Shown here: positions 1-64,000 of the stretch, piece by piece
How positions within the stretch are numbered: the stretch's first letter is position 1
Layout of the letters: each line of letters begins with the position of its first letter
DNA from: Mytilus edulis
Lineage: Eukaryota
Assembly (NCBI RefSeq): GCF_963676685.1
Contig: NC_092350.1
Location: forward strand, 75,950,001 to 76,014,000
DNA: 64,000 bases
Direction of reading: 5' to 3'
The notes under the pieces: generated by a model
Told to the model about the DNA's origin: nothing
Seen by the model: the letters and a program-made list of their open reading frames with translations, nothing else
Databases searched by the model: none
Position numbers and translations under genes: made by a program

Positions 1-282
1 ACAAAAGTCAACCAATTCAAGTTCCGTGAAATGTTTTTTAACAATGAAATTCCAATTTTTCACAATTCTATGTTTCAGACTGACCTCATCTGCCCATATG
101 AATATTTTCCTATTAATACGATCTGGCTCCATATTTACTAATCTGTGCCAGTGTCTTGCAATTACTTTCCATTGAGTATGGTAAATTGGAATCCACCCCA
201 TGTCTCCCATAATAGCTGGATTAGGTGTATATTTACCAACACCAAGGAAGAACCTACACGCTCTCATTTGAATCGCATTAAT
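1..282 (-). mobile_element. Non-LTR retrotransposon (LINE) ORF2 fragment, post-RT region, running off the window edge
   Basis: The minus frame from 282 is open for 94 codons: INAIQMRACRFFLGVGKYTPNPAIMGDMGWIP...RHWHRLVNMEPDRINRKIF...KNW. This resembles the thumb/C-terminal region of invertebrate LINE ORF2. The 5' side stops at the adjacent MITE. Confidence 0.75.
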
Positions 283-286
283 AAAG

Positions 287-507
287 GTCTCGTTGGGGTT
301 TAAACGTGACGCGAGATCGGTCGATTTAATTAAGCGTGACACGTGAAAGTCGAATAATGAAGCATGAAAACGGGAAACCGAAGTCCGGCGGGTCACGGGA
401 AATTGCTATTATGGCAAAGAGAAGCAGGATACCGGGAGTTCTCTCTAGACAATAAGCGGGATCCAGGATCAGACCACCCCAACCTCCAATGAGAGTCATG
501 AGACCCG
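287..507. mobile_element. Short GC-richer MITE-like repeat
   Basis: Imperfect terminal inverted repeats GGTCTCGTTGGGG ... CCAATGAGAG / ATGAGACCC. No clear TSD. Confidence 0.4.
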
Positions 508-854
508 TAAAGTCGGACATAAACTATCTGTATTTTAATAAAATTGTTTTCCTTGTCAACATATAAATTTTAAGCATGTGACCATGTATAAATTAAGGGT
601 CATTTAATTAAGAAGCAATTGTATGCAATTTATTGGATTTTTGTTTTGGCTGATAAATACACGTACTTGTCTGGCCAATCCTGGAGGAAAGGCCTACGTA
701 GTTAATTTATTTGTCTGTGTACAATGGTGTACTTTATAATATTATACACTACCCAATTAAAAGATCGTCTAGACATGTTAGAAGGGGTTCAATTCGGCAG
801 TCAACATTAGATCAGTCATTAACAGATATACAATTCCTTGTACATGTTGCTTAA

Positions 855-1402
855 AGGCTGTCAAATTCATGGTCACCGATTTGACTCAAATTCTCATATA
901 TTTGATTGTTGTTGTTACTTTTGTTTATGTCACAAGTATGTTACTTATATGACAAATAAAGATTATTTATTTATTTATAAAATGTAAAACATTTATCCAA
1001 ATAGATTAAAAATAGATCATGTAGATGTTTCTCATTGTTTTTAACCGTATAAGAATGATTTTGTGTGCATCGAATTAGTTATCAAATGATTTACCGTAGT
1101 TTCACTTGCATTGTTGACATTCTTTTTCTTTATAAATAACCAGTACACATACAATGCATGCGTTAGGGGTTAAATTGAAGTTCACATGAATATGGATTTA
1201 AAGAGGTCGACTCATTCACTTGCAAGTGAATAACTAATTATCAATGTTTCTTACCGTAATTTGACAAAATTGAACCTTTTTGGCTGCAAAAAGCGAATTG
1301 TTATTTCACTATTTCACTCATGAGCTATTTCACTTTCATATTTGATTGAACAGAAAAAAATCAAACTTTAGATTTTTTATATATATCATAGCTAGTGCCC
1401 CT
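855..1402. mobile_element. Degenerate copy of the TTAA-flanked (Kolobok-like) MITE at 19130-19813
   Basis: Ends in AGCTAGTGCCCCT|TTAA, shares internal blocks (ttcacttgcaagtgaataa, gttcacatgaat) with 44750-45433, and has an eroded left TIR after TTAA at 851. Confidence 0.65.
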
Positions 1403-2282
1403 TTAATGGGATAATGAAAATCTAATGCAATTATAGATTACTTCTTGCATTTAAACAATTTGTTACGAAAGAGAAAGATAATTTTACTAGTGCCTTCCTT
1501 ATCAGAATGATGTATTATCATGATTATTAGGTATAAGATTTATTTTATTATTATCGCACAATGTGGTTATATTTTTTCCTGTAATTTTGAACATATATAT
1601 TTAATACAAAAGTCTCTCTAAAATTGAAGTAACCTTTGCAGTGTAGCAGCATGTCCTGTTCATTTTCAATTTCGCCACTTTTACAGATTTCAGAAATTCT
1701 TTGTTCTCGGGGTAACTTTTAAATATCTTCCTCTTTCAATGGCAAGGTTATCAGCCCTTACTCTTATAATTTACATAATGCTGATCGATCTGATCTATTT
1801 CTTAAAGCATCACCATAACCTGCTCATTCACTCATTTTGTATCAGAAAACACTCTGGAAAAATGTTAATTTTGGAGAAGCTAAAATATTTGCATGTTGTT
1901 CATTTGTTCCTTTGTTCCTGAAAAACATGGACAATTAGTCTGTTTTATAAAACCAAACGGCGGTTTAATAGTAAGGTTATCATTTGAAAAATATGATAAA
2001 CCTCAGTTTTGAATAATAATATTTAACCTTTTAACCCATGAGGTTTTTTGGGGTTTTTTTTGTAGCAGTATATATTTGGTGAACTAAACTTCCTTTTGAA
2101 GTGATTAAATGGTCCCAGAATTTAATATACAAATAAAGAACACATAGCTTATTTAAAGAACCAACATCAAGGATCATCCATGATCCAGACCCTCGAATCT
2201 TTTATGTAGCAGTGAATAAAATAATATTGGTTGTAAAAGGAATATATCTTGTGAAAATCAATATGATTTTATTTCCCATAGC

Positions 2283-3731
2283 CAGGGCCGTAACTACATT
2301 GAGGCAAATGAGGCAAATGCCTCATGTTTTAAATCTAAAAAAAAAAAACTAAAACAAAAGATTGTCTTCATATGATTGTCTTCATATCAAATTGTTTTCA
2401 CTGAAAGTGTCTTGCAAGAAGCAAGTTCTCTTCACTCTCTGATGTCGCCCCTGCATATTTTTCGTAATCCATATTTCTATTTTACTTTTGGTTTTCAGAG
2501 TTGATGGTCTTTTGTTTGTACTTCTGTGTCCCGGGTTTGTCTTTTGTTCATTTATTGTCCTACTTAATGACTAATCTGAGTGTTGATTTTAATTTGTAAA
2601 CGTGTCACACTGTGTAATGTTGCATGTCCACTAATGTCCAGGCATTATGCGAGAAAGTATTTTTAGAATATACGATGCTACTGGACACAGAAAAAAGTGG
2701 TCGTTTCTGCATGGAGAATTGATTCAGAATTGGACTTGATATCAAAGAATACGAAACTGCCTTTCTTGTATATAAAACCATACCCAATTTTTCTTAGTAT
2801 AGAGTGCAAAATTAGGTATTTTCTGTAGGTGAGATATGCACAGAAGTAATAGATATGTATTATAAATATAGAAAATTGAATATCTAACTTAATCAAAAAA
2901 AAACAAAAAAACAAAAAAAAAAACTGTATCATGTACCCAAGCGCCTGTGGATAAAAATAGATAGCTGACATGGTTTCAATTAAAGTGAAACCACCAATTT
3001 CCCGGTATCAAATCATTTGTTGAAAAAAACATCAATGTATTGCCATATATATGACCTTTTACATTCAAGGGTTAAATTTGCATTAAGTCGTGTTCAGACC
3101 CTTTAACAGAAAGAAAAAAGGAATATGAAATACACGTGCACGGTAGCTAATCGCACACAATGTCAATGTATAAAGAAAAAAATACAAATGATCAATGGTC
3201 AAAGTTTTTATTCCTGTTCTTCATCTTGATAGTTGCTGGAGGGTCTTCAATAATGAAATAATCATAAATACCGTAAAACAAGGTCAATTGGTCCCTAGTG
3301 TCGACTTGAGCAATACTAGTATTTAGCGTATATTACTGCACTTGTGACTGTCACTATATTTAAATCTAGTCATAAAAAATAAGCACAATACAAGACAAGA
3401 ACAGAAAGACAGACAGATCCGGTATTAATGATTATGTGAATTACGATTTTTGCTTTATCCTACATATCGGTCTTTTAATGTTTTGAATTTCCCTAAATCT
3501 TTAAAGTGAATCTATGTTTTTGCTTTGAGACCAGAATATTGTTGAAAAAATAGCTAAAAATGATTTGCGTTTCTATGTAAGAAAGAGTCCGGGAAACGCT
3601 CAGAATGCACAATTTTGCGTTATTTTTCTCAGAGCTTCAGAGCTTCTGAGCTTCAGAGCATCTGAGCTTCAGAGCTTAAGCGGTCCCAAGACCCCTTGCC
3701 TCAGTATTAAAAGGGGCTAGTTACGGCCCTG
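2283..3731. mobile_element. Non-autonomous DNA transposon, CAG..CTG termini, 5-bp TSD (hAT5-like)
   Basis: TIRs CAGGGCCGTAACTA / TAGTTACGGCCCTG, flanked by the direct repeat ATAGC (2278-2282, 3732-3736). Confidence 0.8.
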
Positions 3732-4596
3732 ATAGCTAATGTTTGGGAAATAATAAAACTGAATTGAGGGGCGTCATCAGATTGTTATTGTTATTCAGTA
3801 ATAAAATATAATTTGTCTCAGAATCTTTTTTTCTGTATATTATATACCTTTTAACATGTTTAAAATTAATTGTATTCAGGAATATACCTGATATAGAGGT
3901 GGTGGTGGTGGTTTGGGGGGGGGGGGGGGGTGACAATTAAGTTCCTGTGTATCTCATCTTTATGGTACTCACAAGACTTGACTGAATCAGGCTCAAAAAA
4001 TGAGTTTGCCACGGTTTTCAAAATGTATGATTGTGTCTATTAATTTACGTTTACGTACACTACATAATTTAGTAAGCATGGTACGTATAAAGTGCATTCA
4101 CATATTAACTTATTAAAAGGGAATAAAAATACATTGGATATGCTGTTGCAGCATTTCAAAGCGAAAGTAGATTTTTTTTTTAATTTTGTATTATAAAACT
4201 TAGCTAAAATAATGAAGCCTGTCCGCTTTATTTTAAAATGAAAATTTGACTTACCGCTAAATATGAAAGCACGTGTTTTTGTTTACGGAAATAAATGCTA
4301 TTTAGGGAGAATTGGTTGCAATTTTTAGATGTGTAGTACATAATACGTAATTATAAGATAACAGTTATTTGTTTGGTAATTAAAAAAAATAGTCTTTCTT
4401 GCTTATAAAGTATGCATTAAAAATAATAAGCTTTACAGGCTAATTTTGTAATATCATTGTAGTAAAATTTAAGCAATCAAATTAAGACGGATCCCGATAT
4501 TTCAGCTCTTTAATGTTGAAGGGAAAAAAGCTACAAATGTAAACAAAAACCTTCTGATCTGAGATTTTGTGACCGAGTCAGTTTGATAACAAAAAA

Positions 4597-7500
4597 ATGT
4601 CAGTTGCAGCTATTAACAGATTATTGCTGTCAGGGCAGTATGCTACTGTACTGTCGGTAGTTAAAGGTTTCAGAAATGGGGCCGTGTAAGTCATATAATA
4701 GAGAATGTTATTTTTTTCAGTGTTGTCGTTGCCGTTGGTCGTCTTTCATGTCAAACTGAAACATACATGTCTTCTTCTTTTTATGGTATCCAGTTATCCA
4801 TCAGATTATTGATGATTACTAACATACTTTATCTCAAACTTCTATCAGATACATGTACCGTAAATATTCAATTTCTATACATGTCAACAACATCAGGACG
4901 TTCCGGACCCTAATCGATCATGTCGATTCGTTAGTCCAAATAAGTATGACGTCTTGAAAGACTATTATAATTTGTTTTCTTTGACTCCTTACTTTAAAGT
5001 TATAGCCTTTCAAGACGTCATATTTATTTGGACTTATCGATTCGTCACACCCGGACCCTCATTGATTCGACGCAAAGATAAATCAAAATCAAATCAAATA
5101 AATTTCTCCTCTGATTAATAAGATGCTACATTTTGTACATGTATCGTGAAGTCATCTTTTCTAAAAAGTAATCAGTTCTCGATAGCAATTCGCAGGTTTA
5201 AAATATATTTCACGAGATTACACATGTTTTCTGTTTGTCTGTATTTCAAGAACAGAGCAAAAAACTTGCTTCTAGCAAGCAATAATTTCTCCATTTCAAG
5301 TTTTCAGACATGGTATCTTACTGTAGTCTAAAATCAGTCATCTTGTTGTTTTGTTCAGATTTTGTTATTGTACTTATCACATGGGAAAACTCCACATTGA
5401 AGTCACAACCCTAATACTAAATAGTAAACAATAACTTTAAGTGTATGAATCTCTCTGAAATTAAACCACAAGTTTCCATACCATGAAGGGATTGTTAGTA
5501 TTAAATTTTGGGGGTTATGACTCAAAATGTTTTGGAATTAGGGGCAAAAAGGGGAAAAACTAGGTATTTCTGGTCAATGGACAATTAATACAATGTAAAA
5601 GCAGTGTAAGGGAGGTAATTCTAACATTTATCTTACAATGTTGGGTATGTTTTCAGATTAACCTCCCTTACACTACTTGTATATTATGTATAAAGAAATG
5701 TCAGGTTAAAAACTGATTGCCAAAAAAGGGGAAGGGTAGGTGTTTTCATTTTTTTTTTCTTCAAATTTCTCAAATTCCAAATTTTTGAAAAGTTAAACGA
5801 AGAAATCTTTAATTGCACAATATTGCACAATAGATTTGTAAGATCTTGACATTTGTTTTGTGTCAGAAACTCATATAATGTCAAAATATTTATCGCAATC
5901 CAAATTCTGAGCTGTATCAAGCTTGAATGTTGTGTCCATACTTGCCCCAAGTGTTCAGGATTTGACTTCAGCGGTCATATAAAGCTACACCCTGCGGAGC
6001 ACCTGCTTTACTTTTATAACCATAACATTATACTTTTTGACATAATTACATAATTGCATATAACATGTATAACATGTTTAAAGCAAAATTGCAACATTGA
6101 CTTTACATGCTTTAAGATTCCTTAATGCATCTTCGCTAGCCAAGGGTTACGATCCACCCCCGCTCTCTTCACCCTTGGCGGATTGAGATAATATTTCGGA
6201 GACACAAGGTAAGGATTTTTATTGGTTGCAGTAGAAACTCGCTGCATCCAATCAAAAAGCGCCTATAACATGATCACGTGTAAATGTAGAAAGTGTTTGT
6301 AAACAATTGCCAAGTGTTTATTGTGCAACAAGTCTTTACATCTATAAACTTACGACTATATCTAGTGACAACTTGAATGTTTTTAATCATCTAATAGAAG
6401 TTTCTGTGTATGTTTCATTCACAAATGCATGAATGTTGACGTATATTTTCGTTTCCCGCTTTACCAAGTGGGTAGAATCTAGATGCTACCATGTTTTTAC
6501 CTCCAAACTGAAGAGTTCAAGTGCTACCATTGGTCAAAAATAATGTATTCGGAATGGGCATGACTTTAATCTTCCAGTAGATGGCGCAATATTAATATCA
6601 CAAATGTGGCTCAATCCGCCAAGGGTGAAGAGAGCGGGAGTGGATCGTAACCCTTGGCTAGCGAAGATGTCCTTAATGAAAAGGATCTAAAAAAACTTAA
6701 GTGATAGGATTGAAAATGTATAGGAAACACACATACTTTTTTGTTGTCGTAATTAAATTGTACAATCAATATAAATTCCCTTATATACCATGTATACATG
6801 TACATATATTTTACTTTAATAGTTTGAAACAGATAACATTTTTTGACATACATTTGTACATTAATGTATACTTTTATTATGATCTTACTAAGAGTATGCG
6901 TTTGTCTTTTCAGCTATGGCGCTAAGGTCCGGTTTCCACATTCACTGGTAATGGCATTCTTGTTTAAAAGAGAAAGGTAGGTAAAAGTAAAATAACAAAG
7001 ATCAGGAACGCCAAGGAAAACCTGAAAAAAGGTTCCATATCAAATGGCAAAACCAAATAGCTCAAACACATCAAACGACTGAAAAAACTCATTTTTCCTG
7101 ACTTCGTACATCAATTTCCTTTCTTATGTAAAGTCAATTTAAGAAAATTTAAGGAGATACGTAGCCTGCCAGGAACAAATAGTACACTTAACACTTAACT
7201 GTATGAACTTTATGTTGAGTAATAAAGACAAATAGTAGTATATTCTATTCTATTGGAGTAGTATATATGGTGTCAAGCTTGGGACAAATTCTAGAAAAAC
7301 AAAAGAAAAAAAAATTTGTACAAAAATTTGTAAAACAATACAGACCATGGCGCGGGACGTTTGCGCTTTTTCATAGGACACTTGCGCTTTTTATTTTGGA
7401 CACTTGCGCTTAAAATCATAGTACATTTGCGGTTTTAAAAAAAAAGGACATTTGCAGTTTTAAAAAAAAGGACATTTGCGCTTTTGCAATATTTGGTTTT

Positions 7501-10500
7501 TATCACTTCCCTTCTCTTTGAAAGTTTCTAAAAAAAATTTCATAGTACAGTACATTCGTGTCATTGGACATTGATATATGTTTAAAAGTTTATATACAGC
7601 TAAAAGTAAACATTCTAAAGACATAAAGACACTTACAGTCATCACAAGTCAGTTTTTGCTAAATATTTGAAGACTAAGGAGTGAAAAATTTAGCTCTTGT
7701 TATCTGTTCTGACTGGTATTTCGTCCACATTTCAAATACAAAAATCAAGTTTCTCTATCTCAATTCTTGACTGGGGTGCCAGTTTATCAATGTAACGAAT
7801 CTTAATGTAATTCACTGACTGTTGTACAATGATACTCGTCAAAAAGATAAACATAGCAGGATGAGTCATGTAAATTGTGATTCAATTGTCACATAATTTT
7901 CTGTCAGGTAGTCTGCAAATTTTGAACACCTAAGTTCACTTATACATATGTAAAAAGCACAAATGTCCCATAACTTTAATATAGATGAATCAAAATCTAA
8001 AGCGCAAATGTCCATTGTATTTGAAGCGCAAATGTCCTATCGTTTTACAGGTAAAAAAGCGCAAACGTCCTGTGCCCACAGACCACTTGTTACCAAGAGA
8101 ATTATTTACCTGTACATTTACTATTAAATAAATTGTACTTGTTCATGTACAAGTATTATCCCTGACCGTCCGTCATCATGTACTGTAACAGTAAATAAAA
8201 TATTCATGTATAAGTATAATCCCTGACTGTCATTTAGTCTTACACTTACAGAAATTATATGTGTATAATTTAGTTCCTGTAAGTGTAAGACTAAATGACA
8301 GTTACTATATTTAAATTTCATATGTATTAATTAAACATTTTTCCCTTAAAAATTGGAGATGACATACATTCAATTGCTAAATAGTTGAAATCGATTAACA
8401 ATGACATGATTAAGGCTCAAATCATTTCTGCTTGGTTTTCCAACAGTTTCTTATAAAAGAAATATGAGCAATGAGGTAGAAACTGCTTTGTCAAATTATT
8501 TATTTTATACAGCACACATGTTTCATATATTTTTAGATTTGAATTTTTTCCTATTTTTTTTTAAATGTTTTTGATGAATAAAGTATGGCTGATATTATGG
8601 AAATTTTTTATACTTTAGATCAATGAATTTTAAATAGGGTAAACATACTTGATGTTCTGTACAAAAACAGTGCTAGTCCAAAACTGGTTTTCTTTATGAA
8701 AACAAAATTTTGAAACTTTCATACAACTTATTTATACTCCACTCACTCTGATATTAAGGTTCAGTACAAAAAAACAAACATGTATACAAGTCACCATGAC
8801 ATTACTTGGTGTTGAAGAAATGGACAAAGAGAGATAACTCTAATATTTATTATAGACAGTCATGTTTTTGTTAAATGCAAAAAAAAGTCTTAAATACATT
8901 GAATTGCAGTACAAGATAAGTCTGTCAAAATTTAATAAAAAATATATTGTCAAAGGATTCACAAGACATGGTACTTTTAAAAATATTTATGATCGCTCGT
9001 AATAGTAATACAATACCGGCAGAGAATAATTTTGCTCATAATATATAGTAATTTTAAGAAGATACCAGTAGAATGAGCAGAGGATATTTACAAGTGTTTA
9101 AACATGTTAAAGTCATAAGAAACCAGTGACCGGCGAAAAATAATGTTCTTCCAATTCTTGAACCAATGCATACAAACATCATAAACTTAGTCTTTTGTGC
9201 ACATATTTATCCTTTTTTTCGTGTAAATTTCGTATAATCGTCAATTTTTTTTTCAATCGGTCAGTGTTGTTGTGAAAATATGGCAGGTAATTAAAGTGTG
9301 TGTTTTGAAGCCGAAGTTTAACGATTGTCACCTGTTTGTCAACGATTGACAAAAACTCAACAAAAAAGCATGGAAATTGAGCATGTGTTAAACATGTAAA
9401 TTCAGATGATAGTTTATTTTAAGGACATCAATGCGTATTGCGATCACCGGATTTTATGAGATAGGTCACACTGAGGTCACTTTGCATATGGAAAATATGT
9501 CGGGGGAATTGCTTCCTTGAAGCAATTAAAATAAAGTAAACTTCTTCTTAATATGAATCGATTAAAGAATTTTCTTCAGAAAAAAGTATATGTACATAAG
9601 TTTTATAATGAAAACTATCCATCGAGTTATAAAAAAACATATGCATTTTTTTTTAATTTGAGGTTTCTTATGACTTTAAAATGAAAATGAATATTATGCA
9701 GTCAGGGGTATTCGGGTACTACTTGTTCAAGTTATTTTTGATTAGTTGAAGAATTAAATATTAATATATAAGCATATTAAAAGTTAATTTGTAAGATACT
9801 CCTAAGTAAATTTGTGGAGAAAATTAAGGGGAGATTATTCAAACCTTATCAGAAAATATGAACATAACAAATTTACTTAAAAAAAGTATGTTTTCATTTA
9901 TTTATATACTTCTTCATGTAAATGAAAATTGAAAGTATATTATTGTTTATATTCATAAAATAATTAGTTAAATAAGTAACAAGTTAACAGTTCCACCTCA
10001 ATCAATTTCATCCTTCCATTGGGACTCTTCAGGATAACTGATACCGCATTGTTATGGGCGACTTTGTTAAGGAGGTTTGTGACTTTCCACATTGTTTGTA
10101 ACTAAAAGTTCTTGGGATTATTATTTATTTATATATTTCTTCATGTTAATAGAAATAAGTTGTACAAGTAGTACCCCTGACTGTTATGTGAAATTCTATA
10201 TTTGCACTCACTATTTATCTTGTATATGTAAAAAGGATTGGAACGAAAATTGTTAATACAAACAAAATGTACCAAGTGCTATAAAAGATATAAAAAATGG
10301 TTACAAACTTTTTACACATAAAAATAACTATCTGTTAACTATTACATGTATTAATTTATTTTACAGTCCAAAAGATATGGCAAGAGGAATCTTAGAAGCA
10401 ACATTTACACATTCTAAGAACTTGGCCATGTTTGTGTTCCTGTATAAATCGTTGACTAGTTTGATGTCATGGTTACAGTCAGAAAAGGTTGAGTTTCACT

Positions 10501-12071
10501 CCTTTATGGCAGCATTTGTTGGAGGATATTTGGTTTTTGGTAGATACAATAAAGTTAATGAACAAGTAAGTTTACAAAACAAAAAGTTTAAGCGAGCAGT
10601 AAGGTGTTTATTTATATTTCTTGATTCAGAATAAGTGATGGTGTGAATGCTGCTGACACAGCTTGTAAAACTAACAAATTTCATGACTTTTGTGAGTAGA
10701 AAATTAAGTCAGAAACGAAAACAGAAAAGGTTGAGAAATAACCCCAAAAAGTTGATTGAATACTTAGAAGTTCATTAAATAAGGACTTGACATGAGAAAA
10801 GTGTCTGTTATGTTGGTTTACAGATCTAGAACATACATGCATTTACCATAGAAAAAGAATAATTATGATAACATTAACTGTAATAGGCAAATACTTTTTA
10901 TCCTGATTTGCATTCATAGCAATTTTTAAGCATAATCTCTACTGCTGTAGAGTCTTGAGACTGCCAAGGTTTCAGACAAATTTGAATCATATATATTTCA
11001 AGCCAAATTTTAATGAAGATAAACTTTCCTCATATATACTTCTAAACAGATTATTGGACCTTTTACATGTGTAATTGAGGTCTTTTCAAACATATTAATT
11101 TGAAAAATATACACACGTCACATGTAGAATGTGCTACAACCATCACTTTATATTCTATATGTACTCTTGATACTATGAAAAACAAGAAACTGTTTAAACT
11201 TAACTCTATATTATAAAAAGATTTAACTTGGAAGTTGATTTGATAATATTATGTTCAAGGGGAAATAACTCAATGTACATTTGCTAAACAAAATATTTTC
11301 ATGTTGCTTTTCATGTACAAGTCATGAATTGTACACAATAATTTAACTACATGTGAAACAACACAAAATACCAAATCCTTTCAACATAATATACAATTTT
11401 ATATAAACATGTTTCAGAATGTAGTGCTTGCCTTTAACATGTTTAACAAAATTTGGGTATTGTATAATATATAAAGTAGGGAGATGAGTTATGATTGCCA
11501 ATGAGAAAAATTTTCACCACAGTACAACTAAAATGGATGTAAGGAATCAAAGGCAGCCTTCAACAATGAGCAAAGACTATACTGCATATTCAGCTATAAA
11601 AGACCCCTAAATGATAAATTTTAAACAATTCAAACAGGAAAACTTAATTGTCCTAAATAAATAATGAACAAAAACAAATATGTTACACAAATACTGACTT
11701 GAAACAGGCACCTACAGAATGTTGTGGGGTTCTTTTTTTTGTCATGGTTTATCAATAATTGTAACTTAAAACATAGCACAAGGTACAAAGTAGATTTTTG
11801 ATAAAAAATATTTGTATTTTAGATTAATTTGTACCTGCTATCAAGAATTTTATATGGATTAGCCAAGTTAGGAGTTCAAAAAGGATATATACCGAAACCC
11901 AAGCATGACACTTTTCCATTCTTTGCTGCAATAGTTTGGGGAGTAGTTCTGTGGATGTTTGAGTATCACAAGGACACATTACAGCCGTCACTGAAATCAT
12001 CCATGACGTATTTATACCATGACAGTAACCAATGGAATAGCTTCAAAAATTTCCTTATATACAACAAATGA
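4597..12071 (+). CDS. PXMP4: Peroxisomal membrane protein 4 (PMP24); exons 4597-4685, 6914-6976, 10367-10565, 11823-12071; 199 aa
   Basis: Four GT-AG exons join in frame (89+63+199+249 = 600 nt): MSVAAINRLL...VKGFRNGAV|YGAKVRFPHSLVMAFLF...|PKDMARGILEATFTHSKNLA...GGYLVFGRYNKVNEQ|INLYLLSRILYGL...FPFFAAIVWGVVLWMFEYH...LQPSLKSSMTYLYHDSN. These motifs match recalled PXMP4. Confidence 0.95.
4924..5043. repeat. Small fold-back (~35-bp inverted repeat) in PXMP4 intron 1
   Basis: agtccaaataagtatgacgtcttgaaag ... ctttcaagacgtcatatttatttggact, with ccggaccct repeated on both sides. Confidence 0.6.
6128..6669. mobile_element. Mutator-like MITE, ~60-bp TIRs, 9-bp TSD
   Basis: TIR CATCTTCGCTAGCCAAGGGTTACGATCCAC...GGCGGATTGAG is mirrored at 6610-6669. 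TSD TCCTTAATG on both sides (6119-6127, 6670-6678). Confidence 0.85.
7348..8077. mobile_element. MITE with subterminal (ggacatttgcgct) repeats, 8-bp TSD
   Basis: Termini GGCGCGGGACGTTTGCGCTTTT / AAAAGCGCAAACGTCCTGTGCCC. TSD ACAGACCA at 7340-7347 and 8078-8085. Confidence 0.8.
9111..9675. mobile_element. Kolobok-like MITE (TTAA TSD)
   Basis: TTAA|AGTCATAAGAAACC ... GGTTTCTTATGACT|TTAA. Confidence 0.75.
9699..10183. mobile_element. MITE, CAG..CTG termini, 5-bp TSD
   Basis: TIR CAGTCAGGGGTA..GTACTACTTGT / ACAAGTAGTACCCCTGACTG. TSD TTATG on both sides. Confidence 0.8.
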
Positions 12072-12856
12072 TTATATTTTTTGTAATATGTTTTAACTGT
12101 GATTTGAACAATCAATTCAAGTCTTTCATCATGTATAGATTCTTTCAATTTTTTTATCACTTTTGTAGAAAACATTAAAACTTATTAGCTGTGTCAGATA
12201 GAAATTAACATTATGTAAATAAATACCAATATATCTTTTAACCCTCCGGGGATGAAAATATGCTGCTTTGAGAAAATCTATAAAATAGACATACTAGGCC
12301 TCAATCTTTTACTTCCTATTTGATTGAATGTTTGAAAATGAATCACAGTCTTATACATGTACATGTATATGTGCACTTGCATAAGGTTGAACTCTATCTT
12401 ACACGGCTCATATATAAATCTCCTACTAGTACTGTAGACATGGTAGAGACATGACATTTGCAACTTTAAAAGTTTGTGATTATTTTTTTAAATAATTTTG
12501 AGTGGATAAAATGGGTAAGATGACTGTCTATGTGATTTTATATTTGTCCAAATGAAACTTGCCCCATAATTTATTTTAAAAACAGAAGACATATAAATGT
12601 ACTAAAATATTTTTTGTAATTAAAAAGGCATATGATTTTACAACTTGTATCGTTTTATTTATAGACGTATAAATTGAAAAAATGTATCAAACAAACTCTT
12701 ACAGAAGTGCATAAAAAAAGTTTGTCATTATTAAATTTTTGATATATTTTTGTTAATGCATTAAGACATTTCGCATCACAAGGTGCAAAACAAAAAAATT
12801 CCCCCAAATTGTGTTCTTATAACTTCTTACTTGAACATTTGTAAAATGACCATTAA

Positions 12857-14495
12857 GGAGGCTTGCCGGTAAAAAAAATTCAGCCAAAAATTAAACTTTT
12901 GTTTTTTCATTACAAGTTTTATATATTACACTATTAGTTATTACTTTTATCAGTGATCTGGAAGGTTTTTTTCACTATGGGCCCCTCAAAAATAAATTCA
13001 ATGGGCCATTTTAAAAAATAATGGGCCATGTTGTCAAATGAGTGGGCCATTTTAATTGACTTCTGTAAAAGAAATTTATCAGTATATTTTGGCAAAGAGG
13101 TGTTGATACTTACCTTTATGATTTAAAATAAAATCACGGATATTGTTCCTGTGATTTTATAATTTCAATTTCAATGAATATACAATAACTTCTTCCAACC
13201 CCAACAATATTTAAGTCAACCTTTATTTACAATGTTTAAACTGGTACTGTTGCCTTGTTCATGTTCATGTTTTTTTTTTGTACATTAAATTTGGGTCTTT
13301 GTCGATACCACACTTATTCTAGACGTTCCGTATCAGAGAACATTTCAGGCATTTCCTCTGCACTTCTTGTATTATTATAACTTCATCACGGTGACAAGAA
13401 TAACAGTATAGAGTACCATTATTTCATAGAACATAACATCAAATCGCTGAAGTCATGTTTACAAAATGTGAAAACGAGCCAAAGACAAAAAAATGACAAG
13501 GACAGTTAGGCGTCTTTTATGGAGACAAAAACTATATTCCTAAAAAGTCTTGGGGTTCTTCAATCGAAATAATAGCAAGCTAAACTCAATGAGATTATTA
13601 TTAGAGTTAAATCTCGTCTGTACTTGCCAAATTTCACAAATTTAAAGTTGTTTATAAGCAAATATATCATGAATGATGGTTAATTGCGTTTTTCGAGTTA
13701 TCAGTTAGACCGCAAGGTTCTATTATTACAATAGGAAAACATCGAGACGTTAAATCGCATGGTTCTATTATGATAGGGAAACACCCGAGACGTCCCAAAA
13801 GTATATAGGTGCTCCTATTATTGGAGGAACATTACACAGTTGTGAACACACACATTGCGGCACGGAACACGATCGGAAATTCATTTGACGATATCTAAAC
13901 ATTTCGAAACGAAGTGAAAAATATCGTGCGCCACGTGGGCGCTTACATTTGTCACTGTATGCGCCATTTCTTGTCAATATGCGCTATAGGCGCAGGGCGC
14001 ACGTCCTTCCCGATCACTGCTTTTATTGTTATATGGTATAAAAATCAAACAAAAAAAGTGATTCAGTTTGGCCCCAGATGACTTTTAAAATGTTTTTATC
14101 ATTGCAGAAGCTCCAAATTATCTCCATTTGGTGCAAAAAATGCAATTTTTTGGCATTAAAATTGAAATATCTTTTTTAACTCATCGGTGACCTATATTTT
14201 TTATTATTGTTTTCAAATAAGCTTTACATAAACTAAATAATTGTAAAATTTTATCGATTTCTGTAATTTAATTCTTTTTTTATTTCGATATTACTTTTAT
14301 TTCTCCTATTAGTTCAACAGAAAAAAAGGACATTAACAAAAATGTATGCTTTGAAGGCAAATTGTGAGCTTAAATGAACAGTGACCCCATGTTTTCATTT
14401 CATTTTTCTATGAAGTATACGATAAAGTTCATTTATGAAAAAATATAGAGAAATCCTATATTAGGGGAATAAAACTATTTAGACCCGCCAGCCCC
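12857..14495. mobile_element. Kolobok-like MITE interrupted by a nested MITE
   Basis: TTAA|GGAGGCTTGCCGGT ... ACCCGCCAGCCCC|TTAC, with an internal insertion at 12951-14019. Confidence 0.6.
12951..14019. mobile_element. Nested non-autonomous DNA transposon, CAGTG termini, 7-bp TSD
   Basis: TIR CAGTGATCTGGAAGG / CCTTCCCGATCACTG. CTTTTAT is duplicated on both sides. Confidence 0.75.
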
Positions 14496-14962
14496 TTACG
14501 GGTAAATTATATATCAAGTGTGATATCACTAATGGCTTTTGCCAAACTTTTCACATGTATGTACATTTATTACTGAAACCAACATTATTTACAATGTTAT
14601 TTTCTTCCATTTTGCATCATTGCATCTGTACAAAAAGTTGATATAATCTAATTAAAATTTGGTTTTAATTAGATAGAGATTTTATTCAAGATAATAAAAT
14701 GATTTGTACTTCTTGTTTCAATATTGATTAATGTATTTACTTTAATATAAATAATTCATTATATACATGTATATATTATGTATTTATAATTATATATAAA
14801 TATAATTTACCCAAATGCTTTGTTTGCCCTGAAAAAATAAATGTTAGAAATTTGATAGAAGTTCAGAAATAAGTGTGTTCATTTATTGTTGAGATTGTTT
14901 AACAATCATCAATCAATTCAGAATTGCAAGGCTGCATACAAATAATGATATCAAATATAATA

Positions 14963-15125
14963 CAGAGGTGGATTTAGGGGTGGGGGGATCCGGGGGCCAC
15001 CCCCCCCCTTTTTGGAAAAAAATTTGGTTGCTTATATAGGGAATCACTGAAGCGTGACTGGAGCGGGCCCCCTCTTAGGTCAGTCAGTGCGCCCCCACTT
15101 ATGAAAATTTCTGGATCCACCACTG
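14963..15125. mobile_element. Short MITE (~163 bp), 5-bp TSD; family also at 17342-17504 and 63872-64000 (truncated by the window)
   Basis: CAGAGGTGGAT ... ATCCACCACTG with TSD TAATA. The copy at 17342-17504 has TSD CAGGA. Shared core tatagggaatcactgaagcgtgactggagcggg. Confidence 0.8.
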
Positions 15126-15749
15126 TAATATTTTGGACATCTTTCTAGTCACAATTATCAGATTATTACAAAACTACAGACGTTTCTGAATATTAATAGT
15201 AACTGTTTTACTGTGCTTGAGGGCTATTTCATTTAAATGAATTAAGGAGCATTAGAAGAAAATTACAAATTTTTGACATGGTTGTTGGGTCTTTCATGCC
15301 AATAAGCTTTTATATAAAAATGAGATGTGGTTTTTAAAAATCAGGAGATGTTGTTTTATTGCCAGTAAGACAGCTATACACTAAAGTTCAAATGAAGGTG
15401 ATGTAAGTAATTATAGGCAACCGTACTGCATTCAACAGTGAACAAAAATCCATAATGGTATATGGTCAGCCATTACAGACCTGGCATGAAAATACGAAAC
15501 AATTTAATTCAGAACTCTAAACACTGATGTAACAAATCGCCTTTCCTTCCTCACACATCCAATTAAATGGACCAACACTGACTCATAACTGGCTTCACTT
15601 TCATCAAGTTCCAATAAGACCAAAGGTTTTGAAAGCTTAGTGCATTACATGTACATGCTTGTGAGCTGCAAATCAATCGCTGCCAACTAAAACATCATCA
15701 TTTCGACTTTATCTTAGGTCTTGGATATAACTTGTCTTCTACAATGGTT

Positions 15750-16765
15750 TTAACAAGGTGAATATAGATCCGTCCGGTTGTAATTTTGACGACGGATCAT
15801 TTTGTTATAGACCTTGTAGTTTGTCAAAAATTTGCATGCTTCAAAAACTCTGCATAGGAAGTCATCATCACAATCACTTAGGCAATTTGATAAACTTAGT
15901 TTTCGTAGATCGGGACACAAATCGACTAAAATCAAAACTGCTTCCTTTGTGATATGTGTACAATATCGCAATATAAGTTCCTTCAAGTGAGAATGTGACC
16001 TGGAAATAAGAATGTTACCATTAGTCAGTTGAGAGCTTTCTTTAATATTTGCATGCGAAATACCATTACAAAACGAAAGAATTAAGCTGTTTAAGTTCGG
16101 ACATGAATTTATGAGAAAATAGACGCCACTGAAGGTACTAATATTAGAACAATTACTGAAATCAATTTCTCGTAGAGAATGACAGTGTTCACCAATCGCA
16201 AACAAAGATTCGTCCCGTAGTTCAGTACACGAGCTAGTTTCGTTAATTCCGGTTGTTTTCGTAGAAGTGAAATTAACTCATCATCGAGCGTGCGTGTTCC
16301 GTAGAAATATCCTATATCTAGCTCAGTAAGATTAAGTCGTTTTAATTTTTCTAAACAATGTTCCATATTGATTCGAGTGTCGGATATGAATTTAATTTTT
16401 TCTAGATTTGGGCATCGTTGAATTATTTTATCAAAGAAAACTTCCGATACTACAAGGTTGTCGGAAACATCGAGTGACTTGAGATTTACGAACTGCAGTT
16501 TCCTCTGAAAGCCGAAAAACTCGATGATATGACCAGGAGTAATGGTTAAGCTTTTCACAAAATTTTGTATTCTGCGCACATGCTCGAACGGTTGGGAATA
16601 ATCTCCATAGATTTCCGTATAATCAACGTGTTTCCAGAGACACGATGTAAATGCAAGCTGTTTCCATAGGTCGCATACTTGGTCAATGTTTGTGAATAGA
16701 TCACTCTGGGGTACGTACGATTATATATGAAGAAGTTACTCACTTGGTATGTCGTTGATGTTCAT
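15750..16765 (-). pseudogene. Intronless F-box/leucine-rich-repeat (FBXL-like) pseudogene
   Basis: Reads from ATG 16765: MNINDIPSE*LLHI*SYVPQSDLFTNIDQVCDLWKQLAFTSCLWKHVD (F-box with TAA at codons 10 and 15). Cys-containing LRRs follow (CPNLEKI, LREIDFSNCSNIS, CPNLNSLILSFC, LKELILRYCTHIT), with a frameshift near 16230 joining ORF-track frames 16109-16579 and 15750-16205. Confidence 0.85.
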
Positions 16766-17587
16766 ATCTGGAATTACGCTGTTGTAACTGACTTTACGAA
16801 GTGTGGTTTGAAACAAAAGTAAAACGTATCAAAATAATGACTTCGTTAAATTTCAATTTCATCAACAAAGTTCAAAATAACATCTTATTTTAGATTTCTG
16901 TAGAAAATCGATCGCCGTATTAATATATACTTATAATTGTTCATGATACAATATGTATATCCTTGTTCTCTCTACTTTTACCATAATTTTCAATGAAGTC
17001 CAATAATCATTCTGAAAAAGACAAAAAAAACAACAGTACAATAGCTGAATAAGATAATATAAATATATTTGAATACAAGTTGTATACCAATTTAGTGGCG
17101 ACTGGCGTAACGTATATTTAGCGAAGCGACCAAAATTTGTAATGATTTTTACTTAAACAAAGTAAAAGTAAATTGTAAATAAAACATGTTTGACATAAAT
17201 TAAGAAGATACTACAATATAAACTACATGCGATATACTATATTGTTTATTGCTGTTGTTTTTCTCACTTTTAGCGAGGAAGGATGGAAATACTTTAATCG
17301 AATTATGTCAGGCATCGACGGAGTATTAGGTTGGGTCAGGATATAGGCGGTTCCAAGGGAGGGAGGGGGTGGTCAGGCGCGCCCACCATTTCGTAGGAAA
17401 AGTTTGCTTGCTTATACTTATATAGGGCATCACTGAAGCATGACTGGAGTGGGCCACCTTAGGTTACTCAGCGGGCCCCCTTATGAAAAGTGGATCTGCC
17501 ACTGCAGGATGCCGGACTCATATGCCACCGACGCCTATACCGCCGACGACGACAATGGCTTGGTAACATTATGCGAAATCTATACAT

Positions 17588-17812
17588 TATACGTTATTTT
17601 CGTTGACTAGTTCTAAGCTCACCTTTCTCATGTTTCTCGTATAAGTTATTTTCATTGACTAGTTCTAAGCTTACCTTTCTCATGTTTCGCGTATACGTTT
17701 TTTTCGTTGACTAGTTCTAAGCTCACCTTTCTCATGTTTCTCGTATAAGTTATTTTCATTGACTAGTTCTAAGCTTACCTTTCTCATGTTTCTAGTATAA
17801 GTTATTTTCGTT
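17588..17812. repeat. 52-bp minisatellite (~4 units); mirror at 46750-47125 has ~7 units
   Basis: Unit gttattttcgttgactagttctaagcttacctttctcatgtttctcgtata(a/c), period 52. It marks the outer duplication boundary. Confidence 0.9.
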
Positions 17813-18193
17813 CACCTTTGTGAGTCTCTTTCTATCGAAGTTGACTTCGTTCGTCCGGGAAATCAGTTTTCCACACTTTTTTCTTCATGTTTAAAACATT
17901 GGTTTAATATTTGCTACATTGTTTTATTAGGACAGGTTACAAATCAAGTTCGAATTTTGTTCCGTTCTGATGATTTTGTGCAGCGTTATGGTCCTTGGAC
18001 TTAGAAAATTCCCTTAACTAATCAGTTTTTTACAATTTATTCGTCATGCTTGGAGGAATTTATAATTGGTATACAGAATGTTTGTTGAATATGATATTTC
18101 GTTTTTCGTCGACTTAATCTACGCTTACCTTTATCGTATATTCTATTTTCGTTGACCAAATCTTTGCTAACCTTTATGTTATTTTCATTGTAG

Positions 18194-18358
18194 GCAAACA
18201 GAGCAGCAAACGACGGCGATTATGCCTTCGCAGAAACAAAAGCTAGAAATGCCAGAAATTTTGTCATTGCTGCGTTTGTGACGGGAATAATTGTTTACGT
18301 CATAGTTATTGTGGTACGAGTGGTTTTGTATTCGTCATACTACAGCAGCGGCTACTAA
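18194..18358 (+). pseudogene. Orphan duplicated last exon of the CD225/dispanin gene
   Basis: tttcattgtag|[54 protein letters not shown]. It differs from 46205-46369 at one codon (GCG>TTG, A>L). No upstream exons 1-3 are present on this side. Confidence 0.85.
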
Positions 18359-19129
18359 TGACGTTATATTCGATCTTCAATATCAAAGTTCTAAAGTGCC
18401 ACGTGTTATTTTGTTAATAGACAATTATGTCTTCACAAGAAACATGCCATTACAGTCACCAAGTATATATTTCTTGAACAACTGTAATTATAGTTGCAGA
18501 TACATGTACCAGTACTAAAGCGTTTACTATAATCTGGTTTTTTACAACTTTTTTTAAAAGAGCATCTCGTACTGCAAGAAAAACATTATATAGGCATTAT
18601 AATCAGTTCAAATGTGATCTATAATAATTTATACTGTTGAAATGCATACATAAATACACTTCGCTTAAATTCCACTGAAAGTTAAATATCTAGGTAATTA
18701 TAAAGGTAAAATGTTAGTATTTGTGGTTGTTAATTTTTGCCTCTTGTTTCAAAACTTTATGTTGTCCATCAATATTTAAAGATGTCTCCTTTTTGTCAGG
18801 TTTTGTTTGAATTTCTTCACACCTGTTCTTTTGAAAAAGTTTATACATTTTACAAAACATGTTTATATTATTAAAGGTGATCTGTGATACTAGTAGCTAC
18901 TTGTTTATTATAAATTTTATTCAATATAAAAAGATTTTCAATGTTACCCGAAACAGTTAACTATATATTTACTGCAGATATCAATGGTACCATATATTCT
19001 TATTTTTATAGTGTTTTGTATGTTATTCAGATTGTCGTAGATTTTTTAGTTATTTTTGATAGGTGATTATTTTGAAGACCCAAAAATAATTATCGTTGGT
19101 TTTGCATCTATTCATTTAATATTTTTTAA

Positions 19130-19813
19130 AGGGGCACTAGCTACGAGATATATAAAAAACCAAAAGTATGATTTTTTTGTTCAATCATTAATGAAAGTGA
19201 AAAAGTGAAATAATAATTAGCTTTTATCAGCTAAAATGGTTCAATTTTGTAAAATTAACCTAATAAACATTGATAATGACTTATTCACTTGCAAGTGAAT
19301 AATTCGACCTTATTCAACCCGTATTCATGTGAACTCCAATTTAACCCCGTAGAAAGAGATAGAAAAACGCATGCAATGTCCGTGTACGGTTATTAAAAGG
19401 AAAAAATGTAAACATTGAAAGTGAAACAAAGGTAAATAATTTGATTAATTGATTCGATCCACAAAAAGTCATTCTTATAAAGCTAAAAACGACGGTAAAC
19501 ATAGTTTTTGAATCTATAATACAATATAATAGACTTTTAAAAATTCAATTGCACGTGTGGATTAATCTATTCATATCTATGTTTTTTTATGTTTACATCG
19601 TTTATATGGTCATATAAGGTCAACTCGATAGTTAATTAGATGGCGTCTTGGCTAAAATTCTCACGAAACGAAGCTACATCTTTTTGAGACCATGTCCTGT
19701 ACATTGTTTATTTTATACTTTTGATAGTTTGGAAACATATTTTACATTGTTATAAATAAAACATGTGGACTTGAGACAAATCGGTGATCATGAATTTGGC
19801 AGCTAGTGCCCCT
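19130..19813. mobile_element. Kolobok-like MITE, 684 bp, TTAA TSD (mirror copy 44750-45433)
   Basis: TTAA|AGGGGCACTAGCT ... AGCTAGTGCCCCT|TTAA. Confidence 0.85.
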
Positions 19814-21599
19814 TTAAGAATGTTTTAAACTTTTATTTAACCTTTTAGTCATGGATTCAAGTGAGCTGTGTGATAAGCATTTGTTTATTTTTCATAGAAT
19901 TTATTTGTTTTCGTATCTACAAAGCAATATGACGTTACAATTTCATTGAAGGACAATTAAGGAATGACAACGCTTCGACAAATTCGAGACAACCCATGAG
20001 TGTATGAAAGACAATGATACTAAATTCATTATATAATATAATAGCTTCTAATCGGGTGAACGGAAAGGAATTAGTCCGAAGTTTCGATCGTTGAAATTAA
20101 AGTATGGAAATATATATTTTTCAGTTTATGTATAATTTCAAAATTTGTTTTTGGAAATGTTCTGTCTAGGGTAAAACTTGCAAGCGGGCCTGCTTCGTCT
20201 TAAATGGAAATCTATACATTGTAATTGTTTCACCAAGACTTTATATAGAGTTATGAATATTTTTATAATATAACTTTTAAAACAATGTTGATATCGTTAC
20301 TGTCTCTTTAAATAAAAGTATCTTCTTTATTCTATTATTTTTCAATTAAAATTAATGACTTCTACATTGTAGTGCATGTTGTTATTCACCTCGTCGGAAC
20401 CAAATACATTCTGGGTAAATTTTTTGAAATGCTATATCAAAACATGTTGATTGGTCATAGAAACCAATTAACAATTACAGCATGCCATATGCGCACTTCG
20501 ACTATACTGGACTCTTCGTTGTGCTTAAGTAAAAACTATCAGAAAGCAAAGATCAATAACTGCCACGGATAGACGAGTGCTGGCTTAGAAGGAGTCTGTA
20601 CTTATGAAATAATGACTAATAAAACATGTAAAAGCAACATTAGTATACTGCTGTTCGAAAGTCACAATTCGATTGAGACAAAAACAACTCCGGGTTATGT
20701 TGTCATACAATAATGCTGCCTAATATCATACTGATCACTACAGTACGGCAGATCGGTGAACAAATTGTGGGTTTGATGATAAAAGCACAAAATTTGGAAT
20801 GGTAGTAGTTTTGGGTGTTTAAAAAAATATTAGCTATGGACCCACCTTTCAAAATGACCGCCGTAAAATATCAAAATCAATAGATCTTTACAAGATCAAA
20901 ATCAGTGCCAAATTTGTCATGATAGTAGTGCGAGGTATTTCAAAAACATAATCCATGGACCAACTTTGAAATTTCAGTATAGCTGCTTTTAATCCAAGAT
21001 GGCCGTCTCAAAATATCAAAACCAGCAAATTTCACTTAATAATAATGTACAAGTTCTAATTTTGAATGTTAGACGGACTGGATGCTTCGAACAATATAAC
21101 TTATGTTGAAATATCAAAATCAACAAATATCCATTATATATGGTTACAAAAGTGTTTTGTTTTGACGTACCTTCAGTAGAATCAAGTGACTTTGATACCA
21201 AGTGCATGCTTCATTTTTATACTAAAGCCAAACATCAAATGATTTGTGAAGACAATTCAGAAAAACTACGGTACCATAGTTGCATACGGTACCATACTTA
21301 ATGTAGTCTACAACGAGGGATCACGTTTGGATACTGGCGTTATTCTAACATTTAAGCTAGAATAAACTAGAATGAAACAGTTTTCTTTATGATCAGGTGG
21401 AACAGGACATAGTAATGAGCAGTAATCTGAGGCTTGCCATGCAATTAACAAGGCAGTTGCTTACTTCTTCTGTTCAATGGTTATATTTGTGTTGCAATTA
21501 AACAGGCAACCGCAACAATCTGCTCGTACGACATCGATACGTGAAAAAGCTACACATAAAAGTAGTTCACAAAGACAAGATGTAAGCAAAACTCTTGTC

Positions 21600-22120
21600 C
21601 ACAGTAATCAAAAACATTAGTTGATTATCGTTTGGCCAAATATTCAGATGCAGTCGTATTATTCCATTGAGGCAAATACGACGCTATCCATTTCAAAGTT
21701 ACTTCTGTTTTATTTGTCTTTAATATTACATTCAACTCAACTAGAACCATCTATAAATGTATAATATGGCCCGTCTACCAGATGCTAGGACCAGTAAAGG
21801 ATGTACTAAATGACAAAATGTACAGTTTACATAAGTCGTTTGTGTATGATCCAATTATCCATTTATCAACAGTACTAAAAGATTCAATCTATGAAACATT
21901 CAGTATTGAATATGGGGATGCTTCCGCGAATATTAGTGCTTTTACAACAGTAGCCGTGGACAATATTGACAACAACAGGAGTTCAACTACGGCTAACGAA
22001 TCGTCACATATACTCCAATACATTACAAGCCAACACAACTTTTCGTATTATTGCTATAACTTAGTAACTAATATTATTAGTATAGAACAAGATATATATC
22101 CTAGCACTAACCAAATATAA
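21600..22120 (+). mobile_element. Degenerate relic of a large DNA-transposon-like ORF (mirror ~42400-42930)
   Basis: DKMYSLHKSFVYDPIIHLST...FTT(V/A)AVDNIDNNRSSTTANESSH resembles the recalled 'FTTAAVDNIDHNPSSTTAK.SFHG' motif of repetitive marine-invertebrate transposon-like proteins. The frame is broken upstream and downstream. Confidence 0.5.
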
Positions 22121-22703
22121 CCATGCGTTTCATACTTACATCGAGTAATAACCATATTATGGACATGCACTCTGTCAACTGTCTAACCAGAAATACCAAG
22201 TATAATTAGTATCTGGACATCATTCTACGCATATAATCGTGAAAACGCTGTTATTAAAAGGTACCTCAACTGTTTTATAATAGCGCAAGTTTAAACTTAG
22301 TTGATTTACTTGATTAACTGACGTAACAAATGTGTAGGACAATAGTCCAATGTTAGTAAGAAATGAATATGCTTAGATCCTGTAAATTATTTTCAACAAA
22401 AGATTGTGCATTATGATCAGTCAATAATCAGACGGAAAACAAAATAACGGCGGATCGCAAAAATGAAACCTCGCATTGATGCCGAGGTCGTTGAATCACA
22501 ATGATAACAATTACATGCACCCATTTCTAACTTAACAGTAACTAAATTAGTTCATGATCAAGGACAGTACCTTGAAAGAGCTATAAAGTAGAAATAAGTA
22601 AGAAAAACGTATATACTGTTTTTTTTTATTTTTATTTTTATTTTCTGGAACATTTCTACATAATGTTAACTTCAGAGTTCGACATGTTTTCCTCTTCCTT
22701 GAT

Positions 22704-25700
22704 CTAATTTCCCTTATAATATGTTGAATCGACTTGTTTTCTCCAAGTATTTGTTGGACATTTTGTATATGAACATTCTATGTTGTTCCAAGTAACTCTG
22801 TAATATATTAAACGAAATTGTAAATAAGTATACAAATAAAGTAAATAGAGTTCAAACTTAACGTACGAATATATATATAGCTATCTGCACTATCCTTAAT
22901 TCTGATATGTTCACATTCTGTGCCATACTTGAAGTACCTGATATTACTTTGTTTTCTGTGTTTGTTTAATGACATGTTTGGGGAAAGATACTCTTTATAT
23001 ATAAAGTAATACACAGACGAGTTACTTGAAAGGGTGCCGTTTTGATACGTGTGGGTTGCAATTTTGCCAAGTTAAAATATCAATGGGTAATTAACTATTA
23101 TCTTTCGAATATATATTTTTTGTTTACTTGCTGTTTAATCATAAAAGTTTTAAATACAAATTTAGATGTAAAAAATTGAATATGTAATAACTGAGAAATA
23201 TATGAATGGATCATGATTGTGACAATATATTTTTGAATATGTATTAACTGGTTTAAACTGGACGTTAAGCAAGAAACAATCAATCAATCAGTATTACAAC
23301 ACAATATTTGTTCAAATGAAGCAATATGCAACGTTTAAAATATGTAAGTATGTCTGCACATATATGTATATATTTATACTGATAACCAACAAAATTTCAA
23401 GGGCAAGTTATGATCACGTCTTCAGCGAGTAGAAGCAGTACCACGAGTAAATTAAACTTGGATCTTCCCGAAGTTTGTACTAGATAAAGGCAATTGTAGT
23501 ATACCGCTGTTCAATGGTCATAAATCGATTTAACTGAAACAAATCCGGGTCACAAACCAAAACTGAGGGAAACACGTCAACTATAAGAGGAAACAAAACT
23601 GTACACAAAATTTATATAGAGCTATCTGCATTATGTACACATTCAGTGCCATACTTGAAATATCATAGTTAAATCATTTGCTTCAGACTAAGCGGAAATA
23701 ATCAGTTAATTGGAATAGTTCTTTGCCAATTTTTTATCATTCAATATGAATCTAGTTCAATTATAAAACATACGTAAAGATAAAAGTATACAAACCCGCC
23801 ATCTTCACTGTTAAAACCAACGATAACCTTCCCTTTATTAACTCTATACGACCGCCCGTTTGATGTCGCGTCGTCCACTTGTACATCACAATCTCTGTAT
23901 GTGTACTCTATGTCTGCAAAAAAATATTACTTATAACAGCTCAAATATTTATTTGTTCATGTAAACATAACAAGAGCTGAAGATATTTTTTTAGCATATT
24001 TGAACTGTTAATTTAATACAAGAGCTGTTTGTGTATTTTTGAAAATATTACAATCATTACGTTCTCTGTGATGAAACTATTATGAATAACACTAATGTTC
24101 AAATTAGTGCAACTTCTCAGCACTGAAAATGTAAAAGATTTGCGTAATTTGTGTAAATTCTTGTTTAATGCACTTAATCATAGGACCAAACTGTTATTGG
24201 TCAATACTTGATATTTATTTGCTTCTCTGATGTATTATGTCATGTTGTGTTATAGAAATGTATTTGTATTTATTGCACTAATAAGCATAATGTGCTTAAA
24301 GTAATAAAGAATTGAATTGAACACTATACATGATGATACCAAAACATTTTCAGAGGGCCAAAATGGAACTAATTTAGCCACAGAAAAGCTTATCTCAGTT
24401 TTTCTTAAGACAGCAAATAAATCATCCCGAATGGTGAGAAAAAAGAAATACAAAAAGAAAACTGGTTAGATAAAAGAAGTCCGACAAAACGTAAACTGTT
24501 AGAAAAGCTGTTAAAAATGGAGTCTTATTAAGAATTAATTTATGATAAACTCTCAGACTCATCATTAAATAGTCCTTCTGCATTTTACTAAACTCCGTAT
24601 AAGTGATCATGGTCTTGAATTAAAAACTGGTCGGTGCACTAAAATTCTTTGAGAATAAAGACTATGTAAAAATCGAAGATGAATTTCAATTATTCTTAAA
24701 TGCAAAGTAAATACAAATATCAGACAAAACCTATATAATGATATACAATTAGAAGTTGAACATTTCATTCATGAAGACAAATTATTTTATATATTAAACC
24801 CAGATAGATTTATTGGCTTTATAAAAAAGGTCATTATAACTGGGGGGGGGGGGGGGGGGGGGGGGCAGTTGTCTGAAGTAACATGGCTATCTTAAAGAAA
24901 TGACCGTCACGAAATATTCAAATGTGTAGAAAGTATCATTAAGCACAAATCAACCAATCAGTCAAGAAGACATTTGATTATGTTAATTATTCCTGTGCTT
25001 CGTAAAATAATAATAATCCTATGATTTAAGAATTAAATGCTTTTTGTTATCCTATTCTGGTGTAATAGCATTGCTCATAGCCCATTTTATAAATTGGCGG
25101 TACATATCCAACTCTTTTAGAACTTGATAGAATTACAATTCATTCCATTACACCAATATCACATACATGTCATACGTTATACTGTCTACAACAATGACAT
25201 GTTTTTAGTATTACTTACTTTTGTCCTCACAACATCGAACGTTTTGACCAAATCCTTCTAAATATTCCCATCCACTTATATAGCCATATCCAGGACATTT
25301 GAAAGAGTTTTTCAAATTATAAACTACCGGAAAAAAAAGAAGATAGATTGATTAAATCGATACAGAATTGTTTTTTGCATATAAACATTGGCAGGACATA
25401 TGCTTTTTCAAATAGGATTTGTGTTCAGTCCGTAAAACTCATTTTTTTTCAATTATGCGGTTGTTCTTATATGTTTCTTACTGATTATCACAGTGAACTG
25501 ACACGTTTAAATCCGGATTAGTGTATCGGTCTAATACAAAGCATATTCATTTTGCATTAAAATGCTCTCCTTCTGCCTAATTATGCATTTTATAAACTCT
25601 TCATAAATACTAAGATTAAAAGTGTGTATACCGTTTATCAGCTTGGTATATACTATGTAAATGATAAATTAGCTAGTTTGATTTTCACTTCTACGAAACT

Positions 25701-26092
25701 TCAACTGTTGAAAGTTTTTTTTTTTACCTTAATAGTGAAGATATCGTTTAACATGTTTAAGTACCTTACCTTAATAGTGAGAATATCGTTTAAGTACCTT
25801 ACCTTAATAGTGAAGATATCGTTTGAGTACCTTACCTTAATAGTGAGGATATCGTTTAAGTACTTTACATATACTTACATAGAGTTTGGCACACTACGTT
25901 TTTTCCTGGTCCCGGTTTACACGTAAATGGAAACGGATCAGGGAATAGCTTATCAATGGAATCTCCGTCACGACAATACTGCCTATATGTTATTGGTCTC
26001 GATTTCTTTTTATCATTTTGGTAGCTACCAAGGACAGTGGAAGCAATAACGAGTAATATCAAACCTGTAAGTTGTAAACAAAAATATAACAT
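22704..26092 (-). CDS. Secreted Cys-rich, divergent dermatopontin/HAAF-like protein, copy A; exons 26092-25879, 25323-25219, 23913-23796, 22797-22704; 176 aa
   Basis: GT-AG exons of 214+105+118+94 nt with compatible phases 1/1/2, a signal peptide and an upstream TATAAAA. The protein is identical to copy B (one synonymous GGG/GGA difference seen). Confidence 0.75.
24095..24319 (+). mobile_element. LINE 3'-end fragment present only in the left arm
   Basis: MFKLVQLLSTENVKDLRNLCKFLFNAL, then AATAAA and a GAATT tail. Bounded by AACACTA at 24088-24094 and 24320-24326; the right arm has a single AACACTA. Confidence 0.55.
24560..24830 (+). mobile_element. Degenerate LINE ORF2 C-terminal zinc-knuckle relic (mirror ~39920-40190)
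   Basis: FTKLRISDHGLELKTGRCTK..*E*RLCK..IEDEFQLFL matches the RISxHxLxIExGR...RxC...IEDExHF motif, with stops and a frameshift. Confidence 0.65.
25725..25865. repeat. 33-bp tandem repeat (~4 units) in intron 1 of the secreted-protein gene (mirror 38880-39022)
   Basis: Unit taccttaatagtgaagatatcgtttaagtacct. Confidence 0.85.
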
Positions 26093-28200
26093 TTTTTCAC
26101 CAATATTAATACAAAGCATGGACACAATATTTTTATATTTTTACAGTTTTTACGTTACAGCTAAAGTTAATTGATCGATATTATATCATTTTAATGTTTG
26201 CATTTCTACTATCTAATGAACCTTGATCAAAATAATATCATGTAAATTTCTGCATTTCTGCTAACTAATCAACACTATAGATGTCAATTTTTTCTGATAT
26301 GTGGTATTCTAAAGACTCGAAAATGTCAGCCACATATCAAGTATACATATCAAAATGGTAACTTTTTATACTGACAAACTATTTTTGTTGGATGCTACAC
26401 TGCTTTCTGTAGGCAATCTGCATTCCTATGGTTAAACCAAAAGGTAAAATCACAAAAATACTGAACTCCGAGGAAAATTCAAAACGGAAAGTCCCTAATC
26501 ACCCAAATGCATGATTCGAAAACAAACTGATAAAGACATGCCATGGCAAAAAAAAATATACTGAAAAGCGTAGAAAACTAAAGTCGAGCAACCGGATCCA
26601 AACTAATAACCGGAACGATCACAAGTGCTCCGGAAGGCTAAACAGTTCCTGCTCCATATAGAACGACCCACGTGTTACTTCTATGAAACGCGGTAAATTA
26701 TACCAAGAGATAAGGTATCACACAATAGCGAATTACAGTTCAGTATTGGCTATATAATATTAAATGAAAAACAAAGGAGCATACATAAATTTCTGCAAAT
26801 TATGATTACATTGAGCGTTGCCATTAATTAATCTGTTAATGAAATAAATATAAGAACTTTCTATTTTGATAAATTCAGTTGATGTTCAATGCACATAGAA
26901 GAAGTCTATCAAAACATTGTTTTAATATTTATTGAGTTTTCATGAAAACAAATGTTCCATGGAGTATAAAATTTCTCTCATACAAAATTTTTAACAGAAA
27001 CATAAACCTTATCAGTGGAGTTGACTCGTCTTCGAAATAACACGAACGAGACTTACCTTCGCCATAAAACAAAACAAGATGTGAACGTACAGTGGTATGA
27101 GGATATGTGGTCCTAAGCGATGTCATCGCTGTAAACTTTAAATAAAGTACAAAAAAGCAACTTTCATTTTTGTCTAATACGCAAAGTGATTTAGATTTAT
27201 GATTTGTTTTTCTTAATATTATTACCTTTGTAGCTTAAACAAGCCATTGCAAACTGTAAGTAAGTAAGGTAAGTTTCCGTCCTTGAGTAACAAAGTTGTA
27301 GGTTAAGTTATAATGTACTATGGAAATCACCTTGCTTTATATACTTATTCAATTTAAGAAGTTAAAGCCCGTTAATAATGAAACCAAAATTAACAAGAAG
27401 CTATGTTAAATTAACTGAAACCCACCAGAAAGCAATTGAATGCGTCGGTGAACTAACAATATGCATTTGACAAACTGAAAATCGTTGATCTTGAAATTGG
27501 AATTGAATTCACGCCGAAAGATAGAAAACACATAAGTTAACACACAATATCAAACTATTGTCGACGAACCAGTACACAATAATTAGAAAGACAACACGAG
27601 CCATTAACAGGAAAAACTACTACAAACAAGAATAAAAAGTGTGTTAGTGAGGGTGTATAGAAAACTACTTTCCGTGAGAATGTTTTAAAATGTTTAAAAA
27701 AGAGCAAGGGGTAATAAAAACATAAGCTCAAGAAAATCAAAACGCACTACATTAAACAAAAGTAGACGTATAACATTTAACAAATTAGCCGGATCTGAGA
27801 CTGGAACGGGTTGTGCAGGAGAGGAAAGCAGTTTTTTTTTTATCTTTTGGTCGTTTGTAAAGGATAACTGAAAAAGTCGCATTAATGATTTCATATTTTT
27901 TAATTACTTAACAATTTGCAAGAATGATTGATAACGAAATATTGATATCCATTCAAGTACGTATGAAATCATTTTATAAACAATTCATTTAAAAAATACC
28001 TAGTGCTTTTCTATTACCATCTTTTAACTACCATTAACCTCTCTAAAACTTAATTTGATATTTTTAAAGTTAGTTTTTAAATGTTTTAAGAAACTAAGAT
28101 ACTATCTCCGTTTGACGAAGTTGACCTTACCATACGTCATTTTGCATATGGCCGTTCGGTCAGGGTTTTCCCTGGGTATTGAAGTATTCATAGATGTTGA

Positions 28201-28570
28201 GGATGTACTTAGTTGAGGTTTAGACATGTATTTCAGATGGTCAGACTCCTGGGTCAAAGCATGTTAAACCGTTATGCTTAATAACACTAATTTTTCTTAT
28301 CATATATGAAATTTATAGCTCAAAAAGGGTCATTTACCAAATTTTAAGCAGATTCTTGATTTCATTTCTTTCAATTTGAGACCCTTATAAAACCAATGCA
28401 AATATAAGGTTAAAGTCAAAGACAGTCTGCTTCCGCCAATTGTTTAAAATTAAATATCTCGAAAAGGAGCTGCAAAAACTATCAATATTTTGAGCTTATG
28501 CTTATGATTTTCCGACTTATTGTATCTATCTTAAAATCTGTTTTTTTCTTAATTTCCCTTAAGTACATCC
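28201..28570. mobile_element. Kolobok-like MITE (mirror 36160-36531)
   Basis: TTGA|GGATGTACTTA ... TAAGTACATCC|TTAA. Confidence 0.6.
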
Positions 28571-31121
28571 TTAAGCTTTAAAATGTTTGTAATTCCCTTA
28601 CATCTTCTGAAATTTCGTTTGAATGGAGTGGCTCAATTTTATCTTTTTTATTTGTGCTTCTTTTAATTGTTTCACTTTATGTTGAATTTTTTGTTATGGC
28701 ATTGTCTATTTAATATGAATTAAGGTTTCGGGTACCTTTGTTTTCTCATATTACTCTTTGTGTATGTACAGCGTCAATGCATCGTTTAAATTATAATAAT
28801 ATCGATTCACTGACTTGTTACGAGTTAGAACACTTCTCATAACATGTCCAATTGACTCGGAATCTTATTGCATAGGGTTGTCAGTGTTCGCGCTTAAGGC
28901 TGGTTTTTCCGAAAGTAGTATGACATGTATGACTTCCTTCATATAAAAAAAGAACCGTAAGGATAAAGCCAAGAGTATTGAAAATTGTCTGAACTACCTA
29001 CAATCAATCAATCAAATCACATGAACTGTTTACGCAAAGGTATTTTGATTTTAAAAATTTAAACCGGAAAAAAGGACTTCAAAGTGCATGTATTGTTCAA
29101 GTTGCATATACCAATGATAACAAATATATATATATATATTAATGTTACTCCTGCAAACATTATTTTTCTTTTCTCGTTCAAACTTTTTGAAAATTGTTAA
29201 TAATGATATGAATATAGAATATAGAATAAGGAGATGTGGAATGATTGCAAATGGGACAATGCCGACTTTAATCATTTGATTTATTTGCATACGATATATA
29301 GCTTATCATGTGTTTAAACTATTAGTCTTTCTGATAAATTATAAGATATGACTAAACTATTAGTCTTTCTGATAAATTATAAGATACGACTAAACATATC
29401 TGGTCTTTGTTTATTTTAATTTTAGTTTCTTGTACAATTTGGAAATTAGTATGGCGTTCATTATCACTGATGATAACTGGTTCTTTATTTCCGTGATTGG
29501 ACTATCATTTACCTGTAAGAAACCATTATTTTACCTTTAGCTGTCCAATATGTTTTAAGAATTGCCCTCTTCTTTCTTAAAAATATTTGACAGCTGTAAG
29601 GTAGCATGACTGATTCCTACAGGTAAATGATAGTTCAATCACTGAAATAAAAAAAAAACACTATTAATTACCCTAATTGTTTTCATCAAGTAAAGAAAAA
29701 TACAACTAAAGAACAAATGACAATTAAAAACAACATTGTATTAAAGTCAACTCCCAATACAATAATTTTGTCACTCATCAAAACGGTCTCTTGAGGGAAA
29801 AAAACTTTCAATTGATTTTTAACACTACCAATACTTATATCACAGAAATTTTTCTTATGTTTTGGGTTGTCTCTTTTCGCACTAATTCAATAAGTTGATT
29901 ATGGTCGTTGTAAGTCTTGTTTTTTTCCCTTTGTGAATTTCTTTTTTTTTTTAAGATTTAACCTCGTCCGTCTTTCTCTTTCTTCGTTCTTGCACTAACA
30001 ATATACTTTAATCACTTTATACATTTTGAAACACAAAACACATGTAAAGATTTTCACGGATACTATGAGCGGAAAATATGATAAGTCCTTGTGCACGTGC
30101 AAATCATGATACGCATACCCTGTGTAGTATTCTTCATGTAGCAGTACCTGTTTTTTAGTTGAGCTACTGTTTAAAGGGGCCAATTGCAACATGTAGGATA
30201 AATTTTAATGTAAAGAAGTTTATTTACAAAACAATTTTCCTACTTGATGAAATTATATCTTTGCTTGCTGTTTCTTTTGTTTTACTTTTTTCGACGTGTT
30301 AAACAATGTTTTAAGTAAGATATAAGCCTCTAACAGTCGATTCTGTAAAATATTAAACAAATATTTTACAGAATGGACTGTTGTCGGCTTATATACCTGA
30401 CATAATAGTCAAACATAATATTAATCTGGTTGTTTTTTAAATTACAGTCACCTTATCTCATTTAATTACATAAACTTTCCTTCACCCCCTGATGTTGAAC
30501 ATGTATGTTCTGTTCTATAAGTAGGTACGTAGGTGCCCATATTCACAAATTTGCACCATCCTGGGATCAATTATCAAACAAATTATTTCTGTATTATGGT
30601 TTTGAGTGTTTTGTAAATATCTTACAGAAACCAACTCTTTGAATTAGAATATTTTAGTAGCACTTGATAAAACTAATAATTTTATCTAAATCAAGGACAC
30701 ACTATTACATTTCTCCAATAGCCAGTGATGTTTATTGTTCGTTCTAAAAATCAATTACTATATGAAACAAAATATAAAGTATTTCTAACGACATTTGATA
30801 TGAACAGGGGTAATGGGATTTTGATTTATTTAACATTTTGTATATTATTTTTGGAAGCACCTGCTGCTGCTTTTTGTTATGTATCATTAATTAATACAAG
30901 CGATTAATTTCTATTTTTGCAATTTAAGATTACAAAACCTTGTCCTACATTCTCGTTTTAGCTTACATAGTTGTAAATTAACATGCTTGAAATTGTTTTT
31001 CTTTAAGTAATAGCCTTATGACGATGATTTTTTTCATATGTTTTTTAGTAAACTACATGTAATGATGGTAAGAAACAGAAAAATGAAAACATCTAATAAA
31101 TAAAATGATCGAAATATTATT

Positions 31122-31362
31122 AATAAAATTGAGAATGGAAATGGAGAATGTGCCAAAGAGACAACAACCCGACCATAGAAAAAAACAACAGCAGAAGGTC
31201 ACCAACAGGTCTTCAATGTAGCGAGAAATTCCCGCACCCGGAGGCGTTCTTCAACTGGCCCCTAAACAAATATATACTAGTTCAGTGATAATGAACGCCA
31301 TACTAATTTCCAAATTGTACACAAGAAACTAAAATCAAAATAATACAAGACTAACAAAGACC
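31122..31362 (+). mobile_element. Dispersed non-autonomous (Helitron-like) repeat; other copies at ~52350-52633 and 56519-56790
   Basis: Shared sequence ataaaattgagaatggaaatgg..aaagagacaacaacccgacc..cccgcacccggaggcgt..agtgataatgaacgccatactaatttcc. The class assignment is inference. Confidence 0.75.
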
Positions 31363-31617
31363 AGATATGTTTAGTCGTATCTTATAATTTATCCGAAAGA
31401 CTAATAGTTAAGTCATATCTTATATTTAATCAGAAAGACTAATAGTTTAAACACATGATAAGCTATATATCGTATGCAAATAAATCAAATGATTAAAGTC
31501 GGCATTGTCCCATTTGCAATCATCCACATCTCCTTAATCTATATTCATATCATTATTAACAATTTTCAAAAAGTTTGAACGAGAAAAGAAAAATAATGTT
31601 TGCAGGAGTAACATTAT

Positions 31618-31678
<61 letters not shown>

Positions 31679-31760
31679 TTGCCTAACAATGTAATTTTAA
31701 CACACTATTTAGTATGTAAATATAAGAATGTTTAAAATATTTACAAAATGATGAAAATAA

Positions 31761-31799
31761 ACGCAATATTTCGCTAGACCAACTAGCTTTATCAAGCGT
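31761..31799 (-). ncRNA. Mirror copy of the minimal hammerhead ribozyme motif
   Basis: Exact reverse complement of 34488-34526. Confidence 0.7.
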
Positions 31800-32073
31800 G
31801 CATCTATCCAGGTGAAATCGGATGTAGATGATAAGAAACTTTTGCAGCTCAACGTCTGTGTTGCACTGAACTGCCTTCAAAATAAGAAAATTTTGCAGCT
31901 CAATGTATATGACCTCTTGCATTTAGCTGCTTTGAAAATAAGAAAATTTTGCAGCTCAATGTACATGTTGCACTTGGATTTAGCTACCTTAAAAAATACA
32001 TAATTGGTAGTCGAAGTTAGCAACGTCCATTGGCCAATATTACGGGATAAAAAGGACGATGCTTTGTTTTAAA

Positions 32074-33054
32074 TTATTCTTTATCTTTCCTGTATCTTTT
32101 TTCGTCTTTTTCGTTAAGACCATCAGGTTCTAAAGTGTGGAGTTGGTGGATCCAAAAGTTTTCTCTTCTCCTTCTCGCCGTGGTGTCCCATTCGGTGTTG
32201 ACTTCTATAATTTGGAAAGTGACATTATCAAAAGGATGTTTCGTTGAACGAAGATGTCTTGTGAGAGGACAGTTTTTGTTGGTTTTGTACGATGAACGAT
32301 GGTTATTGAGCCGAATATTAAATTTGTCCATTGTTTCTCCCACATACTGAATGCCACAAGTGTCACATGTTAATATATAAATTGAGTTCTCCGTTTTACA
32401 GTTGGAATTAGAGTAGATGGTATAATTTTGTTTAGTAACGGAGCTGATGAAAGAACTGCTTGTATTGGCAGCTTTACAACACAAACAATTCCTTCGACCA
32501 CATTGTTTGTAGCAACCGGGCGATGGATTAGGCTGCTTGGTTAATACAGATGTCACTAATTTGTCACGGATGTTTTTAGGTCTTCTGAAGGCCATGACTG
32601 GTGGTGAAGAAAATACTTTTTTTAGATTTAAATCATTTTCTATAATTTTCCAATGCTTATGAACAATGGATGACACATTTTTAAAATCAGGATGGTAAGT
32701 GAGTACAAGGGGTGTTCTGTTAGCTGCTTTATTCTTATCTTTGTACTCAAGAAGTTCTTGGCGACTAGTTTTGTTTGCTCTTTCGAAAGCGCTATCAATA
32801 ATGTTGTTATTGTATCCTCGAACAACTAGATGTTTACGAAGTTGTCCAAGTCTAGCATTTTTCGTATTTTCAGTAGAGCATATTCTCTTGATTCGCAATG
32901 CCTGGCTGAATGGGATACCACGGGAGCAGTGTTTAGGATGGCAACTTTTAGGAGAAAGGAATTGATGTTTGTCCGTTTGTTTGGTATGAAGGTCCGTTAT
33001 AATGGTTCCGTTCTTGATGTAACTCGTAGTATCGAGGAAGTTTATTTTCTCCAT
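32074..33054 (-). CDS. PLE RT-thumb + Cys linker + GIY-YIG endonuclease ORF (326 aa), left arm
   Basis: INFLDT..DLHTKQTDKHQFL..SCHPKH..GIPFSQALRIKRICS; CGRRNCLCC; SIYILTCDTCGIQYVGET..RLNNHR..RRRRENFWIHQLHTLEPDGLN. Confidence 0.88.
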   Translation of the reverse strand: MEKINFLDTTSYIKNGTIITDLHTKQTDKHQFLSPKSCHPKHCSRGIPFSQALRIKRICSTENTKNARLGQLRKHLVVRGYNNNIIDSAFERANKTSRQELLEYKDKNKAANRTPLVLTYHPDFKNVSSIVHKHWKIIENDLNLKKVFSSPPVMAFRRPKNIRDKLVTSVLTKQPNPSPGCYKQCGRRNCLCCKAANTSSSFISSVTKQNYTIYSNSNCKTENSIYILTCDTCGIQYVGETMDKFNIRLNNHRSSYKTNKNCPLTRHLRSTKHPFDNVTFQIIEVNTEWDTTARRRRENFWIHQLHTLEPDGLNEKDEKRYRKDKE

Positions 33055-33143
33055 AGATGATTCATATGTAAATTTTATTGAATGGTGGAAAGAGTTGCAG
33101 TGTTCTAGAAATTCATTAAGATGTTCTTGTGAATCTGTCCATT

Positions 33144-34214
33144 AAATGGACAGATTCACAAGAACATCTTAATGAATTTCTAGAACACTGCAACTCTTTC
33201 CACCATTCAATAAAATTTACATATGAATCATCTATGGAGAAAATAAACTTCCTCGATACTACGAGTTACATCAAGAACGGAACCATTATAACGGACCTTC
33301 ATACCAAACAAACGGACAAACATCAATTCCTTTCTCCTAAAAGTTGCCATCCTAAACACTGCTCCCGTGGTATCCCATTCAGCCAGGCATTGCGAATCAA
33401 GAGAATATGCTCTACTGAAAATACGAAAAATGCTAGACTTGGACAACTTCGTAAACATCTAGTTGTTCGAGGATACAATAACAACATTATTGATAGCGCT
33501 TTCGAAAGAGCAAACAAAACTAGTCGCCAAGAACTTCTTGAGTACAAAGATAAGAATAAAGCAGCTAACAGAACACCCCTTGTACTCACTTACCATCCTG
33601 ATTTTAAAAATGTGTCATCCATTGTTCATAAGCATTGGAAAATTATAGAAAATGATTTAAATCTAAAAAAAGTATTTTCTTCACCACCAGTCATGGCCTT
33701 CAGAAGACCTAAAAACATCCGTGACAAATTAGTGACATCTGTATTAACCAAGCAGCCTAATCCATCGCCCGGTTGCTACAAACAATGTGGTCGAAGGAAT
33801 TGTTTGTGTTGTAAAGCTGCCAATACAAGCAGTTCTTTCATCAGCTCCGTTACTAAACAAAATTATACCATCTACTCTAATTCCAACTGTAAAACGGAGA
33901 ACTCAATTTATATATTAACATGTGACACTTGTGGCATTCAGTATGTGGGAGAAACAATGGACAAATTTAATATTCGGCTCAATAACCATCGTTCATCGTA
34001 CAAAACCAACAAAAACTGTCCTCTCACAAGACATCTTCGTTCAACGAAACATCCTTTTGATAATGTCACTTTCCAAATTATAGAAGTCAACACCGAATGG
34101 GACACCACGGCGAGAAGGAGAAGAGAAAACTTTTGGATCCACCAACTCCACACTTTAGAACCTGATGGTCTTAACGAAAAAGACGAAAAAAGATACAGGA
34201 AAGATAAAGAATAA
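33144..34214 (+). CDS. PLE polyprotein C-terminal part (RT downstream of the catalytic DD, thumb, GIY-YIG endonuclease); first Met at 33234
   Basis: Uninterrupted frame KWTDSQEHLNEFLEHCNSFHHSIKFTYESSMEKINFLD... to stop 34214. The ORF-track N-terminus (33129-33143) is only the mirrored arm. Confidence 0.88.
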   Translation, partial: KWTDSQEHLNEFLEHCNSFHHSIKFTYESSMEKINFLDTTSYIKNGTIITDLHTKQTDKHQFLSPKSCHPKHCSRGIPFSQALRIKRICSTENTKNARLGQLRKHLVVRGYNNNIIDSAFERANKTSRQELLEYKDKNKAANRTPLVLTYHPDFKNVSSIVHKHWKIIENDLNLKKVFSSPPVMAFRRPKNIRDKLVTSVLTKQPNPSPGCYKQCGRRNCLCCKAANTSSSFISSVTKQNYTIYSNSNCKTENSIYILTCDTCGIQYVGETMDKFNIRLNNHRSSYKTNKNCPLTRHLRSTKHPFDNVTFQIIEVNTEWDTTARRRRENFWIHQLHTLEPDGLNEKDEKRYRKDKE

Positions 34215-34701
34215 TTTAAAACAAAGCATCGTCCTTTTTATCCCGTAATATTGGCCAATGGACGTTGCTAACTTCGACTACCAATTATGTATTTTTTAAG
34301 GTAGCTAAATCCAAGTGCAACATGTACATTGAGCTGCAAAATTTTCTTATTTTCAAAGCAGCTAAATGCAAGAGGTCATATACATTGAGCTGCAAAATTT
34401 TCTTATTTGAAGGCAGTTCAGTGCAACACAGACGTTGAGCTGCAAAAGTTTCTTATCATCTACATCCGATTTCACCTGGATAGATGCACGCTTGATAAAG
34501 CTAGTTGGTCTAGCGAAATATTGCGTTTATTTTCATCATTTTGTAAATATTTTAAACATTCTTATATTTACATACTAAATAGTGTGTTAAAATTACATTG
34601 TTAGGCAATCTATAATTTTATTTGTGTAATTGAATTAATCTCTGTACTGATTAATCCACACTCGTATAGATTTGTATGTCATGTGCTGCTATTTATAGGC
34701 A

Positions 34702-34703
<2 letters not shown>
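33145..34703 (+). mobile_element. Penelope-like element (Neptune-type), 5'-truncated, right hairpin arm with the longer 3' end
   Basis: ORF, then a 3' region with three ~60-bp imperfect repeats and a hammerhead motif, ending at (TA)n 34704-34751. Confidence 0.92.
34488..34526 (+). ncRNA. Minimal type-I hammerhead ribozyme motif, variant U3/A8 core
   Basis: Stem I ACGC, core TTGATAA plus an extra A, stem II GCTAG-ttggt-CTAGC, GAAA, palindromic mini stem III (ATAT), T17, stem I' GCGT. It lies in the PLE 3' region where such motifs are expected. Confidence 0.7.
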
Positions 34704-34751
<48 letters not shown>

Positions 34752-34753
<2 letters not shown>

Positions 34754-35139
34754 ACTCGTCTAAACATCAACCCAACAATGTTAGATCTGTAAATTTGCTT
34801 TCGCAAATTTTTGGTTCTTCCCTCGCCGGGATTCGAACCCATGCTACTGTGATATCGTGATACCAAATCGCCTGCACTGCAGCCGTCCCGCTAGACCACA
34901 CGACCACCTAGGCTCTCATAAAAAGAGCTTTCGCTGGCCGTGTGTTACCTTTCCACGTCAGTTTTAATCTAGCGGCGTACTACAGTACATGATATATAAG
35001 GCATGAAGATGTTATTGTTACAGATCAGCTAAATTATCTATAGTAAAGGATCCTACAAATTAATGTAATATACAGTCACAGAAAATAATTATATTTATAA
35101 GTACGTCTGAGTCAGTGACAACTCTACAACAGATGTATC
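34752..35139 (-). mobile_element. (TA)n-flanked repeat with a tRNA-derived core (34818-34913)
   Basis: The minus strand reads GCCTAGGTGGTCGTGTGGTCTAGCG...GGGTTCGAATCCCGGCGAGGG with Pol III A and B boxes but no proper cloverleaf. (TA)n lies on both sides, and the element is absent from the left arm. Confidence 0.7.
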
Positions 35140-38100
35140 TATATATATATATTTTTTATCATTGGTATATGCAACTTGAACAATACAGGCACTTTGAAGT
35201 CCTTTTTTCCGGTTTAAATTTTTAAAATGAAAATACCTTTGCGTAAACAGTATTTTATCTATTCACATTCAAGGTTTTGGAAAATGTTTGATACTGATTT
35301 CAATACAAAATAAGGAGATATGGAATGACTGCAGATTATACAATTTTCAAGCATCCTTCAAATGAAGTGGATTTAAGAAAATATAAGTCACTTCATTACC
35401 TTCGACAATGACTAAAACTCATACCATTCAGTCAACTATAAATGTTTCAACAGGACAAAATCATTTTTACAATTCCAGCGAAAATAACAATGGCTTGATG
35501 CATGACACACAATAAAAAACACAATTATTACAGACGGCAACCAACACCAATGATTGAATCACAGACATATTTTTATATATAATTAGTCTTGCTTTGGCGT
35601 GTTAAGTGAACCTAGCCCTCAAATAACCTGGGACATAGAATTGATAACACAACATAAGAATAAACTGACAACATGGTCCATGTCCAACACTTATGTTCAT
35701 GTGATTTGATTGATTGATTGTAGGTAGTTCAGACAATTTTCAATACTCTTGGCTTTATCCTTACGGTTCTTTTCTTTATATGAAGGAAGTCATACATGTC
35801 ATACTACTTTCGGAAAAACCAGCCTTAGGCGCGAACAATGACAACCCTATTCAATAAGATTCCGAGTCAATTGGACATGTTATGAGACGTGTTCTAACTC
35901 GTAACAAGTCAGTGAATCGATATTATTATAATTTAAACGATGCATTGACGCTGTACATACACAAAGAGTAATATGAGAAAACAAAGGTACCCGAAACCTA
36001 AATTCATATTAAATAGACAATGCCATAACAAAAAATTCAACATAAAGTGAAACAATTAAAAGAAGCACAAATAAAAAATATAAAATTGAGCCACTCCATT
36101 CAAACGAAATTTCATAAGATGTAAGGGGAAGTCACAATAACAAACATTTTAAAGCTTAAGGATGTACTTAAGGGAAATTAAGAAAAAAAAACAGATTTTA
36201 AGATAGATACAATAAGTCGGAAAATCATAAGCATAAGCTCAAAATATTGATAGTTTTTGCAGTTCCTTTTCGAGATATTTAATTTTAAACAATTGGCGGA
36301 AGCAGACTGTCTTTGACTTTAACCTTATATTTGCATTGGTTTTATAAGGGTCTCAAATTGAAAGAAATGAAATCAAGAATCTGCTTAAAATTTGGTAAAT
36401 GACCCTTTTTGAGCTATAAATTTCATATATGATAAGAAAAATTAGTGTTATTAAGCAAAACGGTTTAACATGCTTTGACCAAGGAGTCTGACCATCTGAA
36501 ATACATGTATAAACCTCAACTAAGTACATCCTCAACATCTATGAATACTTCAATACCCAGGGAAAACCCTGACCGAACGGCCATATGCAAAATGACGTAT
36601 GGCAAGGTCAACTTCGTCAAACGGAGATAGTATCTTAGTTTCTTAAAACATTTAAAAACTAACTTTAAAAATATCAAATTAAGTTTTAGAGAGGTAAATG
36701 GTAGTTAAAAGATGGTAATAGAAAAGCACTAGGTATTTTTTAAATGAATTGTTTATAAAATGATTTCATACGTACTTGAATGGATATCAATATTTCGTTA
36801 TTAATCATTCTTGCAAATTGTTAAGTAATTAAAAAAATATGAAATCATTAATGCGACTTTTTCAGTTATCATTTACAAACGACCAAAAGATAAAAAAAAA
36901 AAACTGCTTTCCTCTCCTGCACAACCCGTTCCAGTCTCAGATCCGGCTAATTTGTTAAATGTTATACGTCTACTTTTGTTTAATGTAGTGCGTTTTGATT
37001 TTCTTGAGCTTATGTTTTTATTACCCCTTGCTCTTTTTTAAACATTTTAAAACATTCTCACGGAAAGTAGTTTTCTATACACCCTCACTAACACACTTGT
37101 TATTCTTGTTTGTAGTAGTTTTTCCTGTTAATGGCTCGTGTTGTCCGATTTCTAATTATTGTGTACTGGTTCGTCGACAATAGTTTGATATTGTGTGTTA
37201 ACTTATGTGTTTTCTATCTTTCGGCGTGAATTCAATTCCAATTTCAAGATCAACGATTTTCAGTTTGTCAAATTCATATTGTTAGTTCACCGACGCATTC
37301 AATTGCTTTCTGGTGGGTTTCAGTTAATTTAACATAGCTTCTTGTTAATTTTGGTTTCATTATTAACGGGCTTTAACGTCTTAAATTGAATAAGTATATA
37401 AAGCAAGGTGATTTCCATAGTACATTATAACTTAACCTACAACTTTGTTACTCAAGGACGGAAACTTACCTTACTTACTTACAGTTTGCAATGGCTTGTT
37501 TAAGCTACAAAGGTAATAATATTAAGAAAAACAAATCATAAATCTAAATCACTTTGCGTATTAGACAAAAATGAAAGTTGCTTTTTTGTACTTTATTTAA
37601 AGTTTACGGCGATGACATCGCTTAGGACCACATATCCTCATACCACTGTACGTTCACATCTTGTTTTGTTTTATGGCGAAGGTAAGTCTCGTTCGTGTTA
37701 TTTCGAAGACGAGTCAACTCCACTGATAAGGTTTATGTTTCTGTTAAAAATTTTGTGTGAGAGAAATTTTATACTTCATGGAACATTTGTTTTCATGAAA
37801 ACTCAATAAATATTAAAACAATGTTTTGAAAGACTTCTTCTATGTGCATTGAACATCAACTGAATTTATCAAAATAGAAAGTTCTTATATTTATTTCATT
37901 AACAGATTAATTAATGGCAACGCTCAATGTAATCATAATTTGCAGAAATTTATGTATTCTCCTTTGTTTTTCATTTAATATTATATAGCCAATACTGAAC
38001 TGTAATTCGCTATTGTGTGATACCTTATCTCTTGGTATAGTTTACCGCGTTTCATAGAAGTAACACGTGGGTCGTTCTATATGGAGCAGGAACTGTTTAG

Positions 38101-38653
38101 CCTTCCGGAGCACTTGTGATCGTTCCGGTTATTAGTTTGGATCCGGTTGCTCGACTTTAGTTTGCTACGCTTTTCCGTATTTTTTTTTTTGCCATGGCAT
38201 GTCTTTATCAGTTTGTTTTCGAATCATGCATTTGGGTGATTAGGGACTTTCCGTTTTGAATTTTCCTCGGAGTTCAGTATTTTTGTGATTTTACTTTTTG
38301 GTTTAACCATAGGAATGCAGATTGCCTACAGAAAGCAATGTAGCATCCAACAAAAATAGTTTGTCAGTATAAAAAGTTACCATTTTGATATGTATACTTG
38401 ATATGTGGCTGACATTTTCGAGTCTTTAGAATACCACATATCAGAAAAAATTGACATCTATAGTGTTGATTAGTTAGCAGAAATGCAGAAATTTACATGA
38501 TATTATTTTGATCAAGGTTCATTAGATAGTAGAAATGCAAACATTAAAATGATATAATATCGATCAATTAACTTTAGCTGTAACGTAAAAACTGTAAAAA
38601 TATAAAAATATAAAAATATTGTGTCCATGCTTTGTATTAATATTGGTGAAAAA

Positions 38654-41600
38654 ATGTTATATTTTTGTTTACAACTTACAGGTTTGATATTACTCGTTAT
38701 TGCTTCCACTGTCCTTGGTAGCTACCAAAATGATAAAAAGAAATCGAGACCAATAACATATAGGCAGTATTGTCGTGACGGAGATTCCATTGATAAGCTA
38801 TTCCCTGATCCGTTTCCATTTACGTGTAAACCGGGACCAGGAAAAAACGTAGTGTGCCAAACTCTATGTAAGTATATGTAAAGTACTTAAACGATATCCT
38901 CACTATTAAGGTAAGGTACTCAAACGATATCTTCACTATTAAGGTAAGGTACTTAAACGATATTCTCACTATTAAGGTAAGGTACTTAAACATGTTAAAC
39001 GATATCTTCACTATTAAGGTAAAAAAAAACAACTTTCAACAGTTGAAGTTTCGTAGAAGTGAAAATCAAACTAGCTAATTTATCATTTACATAGTATATA
39101 CCAAGCTGATAAACGGTATACACACTTTTAATCTTAGTATTTATGATGAGTTTATAAAATGCATAATTACATTTTAATGCAAAATGAATATGCTTTGTAT
39201 TAGACCGATACACTAATCCGGATTTAAACGTGTCAGTTCACTGTGATAATCAGTAAGAAACATATAAGAACAACCGCATAATTGAAAAAAAATGAGTTTT
39301 ACGGACTGAACACAAATCCTATTTGAAAAAGCATATGTCCTGTCAATGTTTATATGCAAAAAACAATTCTGTATCGATTTAATCAATCTATCTTCTTTTT
39401 TTCCCGGTAGTTTATAATTTGAAAAACTCTTTCAAATGTCCTGGATATGGCTATATAAGTGGATGGGAATATTTAGAAGGATTTGGTCAAAACGTTCGAT
39501 GTTGTGAGGACAAAAGTAAGTAATACTAAAAACATGTCATTGTTGTAGACAGTATAACGTATGACATGTATGTGATATTGGTGTAATGGAATGAATTGTA
39601 ATTCTATCAAGTTCTAAAAGCGTTGGATATGTACCGCCAATTTATAAAATGGGCTATGAGCAATGCTTTTACACCAGAATAAGATAACAAAAAGCATTTA
39701 ATTCTTAAATCATAGGATTATTATTATTTTACGAAACACAGGAATAATTAACATAATCAAATGTCTTCTTGACTGATTGGTTGATTTGCGCTTAATGCTA
39801 CTTTCTACACATTTGAATATTTCGTGACGGTCATTTCTGTAAGATAGCCATGTTACTTCAGACAACTGCCCACATGTATCCCCCCTCCCCCCCCCCCCCC
39901 CCCCCCCCAGTTATAATGACCTTTTTTATAAAGCCAATAAATCTATCGGGGTTTAATATATAAAATAATTTGTCTTCATGAATGAAATGTTCAACTTCTA
40001 ATTGTATATCATTATATAGGTTTTGTCTGATATTTGTATTTACTTTGCATTTAAGAATAATTGAAATTCATCTTCGATTTTACATAGTCTTTATTCTCAA
40101 AGAATTTTAGTGCACCGACCAGTTTTTAATTCAAGACCATGATCACTTATACGGAGTTTAGTAAAATGCAGAAGGACTATTTAATGATGAGTCTGAGAGT
40201 TTATCATAAATTAATTCTTAATAAGACTCCATTTTTAACAGCTTTTCTAACAGTTTACGTTTTGTCGGACTTCTTTTATCTAACCAGTTTTCTTTTTTTA
40301 TTTCTTTTTTCTCACCATTCGGGATGATTTATTTGCTGTCTTAAGAAAAACTGAGATAAGCTTTTCTGTGGCTAAATTAGTTCCATTTTGGCCCTCTGAA
40401 AATGTTTTGGTATCATCATGTATAGTGTTATTCATAATAGTTTCATCACAGAGAACGTAATGATTGTAATATTTTCAAAAATACACAAACAGCTCTTGTA
40501 TTAAATTAACAGTTCAAATATGCTAAAAAAAATATCTTCAGCTCTTGTTATGTTTACATGAACAAATAAATATTTGAGCTGTTATAAGTAATATTTTTTG
40601 CAGACATAGAGTACACATACAGAGATTGTGATGTACAAGTGGACGACGCGACATCAAACGGGCGGTCGTATAGAGTTAATAAAGGAAAGGTTATCGTTGG
40701 TTTTAACAGTGAAGATGGCGGGTTTGTATACTTTTATCTTTACACATGTTTTATAATTGAACTAGATTCATATTGAATGATAAAAAATTGGCAAAGAACT
40801 ATTCCAATTAACTGATTATTTCCGCTTAGTCTGAAGCAAATGATTTTACTATGATATTTCAAGTATGGCACTGAATGTGTACATAATGCAGATAGCTCTA
40901 TATAAATTTTGTGTACAGTTTTGTTTCCTCTTATAGTTGACGTGTTTCCCTCAGTTTTGGTTTGTGACCCGGATTTGTTTCAGTTAAATCGATTTATGAC
41001 CATTGAACAGCGGTATACTACAATTGCCTTTATCTAGTACAAACTTCGGGAAGATCCAAGTTTAATTTACTCGTGGTACTGCTTCTACTCGCTGAAGACG
41101 TGATCATAACTTGCCCTTGAAATTTTGTTGGTTAGCAGTATAAATATATACATATATGTGCAGACATACTTACATATTTTAAACGTTGCATGTTGCTTCA
41201 TTTGAACAAATATTGTGTTGTAATACTGATTGATTGATTGTTTCTTGCTTAACGTCCAGTTTAAACCAGTTAATACATATTCAAAAATATATTGTCACAA
41301 TCATGATCCATTCATATATTTCTCAGTTATTACATATTCAATTTTTTACATCTAAATTTGTATTTAAAACTTTTATGATAAAACAGCAAGTAAACAAAAA
41401 ATATATATTCGAAAGATAATAGTTAATTACCCATTGATATTTTAACTTGGCAAAATTGCAACCCACACGTATCAAAACGGCACCCTTTCAAGTAACTCGT
41501 CTGTGTATTACTTTATATATAAAGAGTATCTTTCCCCATACATGTCATTAAACAAACACAGAAAACAAAGTAATATCAGGTACTTCAAGTATGGCACAGA

Positions 41601-41816
41601 ATGTGAACATATCAGAATTAAGGATAGTGCAGATAGATATATATATATTCGTACGTTAAGTTTGAATTCTATTTACTTTATTTGTATACTTATTTACAAT
41701 AATTTCGTTTAATATATTACAGAGTTACTTGGAACAACATAGAATGTTCATATACAAAATGTCCAACAAATACTTGGAGAAAACAAGTCGATTCAACATA
41801 TTATAAGGGAAATTAG
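38654..41816 (+). CDS. Secreted Cys-rich, divergent dermatopontin/HAAF-like protein, copy B; exons 38654-38867, 39411-39515, 40604-40721, 41723-41816; 176 aa
   Basis: MLYFCLQLTGLILLVIASTVLG-SYQNDKKKSRPITYRQYCRDGDSIDKLFPDPFPFTCKPGPGKNVVCQTL|FYNLKNSFKCPGYGYISGWEYLEGFGQNVRCCEDK|NIEYTYRDCDVQVDDATSNGRSYRVNKGKVIVGFNSEDG|GVTWNNIECSYTKCPTNTWRKQVDSTYYKGN*. TATAAAA at ~38601-38616 and an AATAAA cluster at ~41878-41895. Confidence 0.75.
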
Positions 41817-44800
41817 ATCAAGGAAGAGGAAAACATGTCGAACTCTGAAGTTAACATTATGTAGAAATGTTCCAGAAAATAAAAATAAAAATAAAAAAAA
41901 ACAGTATATACGTTTTTCTTACTTATTTCTACTTTATAGCTCTTTCAAGGTACTGTCCTTGATCATGAACTAATTTAGTTACTGTTAAGTTAGAAATGGG
42001 TGCATGTAATTGTTATCATTGTGATTCAACGACCTCGGCATCAATGCGAGGTTTCATTTTTGCGATCCGCCGTTATTTTGTTTTCCGTCTGATTATTGAC
42101 TGATCATAATGCACAATCTTTTGTTGAAAATAATGGTTAGTTTACAGGATCTAAGCATATTCATTTCTTACTAACATTGGACTATTGTCCTACACATTTG
42201 TTACGTCAGTTAATCAAGTAAATCAACTAAGTTTAAACTTGCGCTATTATAAAACAGTTGAGGTACCTTTTAATAACAGCGTTTTCACGATTATATGCGT
42301 AGAATGATGTCCAGATACTAATTATACTTGGTATTTCTGGTTAGACAGTTGACAGAGTGCATGTCCATAATATGGTTATTACTCGATGTAAGTATGAAAC
42401 GCATGGTTATATTTGGTTAGTGCTAGGATATATATCTTATTCTATACTAATAATATTAGTTACTAAGTTATAGCAATAATACGAACAGTTGTGTTGGCTT
42501 GTAATGTATTGGAGTATATGTGACGATTCGTTAGCCGTAGTTGAACTCCTGTTGTTGTCAATATTGTCCACGGCTGCTGTTGTAAAAGCACTAGGATTCG
42601 CGGAAGGATCCCCATATTCAATACTGAATGTTTCATAGATTGAATCTTTTAGTACTGTTGATAAATGGATAATTGGATCATACACAAACGACTTATGTAA
42701 ACTGTACATTTTGTCATTTAGTACACCCTTTACTGGTCCTAGCATCTGGTAGACGGGCCATATTATACATTTATAGATGGTTCTAGTTGAGTTGAATGTA
42801 ATATTAAAGACAAATAAAACAGAAGTAACTTTGAAATGGATAGCGTCGTATTTGCCTCAATGGAATAATACGACTGCATCTGAATATTTGGTTAAACGAT
42901 AATCAACTAATGTTTTTGATTACTGTGGACAAGAGTTTTGCTTACATCTTGTCTTTGTGAACTACTTTTATGTGTAGCTTTTTCACGTATCGTTGTCGTA
43001 CGAGCAGATTGTTGCGGTTGCCTGTTTAATTGCAACACAAATATAACCATTGAACAGAAGAAGTAAGCAACTGCCTTGTTAATTGCATGGCAAGCCTCAG
43101 ATTACTGCTCATTACTATGTCCTGTTCCACCTGATCATAAAGAAAACTATTTCATTCTAGTTTAGTCTAGCTTAAATGTTAGAATAACGCCAGTATCCAA
43201 ACGTGATCCCTCGTTGTAGACTACATTAAGTATGGTACCGTATGCAACTATGGTACCGTAGTTTTTCTGAATTGTCTTCACAAATTATTTGATGTTTGGC
43301 TTTAGTATAAAAATGAAGCATGCACTTGGTATCAAAGTCACTTGATTCTACTGAAGGTACGTCAAAACAAAACACTTTTGTAACCATATATAATGGATAT
43401 TTGTTGATTTTGATATTTCAACATAAGTTATATTGTTCGAAGCATCCAGTCCGTCTAACATTCAAAATTAGAACTTGTACATTATTATTAAGTGAAATTT
43501 GTTGGTTTTGATATTTTGAGACGGCCATCTTGGATTAAAGCAGCTATACTGAAATGTCAAAGTTGGTCCATGGATTATGTTTTTGAAATACCTCGCACTA
43601 CTATCATGACAAATTTGGCACTGATTTTGATCTTGTAAAGATCTATTGATTTTGATATTTTACGGCGGTCATTTTGAAAAAAGCCGCCATATTGAAATTT
43701 CAAGGTGGGTCCATAGCTAATATTTTTTTAAACACCCAAAACTACTACCATTCCAAATTTTGTGCTTTTATCATCAAACCCACAATTTGTTCACCGATCT
43801 GCCGTACTGTAGTGATCAGTATGATATTAGGCAGCATTATTGTATGACAACATAACCCGGAGTTGTTTTTGTCTCAATCGAATTGTGACTTTCGAACAGC
43901 AGTATACTAATGTTGCTTTTACATGTTTTATTAGTCATTATTTCATAAGTACAGACTCCTTCTAAGCCAGCACTCGTCTATCCGTGGCAGTTATTGATCT
44001 TTGCTTTCTGATAGTTTTTACTTAAGCACAACGAAGAGTCCAGTATAGTCGAAGTGCGCATATGGCATGCTGTAATTGTTAATTGGTTTCTATGACCAAT
44101 CAACATGTTTTGATATAGCATTTCAAAAAATTTACCCAGAATGTATTTGGTTCCGACGAGGTGAATAACAACATGCACTACAATGTAGAAGTCATTAATT
44201 TTAATTGAAAAATAATAGAATAAAGAAGATGGCTGGTTTTAATACTTTTATTTAAAGAGACAGTAACGATATCAACATTGTTTTAAAAGTTATATTATAA
44301 AAATATTCATAACTCTATATAAAGTCTTGGTGAAACAATTACAATGTATAGATTTCCATTTGAGACGAAGCAGGCCCGCTTGCAAGTTTTACCCTAGACA
44401 GAACATTTCCAAAAACAAATTTTGAAATTATACATAAACTGAAAAATATATATTTCCATACTTTAATTTCAACGATCGAAACTTCGGACTAATTCCTTTC
44501 CGTTCACCCGATTAGAAGCTATTATATTATATAATGAATTTAGTATCATTGTCTTTCATACACTCATGGGTTGTCTCGAATTTGTCGAAGCGTTGTCATT
44601 CCTTAATTGTCCTTCAATGAAATTGTAACGTCATATTGCTTTGTAGATACGAAAACAAATAAATTCTATGAAAAATAAACAAATGCTTATCACACAGCTC
44701 ACTTGAATCCATGACTAAAAGGTTAAATAAAAGTTTAAAACATTTTTAAAGGGGCACTAGCTGCCAAATTCATGATCACCGATTTGTCTCAATTCCACAT

Positions 44801-46204
44801 GTTTTATTTATAACAATGTAAAATATGTTTCCAAACTATCAAAAGTATAAAATAAACAATGTACAGGACATGGTCTCAAAAAGATGTAGCTTCTTTTCGT
44901 GAGAATTTTAGCCAAGACGCCATCTAATTAACTATCGAGTTGACCTTATATGACCATATAAACGATGTAAACATAAAAAAACATAGATATGAATAGATTA
45001 ATCCACACGTGCAATTGGATTTTTAAAAGTCTATTATATTGTATTATAGATTCAAAAACTATGTTTACCGTCGTTTTTAGCTTTATAAGAATGACTTTTT
45101 GTGGATCGAATCAATTAATCAAATTATTTACCTTTGTTTCACTTTCAATGTTTACATTTTTTCCTTTTATTAACCGTACACGGACATTGCATGCGTTTTT
45201 CTATCTCTTTCTACGGGGTTAAATTGGAGTTCACATGAATACGGGTTGAATAAGGTCGAATTATTCACTTGCAAGTGAATAAGTCATTATCAATGTTTAT
45301 TAGGTTAATTTTACAAAATTGAAACATTTTAGCTAATAAAAGCTAATTATTATTTCACTTTTTCACTTTCATTAATGATTGAACAAAAAAATCATACTTT
45401 TGATTTTTTATATATCTCGTAGCTAGTGCCCCTTTAAAAAATATTAAATGAATAGATGCAAAACCAACGATAATTATTTTTGGGTCTTCAAAATAATCAC
45501 CTATCAAAAATAACTAAAAAATCTACGACAATCTGAATAACATACAAAACACTATAAAAATAACAAAATGTGGTACCATTGATATCTGCAGTAAATATAT
45601 AGTCAACTGTTTCGGGTAACATTAAAAATCTATTTATATTGAATGTAATTTATAATAAACAAGTAGCTACTAGTATCACAGATCACCTTTAATAATATAA
45701 ACATGTTTTGTAAAATGTATACACTTTTTCAAAAGAACAGGTGTGAAGAAATTCACACCAAGGAGACATCTTTAAATATTGATGGACAACATAAAGTTTT
45801 GAAACAAGAGGCAAAAATTAACAACCACAAATACTAACATTTTACCTTTACAATAACCTAGATATTTAACTTTCAGAGGAATTTAAGCGAAGTGTATTTA
45901 TGTATGCATTTCAACAGTATAAATTAATATAGATCACATTTGAACTGATTATAATGCCTATATAATGTTTATCTTGCAGTACGAGATGCTCTTTTAAGAA
46001 AAGTTGTAGAAAATAGTCTTGGAGACCAGATTATAGTAAACGCTTTAGTACTGGTACATGTATCTGCAACTATAATTACAGTTATTCAAGAAATATATAC
46101 TTGATGACTGTAATGGCATGTTTCTTGTGAAGACATAATTGTCTATTAACAAAATAACACGTGGCACTTTAGAACTTTGATATTGAAGGTCGAATATAAC
46201 GCCA

Positions 46205-49200
46205 TTAGTAGCCGCTGCTGTAGTATGACGAATACGCAACCACTCGTACCACAATAACTATGACGTAAACAATTATTCCCGTCACAAACGCAGCAATGAC
46301 AAAATTTCTGGCATTTCTAGCTTTTGTTTCTGCGAAGGCATAATCGCCGTCGTTTGCTGCTCTGTTTGCCTACAATGAAAATAACATAAAGGTTAGCAAA
46401 GATTTGGTCAACGAAAATATAATATACGATAAAGGTAAGCGTAGATTAAGTCGACGAAAAACGAAATATCATATTCAACAAGCATTCTGTATACCAATTA
46501 TAAATACCTCCAAGCATGACGAATAAATTGTAAAAAACTGATTAGTTAAGGGAATTTTCTAAGTCCAAGGACCATAACGCTGCACAAAATCATCAGAACG
46601 GAACAAAATTCGAACTTGATTTGTAACTTGTCCTAATAAAACATGTAGCAAATATTAAACCAATGTTTTTAAACATGAAGAAAAAAGTGTGGAAAACTGA
46701 TTTCCCGGACGAACGAAGTCAACTTCGATAGAAAGAGACTCACAAAGGTGAACGAAAATAACTTATACTAGAAACATGAGAAAGGTAAGCTTACAATTAG
46801 TCAACGAAAATAACGTATACAAGAAACATGAGAAAGGTAAACTTAGAACTAGTCAACGAAAATAACTTATACGAGAAACACGAGAAAGGTGAGCTTAGAA
46901 CTAGTCAACGAAAATAACGTATACGAGAAACATGAGAAAGGTAAGCTTACAATTAGTCAACGAAAATAACGTATACGAGAAACATGAGAAAGGTAAGCTT
47001 AGAACTAGTCAACGAAAATAACTTATATATACGAGAAACATGAGAAAGGTAATCTTAGAACTAGTAAAAAAAATAACTTATACGAGAAACATGAGACAGG
47101 TAAGCTTAGAACTAGTCAACGGAAATAACATACACGGTAGAGGAAAGCATAGATTTAGTCAAGGAAAATTAACATGACTCTTTTTGTTTGCACGGAGCTA
47201 TTCGTGTATGGTTTAGAAATTGTTGTCACATGTTTTGATTTCTTTGGTTTTTACTACCATACAGGGTAAACTATTTTGTCCAATATCACCTACTTATTTT
47301 TTCATATAAGACGTCTATAGTCATTTACCAAAATTAAGGCAGATTCTAAATTTTTCTTATTCCGATATGTGATTTAAGGCCCATGCTATATATAAGGTAA
47401 AAGTAATATGGATCATATCCGTGATCATCAGTTTCACAGATATCGAATAAAGTCTTTGTCATTGCTTTTTCTATACTTATTTATTATAATCATCCGTCAT
47501 AATACATAGAATCGTACCAAATATGCACATTTATTTAAAAAAAATTAAGTTAAAAGTAATATGACAAAAAAACGAACCCCATGGAAAATTCTAAATGAAA
47601 AGTCCTTTATCGAATGAAAAATTCAAATGTTCAAACACATCAAAAGAGTGGAAACAACTGTACTATATCTGACTTGATACAGGCTTTCCGTATGTAGATT
47701 GTGGTTATTTTTATTTATAGATATAAAAAGATGTTGTATGAGTGCTTATTGAATACTTACATCGTTTGCCGCTATAAGTGCACATATTCCAATAGGCCAA
47801 AAGCATAAACATGCAAAAATGGCGGGAATCAACCAATTAGTTGGTCTTACGCCATGAACGACCATTTGCTGTGGCTGGTTTGTAACCTGAAGAATAAACG
47901 TTAAAACTATATTCCAATATCATTAAATTTCATCAGTATTACATAACTTTAATATTCAACTGCAAAATAAAAGGTAAAGTTGTACGATAAGCTAATGACA
48001 ATTAATCGTTTTGGGAGGCATGGTCCCCGTCCCAAAAACAATTAATCGTTTTGGGAGGCATGGTCCCCGTCCCAAAAACAATTAATCGTTTTGGGAGGCA
48101 TGGTCCCCGTCCCAAAAACAAAATTTGTGTATCAGTGTTTTATTCTGTTATCTCTGTATGACAGCTGTTTTGACTGTTGGCCTTAGGTGTCATCTGTTTT
48201 CTCTGTACGCAAAGTTTTTTTTTCTGATATCGCCATTTGACATGTGTTTTGATTGCTGCATCTGTTTGGTAGAGTTTTTACCAGTTACATTGTATCTTTA
48301 CAATGTGATGTTTTCTGCAAGTTTTTATCTATTGCCCGAGTGTTGTAGAGGTTTAGTATGTTGTCTCTTCATTGTTGTACCTGTTGCCTTTGAAAACACA
48401 GAGTCACTGGTCTCAATCGAGTCAATAAATCAATATTATTCAGATATTGTAATGTTATTATATTCATTGTACGGGTTTTGTGATATTGTATATAATATAC
48501 TATCTGGATAACACTGATTTGCCTGTACCTACTTTCTTGGAAATGCACTTGCTATCCGAATAACTCTGTTGTGTATGTAGATATAGGAAGATGTGGTATA
48601 AGTGTTAATGAGACAACTCTCCATCCAAATAACAATTTATTAAAGTAAACCATTATAGGTCAATGTACGGCCTTCAACACGGAACCGAACAACAAGCTAT
48701 AAAGGGCCCAAAAATAACTAGTGTAAAACCATTCAAACGGGAAAACCAACGGCCTAATAAATGCTTACTTTGGTGATTGACGGGATTAGTTCCCTTAGTA
48801 AATGCAGTAGATCCACATTTGTACTTAGTTAGTCGTAAGCGGTTGAGATAGGGAAGTACTTCTTAATATCAGTCGGGTTGGACATTGCTTTGTACCATTG
48901 AGTTCTCGGGTTGGAGTTCCGAAGGAGACACAGTGATTGTGTAATGAAAATCATGCTCAACGGTGAGATTTAGCGTCCATCAATACAAAAAACCTGGTGA
49001 GAATAATTACCTAGTAACTTTGGGAACTGTTGTCGTATATCATCATTATCTTAAAATTACTCTAGAGATAGGGAAATGTGATTGCATTGCTTCCCTTAGC
49101 GATATGTAGTATATATAGTTACTTAGCTAGCCTAAGCAGTTGGGCCAAAGAAGTACTTATTTAGTTCAGTCGTTAGAGCACTGCATTGTTACACAGATAT

Positions 49201-52200
49201 CCCGGGTTTGATGTCGTGGGCTAGACGGTGATTTTGTATCGAGAAACATTTTCACAGTTCTTTGACAATTACACTAATTTCATACATTGTATTAGCAATT
49301 CCTTTAATAGCTAATATGCATCATGTCACGCATTTATACAAAACGTTTAAATTCGAAAATTTGAAGGCCAACAATACCTTTATACTAAAGACGTTTTATG
49401 ATCACTGACGTAGATGTTAATAACTAAAGGTAGGCGTCCTAAGCTCGTAAATGTATTGAGTTAATCGACATCTTTAAACCAATATCATCACTAGTATATC
49501 ATACTAGGTTACTTGTATTATATGAGAAGGTTATTTCGGAAGGGTTGTCCTTTTCACTCAAAGAAATAAGACGGAAAGCGCAATTAAAAAGTAAGTGACT
49601 AGAATCATTTTCATCACAGCGTGGACAACTGCAATACTTATGTTGGTAATAATATACTGAATCATGTAACTTTAACTTGTTTGGTGTCGGCTATCGATAA
49701 CAGTCATTATCGGTCGTCCCTCCGTCTATATCACTCTGTTCAGCTCTTAATATTATTCCGTATCATGTCTTCGTGACGTCAAATACGTTGACCCGGCCTT
49801 AATAACTTTGACCCGGACATATCAGCGACGTCATAATGTTTGAACCGACGTTAATAACTTTGACCCGAACTTATCAAGTCATCTTTTGTGTGCTGGTGAA
49901 ACAAAGAAAACACTTCTGAAACACGCAAATATAGCCCGATAAATCGATCATCAGATTATCTGCATATTGATATTATTAGTTACATAGTGTGCTAGTGACC
50001 TAATACGGTATATATGGGTGAGAGCGAAGCTCGAATCCCCATATGGAATTTACTGACCCCATATATACCGTATTACGTCACTAGCACACTATGTAACGAA
50101 TTTATCTTACCGACTATCTTAACGTGTGAAATTAAGACTAGTGATTCTCAAAACGAGCAAGTCTTCAATACTGTTAGCGCTAAGAAAATACTTCCATTGA
50201 TCCTACAAAAACAGATGCCAACAATAACGACTTGTAAGGTTTAAATGTGTTTTATGAATTTGTTTCAATCTTAATCATCAATTTCTTCGTCTGTTGGAAC
50301 TTTTAAGATTTTTTTCTCAGTACCGTTTTGTTTTTTACAAAGGGACATAACACCATTACTAACCGTGTATGAAATAAGCCCCGCCCCCTTCTTACCTAAT
50401 AAGGAATTTAAAGGGACGTAACTCCACTACTAACCGTGTATGAGATAAGCCCCGCCTCCCTACTAACCTAATATCAAATATACACGGTTTGCACGCGGAC
50501 GCTTTTAACCAATCATATTCCTGGAAATGTATAGGAGGTAAGATAATGTAAAATATCAGCTGCTTGACATTATATGAAGGCTTTTTGATCTCGTTCGCTA
50601 CGCTCACTCGACAAAAAGCTTCATATTATGTCTCGCAGCTGATATTTTACGATATCAACATGCAGATAACCTGATAATCGGTACTTTTACGCTCACTCAG
50701 TGTGTCAAATAGGGATTTAATTAGAATAAAAGAGTAACATACATACAGGTGCACTAGAAGAAGCGAAAAAAAGTTTAAGTATTCAACATTTAATTCAATA
50801 CACAAGGTTTAGTTCTCTGCTAGTTATTCGTATTATTTGATTTATGTGTTTAGGACCTTTGGCGACCTAATAGTTAAAATGTCTATATCACGTGCGATAT
50901 GACAAGTGAGCGTTACTGCAGACAAACGTTCACCTAATCTAACCCAGTCAATTGATAACCTGAGGGCGCACGCCACAAAATGGTCTTGTCCGAGCTGTTT
51001 TGAAAATGGTTCTATATACCACTGATAATGACTTATACTTACTATAACAGTTGATTGTTGTTGTTGTTGTTGCATGCCGTAACCTTGTGGTGAACTGTAA
51101 CCTTGCGGGGGACCATATCCTTGTTGTGGTTGGCCATAACCTTTTGGTGGCTCGCCGTAACCTTGTGGTGGCTGACCGTATCCTTGTTGTGGCTGGCCAT
51201 AGCCTTGTGGTGGTTGTGTTACAGGTTGGCCATATCCTTGAGCAGGTGGGTAGGGTTGTCCGTAATTCTGCTGTGGGTTGTTCGGATAAGGTGGGGGTTG
51301 TTCTGAAATTTAAAAACAAACGAGTGCAGCACATACAATCAGGAAATGAACCACATTTTATCTGAAAAATAAAATTCGTACTTCGTTCTTTCTTTTCTTA
51401 TATAATTAGGGTAAAATATGAAATAATTTATATTCGGTTATGGACCAACATTCAGATGGGCATGGCTTTATTTGCTGGTGTAGTTAAACTATGTTATCCA
51501 CATGAAACCAGGTAAATATTTCAGAACAATAAATCCATGTCAATGTATCTGTGTTGATCAAAGACAGTTCGTTTGCAGCTGAATCGATTTAGCCCTGTGT
51601 TATCAAAACATTAGAAGCTATAAGGAAATAAAATTATCTTATTGATACACTTTATAGTCTACTAGGATAAAAACGAGCAGAACTATATAAACACAATAGT
51701 AAGAGGCACTTGACTTACATCATATCTGCTATGTAACCCTTACTAGAAAATCCCTTAAAACGAGACTAAAGTTTAGACACCTAAATACGTAACAACCAAA
51801 CACCAGTGCACGAAATACCCCTAAATACATCTTACACTAAGATCATAGTAGACACCTCTTCATATGAAACTACATGTATCATATATCACGGTAATAGATG
51901 TTCGTAAATACATTTTTGAGCATCTAGATACTGACACACCCAAAATAAGTAGAGATTTCACAAACTCTTTAGTTAAAATAAAATGTAAATATGTTTTGCA
52001 CTTGACAATCTGTGTATTACATAATTTTACATTTGTATGTATAATAGGAAAGTCCAGTTAATTTTAAGATTACCAATTGACTGTGCACGATTTTATAGTT
52101 TATAATCAATACTTCCCCAATCTAATAAATGTGATGTAGTTAAAGAGACTCATTTAGAAATTTAATCAAATGGAATTTTCTTTATCAAATCTATAAACAG

Positions 52201-54693
52201 AAGAAGTTTGGCCTATTTAACTTGTTACTGAATACATGTATGAAAATTAGTGTTTATCATCCCGATACAAGGTTCGAAATAATAAGTTAGGGTTCTACAT
52301 TGACCTTTATAATAGTACTATGCGAACGATGCTAAATAAGATTTTTTAAACTGAGAATGGAAATGGGGAATGTGTCAAGAATGGAAATGAGGAATGTGTC
52401 ATAGAGACAACAACCCGACCATAGAACAGACAACAGCAGAAGTTCACCAATAAGTCTTCAATGCAGCGAGAAACTCCCGCACCTGGAGGCGTCCTTCAGC
52501 TGGTCCCTAAACAAATATATTATATATATACTAGTTCAGTGATAATGCACGTCATACTAAACTCCAAATTACGTATATACACAAGAAATCATACAAGACA
52601 AACAAAGGCCAGAGGCTCCTGGCTTGGGACAGGTTTGCAACTTTACCAGACCGCCTGTTAATTTAGGCGCGTAGCTACGTTTACGTCAAAACGCCCGGGC
52701 GTACACTTGAATTTTGGTAAAAAAAAATATTTTAATCTCAATAAACTAAAAAGAACTGGTTAAAATTATAAAAGCCTTGTAAATTCATCAATGGCTTGTA
52801 TAATTGCGAATAAAAGTGACGAAATTTACTTTTCAATCAAAAGGTATCGTATTATACATTTGTCCATCTGCTTTCAAAGTCTGAATGCACTGTGAATTGT
52901 ACTTACTTTTCCTTTGTTTAAAGCTACTCATTATCTGTTGAGATTTGCATTTTTGACGAGCCTGCAACATTTCAGTCGCGAAAGCGAGACAAAGCGATCC
53001 TAGATTCCGTTGGCGGCGTCAACATTTAGGTTCAGCATGTTGTGAAGTTTTTTTCAGATATCAATAACTTTGTCAAACATTCATGGATTTTTACGAAAGT
53101 TGGACATATATTGAATTTTCTCGTATTTACTGATAAAAGGAAATTGTTTTTGCAGTTATATAACAAGTAGATAAAGTCTGGGGTTAGTTTGTTACACATC
53201 AATTAATTTGTCAAACCTTCATCGAATTTTATTAGACTTTAGCAGAAGCTTTTTTATGATTAATGTCTGAAGCAAATTTTTATAAGAATTTTGTTTTCAT
53301 TTTTCAGTTGATGGACTTATTTTTTCGCGATTAACAGACGGTCTGGTAAATTTGTAAACCTTCATAGATTGTCATGAAACTTTGGCAGAAGAAGATCAAG
53401 AAAAAATATCTAAGGAAAATGTTTATTTTTTTTAAATCCTGTAATGGACTGATAAATAGATTTTTTTTGCGGGAAGTTGTCCTAGACGAGAACCAGAATT
53501 CCACGGAAACCTTTGCGAATTTTCATAATTCACCTGAAATCTATTAAAGTTAATTATTTCATGTCCACTAAAAAAATTTGCACATAAAAAGAGGTCTTGG
53601 TTGAGTGATTGCTTTACCCCATGGCTCCTTTCAAACATATTTTAAAGTAACTGGTTTGGTCATTTTCTCTGAAACCAATAACCTTTTATATCTCAAATCA
53701 ACAAAATGAATAAATTAAACACAAAAGATAAACAAATTAGACTCTAAGTATGTTGCTATTGATGAGTTTTCAATTACATAAATGGTATCCTATTCTTGAT
53801 AACTCGTTAACTTCAGGGGGCTTCGCCCCTCGAACCCAATACCAACAGAACAGGTTGATATTTCAAAGTATCAATATTGTTGCGAACAGGCAACAATGAA
53901 TGGTTCAACCAATTTTAACAAAAATTTAAAATTTTTGGTAAAACTATGAAATCTATGCTAAACCTATGATTGTTTACATATTACACATTGTGACTTCGAT
54001 GGAGAGTGTCTCATTGGCACTCATATAACATTTTCTTACTTATATAAACGATTTTTAAGGTTTACCCTTCAGTTATCACACCTTATTTGAATCGTAGTTG
54101 TTTTCTCCTTAAAAAAAAAACTTTGAGCGACTTACGAAGAGACTAAGGATTTAACTATAAAGTCTTTATTTAAACTGACAATGGGTACATGTACCTCGTA
54201 TCAACGAATCCGGTAACTGCTTTTTCTCACCTACGATTTTTGTTTAGATAGAAAAAAAAGCGAAAATTTAAAAGATCTTGATTTCTTATCAATTTTTTAA
54301 TCATAAAGAATCACAGCTCAATAACAATTGACCTCATTACACTAAATACTTCATACTAAAGTATATTCACATCCTATAATGCTTGTAATTTACTTTATTT
54401 ATTTGTGTATTGTGTATTTTCACTAAGAAAACAAATAATAATCATTGCCTGATATTTATGTATCGTGCCTGACAAGAGCCCATGATTGGTAAACATGGTA
54501 AATAAAATGTCTCATGTAAATGTACGACATCTATAGCTAGTTATACCAAGAAACGTTGACAAAGAACCATCATTACACATGTTACAAAAACTAAACCACA
54601 AAACACACTATTTTTCCGATACGTAGATATTTCAGTGTCAATAAAATAGAAATCCTCGTTTTACATATTTTCCTTACCTTGCCCTTTTTCCAT
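46205..54693 (-). CDS. CD225/dispanin (IFITM/PRRT1-like) proline-rich transmembrane protein; exons 54693-54678, 51302-51043, 47886-47761, 46369-46205; 188 aa
   Basis: GT-AG exons join in frame: MEKGQ|[10 protein letters not shown]...(QGYGQP)n...QQSTVI|[42 protein letters not shown]|[54 protein letters not shown]. The CFWP-G and GD..A motifs are the CD225 signature. Confidence 0.9.
48001..48120. repeat. Perfect 3 x 40-bp tandem repeat, each unit a stem-loop
   Basis: Unit attaatcgTTTTGGGAggcatggtccccgTCCCAAAAaca. Confidence 0.95.
49979..50097. repeat. 40-bp inverted repeat (1 mismatch, 39-bp loop), probably part of a non-autonomous element spanning ~49640-50680
   Basis: gttacatagtgtgctagtgacctaatacggtatatatggg / cccatatataccgtattacgtcactagcacactatgtaac. 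Confidence 0.75.
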
Positions 54694-54766
54694 CTGATCA
54701 AATCAAAGATTTTTTTTCTAAATGGTTATAAATATATGATACATGATGAGGATTGTTATTGATAAA

Positions 54767-54801
54767 TTTATAACTGTGTCACGTGAAATTTTTATGACGC
54801 A
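54767..54801 (-). promoter_or_regulatory. Putative proximal promoter of the CD225 gene: TATA, E-box and CRE-like site
   Basis: Minus-strand TATAAA (54772-54767), GTCACGTG (54778-54785) and ATGACGCA (54794-54801), 75-110 bp upstream of the ATG. Confidence 0.45.
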
Positions 54802-57800
54802 CGCACACAATCTTAAGCGGATACATTTCAAAATAGTACAACCATGTTTGAAATATAACTGTATCATGTGCATTTTAAACAAAGATAAATAATAAATAAT
54901 AAATATTCAAGTTATAATAAAGATTAAATAATCCATCTGATTACTGTAACAGGTTATAATTTGAAAATCGACTTTAGAACATGTTGTAGTCAAAAAATTA
55001 TTTAATTTGACATAGAATGAAAGACAGTGATTGATGAAGCTGACTGTATAGTAGCTTTCGAAAAAAAATTCTGGGATATGTACTGTATTATCATATGAGG
55101 TTCTGTCGTATTCAATACATATGTTTGATTAACAAGGTTTCTAAGTCTCTGCATGTGGTCTCATAATTGCATGATCGCTTCGATTGCAGATATCTAGAAC
55201 CTAGTCGAGCGTCTGCATCGAGTGGTGAAGGTTCTGTCAATTCCTAACTTGGTGTAACAAAACGTCGAATGTTTCTGTTACCTCCCAACCAACCAATCAA
55301 GATCAACGTGTCCAATTGAATGCATACATGTATTATGCAAGTCGCTAACAAGTTATTTTCATTATTTTGAAAATGTATATAACACAGAAAAGAGATGAAT
55401 GAATACATGGACGCTACATGTAATGTATTGAAAACATTGTATATAAAAAATATATCAATTCACCTTCAAAGGAGTAGGCGACACTGTGGGGGAAATTATC
55501 AACTTAAATCAATGGTATATGAGCAGTCCTACATTTGATAAATTTTAATATTAAATCTTGATATCAATGTGTAAACATGTACATTTGTACCTTTAAAAGT
55601 GGTATGAACATAAAAACATGTGGAGATAAAAACAGGTAAACTAAAATATGATGACATTTAATTTCTCATTTTCCAAGACCCTTTTGTAAGAAATGGTTAT
55701 GTATAGACTTGCTGACACACAATCAACTGCATTTTTTTTTAAATAATATAAAACCATAAACATTCAATTAATTAAAATAATGATTATTGATTAGAATTAA
55801 CCAGATCAGGACGAGTGTACCCGAAAGATAACTGTAGATTAAGGAATTTATGAGAGATTCTTTGTTTTGGAACCCCCCTTTTTTTTTGGCCGCTCAATGC
55901 ATTTGAATGGGGACATATAGTTGGACCCCCCCCCCTTTTTGTCCTGGGTTGGGAACCCCCCTTTTTAAAATGGCTGGATCCGCCCCTGCGTTATCCAGCT
56001 TGCTTTCAACTTTCAAGCGTAAAATTATAAGGAAGGAGGAAAAGACCAGTAAAAGAACAATAAACAGATAATCGGGTTTTCTTCGTATATGATCTCACCA
56101 AAATGATTCACATTGTTTGTGGCTCGCGGCTGATATTTTACGATATCAATTTTTAGAAACCCCGATTCCTATACGCCTCGCGTATGACGACTGTCACTAA
56201 TGTTTATCTCTGTACGTCAAATAAGCCTCGCAAGAGTTAGAAACCCCCTTTTAAAAATGGCTGTGACCGTCCCTTATGCTTACCGCCATCTGATCTTGAT
56301 TTATCGCTATCGACCAACACAACACCTTGCAGAACCTTCTTATTGATAATTTGTTCGTCCTAACTACACATTAATTTTGGCCAACTAAATAAGACTAAAC
56401 TCAAATATGCATTTTGCCGTTCAGACAGACTGGAGCCATCATTTAATCAAATTTGTAATTCAGTACAATACAATAATCTCATATACATATGCAAACATCA
56501 TATATATCACGGTAATAGTATAAAATTGAGAATGGAAATGGGGAATGTGTCAAAGAGACAACAACTCGACCAAATAAAAAAACAACAGCAGAGGGTCACC
56601 AACAGGTCTTCAATGTAGCGAGAAATTCCCGCACCCGGAGGCGTCCTTCAGCTGGCCCCTAAACAAATATATACTAGTCCAGTGATAATGAACGCCATAC
56701 TAATTTCCAAATTGTACACAAGAAACTAAAATTAAAATAATACAAGACTAACAAAGGCCAGAGGCTCCTGACTTGGGACAGGCGCAAAAATTCTATACTT
56801 AAGTAATTTAACACACAACTTTGTGAACCAAAAAATAAACTTCCGGCAACAATAGTAATAAATATCTATTAACTTTCAAGAACATTCTTAATGTTAAATA
56901 TCATATTATGAATACCCGTCATAAACGGACACTCGCCACCCAGGAAAAACCAACTTAAAAAGCTTGGAAACCTGCGTCACGGAGCATTGCAAGAACCGTT
57001 TCTGGGTAATGATGCCGTACTCCATGATCATGTTTACACACACTCTACATAAGGGCCTGGGTGGTGTTTACAGGATAGAAAATAACGAGCAAAACCTTGA
57101 CAGTAACGGGCAAAAAGTTAATTTAAAAGACCAGTGAATATATAGGCAAACTTAAAAGCTAAGAGAGAATAAGTTGGTGCTAAAATGTATAGAAAATAAT
57201 GGGAAACTAAATAAGGAATAGAGAAATTAATAGAGGAAATAATAAAGAAAAATGGGACCCCAATTGCAACCCAAACCCTAATACGTCGTCTAGGGTCTAT
57301 ATATATATATATATCACTTTACACTGGAGATTTAATTTACTCTACTAACTTAAAATTAACACCGTAAAAATTACAATCTACACAAATGAGCAGATATAAA
57401 TGTGTTTTTTATAATGCGCAGTTTTTCCTATTCAAATTACTGACCAAAAATATGACATAATTCTTTATTCTTTGATGAATGTTCAAATCCGTCACGTGTC
57501 TTACGTTTGCTTAAATCTTGAATTACATCTCAGTGTTGGGCTATGGTATTCTAGTTAAACTATATAGAAGTAGATTCCTCGATAGTCCCTTCACTTTAGA
57601 AGGTTAGACACATATGCATGTAAGATGAGACACGAAATTTTTATCTTGATTCAGAATGAATAAAATAACAACATCAGCTTTACGAAGCTTGACTGAATTA
57701 AAGTCATATTATTAACCGATCATTCACTGAAATATGAATGTAGAGAATAACCATTAAATAATGACAATGTAAGAATATTTAGTCGTCTACAAATATGCGT

Positions 57801-59169
57801 TACTATCATTAGATCTTAAAATTATTTTAAATAAGATAAAAGTAATATGTTGATTAGCATGATTAGGATCGCCAAGTTAAATTCACTCTTATATACTTAT
57901 TTGCGATACATTATTAGGGAATGATGGGGTTCCACAAAATGTGAATTTTAAAAAAAATTACAACAAATGACACGAAATTTCTAGAAATTATTGATGTGTT
58001 AACTAGACCAATGCAGTCACAAATCATTAACCTCAACAACAAAAATGTGTAAAAGGATATGAATGCATTTAAAGTAAATAGTGTATCATAACGACGACGC
58101 TGTGTGTAATATTTAAATTTTAAATTCAAAATATAACCAGCTACAAATGTATATATACAGTGGATAAATGACATTTCTTTTTCTGGTTTCAATTAAAAAC
58201 TGCGGTTTTATTAATGATATTCCAAATTGAATTCAAAGGAACATTTATGATATACATGTATTTGTCACTTCGGTTTAAAAAAAATAAGGCGAAAGGTACC
58301 AACATGATATTCTCAATGAGTTTGAGCCGAAAACCAACTGACAAATAATGCCATGACAAGAAACGTTAAACAATGAAAAGACAAACACAAATCCACGAAA
58401 CACGACCTAGCAAACCAAAGTCTTGGCAACCGGAAACCCATGAAATAACAAGTGTTGTGCATGATTGCTTGAAAATAAAAAAATTGAATTGTACATTTTA
58501 AATGTGGAACGATTTGATCAAATTTCTTTAAGTATTTAGATCAAGGCTTTATTATTCCGAGACACCCCCATCCCCGTAGTCATGGTTGCATTAGAAACCC
58601 TGAATATAATTGAAACTGAATATTATTGGTTTGACACAATATGAGATGCAACTCAGTCGTTAGTCGGGCTCATTTACTATTAATTGAAACTGCCCATTAT
58701 AACTGCATGAAAGAAGGTGGTAATGCATGGTCAGCTGCAAATAGAATATGGAACAAAAACGTGCTTGTTTGTTTTTTTTATCAATGATTTATCGTCCCTG
58801 ATGATATTTCTAACAGTAATTCAATTCTAATTAAAGTGGAAAACGTAATATAAAAACTTTTTTTTTAAATATCAAACTGCTGATAAAATATTATCCTCTT
58901 TTCTTCATTTTTGACTTCTGAAAATGAGAATTATCAGAGAAGTTTTATGATCAATCGTCAACATGAAGGCTGGTAAAAGAGGAACTGGACATTATTACCC
59001 TGACGGAGTACATGAGATCAACGCCAATGTTTTTGTAAGGTCTTATTTTGTAAAACCTCTAAGAATTCAACAACCTGTTAAAATATTCTTCAATTATTTC
59101 TGTCTAAATAAAAACAGAAAAAAATGCTTCTACATTACACTATGTAAGATTACTGATTTGGACTTTTTT

Positions 59170-59800
59170 TTTATCACCGATGTAAGTTATCTGGGGATAT
59201 GAACATACATGCAGATATCTATTTTAATTAATATCATTGTTAAACAAACAATAAGTCGTACAGGTCTATTACTTGTTACCCAGTCTTTATCTTCCTCGTC
59301 TGGCAGGTCAAAGCTTTCAAAACGTTTATCATAAAAGTATACACCCTTAACCTTTTCATATGGAGCATTCTTGGTGTATAAGTTTTTCAAAACAAATTCC
59401 TTGCAAAAGAGCATGCTAAAAGTCCGATCATCCTTTTTCATATAACGTGTTGTTTTCATTTTTCTCAGCAGTTTAAATAACAGAAAAAAAATTGCTTCTA
59501 CATATAATATTATACTTTGATGGATTTCTGATTTTGGCCTACAGTTTTTCCGATGTAAGTTATCTGGGGATATCATCGTAGATAAATATTTCAAATAATA
59601 TCAAGGATAAACAAACAGTTAAGTCGTACAGGTCTGTTACTTGTTACCCAGTCTTTAACTTCCTCGTCTGGCAGGTCGAAACTTTGAAAGAGTTATCATT
59701 TGCACACTTAACTCTTTACACACGCAGCATTCTTAGTGATTAAGACTTTCCTTGCAAAAGATCATGATAAAAAGGTTTGATGGTCCTTTTTCCCGTATTT
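59170..59800. repeat. Diverged tandem duplication (~370-bp period) of a coding-like segment
   Basis: ccgatgtaagttatctggggatat at 59177 and 59550; aagtcgtacaggtct..cttcctcgtctggcaggtc occurs twice. Confidence 0.8.
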
Positions 59801-61945
59801 CTTCGTCAACACACATTGCCCGGAAACAATCCTTTGTTCGACATTATTCTAAAATGTTGGTGAAGATATCAAGAACATAAATATTGCTCTCCCTTGCTAT
59901 ATTGATATGAAACCTAGATAAAGATAGTCAAATGATTATGTTATGCCAAGTTAGGGGCATTATGTTTTTGTTCTGTCTGTCCGTTCGTCCGTTGACGTTC
60001 GTCCCGCTTCAGGATATCGTTTTTGGTAAAGGTAGTTTTTATTGAAGTTGACATCCAATCAATTTGAAACTTGGAACACATGTTCCCTCTGATATAATCT
60101 TTCTAATTTATATGACAAATTAGAATGTAAAACAAGTTTAATTTAATTTTAAATTTATCAAAAAGGACCTAACGAAGGCTTTCATTCTGAAAATATTTTA
60201 GGTACTACGAATTGAAAGTTCCTTCATAACATAAGTTCATAATGATAGAAATGTTCTGTATTTTTGTTGCACTGGATCAAACTCCTTACGCAAAAGAACA
60301 TAGATTATGATATGTGTTCAAACAGGAACAATATGGTATTTTTTTTATAAAAAGTTTTCAATGTAACTTCTGTAAGGTAGAACAAATATATTTGACAGAG
60401 ATAGGTAAAGGAAGTAACTAAAAACTTGAACACACAAAATGTGTTTGACATTAGCGTGTGAAAATTTTTCCATAATATATATACGTAGCAGCGTAAAATA
60501 TAACTATATATATAGCCTTTTAAAGACTATATGACGATCAATATAATTATTAAATTACAAGATATAATGGGGCTATTATACATTCTCATTTTATTAACTA
60601 CAGTACACAATAACATTTTTTGCAATTTGTCAACCTGGTACAATTTGAATATAAACAAGAAAATCAATACCGGATTTCTGATACTACATGTACTAGGGGT
60701 GTGACCTCATTTAAGGATAAGCACTTCCTCCTTTCGATAGGTAAATACGTTTGAAGGGTTCGGTGAAATTTGTGGTATTTCCTTAATTCGTAGTTAAATT
60801 TTTCGAAAGAACATCCTTCTGAATAAAATTCTTTTATGTTCAATTAAAATGTCAACTCTTTCGGTATTTCCATGATAGTTAGCCTGAGAATATCCTATTA
60901 AAATCGTTTCGTTCTTAGAGTCAAAGTCAAAGAATTTACAGATATGAAATCGAAAATCTGGATTGCCACCAAACACAGAGCAACAATATCGTTGATTTTA
61001 ATCATGATATGTATATGAATTTTTATATTCAAGACAAAAGTATGTAAAACAAAATAATTAAAAGAATTCTATTTGTAACAGTTAACTTATTCAAATATGA
61101 CTGAGAATGTGCAAAGCTTACAGACAGTTATCAGTGTTAAAAAAAACATATAAATTAATGTTTTGAAATATAAAACATAATTATACATATACTGAATTAT
61201 AAGCTGCGTCGGATAGAATGAGAAATTCAATGTAAAAGTAAAATAGCCCCATTATATCTTTTAATTTATTAACAAACAACCAAAAGAACATAGCAAGCAA
61301 TTTGATCAAAGGTTTGCCTTGTATGCTTTTATATAAGAGCTGTAACAGATGTGTTGATATTGATATGCATAAAGTCGATTTCTATTTGACGCAGTTCAAT
61401 TAAACTGATAGCATGGCAAATATTGTCCTCGAATAAAATATTACAGCTAATCCTGCAATCTGGTTGTTTATGTGGACAGTGTATAGAAGACAAGAGCCGA
61501 TATACCCTCTAAACAAAACCGAATATCAAAATTGTGATTAATATTGAAATGTCGTTATTTTCTTTCTTTGTACAATGAAATCAATGTTGAATTACTGTTA
61601 TCTTGGTCAAAAAGGTCACGTATACCAGAGAATAAAAACAAATAATCCTTTTCGTTAATTTTCAGCACTGATTTGCCAATGACAATTAATTTATATGATA
61701 CACATGTATGTGTCAAATGTTAAAATATGTTGTTGTAAAACAAAAACTTGCAAAACTTGTTCGTGATTCTTTTAACAATAACGTTTTCTTTTTTTATCTT
61801 GTAAATTTGACATGGAGTGCGAAATATGAATGTGAAAATGACATCGATTTCTTTAAAAGATGTTGACAAACTAAAACAACAATCAGATGATTGAATTTCA
61901 TCAATAATCAATAAGATATATATTATGTTTTGTACATTGGCTTAC

Positions 61946-61961
61946 CTTGTCCTTTTTCCAT
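61946..61961 (-). CDS. Second (distal) copy of the first coding exon of the CD225 gene (MEKGQ + G)
   Basis: ATGGAAAAAGGACAAG|gtaagc versus ATGGAAAAAGGGCAAG|gtaagg at 54693-54678: same length, phase and peptide. Confidence 0.65.
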
Positions 61962-64000
61962 CTTTTATTTGTGAAAATATTTCAGAGACTGTTTATTTCA
62001 AAATAGTGTGTTTACCTGTGTAATATACTATCAGGTAAATACACTGACGTGCTCTGAAGATAACGGAATTGATTTGTGAGGAGCGTCAATAAGATATTAC
62101 AAATGTGTTTTAGAATATTGACAATAACAAAAAAATTTAAAGTATATTGACATATATATAACTGTTCATATATCCTGTTTCTTTTGAGGGTAAATTTAAG
62201 GTCATGAATTTCTCAATTTATTAATCAGTTGTGTCATCTTACATGCATGCGTATTTAAAATGAAATACAAAATCATGCATGTAAGATAAACTGATAAACG
62301 AAATATTAAGAAATTCAGTATTAATAAGTATGACTGAATGCATGTACTAGAAGGGTCCACCTTTTTATCAATACATTTAATGAATGAACGCGCTTTTAAA
62401 AACTGATTGTTTTCTCTGTAACTATTTAGATATTCACAAATATATAATCTACGTTCGAATTTCAACCGAGAATAGCAAAACAGTTAACTTATGAAATTGA
62501 TTAAGTATATCGCTGGAGTTCATAAAGTACATATCTTTCCACTGTGCCATAGTTTGCCATCTCTATTTTCCTCTAAACAAAGTATCATGGTTGGTTACAT
62601 GTTCTGAATTTACCTAGAATTTCGGGATTTTTTCTCAAAATTAAGTAAACTGAATTACAAAAAAAAATCACACTATTCTTAGTCGAATACCTAAAACTTG
62701 CGAAAGATATAAAAAGGCAGGATGAGCAACTTTGCAAAAAGGCCGAATAACGATTAATGTAAAAAAAACAAACTAAAAAGGCAGGACCAAATAGACTAAA
62801 AATAAAAAGACAGGACAGAGAATACAACTTAGTAAAAAGAACTAACTGTTTCATCAAAGTCCACCCTCCCATCAAAATAAAATGGTAGATCTCTTTATCC
62901 AGAAACAACTGAGAGGAGAAAGTTGAATTACATATTTCGATGTGAAACCTTCAGATTTTAAAGTTTAAAATTTTACTAGTGCAAAAAATTATAAATTCAA
63001 TGAATTTTACATGCTCATACATGTATCATTGAAAAGCTATAGAATTGCTATGGGATAATCAAGAACACCATTATGTACGTGAATACGACGATGGAGGTTA
63101 TAACAACCTTGGCCGGCTACGTGAATACTGATCAGTCCATTCAGGTTGCAGTCTTGAATGATTTTTTTCAAAATAAAAGTAACTTTATGCAGAAAAGAAG
63201 GAACTACCTAGATCTAATTGCATTTTTTTTCCATTTTAACCACATATGCCCATAAGAATATTCATATCCAAGACATGCCCACTAGGAAAATTTCCCTAAA
63301 AGTACTTTTCCCAAAACTGAAAAGTATGTATATATTTCCCTTTCATTTTTCACCATTTGTCTACAAGACGTCGCGTACGGTGTTGGTGTTAGTTTTAGTA
63401 ACGTTAGTTTGACGTTATGTTTCATGCATTGTATAAATAACGTCGTACTTTTTTCACAATAAAATTAATTTAATCAAATTTCCCAATTTTATAAACAAAA
63501 GGAAATTAAATCTCAACTATGAACAAGAAAACAGATGGGCGCAGATAATTTTAGCGAAAAACTAGTAGGGGACATTTTAGCGCAGACATTAGAGCCCATT
63601 TTAGCGCAGGATTAATCCGTTCAGCTGCATTTTCGATAGCCCATTTTAGCGAAAACTTTCCTAGTTGAATAATACTAAAACCACGAGCATTAATTTATGC
63701 TGGCTTAATATTAAAGTTGTATGTATATATTATGTTCACTTTGGTTCATCATGGAAATAAAATAATTCTATAGTTGTCGCTCATTTACGTTTTTCTTGGT
63801 ACTATCATCAAATTTCAAACAACAACATATATAAAAATACAATGTATGGACGAATATGCACGACAATCTAGCAGAGGTGGATTTAGGGGGGGGCAGGGGC
63901 CCATACCCCCTCTTTTTGGGAAAAAATTTGGTTGCTTATATAGGGAATCACTGAAGCGTGACTGGAGCGGGTCCCCTCTTAGGTCAGTCAATGGGCCCCC

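Follow-up and report, generated by a model that had tools for sequence, protein, structure and literature searches.

Does the mirrored pair of segments in this part of the Mytilus edulis genome (edulis-complex) record a real inverted duplication or two haplotypes joined head-to-head, and where do its centre and its older copy lie? The window, by which we mean the whole 64-kb stretch of DNA analysed, contains an inverted copy of 31282 to ~47130, separated from it by a spacer:

17588..29470, plus strand: left arm, derived from the right arm by inverted copying, with a non-ancestral junction at either end.
29471..31281, no strand: spacer of 1,811 bp, single copy between the arms, with the true centre at ~30376 and no match to either arm.
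31282..47136, minus strand: right arm, in the ancestral position, counted with its own insertions and its full 7.4-unit minisatellite (46751-47136).

A first-pass annotation had proposed an inverted segmental duplication of ~12 kb whose centre is not the obvious palindrome, and self-BLAST of the window bears this out. Minus-strand matches join 17588-24094 to 46975-40423 (97.6% over 6,568 columns), 24313-29026 to 40434-35695 (97.9% over 4,756 columns), 29025-29139 to 35251-35137 and, as the innermost arm pairing, 29124-29470 to 31633-31282, where 29140-29470 had been expected to pair with 31282-31620. The arms therefore meet across 29471-31281, and one palindrome centred at 33144 is ruled out by the arm centre at ~30376; the self-palindrome at 31673-34614 (99.9% identity) is a separate feature. 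The spacer is unique, as had been claimed, with respect to both arms, although 31123-31281 within it belongs to a dispersed repeat. An Rfam scan gave eight hits, every one under the gathering score and hairpin-driven, and among the matches listed in a literature search for Mytilus inverted duplications or palindromes none concerned this locus or Mytilus nuclear duplications.

Which arm came first can be read from two features that cross the boundaries of the right arm:

31123..31365, plus strand: dispersed repeat that passes from the spacer into the right arm without a break; only its last ~84 bp are present in the left arm.
46205..51309, minus strand: CD225/dispanin gene, with a Pro/Gly/Gln-rich exon at ~51306-51041, an exon at 47886-47763 and the last exon at 46369-46205.

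The repeat matches 56520-56762 at 95.5% over 243 bp without gaps and 52378-52613 at 80.7%; it spans the inner right-arm junction, while the CD225 gene runs through the outer one. Both right-arm junctions are thus ancestral and both left-arm junctions novel, and the left arm is the derived copy, in agreement with the first reading of a right arm continuous with the CD225 gene and a longer repeat copy. A staggered-break inversion that leaves inverted duplicates is expected to give each duplicate one novel junction, and is ruled out by the placement of both on the left arm. A giant element with long terminal inverted repeats fares no better, since the outer ends lack symmetry and the right arm runs on into a CD225 intron. 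The left flank, beyond the outer junction, is gene-bearing, with PXMP4/FBXL.

The novel junctions themselves carry short sequences that may bear on how they formed:

17575..17588, plus strand: outer junction, where 14 bp repeat 20207-20220 exactly (right-arm equivalent 44343-44356) and abut the first minisatellite unit.
29461..29478, plus strand: inner junction, a snap-back with a 6-bp stem and a 4-nt loop; the second arm of the stem begins at 29471.
29481..29654, no strand: imperfect hairpin of 174 bp at the left edge of the spacer, a decayed MITE-like element.

Neither junction has long homology, both have short templated sequence, and the inner one abuts the 174-bp hairpin, which folds at -45.7 kcal/mol (z -10.9; matched by 0 of 200 shuffles). 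The 14-bp sequence is a candidate templated insertion; matches of at least 14 bp end within 2 bp at 173 of 35,788 background positions. At the inner junction the 5-6-nt snap-back insert (background 0.5% exact, 1.7% within 2 bp) is followed by inverted microhomology to 31276-31281, 3 bp of it exact (5/6), and both are so short that chance may play a part; the breakpoint lies between 29470 and 29478. Three of six junction tests were positive; among 20,000 random junction pairs one reached three positives and 51 two or more, and 13 had templated sequence at both junctions, figures that are optimistic since the thresholds were chosen once the junctions had been seen.

The position of the hairpin raises alternative (sister-chromatid or hybrid-end) transposition, a process that yields inverted duplications in maize according to the available part of the literature on it. 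The left end of the MITE-like element would have inserted at the spacer/arm boundary of the sister or homologue. Indeed, the inner breakpoint lies 3-10 bp from the left end of the hairpin, as near a hairpin end as ~1% of random positions, and the same three bases flank the hairpin on both sides. Its terminal repeats, however, are decayed (34-bp core 94%, whole arm ~85%, mismatched tips) far beyond the 1% arm divergence, and the outer junction has neither an element end nor a target-site duplication. Instead of intact termini at both novel junctions with a target-site duplication, we found a single decayed end, at the inner junction; when the left-flank end and the spacer start were compared for target-site duplication or overlap, the sole match was of 10 bp and lay far from the ends. 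We regard this origin as very unlikely.

The arms differ in the ways that had been listed for them, namely SNPs, small indels in both directions, minisatellite copy number and three large segments, here traced by self-BLAST and global alignment:

17588..17812, plus strand: left array of the 52-bp minisatellite, whose 4.3 units follow a 104-bp dimer pattern.
24088..24326, plus strand: 232-bp segment present in the left arm alone, between copies of a 7-bp direct repeat; it has AATAAA, a short ORF end and a tail of short repeats.
35252..35694, no strand: right-only 443-bp segment with 2-bp microhomology at its ends.
34752..35136, minus strand: 385-bp element restricted to the right arm and lying between (TA)n tracts; it has a tRNA-like region with A/B boxes and a fold z of -3.6.

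In the global alignment there are 114 substitutions in 11,386 aligned columns (1.0%) and 28 small indels, a few of them segment-boundary artefacts; 11 of the 22 internal indels in the two long aligned segments measure 3-24 bp. The large segments are the left 232 bp, the right 443 bp and a right block of ~3.5 kb. The first is likely a 5′-truncated LINE insertion, a family likeness that we assume, and the second is probably a deletion from the left arm. The 385-bp element resembles a SINE, with no Rfam call and no tRNA gene found by ARAGORN. The unit variants of the two minisatellites differ, so the left array is not a simple truncation of the right. One molecule read twice (a fold-back chimeric read) is ruled out by the 3-24-bp indels and the kb-scale insertions between the arms.

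This divergence cannot date the event: the duplication had been called fairly recent, and we do not retain that description, because 1% is at or below ordinary allelic divergence in Mytilus (1.73 +/- 0.24% heterozygosity in M. galloprovincialis, PMC7653742). By the same token the arms may have begun as, or recombined with, different haplotypes. The divergence, arm-private insertions and differing minisatellite units are just how two Mytilus haplotypes look, and the near-identical coding sequence fits alleles too. Both ends of the left arm, moreover, fall inside repeats (~228 bp into the minisatellite and ~84 bp into the dispersed repeat), where contig ends often lie. A reversed 12-kb contig of the second haplotype could therefore have been placed between left flank and spacer, with the gaps closed or removed. 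Against such an artefact, two independent non-homologous joins would be required, whereas an overlap-based join would need shared sequence at the left-arm junctions; templated sequence is present at both joins; and the spacer opens with a complete hairpin element instead of ending ahead of it. The window contains 0 N in 64,000 bases, which counts for a real duplication, since the available text of bioRxiv 2020.05.22.110833 describes false heterotype duplications as gap-joined tandem copies or separate contigs; gaps can be filled or removed, so this is not decisive. Together the junction sequence and the absence of N tilt the balance towards a real structure, short of proof. We infer that the duplication, by whatever mechanism, is probably present in the animal, and consider two haplotypes joined head-to-head an unlikely source.

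Our preferred explanation, held with moderate confidence, is a local inverted duplication (flank, inverted copy, spacer, original, flank) produced by repair of a break or stalled fork with template switching. A 3′ end would arise where the spacer begins on the left, at the foot of the 174-bp hairpin. Folding back by ~1.8 kb, it would pair through a few bases of inverted microhomology with the boundary of spacer and right arm and leave the small snap-back insertion. About 12 kb of the right arm would then be copied until synthesis stalled in the 52-bp minisatellite, and brief priming 2.6 kb back (the 14-bp insert) would precede joining to the left flank. The ~1% arm difference would arise later, unless the arms derive from different haplotypes or recombined with them, and each arm would separately gain its insertions: a LINE-like one on the left, a Penelope-like hairpin and a SINE-like element on the right. 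The available text of PMC3907307 gives fold-back spacers of 766-70,466 bp and junctions with 2-8 bp of microhomology or short local insertions, and the single-copy 1,811 bp seen here falls within that range (~0.8-70 kb); short templated fold-back insertions at yeast breaks are likewise documented in the available part of PMC11724301. Weighing against a one-step fold-back, the junction letters fit inexactly and each junction has an extra short repeat; moreover, classic fold-back products finish in terminal deletion or translocation.

In a classic breakage-fusion-bridge cycle, fold-back gives a dicentric, a second break falls in the minisatellite and the end heals onto an unrelated or distant region, so that the spacer and the left flank would not have been neighbours ancestrally. 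The size of the spacer matches the available account in PMC3907307, and the features of the inner junction may do so, and secondary joins at repeats stabilise yeast fold-backs (PMC10622511, available text). Yet the germ line would have to tolerate a large deletion or translocation, only 12 kb is duplicated, and a 14-bp insert from within the arm points to continuous template switching. This route, too, is very unlikely.

On either reading the arms carry genes:

18194..18358, plus strand: orphan CD225/dispanin last exon in the left arm, with AG acceptor and stop intact and no upstream exons.
22704..27126, minus strand: left copy of a secreted Cys-rich protein gene, five exons (27126-27057, 26064-25879, 25323-25219, 23913-23796, 22797-22704).
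37612..41816, plus strand: right copy of that gene, its four internal introns keeping all GT-AG sites.

The orphan exon matches Pfam CD225 (E 2.3e-6); the gene model of the full CD225 locus draws on the Mytilus proteins P0003 and P0004, and its first coding exon was not located in the window. The left Cys-rich copy has a 573-nt open frame whose translation is identical to P0006 (M. galloprovincialis LOC143051057). One synonymous difference in 573 nt, at 23831/40686, separates the two coding copies, and the protein is identical in both arms. Compared with the introns (31 substitutions in 3,603), this 1/573 gives Fisher p 0.12, and compared with the remainder of the arm p 0.047; such near-invariance fits alleles and two constrained paralogues equally. 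As to the function of the secreted protein, no Pfam family was found for P0002, P0006, P0007, P0009 and P0010, AlphaFold on the Cys-rich protein with a 5-sequence alignment reached a mean pLDDT of 38.7, and no exon matching the M. trossulus N-terminus was found in the 64-kb window. The outcome, as read from the sequence, is two intact head-to-head coding copies of the Cys-rich gene and an orphan CD225 last exon.

The obvious palindrome lies in the right arm:

31621..34751, no strand: Penelope-like element (PLE) in (TA)n, laid out as (TA)28, two copies, a one-sided tail of ~90 bp and (TA)24.
34492..34530, plus strand: minimal hammerhead ribozyme motif with a U3-A8 core variant; a mirror copy starts at 31795 on the minus strand.

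Its description as an insertion confined to the right arm is confirmed, with the refinement that the insertion block also holds the separate 385-bp tRNA-like element. The copies (31673-33143 and 33145-34614) stand head-to-head, 5′-truncated, around a 1-nt centre at 33144, and the halves differ by one indel in 1,470 bp. The 364-aa frame has a C-terminal GIY-YIG domain (Pfam, residues 262-343, E 8.3e-7); the RT core is truncated away, leaving no Pfam RT match, and the N-terminal part is presumably RT thumb. The translation has a C-x4-C-xx-C linker upstream of GIY-YIG, a CxxC within the core and, further on, two His, in keeping with the CX2-5CxxC linker and CCHH motif that define EN+ PLEs (PMC8557442), and the hammerhead core variant is that described in PMC4209133. 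Minimal hammerhead in the terminal repeat, (TA)n target, inverted 5′-truncated copy and one-sided tail, together with the C-terminal GIY-YIG and CX4CxxC linker, are shared with the EN+ elements Neptune and Nematis (PMC3846280, PMC8557442, PMC4209133). It differs in that truncation fell on one and the same base in the two copies, giving a single hairpin with 1.47-kb arms and a 1-nt centre, and in its ~90-bp tail against 30-40 bp. We therefore assign the palindrome, by these motifs, to the Neptune/Nematis type in its known head-to-head (TA)n form, apparently younger than the duplication. A read artefact is ruled out by the one-sided tail and by flanks collinear with the left-arm empty site; assembly of a 2.9-kb near-perfect palindrome with collinear flanks suggests long-range read support in the region. 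The PLE hairpin is an unlikely cause of the duplication: the left arm lacks it, and its halves differ by one indel over 1,470 bp where the arms differ by 1%, although the left arm may have lost it later by deletion between (TA)n tracts. The nested element cleanly illustrates the self-primed head-to-head insertion that PMC3846280 proposes, and the neighbouring left arm preserves its empty site.

The mussel duplication is a known, ordinary kind of rearrangement and no new kind of system. With fold-back inverted duplications with a disomic spacer, as described in the available text of Hermetz et al. 2014 (PMC3907307) and, for yeast, PMC10622511, it shares inverted arms and a kb-scale single-copy spacer, and perhaps also short inverted microhomology with a small local insertion at the spacer junction. 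Unlike those, it is interstitial, only 12 kb long and free of telomere healing or visible terminal deletion, and instead of being identical its arms have diverged by 1% and carry private insertions. With false heterotype duplications (bioRxiv 2020.05.22.110833, available text) it shares adjacent copies, heterozygosity-level divergence (1.0% here) and allele-like indels, whereas the mussel copies are inverted, gap-free and joined through templated sequence at both ends. If it were an artefact, it would be a gap-free inverted false duplication that inflates gene counts. If real, it adds a second full coding sequence for a bivalve secreted Cys-rich protein without a Pfam family, and offers a junction-level example of structural-variant formation in Mytilus, which owes much of its diversity to large indel polymorphism (PMC7653742). 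A more tentative extension, which we think doubtful, is that the new arm was copied from the homologous chromosome, in a duplication triggered at the decayed MITE hairpin, which still segregates and later came to carry, stably, the 2.9-kb perfect PLE palindrome between the two promoter regions. Two pre-existing alleles of the secreted protein would then be locked head-to-head on one chromosome, as fixed heterozygosity, and the locus would show at base resolution one origin of the hemizygous, copy-variable segments of the mussel pan-genome.

Self-BLAST of the AT-rich window (GC about 32%, no N) resolved four collinear minus-strand blocks pairing 17588-29470 with 46975-31282, and a palindrome at 31673-34614 separate from that pairing. 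These blocks agree with the first-pass annotation that the arms are joined across a spacer at 29471-31281, not in one palindrome centred at 33144. With the minisatellite excluded, the arms differ by 114 substitutions in 11,386 aligned bases (1.0%; 49 transitions and 65 transversions) and by 28 small indels; the SNPs, small indels and three large segments previously said to distinguish them were all recovered. The two long blocks contain 22 internal indels, 11 of which measure 3-24 bp; the arms therefore represent two different DNA lineages, and a single molecule read twice is ruled out. The substitutions are clustered (variance 14.9 against a mean of 4.7 per 500 bp, p = 1e-6), with 28/1,172 at the outer end, 24/3,699 and 33/4,183 in the middle and 28/2,315 at the inner end, a pattern consistent with a mosaic of haplotypes or with conversion between the arms.

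The polarity of the duplication is revealed by sequences that cross the right-arm boundaries, one of which is a gene:

CD225 gene, minus strand: from ~51306, through an exon at 47886-47763, to the last exon, 46369-46205, which lies in the right arm

This gene spans the right flank into the right arm, as had been noted, while the left arm starts within the intron before the last exon and carries that exon alone (Pfam CD225). Similarly, a dispersed repeat at 31123-31365 (95.5% identity to 56520-56762 over 243 bp by self-BLAST) is unbroken over the spacer/right-arm boundary, and only its tail is present in the left arm. The ancestral order is therefore spacer, right arm, right flank, which makes the left arm the derived copy, in keeping with the earlier suggestion. 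With this polarity, neither a staggered-break inversion nor a giant TIR element is tenable. The CD225 exon matches proteins of M. trossulus and M. galloprovincialis (P0003, P0004), to which the arms are less similar than to each other, with 1/54 residues differing between arms, 3/54 between arm and P0003 and 4/54 between arm and P0004; the sole residue differing between arms is Leu on the left and Ala on the right, and Val in both proteins. P0008, a translated intron-exon piece, shares the left arm's state at two sites and the right arm's at one. These outside sequences show that each arm has derived states. A perfect 40-bp tandem repeat (47998-48121, 3.1 copies, 100% identity) lies in a CD225 intron.

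Neither novel junction displayed extended homology in the arm alignment. At the outer junction, 20207-20220 is reproduced without a mismatch in the 14 bases that end at 17588; of 35,788 positions in the flanks and spacer, 173 have a match of at least 14 bp ending within 2 bp. At the inner junction, a 6-bp snap-back stem begins exactly at 29471 (background 0.5% of positions exact, 1.7% within 2 bp) and is followed by 3-bp (5/6) inverted microhomology, and a 174-bp hairpin (z -10.9), one of at least 10 such elements in the window, lies within 10 bp. Both junctions were tested for a templated match, a snap-back and a nearby hairpin; three of the six tests were positive, the negatives being the templated match at the inner junction and the snap-back and nearby hairpin at the outer. 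Random pairs reached three in 1/20,000 and at least two in 51/20,000, figures that are support rather than proof because thresholds were picked after inspection.

Fold-back inverted duplications have this same anatomy. PMC3907307 puts fold-back spacers at 766-70,466 bp and describes either microhomology of 2-8 bp or short local insertions at the junctions. In yeast, PMC10622511 and PMC11724301 support priming by fold-back and, at breaks, short templated inversions. A single replicative event with three template switches could have made the duplication; its small size and the 14-bp insert originating within the arm favour this over a complete cycle of breakage-fusion-bridge. The case for alternative transposition of the 174-bp hairpin element is weakened by the decayed element ends and the absence of a second element end.

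Other features observed in the window
1-405 (-): 135-aa open frame without a Pfam match, which we take to resemble a LINE ORF2 C-terminus
10257-12068 (+): last exons of a PXMP4-like gene (Tim17/Pmp24 family; Pfam)
15753-16761 (-): intronless F-box/LRR gene (Pfam F-box-like, LRR) ~0.8 kb from the outer junction, on its left side, disrupted by early in-frame stops and by a frameshift separating two overlapping ORFs; looks like a pseudogene
1025-1406 against 19126-19502 and 45061-45437; 14963-15125; 17417-17504; 63872-64000; 6118-6680; 8226-8302; 30320-30394; 49975-50101; 50542-50656: dispersed or hairpin-forming MITE-like repeats
59110-59792: old direct duplication (~340 bp, 74% identity by self-BLAST) overlapping a 137-aa ORF without a Pfam match

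Since the PXMP4-like gene appears to finish by 12068, its splicing to the orphan CD225 exon farther downstream on that strand is improbable.

Arm-specific segments
Left only, 232 bp: 7-bp direct repeat, short ORF end, AATAAA and short-repeat tail; presumably a truncated LINE
Right only, 443 bp: 2-bp microhomology; probably a deletion on the left arm
Right only, ~3.5 kb at a (TA)n site: SINE-like element (34752-35136, minus strand) and Penelope-like element (PLE)

The same (TA)n site is empty in the left arm, so the PLE hairpin is indeed confined to the right arm as first described. It encodes a C-terminal GIY-YIG (by Pfam) and a CX4CxxC linker, is flanked by (TA)28 and (TA)24, and comprises two copies cut short at the same base, head-to-head around 1 nucleotide, with a tail on one side only and a minimal hammerhead motif with a U3-A8 core. 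All of these features are already described for PLEs: PMC8557442 covers the linker, the bias towards (TA)n, the truncated inverted copy and the tail, PMC4209133 the U3-A8 variant, and PMC3846280 the head-to-head palindromic junctions, which it ascribes to self-priming. Both this insertion and an inverted segmental duplication with a spacer are of known kinds. The hairpin halves differ by only one 1-bp indel across 1,470 bp; the hairpin is therefore younger than the arm-lineage split and an unlikely cause of the duplication. Tandem repeats of ~56 bp lie in the PLE 3′ region (34313-34456), just upstream of the hammerhead motif. The SINE-like element is tRNA-like and shares the (TA)n target; speculatively, it was possibly mobilised by a PLE.

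The first-pass annotation left the choice between a real inverted duplication and two alleles assembled head-to-head; the observation itself stands, and the added evidence makes it quite probable that the duplication is real. Divergence is not decisive, since 1.0% compares with the M. galloprovincialis heterozygosity of 1.73 +/- 0.24% given in part of PMC7653742, and a real duplicate can come to differ as alleles do if it is copied from the homologue or recombines with it. A second-haplotype contig placed in reverse would account for the allele-like differences, for arm ends falling within repeats and for the near-invariant coding sequence of a secreted-protein gene (1/573; Fisher p 0.12 against introns, 0.047 against the arm remainder). 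However, it would need two non-homologous joins, with no gap, templated bases at both and a 2.9-kb palindrome properly embedded, whereas false heterotype duplications are gap-joined or separate contigs in the relevant part of bioRxiv 2020.05.22.110833. We consider such an artefact unlikely.

The secreted Cys-rich protein is encoded by five exons per arm, in copies directed outward from the duplication centre, whose one left-right difference is synonymous. The 573-nt open frame translates exactly to P0006 (M. galloprovincialis LOC143051057); one of the arm exons matches the M. edulis predicted protein P0002 at 100% identity, and M. trossulus P0007 is a further relative. These protein matches, with those of the CD225 exon, assign the window to the Mytilus edulis complex. 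A hydrophobic leader and conserved cysteines are present, but the protein has few relatives (11 matches in the protein search, several weak); the Pfam search found no family, and the structure prediction could not be used. The exon annotated as the first coding one (27126-27057, minus strand) may not be the true first: 24 residues precede the leader, the N-terminus is unlike the M. trossulus protein start, and a downstream ATG close to the donor is out of frame. Just 5′ of this exon an AG is kept in the left arm (27130) and is GG in the right (~37608). Should the gene have a non-coding exon farther upstream, the copy at the ancestral position, in the right arm, may have lost its AG acceptor.

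Follow-up and report, generated by a model that had tools for sequence, protein, structure and literature searches.

Organization of the locus

The window—the whole 64,000-nt stretch of Mytilus edulis DNA analyzed here—is AT-rich throughout (28–37% GC per 2 kb) and contains two copies of a small gene. The right copy occupies 37491–41816 of the + strand; modeled from coordinates, it has five coding exons and four introns, and its 525 coding nt specify a protein of 174 aa. The left copy lies head-to-head with it on the – strand at 27247–22704, with exons at 27247–27226 (1a), 27126–27057 (1b), 26064–25879, 25323–25219, 23913–23796 and 22797–22704. All introns of both copies are of the GT…AG kind, and the encoded proteins are identical, the coding sequences differing by one synonymous change in 525 nt, at 40686 in the right copy. 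The initial annotation described two divergently oriented copies with identical proteins, mostly absent from the ORF track, and this is what we find: the exons are 22–186 nt long, and none is among the ORFs of ≥100 aa. Its count of four splice junctions is also correct; the four exons and 176 aa that it gave become five coding exons and 174 aa, because the W..EC motif and the stop codon at 41816 require a fifth exon.

The right copy begins with a coding micro-exon (exon 1a, 37491–37512) of seven codons plus 1 nt, with the donor GTAATA. Seven nt before its ATG is the end of an AG that follows a pyrimidine tract. Exon 1b (37612–37681), with the donor GTAAGT, is an alternative first coding exon, used in the RefSeq and M. 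edulis models and leading to a product of 190 aa. Exon 2 (38682–38867) encodes the core of the signal peptide and putative repeat 1, and exon 3 (39411–39515) putative repeat 2, with a Cys-Cys pair at its end; the exon 2–3 junction and both junctions of exon 3 are present in a contig from a paralogue, described below. Exon 4 (40604–40721) encodes the first part of putative repeat 3. Its acceptor is backed by the 39515–40604 joint in the same contig; its donor, GTTTGT, is weak. The coding part of exon 5 (41723–41816) supplies the end of repeat 3, the ninth Cys and the stop, on the basis of annotation and homology, which likewise support the exon 4–5 junction as the probable one. A TATA-like site is present at 37394, and AATAAA occurs at 41878, 41884 and 41890. 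The sites exist, then, as had been claimed, but they are weak evidence, since such motifs are common in random windows of like size (TATA-like motif in 16–23%, AATAAA in 13%).

The gene is not 'hidden', as it was first called, so far as public annotation goes. RefSeq XP_076080227.1 (LOC143051057, Mytilus galloprovincialis), of 190 aa, matches exons 2–5 exactly, with a different first exon (37612–37681), and M. edulis CAG2240460.1 is identical too, but lacks exon 3, and has the same first exon as the RefSeq model. Both are uncharacterized and carry no family assignment. The gene is thus real—given its intact GT…AG structure in both copies and the identical annotated proteins in two species—and already annotated, but uncharacterized. 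Where our model departs from these entries is in its first exon: they use 37612–37681, whereas we tentatively favor the micro-exon at 37491–37512. The hydrophobic stretch opens with a Gly, which in the relatives is preceded by a few residues; in four of the seven with a full N-terminus, a Lys is among the last two of these. The N-termini of the relatives thus appear to fit exon 1a better than exon 1b. A non-coding exon may lie upstream of exon 1a.

Transcripts

Four of the 24 listed sequencing runs were compared with the window. One of these, X1, which the tool guesses to be RNA, yielded a 346-nt contig (depth 6) in which introns 2 and 3 are spliced out at their predicted positions. This contig differs from the window gene at 38 letters. 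Of 10 substitutions given for exon 2, five change an amino acid, and the codons of all five match the paralogue P0004. We attribute the splicing to the paralogue for this reason, rather than to the gene in the window. Of the four junctions, then, those of introns 2 and 3 are seen spliced in a paralogue, while junctions 1 and 4 fall outside the contig. Spliced contigs or reads of the window's own gene were found in none of the four runs compared, and two raw RNA runs labeled with another organism gave no coverage of the exons among the reads examined (about 6% and 18%).

Run X1 also contains an unspliced contig, 2581 nt long and at depth 56.8, that covers 40423 to at least 42400, and so takes in the fourth and fifth exons with the intron between them; most of the gene upstream is at zero depth. 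A 219-nt overhang of this contig would end at 24313, within an insertion found in the left arm only (see below), 5 nt past an AATAAA on the strand opposite the gene. Contigs show no strand, and the antisense direction is a lead, but the position suggests the 3' end of an antisense transcript, perhaps that of the CD225/dispanin gene that converges on the right copy from 51309–46205 of the – strand (pieces 51302–51043, 47886–47761 and 46369–46205).

A probable inverted duplication

Both gene copies sit inside a far larger inverted duplication, absent from the initial annotation, with arms of ~11 kb. The left arm (17588–29470, – strand) has its outer end in a 52-nt minisatellite and its inner end in a dispersed repeat, and includes a left-only insertion of about 220–232 nt at 24094–24326. 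The right arm (31282–46975, + strand) contains insertions at about 31633–35137 and 35251–35695. Between the arms is a unique spacer of 1.8 kb (29470–31282). Over 10854 aligned nt the arms differ by 104 substitutions, or 0.96%. The coding sequence, with 1 difference in 525 nt where the arms as a whole show 0.96%, may be somewhat more conserved than its surroundings, though the difference is marginal (P about 0.03). Only the last exon of the CD225 gene falls within the right arm; the left arm carries an orphan copy of it (18194–18358, + strand) without upstream exons. The right arm is therefore the probable parent locus: the upstream CD225 exons lie outside it, and the left arm has the orphan last exon only.

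Two copies are present in the assembly, but whether 'duplicated' is the right word for the genome depends on how the arms arose. We consider a real, young inverted duplication of ~11 kb to be fairly probable. The competing account, which we find somewhat doubtful but worth taking seriously, is that there is a single gene, and that the assembly attached its second haplotype, via repeats and the wrong way round, as the left arm. When haplotypes are falsely duplicated, the copies usually stand in direct tandem or on separate contigs, and inverted arms around a unique 1.8-kb spacer would be atypical of them; the left arm, moreover, joins cleanly to a different flank, with F-box/LRR and PXMP4-like genes. 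Both junctions lie in repeats, on the other hand, RefSeq lists a single accession for the protein, and the arms differ by less than the mean heterozygosity of 1.73% reported for M. galloprovincialis (PMC7653742). The unspliced X1 contig carries nine of the 10 left-type substitutions in 40424–42400 together with six that are private to it, and in another run, X9, a contig combines left-type substitutions with the absence of the left-only insertion; because these contigs, from other animals, mix them, left- and right-type variants behave like alleles. The same mixing would result from gene conversion or from template switching between homologues, and a real duplication remains our preferred reading.

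The first of the right-arm insertions contains a 5'-truncated Penelope-like element (31673–34614), inserted at a (TA)n tract and arranged as a head-to-head palindrome with perfect arms of 1264 nt around 33144. One homopolymer base is all that distinguishes the two halves, and the element retains an intact 355-aa frame that ends in a GIY-YIG domain (PF01541, 29.7 bits against a cut-off of 22.6), C-terminal to what is, by eye, the C-terminal part of a reverse transcriptase. In its GIY-YIG end and its head-to-head arrangement it resembles other Penelope-like elements, for which palindromic junctions of this kind are described as usual (PMC3846280). It differs from them in that the whole 1.47-kb truncated element is mirrored, about a center of 1 nt, and this mirroring may be a fold-back sequencing artefact.

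A Mytilus protein family

The protein has 10 Cys, nine of them after the signal peptide. Its N-terminal stretch is hydrophobic (11-residue Kyte–Doolittle mean up to 3.0), as are those of its relatives, and by hydropathy it is a small secreted protein with a signal peptide. The signal peptide and nine mature Cys first reported thus hold, and the motifs YCRDGDSI..FTC, FKCPGYGYISG..CC and YRVNKGKVIVGFNS..W..EC are all present. Tyr makes up 8.5% of the residues.

A phmmer search of 1.84 billion representatives (E≤0.001) returned 10 matches: three are named Mytilus proteins, five more are unnamed fragments of single exons, and the other two are repeat proteins that match by chance. A profile search returned nine, eight of them named Mytilus proteins and one a fragment. 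Every relative with a species name is from Mytilus, which fits the 'lineage-specific' of the initial annotation and, in the searches run, a family confined to this genus. Fourteen members were aligned. Their identity to the RefSeq form is 41–78%, and they make up several clades with members from M. galloprovincialis, M. edulis, M. trossulus and M. californianus. Six accessions of the family are named in no paper found by a literature search that takes in few subscription journals, and among the dermatopontin and Mytilus papers listed by it, no title concerns this unnamed family.

Seven Cys are conserved in all 14 members and an eighth in 13; the member that lacks it appears to be a read-through model. 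The ninth is present in only 3/14, and in the two closest relatives of the window protein its place is taken by Arg. A family-wide role in dimerization, which the odd number of Cys had suggested, is unlikely on this distribution. The ninth Cys lies near what we take to be the position of the C-terminal partner in the fifth disulfide of human dermatopontin, the other Cys of which is missing here; this Cys could be a relic of that bond or a substitution that arose by chance. The dipeptide DR is absent from all 14 members, as is RGD. At the third loop, S/T-x-D-x-G-x-T-W, the pattern of an Asp-box-like hairpin, occurs in 12 of the 14, as against 3 of 20000 shuffles. The mature proteins are basic, with a pI of 8.5–9.3 in all seven for which it was computed (8.5 for the window protein).

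Relationship to dermatopontin

That the family has the dermatopontin fold, as first proposed from the spacing of its Cys, is very probable, judging chiefly from predicted structures. The ESM Atlas model (pTM 0.66) of one relative, P0019, whose identity to the window protein in its RefSeq form is 47%, superposes on dermatopontin with a TM of 0.68 over 139 residues, a match between two predicted models that clears the tool's bar for giving the name. In ESM Atlas features, P0019 scores 0.91 to clusters in which 86% and 93% of the members carry the Pfam dermatopontin family, DERM (PF14704). The window protein scores 0.91 to a DERM cluster as its top match, though DERM is found on only 20% of the members of that cluster. 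In these feature searches, all of the best 10 family-bearing matches share the DERM family or clan. Scores of 0.9 are reached by 4–10% of shuffled proteins. A VMO-I cluster is also matched, at 0.76, as a lead only; a search for papers that pair dermatopontin with the beta-prism, in a literature that includes few subscription journals, found none. The Cys scaffold of the 14-member alignment, with a Cys-Cys pair closing repeat 2, agrees with dermatopontin peptides when compared by eye: in the peptides given for Biomphalaria dermatopontin-2, comparable CPDG, YTCPG and FYCC pieces can be seen (PMC5433772).

Sequence profiles miss the resemblance. DERM matches none of 15 full-length members at E≤10 (its cut-off is 28.3 bits), and no other Pfam family is significant for any of the 15. 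Sequences in the PDB gave no match to the family profile at E≤10, and hhalign between the thirds of the protein, with shallow profiles from which P0017 was left out, found internal repeats at no more than 4% probability. By eye, repeats 2 and 3 look alike. AlphaFold produced two models of the window's own protein, with pLDDTs of only 28.6 and 36.9. The absent matches and the low pLDDTs are what would be expected if the family were an orphan, Cys-rich one unrelated to dermatopontin, whose likeness is convergent or over-read from predicted models. We think this quite improbable: Atlas structure and feature searches of two members rank DERM clusters first, and the Cys spacing fits.

By the definition used here, which draws on the pattern in the initial annotation, each dermatopontin repeat contains a D-R-x-W/F motif, and the loss of the DR motifs asserted there holds for all 14 members. 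Absence from one protein alone has a 52% chance of occurring, and the loss is therefore informative only if the fold is granted. The positions proposed for the lost loops follow that same pattern, and are provisional. The family is, in short, dermatopontin-like by fold, and yet, because the Pfam and DR tests fail, it is not filed as a member of the dermatopontin family.

Possible functions

The account that we judge slightly more likely than not is of a secreted, dermatopontin-fold protein of a Mytilus family that acts, in matrix or mucus, as a small, multivalent adhesive or cross-linker whose ligand has changed. Five coding exons would be spliced together, as seen in the paralogue for introns 2 and 3, with the last junction from annotation and homology and exon 1a the favored start. 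A signal peptide, cut near residue 20 to judge by hydropathy, would release a basic protein of ~17.7 kDa. Its eight conserved Cys could form four disulfides, locking three repeats into the fold modeled for P0019. Where dermatopontins have D-R-x-W hairpins, there would be one Pro-rich turn, one Gly-rich turn and the S/T-x-D-x-G-x-T-W hairpin, and given the net positive charge together with these altered hairpins, the likely partners would be polyanions, sulfated glycans or acidic matrix proteins for example. The second copy would stem from the recent ~11-kb inverted duplication, both ends of which are in repeats. Gene structure, conservation and charge enter this scheme as observations; the steps that connect them are our reading of the sequence.

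A protein of the same fold could also be pictured as an immune agglutinin of haemolymph or mucus, by analogy with the Limulus haemagglutinin/amoebocyte aggregation factor or the parasite-binding plasma dermatopontins of snails. The family is expanded and fast-evolving; plasma dermatopontins of Biomphalaria are reported to be recovered on schistosome-protein matrices (PMC5433772), and a dermatopontin transcript to be strongly enriched in the gill of M. galloprovincialis (PMC4581086). We nevertheless hold this role to be rather unlikely: the protein is identical in two species, which would be surprising for a hypervariable effector. Less likely again, we believe, is a structural protein of the shell matrix or byssus. 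Dermatopontins have been described from the shells of Biomphalaria and Lottia (PMC3374290), with independent recruitment in two snail lineages (PMC7747718), and the Tyr content and basic charge of the mussel protein would suit such a role, by analogy; that no paper in the literature searched names the six family accessions speaks against it. (See also PMC3544910 and PMC6359903.)

Taken together, and as a tentative proposal that we would not expect to hold in all its parts, the observations would amount to an undescribed, expanded group of dermatopontin-fold proteins in Mytilus that has lost all three DR loops, become basic and acquired an Asp-box hairpin, and that might form a new class of glycan- or polyanion-binding adhesives or agglutinins. 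The abundant transcript over its last two exons, possibly a long, antisense CD225 3' end, could then silence the gene in most tissues. The gene was already annotated; the analysis adds a probable dermatopontin fold, seen in models, with replaced binding loops. An unannotated mussel family missed by sequence profiles thereby gains a fold and a working hypothesis, and the conserved DR loops of dermatopontin a natural experiment, in which the binding of a DR-less member can be compared with that of a canonical one. If the protein belongs to the byssus, mucus or immune system, it adds to the adhesive or defence toolkit of mussels; otherwise, it joins the many secreted families that evolve fast in this genome, where lineage-specific duplications abound.

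Comparison with known proteins

The DERM family (PF14704) includes vertebrate dermatopontin (DPT/TRAMP), the shell and plasma dermatopontins of molluscs, the 18-kDa haemagglutinin/amoebocyte aggregation factor of Limulus and the cytotoxin-like proteins of Millepora. The mussel proteins resemble these in being small, secreted and Tyr-rich, in their conserved pattern of Cys, with a Cys-Cys pair following the middle repeat, and in the predicted fold of a relative (TM 0.68). They differ in having no Pfam match, no DR in any of 14 members, and an Asp-box-like hairpin in repeat 3; their loops are also shorter, presumably, than those of the canonical repeat.

Asp-box proteins offer a second comparison. 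The motif of 12 of the 14 members is the BNR/Asp-box (PF02012) consensus, S/T-x-D-x-G-x-T-W, and two of nine members scanned match Pfam BNR at E 0.11–0.13. A BNR/Asp-box repeat protein has several boxes above the cut-off in the context of a propeller, whereas here there is a single motif, at 13 bits against a cut-off of 27, and no sign of a beta-propeller. Set beside mammalian dermatopontin, finally, the mussel protein lacks RGD and, by inspection, the RGAT described as an integrin-site motif of dermatopontin (PMC7703894), and it is basic (pI 8.5), unlike the mammalian protein, which is described as acidic (PMC4196157).

Possible antisense transcription at the end of the putative dermatopontin-like gene

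The last two exons of the right-arm copy of the putative dermatopontin-like gene are spanned (window 40423-42400; left-arm mirror 22120-24313) by an unspliced contig of 2581 nt, depth 56.8, from X1, a sequencing run whose RNA status is a guess. The contig carries left-type alleles, that is, substitutions matching the left arm of the inverted duplication, and it probably terminates right behind an AATAAA on the opposite strand; a neighbor running in the converging direction may thus have its 3' end here, antisense to the dermatopontin-like gene. At its far end sits a Ser/Thr/Asn-rich open frame of 139-149 aa, present once per arm (42440-42856, minus strand; 21671-22120, plus strand), for which a Pfam search returned no significant match in either arm. 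Intron 4, between these exons, contains a short internal duplication (40855-40902 and 41542-41646, plus strand) that adjoins an AG at 41578 and translates to a Cys-containing peptide, one that no relative uses.

Repeats and neighboring genes

The spacer between the arms holds short imperfect palindromes at 29481-29654 (77%) and 30320-30394 (83%). A young Penelope-like element, mirrored head-to-head (31673-34614; perfect arms of 1264 nt, center 1 nt), keeps an intact frame of 355 aa, and may be either a genuine insertion or a fold-back artefact. The insert at about 34760-35137, which adjoins a (TA)n tract and has a tRNA B-box-like motif discerned by eye, is a probable SINE; ARAGORN and Rfam gave no match to it.

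On the minus strand, the F-box/LRR gene (15750-16720) comprises two overlapping frames, of 203 and 175 aa, apparently reflecting a frameshift near 16110-16277, or a retrocopy. A Tim17/PMP24-family exon (10257-10634, plus strand) and the probable last exon of the same gene (about 11824-12070, plus strand), placed by eye, make up a PXMP4-like gene. The CD225/dispanin gene (46205-51309, minus strand) encodes an N-terminus rich in Gln, Gly and Pro; an orphan duplicate of its last exon lies in the left arm (18194-18358, plus strand), and differs from that exon by one amino acid.

What the first reader, a model, noticed from the sequence alone, without database searches (positions are those of the whole stretch)
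31621..34751. Near-perfect 2.9-kb fold-back Penelope insertion in a (TA)n site, with the empty site preserved next door
Seen: 31673-33143 and 33145-34614 are reverse complements around a single unpaired A (33144), with only one 1-bp indel noticed. The two 5'-truncated copies are joined head-to-head, and both 3' ends point outward into (TA)n. The right arm runs ~90 bp further (to 34703). The left arm stops exactly at an internal TATA (mirror of 34611-34614) that is microhomologous to the target. The other duplication arm shows the pre-insertion site as a bare (AT)8 at 29124-29139. Known: Neptune-type PLEs (Cys linker plus GIY-YIG) often sit in microsatellites, and PLEs can carry inverted terminal segments. 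Inference: first-strand cDNA primed at (TA)n stalled just downstream of the RT catalytic codons, snapped back, copied itself and rejoined the target through TATA. This differs from L1 twin priming, where the inverted part is upstream sequence rather than a duplicate. Any read-through transcript would form ~1.47 kb of dsRNA, a ready source of silencing small RNA.
Basis: partly seen in the sequence, partly recalled or inferred. Interest (0 to 1): 0.85.

Follow-up and report, generated by a model that had tools for sequence, protein, structure and literature searches.

The report
Perfect palindromic Penelope-like retroelement insertion
A young Penelope-like retrotransposon sits in a (TA)n tract as two identical, head-to-head, 5'-truncated copies; this two-armed layout is already known for these elements and is the norm for this family, so the case is a clean example, not a new kind of thing.

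Summary
Window 31673-33143 and 33145-34614 are reverse complements around one base (33144), with no substitutions and one 1-bp homopolymer indel. The right arm carries 89 extra bases, and both ends lie in (TA)n.

[quoted passage not shown] The family is young and has about 900-1270 candidate places in this 1.37-Gb genome.

The interpretation needs correcting:
- **Left-arm stop.** It is not a local TATA rejoining. In every informative two-armed copy sampled, one arm ends at that position (ref 3237) and the other carries the 89-nt tail (ref 3326). Solo copies also end at 3237, so it is a genuine reverse-transcription start site.
- **Prior knowledge.** Inverted 5'-truncated copies, a tail at one end only and (TA)n targeting are published hallmarks of these elements.
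- **Other palindromes.** Two more perfect palindromes exist in the family (arms 3294 and 2264 nt).
- **Fold centre.** A 0-1-nt centre argues against an intramolecular snap-back. It favours two cDNAs, primed from both target strands, joined end to end.
- **Empty site.** It also lacks a 388-bp SINE-like repeat, whose (TA)n tail was the likely target.

The read data could not test the fold.

The parts
31621..31672 (.). Left (TA)26 tract flanking the tail-less end
31673..33143 (-). Left arm: element positions 1767-3237 of the 3326-bp natural reference copy, ending at the family's tail-less terminus
   Evidence: 99.9% to reference copy
33144..33144 (+). Centre base A. It matches reference position 1766, so it belongs to the right arm (or is a non-templated A).
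33145..34614 (+). Right arm body: element positions 1767-3237, mirror of the left arm
34615..34703 (+). 89-nt 'tail' (reference 3238-3326), present on one arm only
   Evidence: tail concept in PMC8557442 and PMC11167929
34704..34751 (.). Right (TA)24 tract, continuous with the (TA)n tail of the adjacent SINE-like repeat
33144..34214 (+). Open frame for the RT C-terminal part, the Cys linker (C-x4-C-x2-C) and the GIY-YIG endonuclease. The same frame is mirrored at 32074-33143 on the minus strand.
34314..34456 (+). Three ~56-nt direct repeats in the 3' UTR (mirrored at 31831-31974)
31876..31879 (.). The only arm-to-arm difference: A4 here against A3 at 34406-34408. The left arm has the length seen in the reference copy.
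34752..35139 (-). 388-bp very high-copy, expressed SINE-like repeat with tRNA-like box motifs. Its 3' end faces the (TA)n tract, and it is absent from the empty site.
   Evidence: ARAGORN finds no tRNA
35140..35152 (.). Remnant (TA)6 of the original target at the far side of the SINE-like repeat
29124..29139 (.). Unoccupied (AT)8 site in the paralogous (or allelic) arm, lacking both the palindrome and the SINE-like repeat

Best explanation
This is a genuine, very recent insertion of a canonical endonuclease-bearing Penelope-like element (PLE) into a long (TA)n tract, probably the tail of a SINE-like repeat. It has the two-armed, head-to-head architecture that is the norm for this family.

Inferred mechanism: the element's GIY-YIG endonuclease cut both strands of the (TA)n target, and each 3'-OH primed reverse transcription. 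One primed at the tail-less start site (ref 3237, next to an internal UAUA). The other primed 89 nt downstream (ref 3326, also followed by UAUA in tandem transcripts). Both cDNAs were copied from the same RNA, or from identically ended RNAs. They stopped at the same template position (1766/1767), 12 nt past the FIDD codons. They were then joined end to end, most simply by a template jump of one cDNA onto the 3' end of the other. This gives a spacerless palindrome with a tail on one side only.

Shown: the anatomy, the family-wide pairing of ends, the identity of the arms and the target. Inferred: the priming from both strands, the single template and the template jump.
For: - **Anatomy.**
- **Element identity.** A 3326-bp natural copy has one 929-codon open frame. 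[quoted passage not shown]
- **Pairing of ends.** In 15 two-armed loci with sequence, one arm ends at ref 3237 and the other at ref 3326. A 16th locus approximates this. Four more loci fit by coordinates. No locus has two tails or two tail-less ends.
- **3237 is a start site.** Solo copies end at 3237 with their own flanks or a target-site duplication.
- **Other symmetric folds.** L031 has 3294-nt arms and a 0-nt centre on a native GTAC, where both arms include 58 nt of upstream tail. L035 has 2264-nt arms and an 11-nt loop. L038 has a 65-nt stem and a 16-nt loop.
- **Arm identity.** There are 0 substitutions in 6941 nt of the three symmetric loci. The 14 asymmetric loci have 67 in 13,292 nt, and 60 of those 67 are private to one arm. 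The arms were therefore identical at birth.
- **Target.** Every sampled insertion lies in (TA)n.
- **Published in vitro work.** A PLE protein cleaves and extends both target strands and starts at two adjacent RNA sites that define the tail (PMC11167929).
Against: - No read or contig could be shown to span the fold, so the palindrome rests on the assembly alone.
- In the published in vitro system the two start sites were used equally on both strands, which does not predict the strict one-of-each pairing seen here.
- Use of a single RNA by two enzymes is conjecture.
- The 11- and 16-nt loops at L035 and L038 would also fit a snap-back.
- The sample is about 20 loci out of roughly 900-1270 candidate places. 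It was chosen by similarity to the query.
Confidence: 0.6

Rival explanations
1. A single first-strand cDNA primed at (TA)n stalled after the RT catalytic codons. It snapped back on itself, copied itself, and rejoined the target through the internal TATA.
For: The symmetry is perfect. Near-symmetric folds with 11- and 16-nt loops occur elsewhere in the family. Near-symmetry (17 nt or less) is seen in 3 of the 15 other two-armed loci, with a permutation p of about 0.017. Arkhipova et al. 2013 inferred self-priming from palindromes at head-to-head junctions (PMC3846280).
Against: With a 0-1-nt centre, the templating base would sit directly next to the primer end on the same strand, which is sterically impossible for an intramolecular primer. 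The primer end has no base pairing. The native ATTTCAAAT mini-palindrome is centred 1 nt away and predicts a different junction. The 3237 end is also used as a 3' terminus by solo copies. A self-copy model also cannot produce the loci in which the tailed arm is the shorter one.
Confidence: 0.2
2. The symmetry arose after insertion, at the DNA level. An ordinary insertion, solo or asymmetric two-armed, became a perfect palindrome by fold-back replication template switching, or by hairpin capping and processing. Alternatively, arm-to-arm gene conversion keeps old palindromes identical.
For: Symmetric loci have identical arms and asymmetric ones have diverged arms. That pattern would also follow from efficient conversion in spacerless palindromes. 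L035 has 16 variants shared by both arms that are not seen in other sampled copies.
Against: The outer ends obey the family's tailed plus tail-less rule exactly, which points to the integration reaction itself. L035 has relatives at 97-99% identity, so it can simply be a young copy of a second subfamily. Host processing usually removes palindrome centres rather than creating them (general knowledge).
Confidence: 0.12
3. The fold is an assembly artefact, for example a fold-back chimeric long read built into the contig.
For: The arms are identical. No listed contig or read bridges 33144. The region lies inside a larger inverted duplication that could itself be a mis-join of haplotypes.
Against: The two outer ends differ, and they are the family's two canonical termini. 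The flanks are distinct and are joined in the empty site. The arms differ by one indel, so they were not simply copied from each other. Two other perfect palindromes have the same end rule. One older near-symmetric fold has diverged arms (5 substitutions), which a chimeric read cannot explain.
Confidence: 0.07

Closest known systems
Canonical EN+ Penelope-like element insertion architecture: inverted 5'-truncated copy, pseudo-LTR and one-sided tail (Craig et al. 2021 PMC8557442; Arkhipova et al. 2013 PMC3846280)
   Same: Single ORF with RT and C-terminal GIY-YIG. Heavy 5' truncation. Partial tandems. An inverted 5'-truncated copy placed head to head. An extension present at one end only. Insertion into AT-rich or (TA)n sequence. 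A Cys linker of the Neptune/Nematis type.
   Different: The tail is 89 nt rather than 30-40. No hammerhead ribozyme was detected by Rfam. Here both arms are truncated at the same nucleotide, which gives kb-scale perfect palindromes with a 0-1-nt centre. The pairing of tailed and tail-less ends was without exception in the sample.
In vitro target-primed reverse transcription by the Anolis PLE PAc (Frangieh et al. 2024, PMC11167929)
   Same: Both target strands are cleaved and extended. Reverse transcription starts at two adjacent sites whose interval equals the genomic tail. The target is AT-rich.
   Different: In PAc the start sites are internal, non-homologous to the target, and used alike on both strands. 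Here both start sites abut UAUA, which can pair with (TA)n ends, and the genomic copies always combine one of each.
L1 twin priming (Ostertag and Kazazian 2001; from general knowledge)
   Same: The second target strand also primes on the RNA, which yields an inverted segment joined head to head.
   Different: In twin priming the inverted part is upstream sequence that does not overlap the 3' part. Here both arms start at the 3' region and duplicate each other.
End-to-end template jumping by non-LTR retroelement reverse transcriptases (e.g. PMC8857657, title seen; R2 biochemistry from general knowledge)
   Same: It joins a finished cDNA to the 3' end of another nucleic acid without homology, sometimes with one extra nucleotide.
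   Different: This activity has not been shown for any PLE enzyme. The acceptor proposed here is a second cDNA, not an RNA.

Membership tests
Penelope-like elements, endonuclease-bearing (canonical, C-terminal EN) | Single ORF with a reverse transcriptase domain | tested here: met
   The natural full-length copy L034:2300-5625(-) has a 929-codon open frame. Pfam RVT_1 hits it at E 2e-12. The RFIDDI motif lies just upstream of the fold.
Penelope-like elements, endonuclease-bearing (canonical, C-terminal EN) | GIY-YIG endonuclease at the C-terminus | tested here: met
   Pfam PF01541 hits at E 8e-07 in the window arm and at E 1e-05 in the full-length copy, residues 817-898 of 919.
Penelope-like elements, endonuclease-bearing (canonical, C-terminal EN) | Partial tandems (pseudo-LTRs) and adjacent inverted 5'-truncated copies | tested here: met
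   L034 holds a tandem. Full-length arms are preceded by 54-680 nt of the 3' end in L031-L033 and L036. Seventeen two-armed loci were found.
Penelope-like elements, endonuclease-bearing (canonical, C-terminal EN) | [quoted passage not shown] | tested here: met
   An 89-nt tail (ref 3238-3326) sits on exactly one arm in 15 loci with sequence, and approximately so in a 16th. Four more loci fit by coordinates. It is longer than the published 30-40 bp.
Penelope-like elements, endonuclease-bearing (canonical, C-terminal EN) | Hammerhead ribozyme motif in the pseudo-LTR | tested here: not met
   No Rfam hammerhead family matched at E<=1 in window 28000-37000 or in the tandem copy L034. None matched at E<=10 in the 3' UTR plus tail. 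A variant-core candidate noted by another reader (s1-836280) was not evaluated. Some PLE clades lack canonical hammerheads (PMC8557442).
Penelope-like elements, endonuclease-bearing (canonical, C-terminal EN) | RT groups phylogenetically with PLE and telomerase RTs | not tested
   No phylogeny was built.
Neptune/Nematis-type PLEs | Extra CX2-5CxxC Cys motif upstream of GIY-YIG, and two Cys inside the GIY-YIG core | tested here: met
   By inspection of the translation. C-GRRN-C-LC-C precedes the endonuclease, and the core reads IY-ILTCDTC-GIQ-YVG.
Neptune/Nematis-type PLEs | Placement in that clade by RT/EN phylogeny | not tested
   No tree was built and no named relatives were retrieved.
L1-type twin-priming inversion | The inverted segment is upstream element sequence that does not overlap the direct 3' segment | tested here: not met
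   Both arms cover the same interval, ref 1767-3237.

The most novel reading that the evidence does not exclude
Spacerless perfect palindromes may be the primary product of PLE integration. In this reading, one ribonucleoprotein primes from both cut target strands at the two adjacent start sites of a single RNA. The two cDNAs run to the same template end and are fused by an end-to-end template jump. The asymmetric inverted copies seen in all PLE-bearing genomes would then be later decay products of such palindromes.
Probability: 0.25. Interest if true: 0.6.

Novelty: new member of a known kind. Interest (0 to 1): 0.35.

Why it matters
The integration cycle of Penelope-like elements is still largely undefined. 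Their tandem and inverted products are the main clue, and also the main obstacle to annotating them.

A young family offers natural end products that constrain any model. Its features are a strict pairing of a tailed and a tail-less arm, arms that were identical at birth, and 0-1-nt palindrome centres. Together these suggest that both target strands prime and that the arms are joined between two molecules.

In practice, kb-scale perfect palindromes are hard to assemble, are expected to be fragile, and could yield double-stranded RNA if transcribed. None of this changes the classification: it is an ordinary member of a known class, in an unusually clean state.

Tried and rejected
- **Reads.** The first attempt found the tool busy. 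The second laid three DNA runs, kept only as k=31 contigs, and one RNA raw-read run. The contigs break at (TA)n and inside the multicopy element, and no listed piece bridges 33144. The test is therefore inconclusive in both directions.
- **Wider census.** Later loci were judged by coordinates only.
- **Hammerhead ribozyme.** Rfam gave no hit.
- **microRNA hits at 33091-33199.** These are a trivial consequence of the hairpin and were rejected.
- **Native palindrome at the fold.** There is only a 4-nt AT inverted repeat centred 1 nt away. It predicts a different junction, so it was rejected as the cause.
- **tRNA in the adjacent repeat.** ARAGORN finds none.
- **Recurrent truncation at ref 1766.** Neighbouring truncations lie at 1757, 1780 and 1850, but none at 1766, so there is no hot spot.
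- **Palindrome copied as a unit.** Every locus has a different junction, so this was rejected.
- **Consensus.** None was built. A natural copy served as the coordinate reference, and only allele counts were compared.
Full report
**Observation.** The repeat finder reports arms 31880-33143 and 33145-34408, 1264 nt, 100% complementary and separated by one base. A global alignment outward from the fold extends the match to 31673 and 34614 with no substitution. The only difference is a 1-bp indel in an A run at 31876-31879. To the left of 31673 lies (TA)26. The right arm continues for 89 more bases of non-repeat sequence to 34703 and then meets (TA)24.

**What the arms are.** The frame that runs from the fold to 34214 encodes the C-terminal part of a reverse transcriptase, a Cys-rich linker (C-x4-C-x2-C) and a GIY-YIG endonuclease. 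The window's own assembly is 1.37 Gb in 2368 contigs. Searches of it returned about 900-1270 candidate places depending on the query, with the best copies 95-100% identical. A tandem pair on another contig gives a natural full-length unit of 3326 bp with one 929-codon open frame. [quoted passage not shown] I used this natural copy only as a coordinate ruler. On it, the left arm is 1767-3237 and the right arm is 1766-3326. The fold is 4 codons past RFIDDI. This is a canonical endonuclease-bearing Penelope-like element with a Neptune/Nematis-type linker. Clade placement by phylogeny was not done. No Rfam hammerhead was found in the window, in the tandem copy or in the 3' UTR.

**Family architecture.** I mapped 50 fetched loci to the ruler. 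Seventeen are two-armed, head to head, with 3' ends outward.
- In 15 of them one arm ends exactly at 3237 and the other at 3326.
- One further locus approximates this (3226/3299), and one has a damaged arm.
- Four further loci fit by coordinates alone.
- No locus has two tailed or two tail-less ends.
- Solo copies also end at 3237 with their own flanks. One has a TATACTA target duplication.

Position 3237 is therefore a regular 3' terminus of the family, that is, a reverse-transcription start site. Both termini are followed by TATA in the template (3234-3237, and positions 1-4 after 3326 in tandem copies). They could therefore pair with (TA)n primer ends. That last step is inference.

**Fold positions and arm identity.** Most two-armed loci are asymmetric, for example 2355|1893 or 416|2850. 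Four are symmetric or nearly so:

| Locus | Arm or stem length | Centre or loop |
|---|---|---|
| Window | 1470 nt | 1 nt |
| L031 | 3294 nt | 0 nt, on a native GTAC |
| L035 | 2264 nt | 11 nt |
| L038 | 65 nt | 16 nt, followed by a 460-bp gap in one arm |

In L031 both arms are full length plus 58 nt of upstream tail, which suggests a common RNA 5' end. Leaving the window out, 3 of 15 loci have arm starts within 17 nt of each other. Label permutation reaches this in 1.7% of trials.

The three long symmetric loci show 0 substitutions in 6941 shared positions. The 14 asymmetric loci show 67 in 13,292. In 60 of those 67, one arm carries a base not seen in any other sampled copy. The arms were therefore identical at birth and diverged afterwards, and the asymmetric loci are older. 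L035 belongs to a second subfamily about 4% from the ruler, with relatives at 97-99%. Its identical arms therefore need not imply gene conversion.

**Target and surroundings.** Every sampled insertion lies in (TA)n. Seven of 17 abut the (TA)n tail of one SINE-like repeat. In the window that repeat is 34752-35139 on the minus strand, with its 3' end toward the palindrome. It is extremely abundant in DNA contigs and well represented in RNA.

The window holds a larger inverted duplication, 17588-29470 against 31282-46975, at about 97.8% identity. Its left arm carries the unoccupied site: flank, (AT)8, flank. Compared with it, the right arm has gained both the SINE-like repeat and the palindrome. 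The likely order is repeat first, then the element into the repeat's (TA)n tail. I could not decide whether the 12-kb arms are paralogues or two haplotypes joined by the assembler. Either way the site without the insertion exists.

**Reads.** Twenty runs under four organism labels (A-D), plus invertebrate- and fish-gut metagenome runs, hold part or all of the stretch. Nineteen of them hold half or more of its sampled words. Three DNA runs and one RNA run were laid (after a busy reply). The DNA runs are k=31 contigs that stop at (TA)n and fragment inside the multicopy element. The unique flanks are present, but no listed piece bridges 33144. The loose ends at 33144 are simply other copies that continue upstream. 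RNA depth over the element is at most about 4 per bin. The fold is thus neither confirmed nor refuted by reads.

The argument for authenticity is structural:
- the outer ends are the family's two canonical termini and differ from each other;
- the flanks are distinct and are joined at the empty site;
- the arms differ by one indel;
- the same design recurs at two other perfect palindromes;
- an older near-symmetric fold has diverged arms.

**Mechanism.** Published work already describes inverted 5'-truncated copies, a tail at one end only and (TA)n preference (PMC8557442). It has proposed self-priming from palindromes at head-to-head junctions (PMC3846280). It has also shown in vitro that a PLE protein cuts and extends both target strands and starts at two adjacent RNA sites whose interval is the tail (PMC11167929).

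My best reading follows from these and the data above. Both 3' ends of the cut (TA)n target primed cDNA, one at each start site. Both cDNAs ended at the same template nucleotide, and they were fused end to end.

The 0-1-nt centres matter here. In an intramolecular snap-back the templating base would be the direct neighbour of the primer end on the same strand, which a polymerase cannot use. There is also no pairing at the would-be primer end. The native ATTTCAAAT next to the fold predicts a junction that is not the one observed. Two separate cDNAs ending at 1766 and 1767 reproduce the observed junction exactly. At L031, two ends finishing in the self-complementary GTAC could pair with each other.

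Use of one RNA by two enzymes would explain identical arms, equal end points and one-of-each start sites, but it is conjecture. The snap-back model remains possible for the loci with 11-16-nt loops. A later DNA-level origin and an assembly artefact are less likely but not excluded.

**Comparison and verdict.** The thing works like, and is a member of, the canonical endonuclease-bearing PLEs. It is not an L1-type twin-priming product, because the arms duplicate each other. Its local explanation of the left end and its intramolecular snap-back are not favoured, and its sense of novelty is too high, because the architecture is textbook for this class.

What is modestly new:
- kb-scale palindromes with 0-1-nt centres;
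- pairing of tailed and tail-less ends without exception in the sample;
- the link between symmetry and zero arm divergence.

Interest is moderate to low overall. It would be somewhat higher for people working on the PLE integration mechanism.

**Limits.** The census covers about 20 loci chosen by similarity to the query. No further genome sequence could be fetched. No long reads or small-RNA data were available. The organism was not identified. I only infer that it is an animal, from the element class and the run labels.

Noticed in passing
window 17588-29470 and 31282-46975: There is a large inverted duplication with arms of about 11.9 kb at about 97.8% identity and a central stretch of about 1.8 kb. 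The palindrome sits in its right arm. It could be a true palindromic segmental duplication or two haplotypes joined by the assembler.
   Followed up: partly
window 34752-35139: This is a 388-bp SINE-like repeat with tRNA-like box motifs and a (TA)n 3' tail. It is very high copy (contig depth about 2 million against about 100 for unique flanks) and abundant in RNA reads. Seven of 17 sampled PLE insertions sit in the tail of this repeat family. Because it ends in (TA)n and inserts into (TA)n, it might itself depend on a (TA)n-targeting enzyme such as this PLE.
   Followed up: partly
window 31121-31365 (also 56520-56762): Another very high-copy, transcribed repeat. Many reads begin or end at 31121-31124 and 31365.
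   Followed up: no
L045:2624-2661 and L008:86-125: The same 30-nt piece (ref 3208-3237) lies inverted, tail to tail, 8-10 bp from the tail-less 3' end at two unrelated loci. It may be an abortive second priming event or a 3'-terminal hairpin of the template.
   Followed up: no
L031:5662-5777, L033:5007-5060, L036:3571-3678: Full-length arms start 54-108 nt upstream of position 1, inside the tail of a preceding unit, at ref 3269, 3269, 3273 and 3219. This suggests that transcripts begin in the tail, so the tail would hold the promoter or the RNA 5' end.
   Followed up: partly
G000:C1, about 24.3-27.7 Mb (coordinates): At least six copies share the same internal structure (pieces 165-355 and 351-1766 of the ruler) at 92-97% identity. 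This looks like a segmental or tandem amplification of one rearranged copy rather than separate insertions.
   Followed up: no
G000:C11:32674280-32681586: An array of at least four same-strand partial copies, each with a short (about 123-nt) opposite-strand piece. It is a tandemly repeated complex PLE unit.
   Followed up: no
window 34488-34526 (mirror in the left arm): Another first-reader note proposes a variant-core minimal hammerhead here. Rfam gives no hammerhead hit even at E<=10 on the 3' UTR. The stem-loop GCTAG-TTGGT-CTAGC followed by GAAA is present by eye.
   Followed up: partly
runs X1-X20: Nearly all exact 31-mers of the element occur in DNA runs under four organism labels, and in gut-metagenome RNA runs of an invertebrate and of fish. 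The family is therefore shared almost unchanged among close relatives, or the labels cover one species complex.
   Followed up: no
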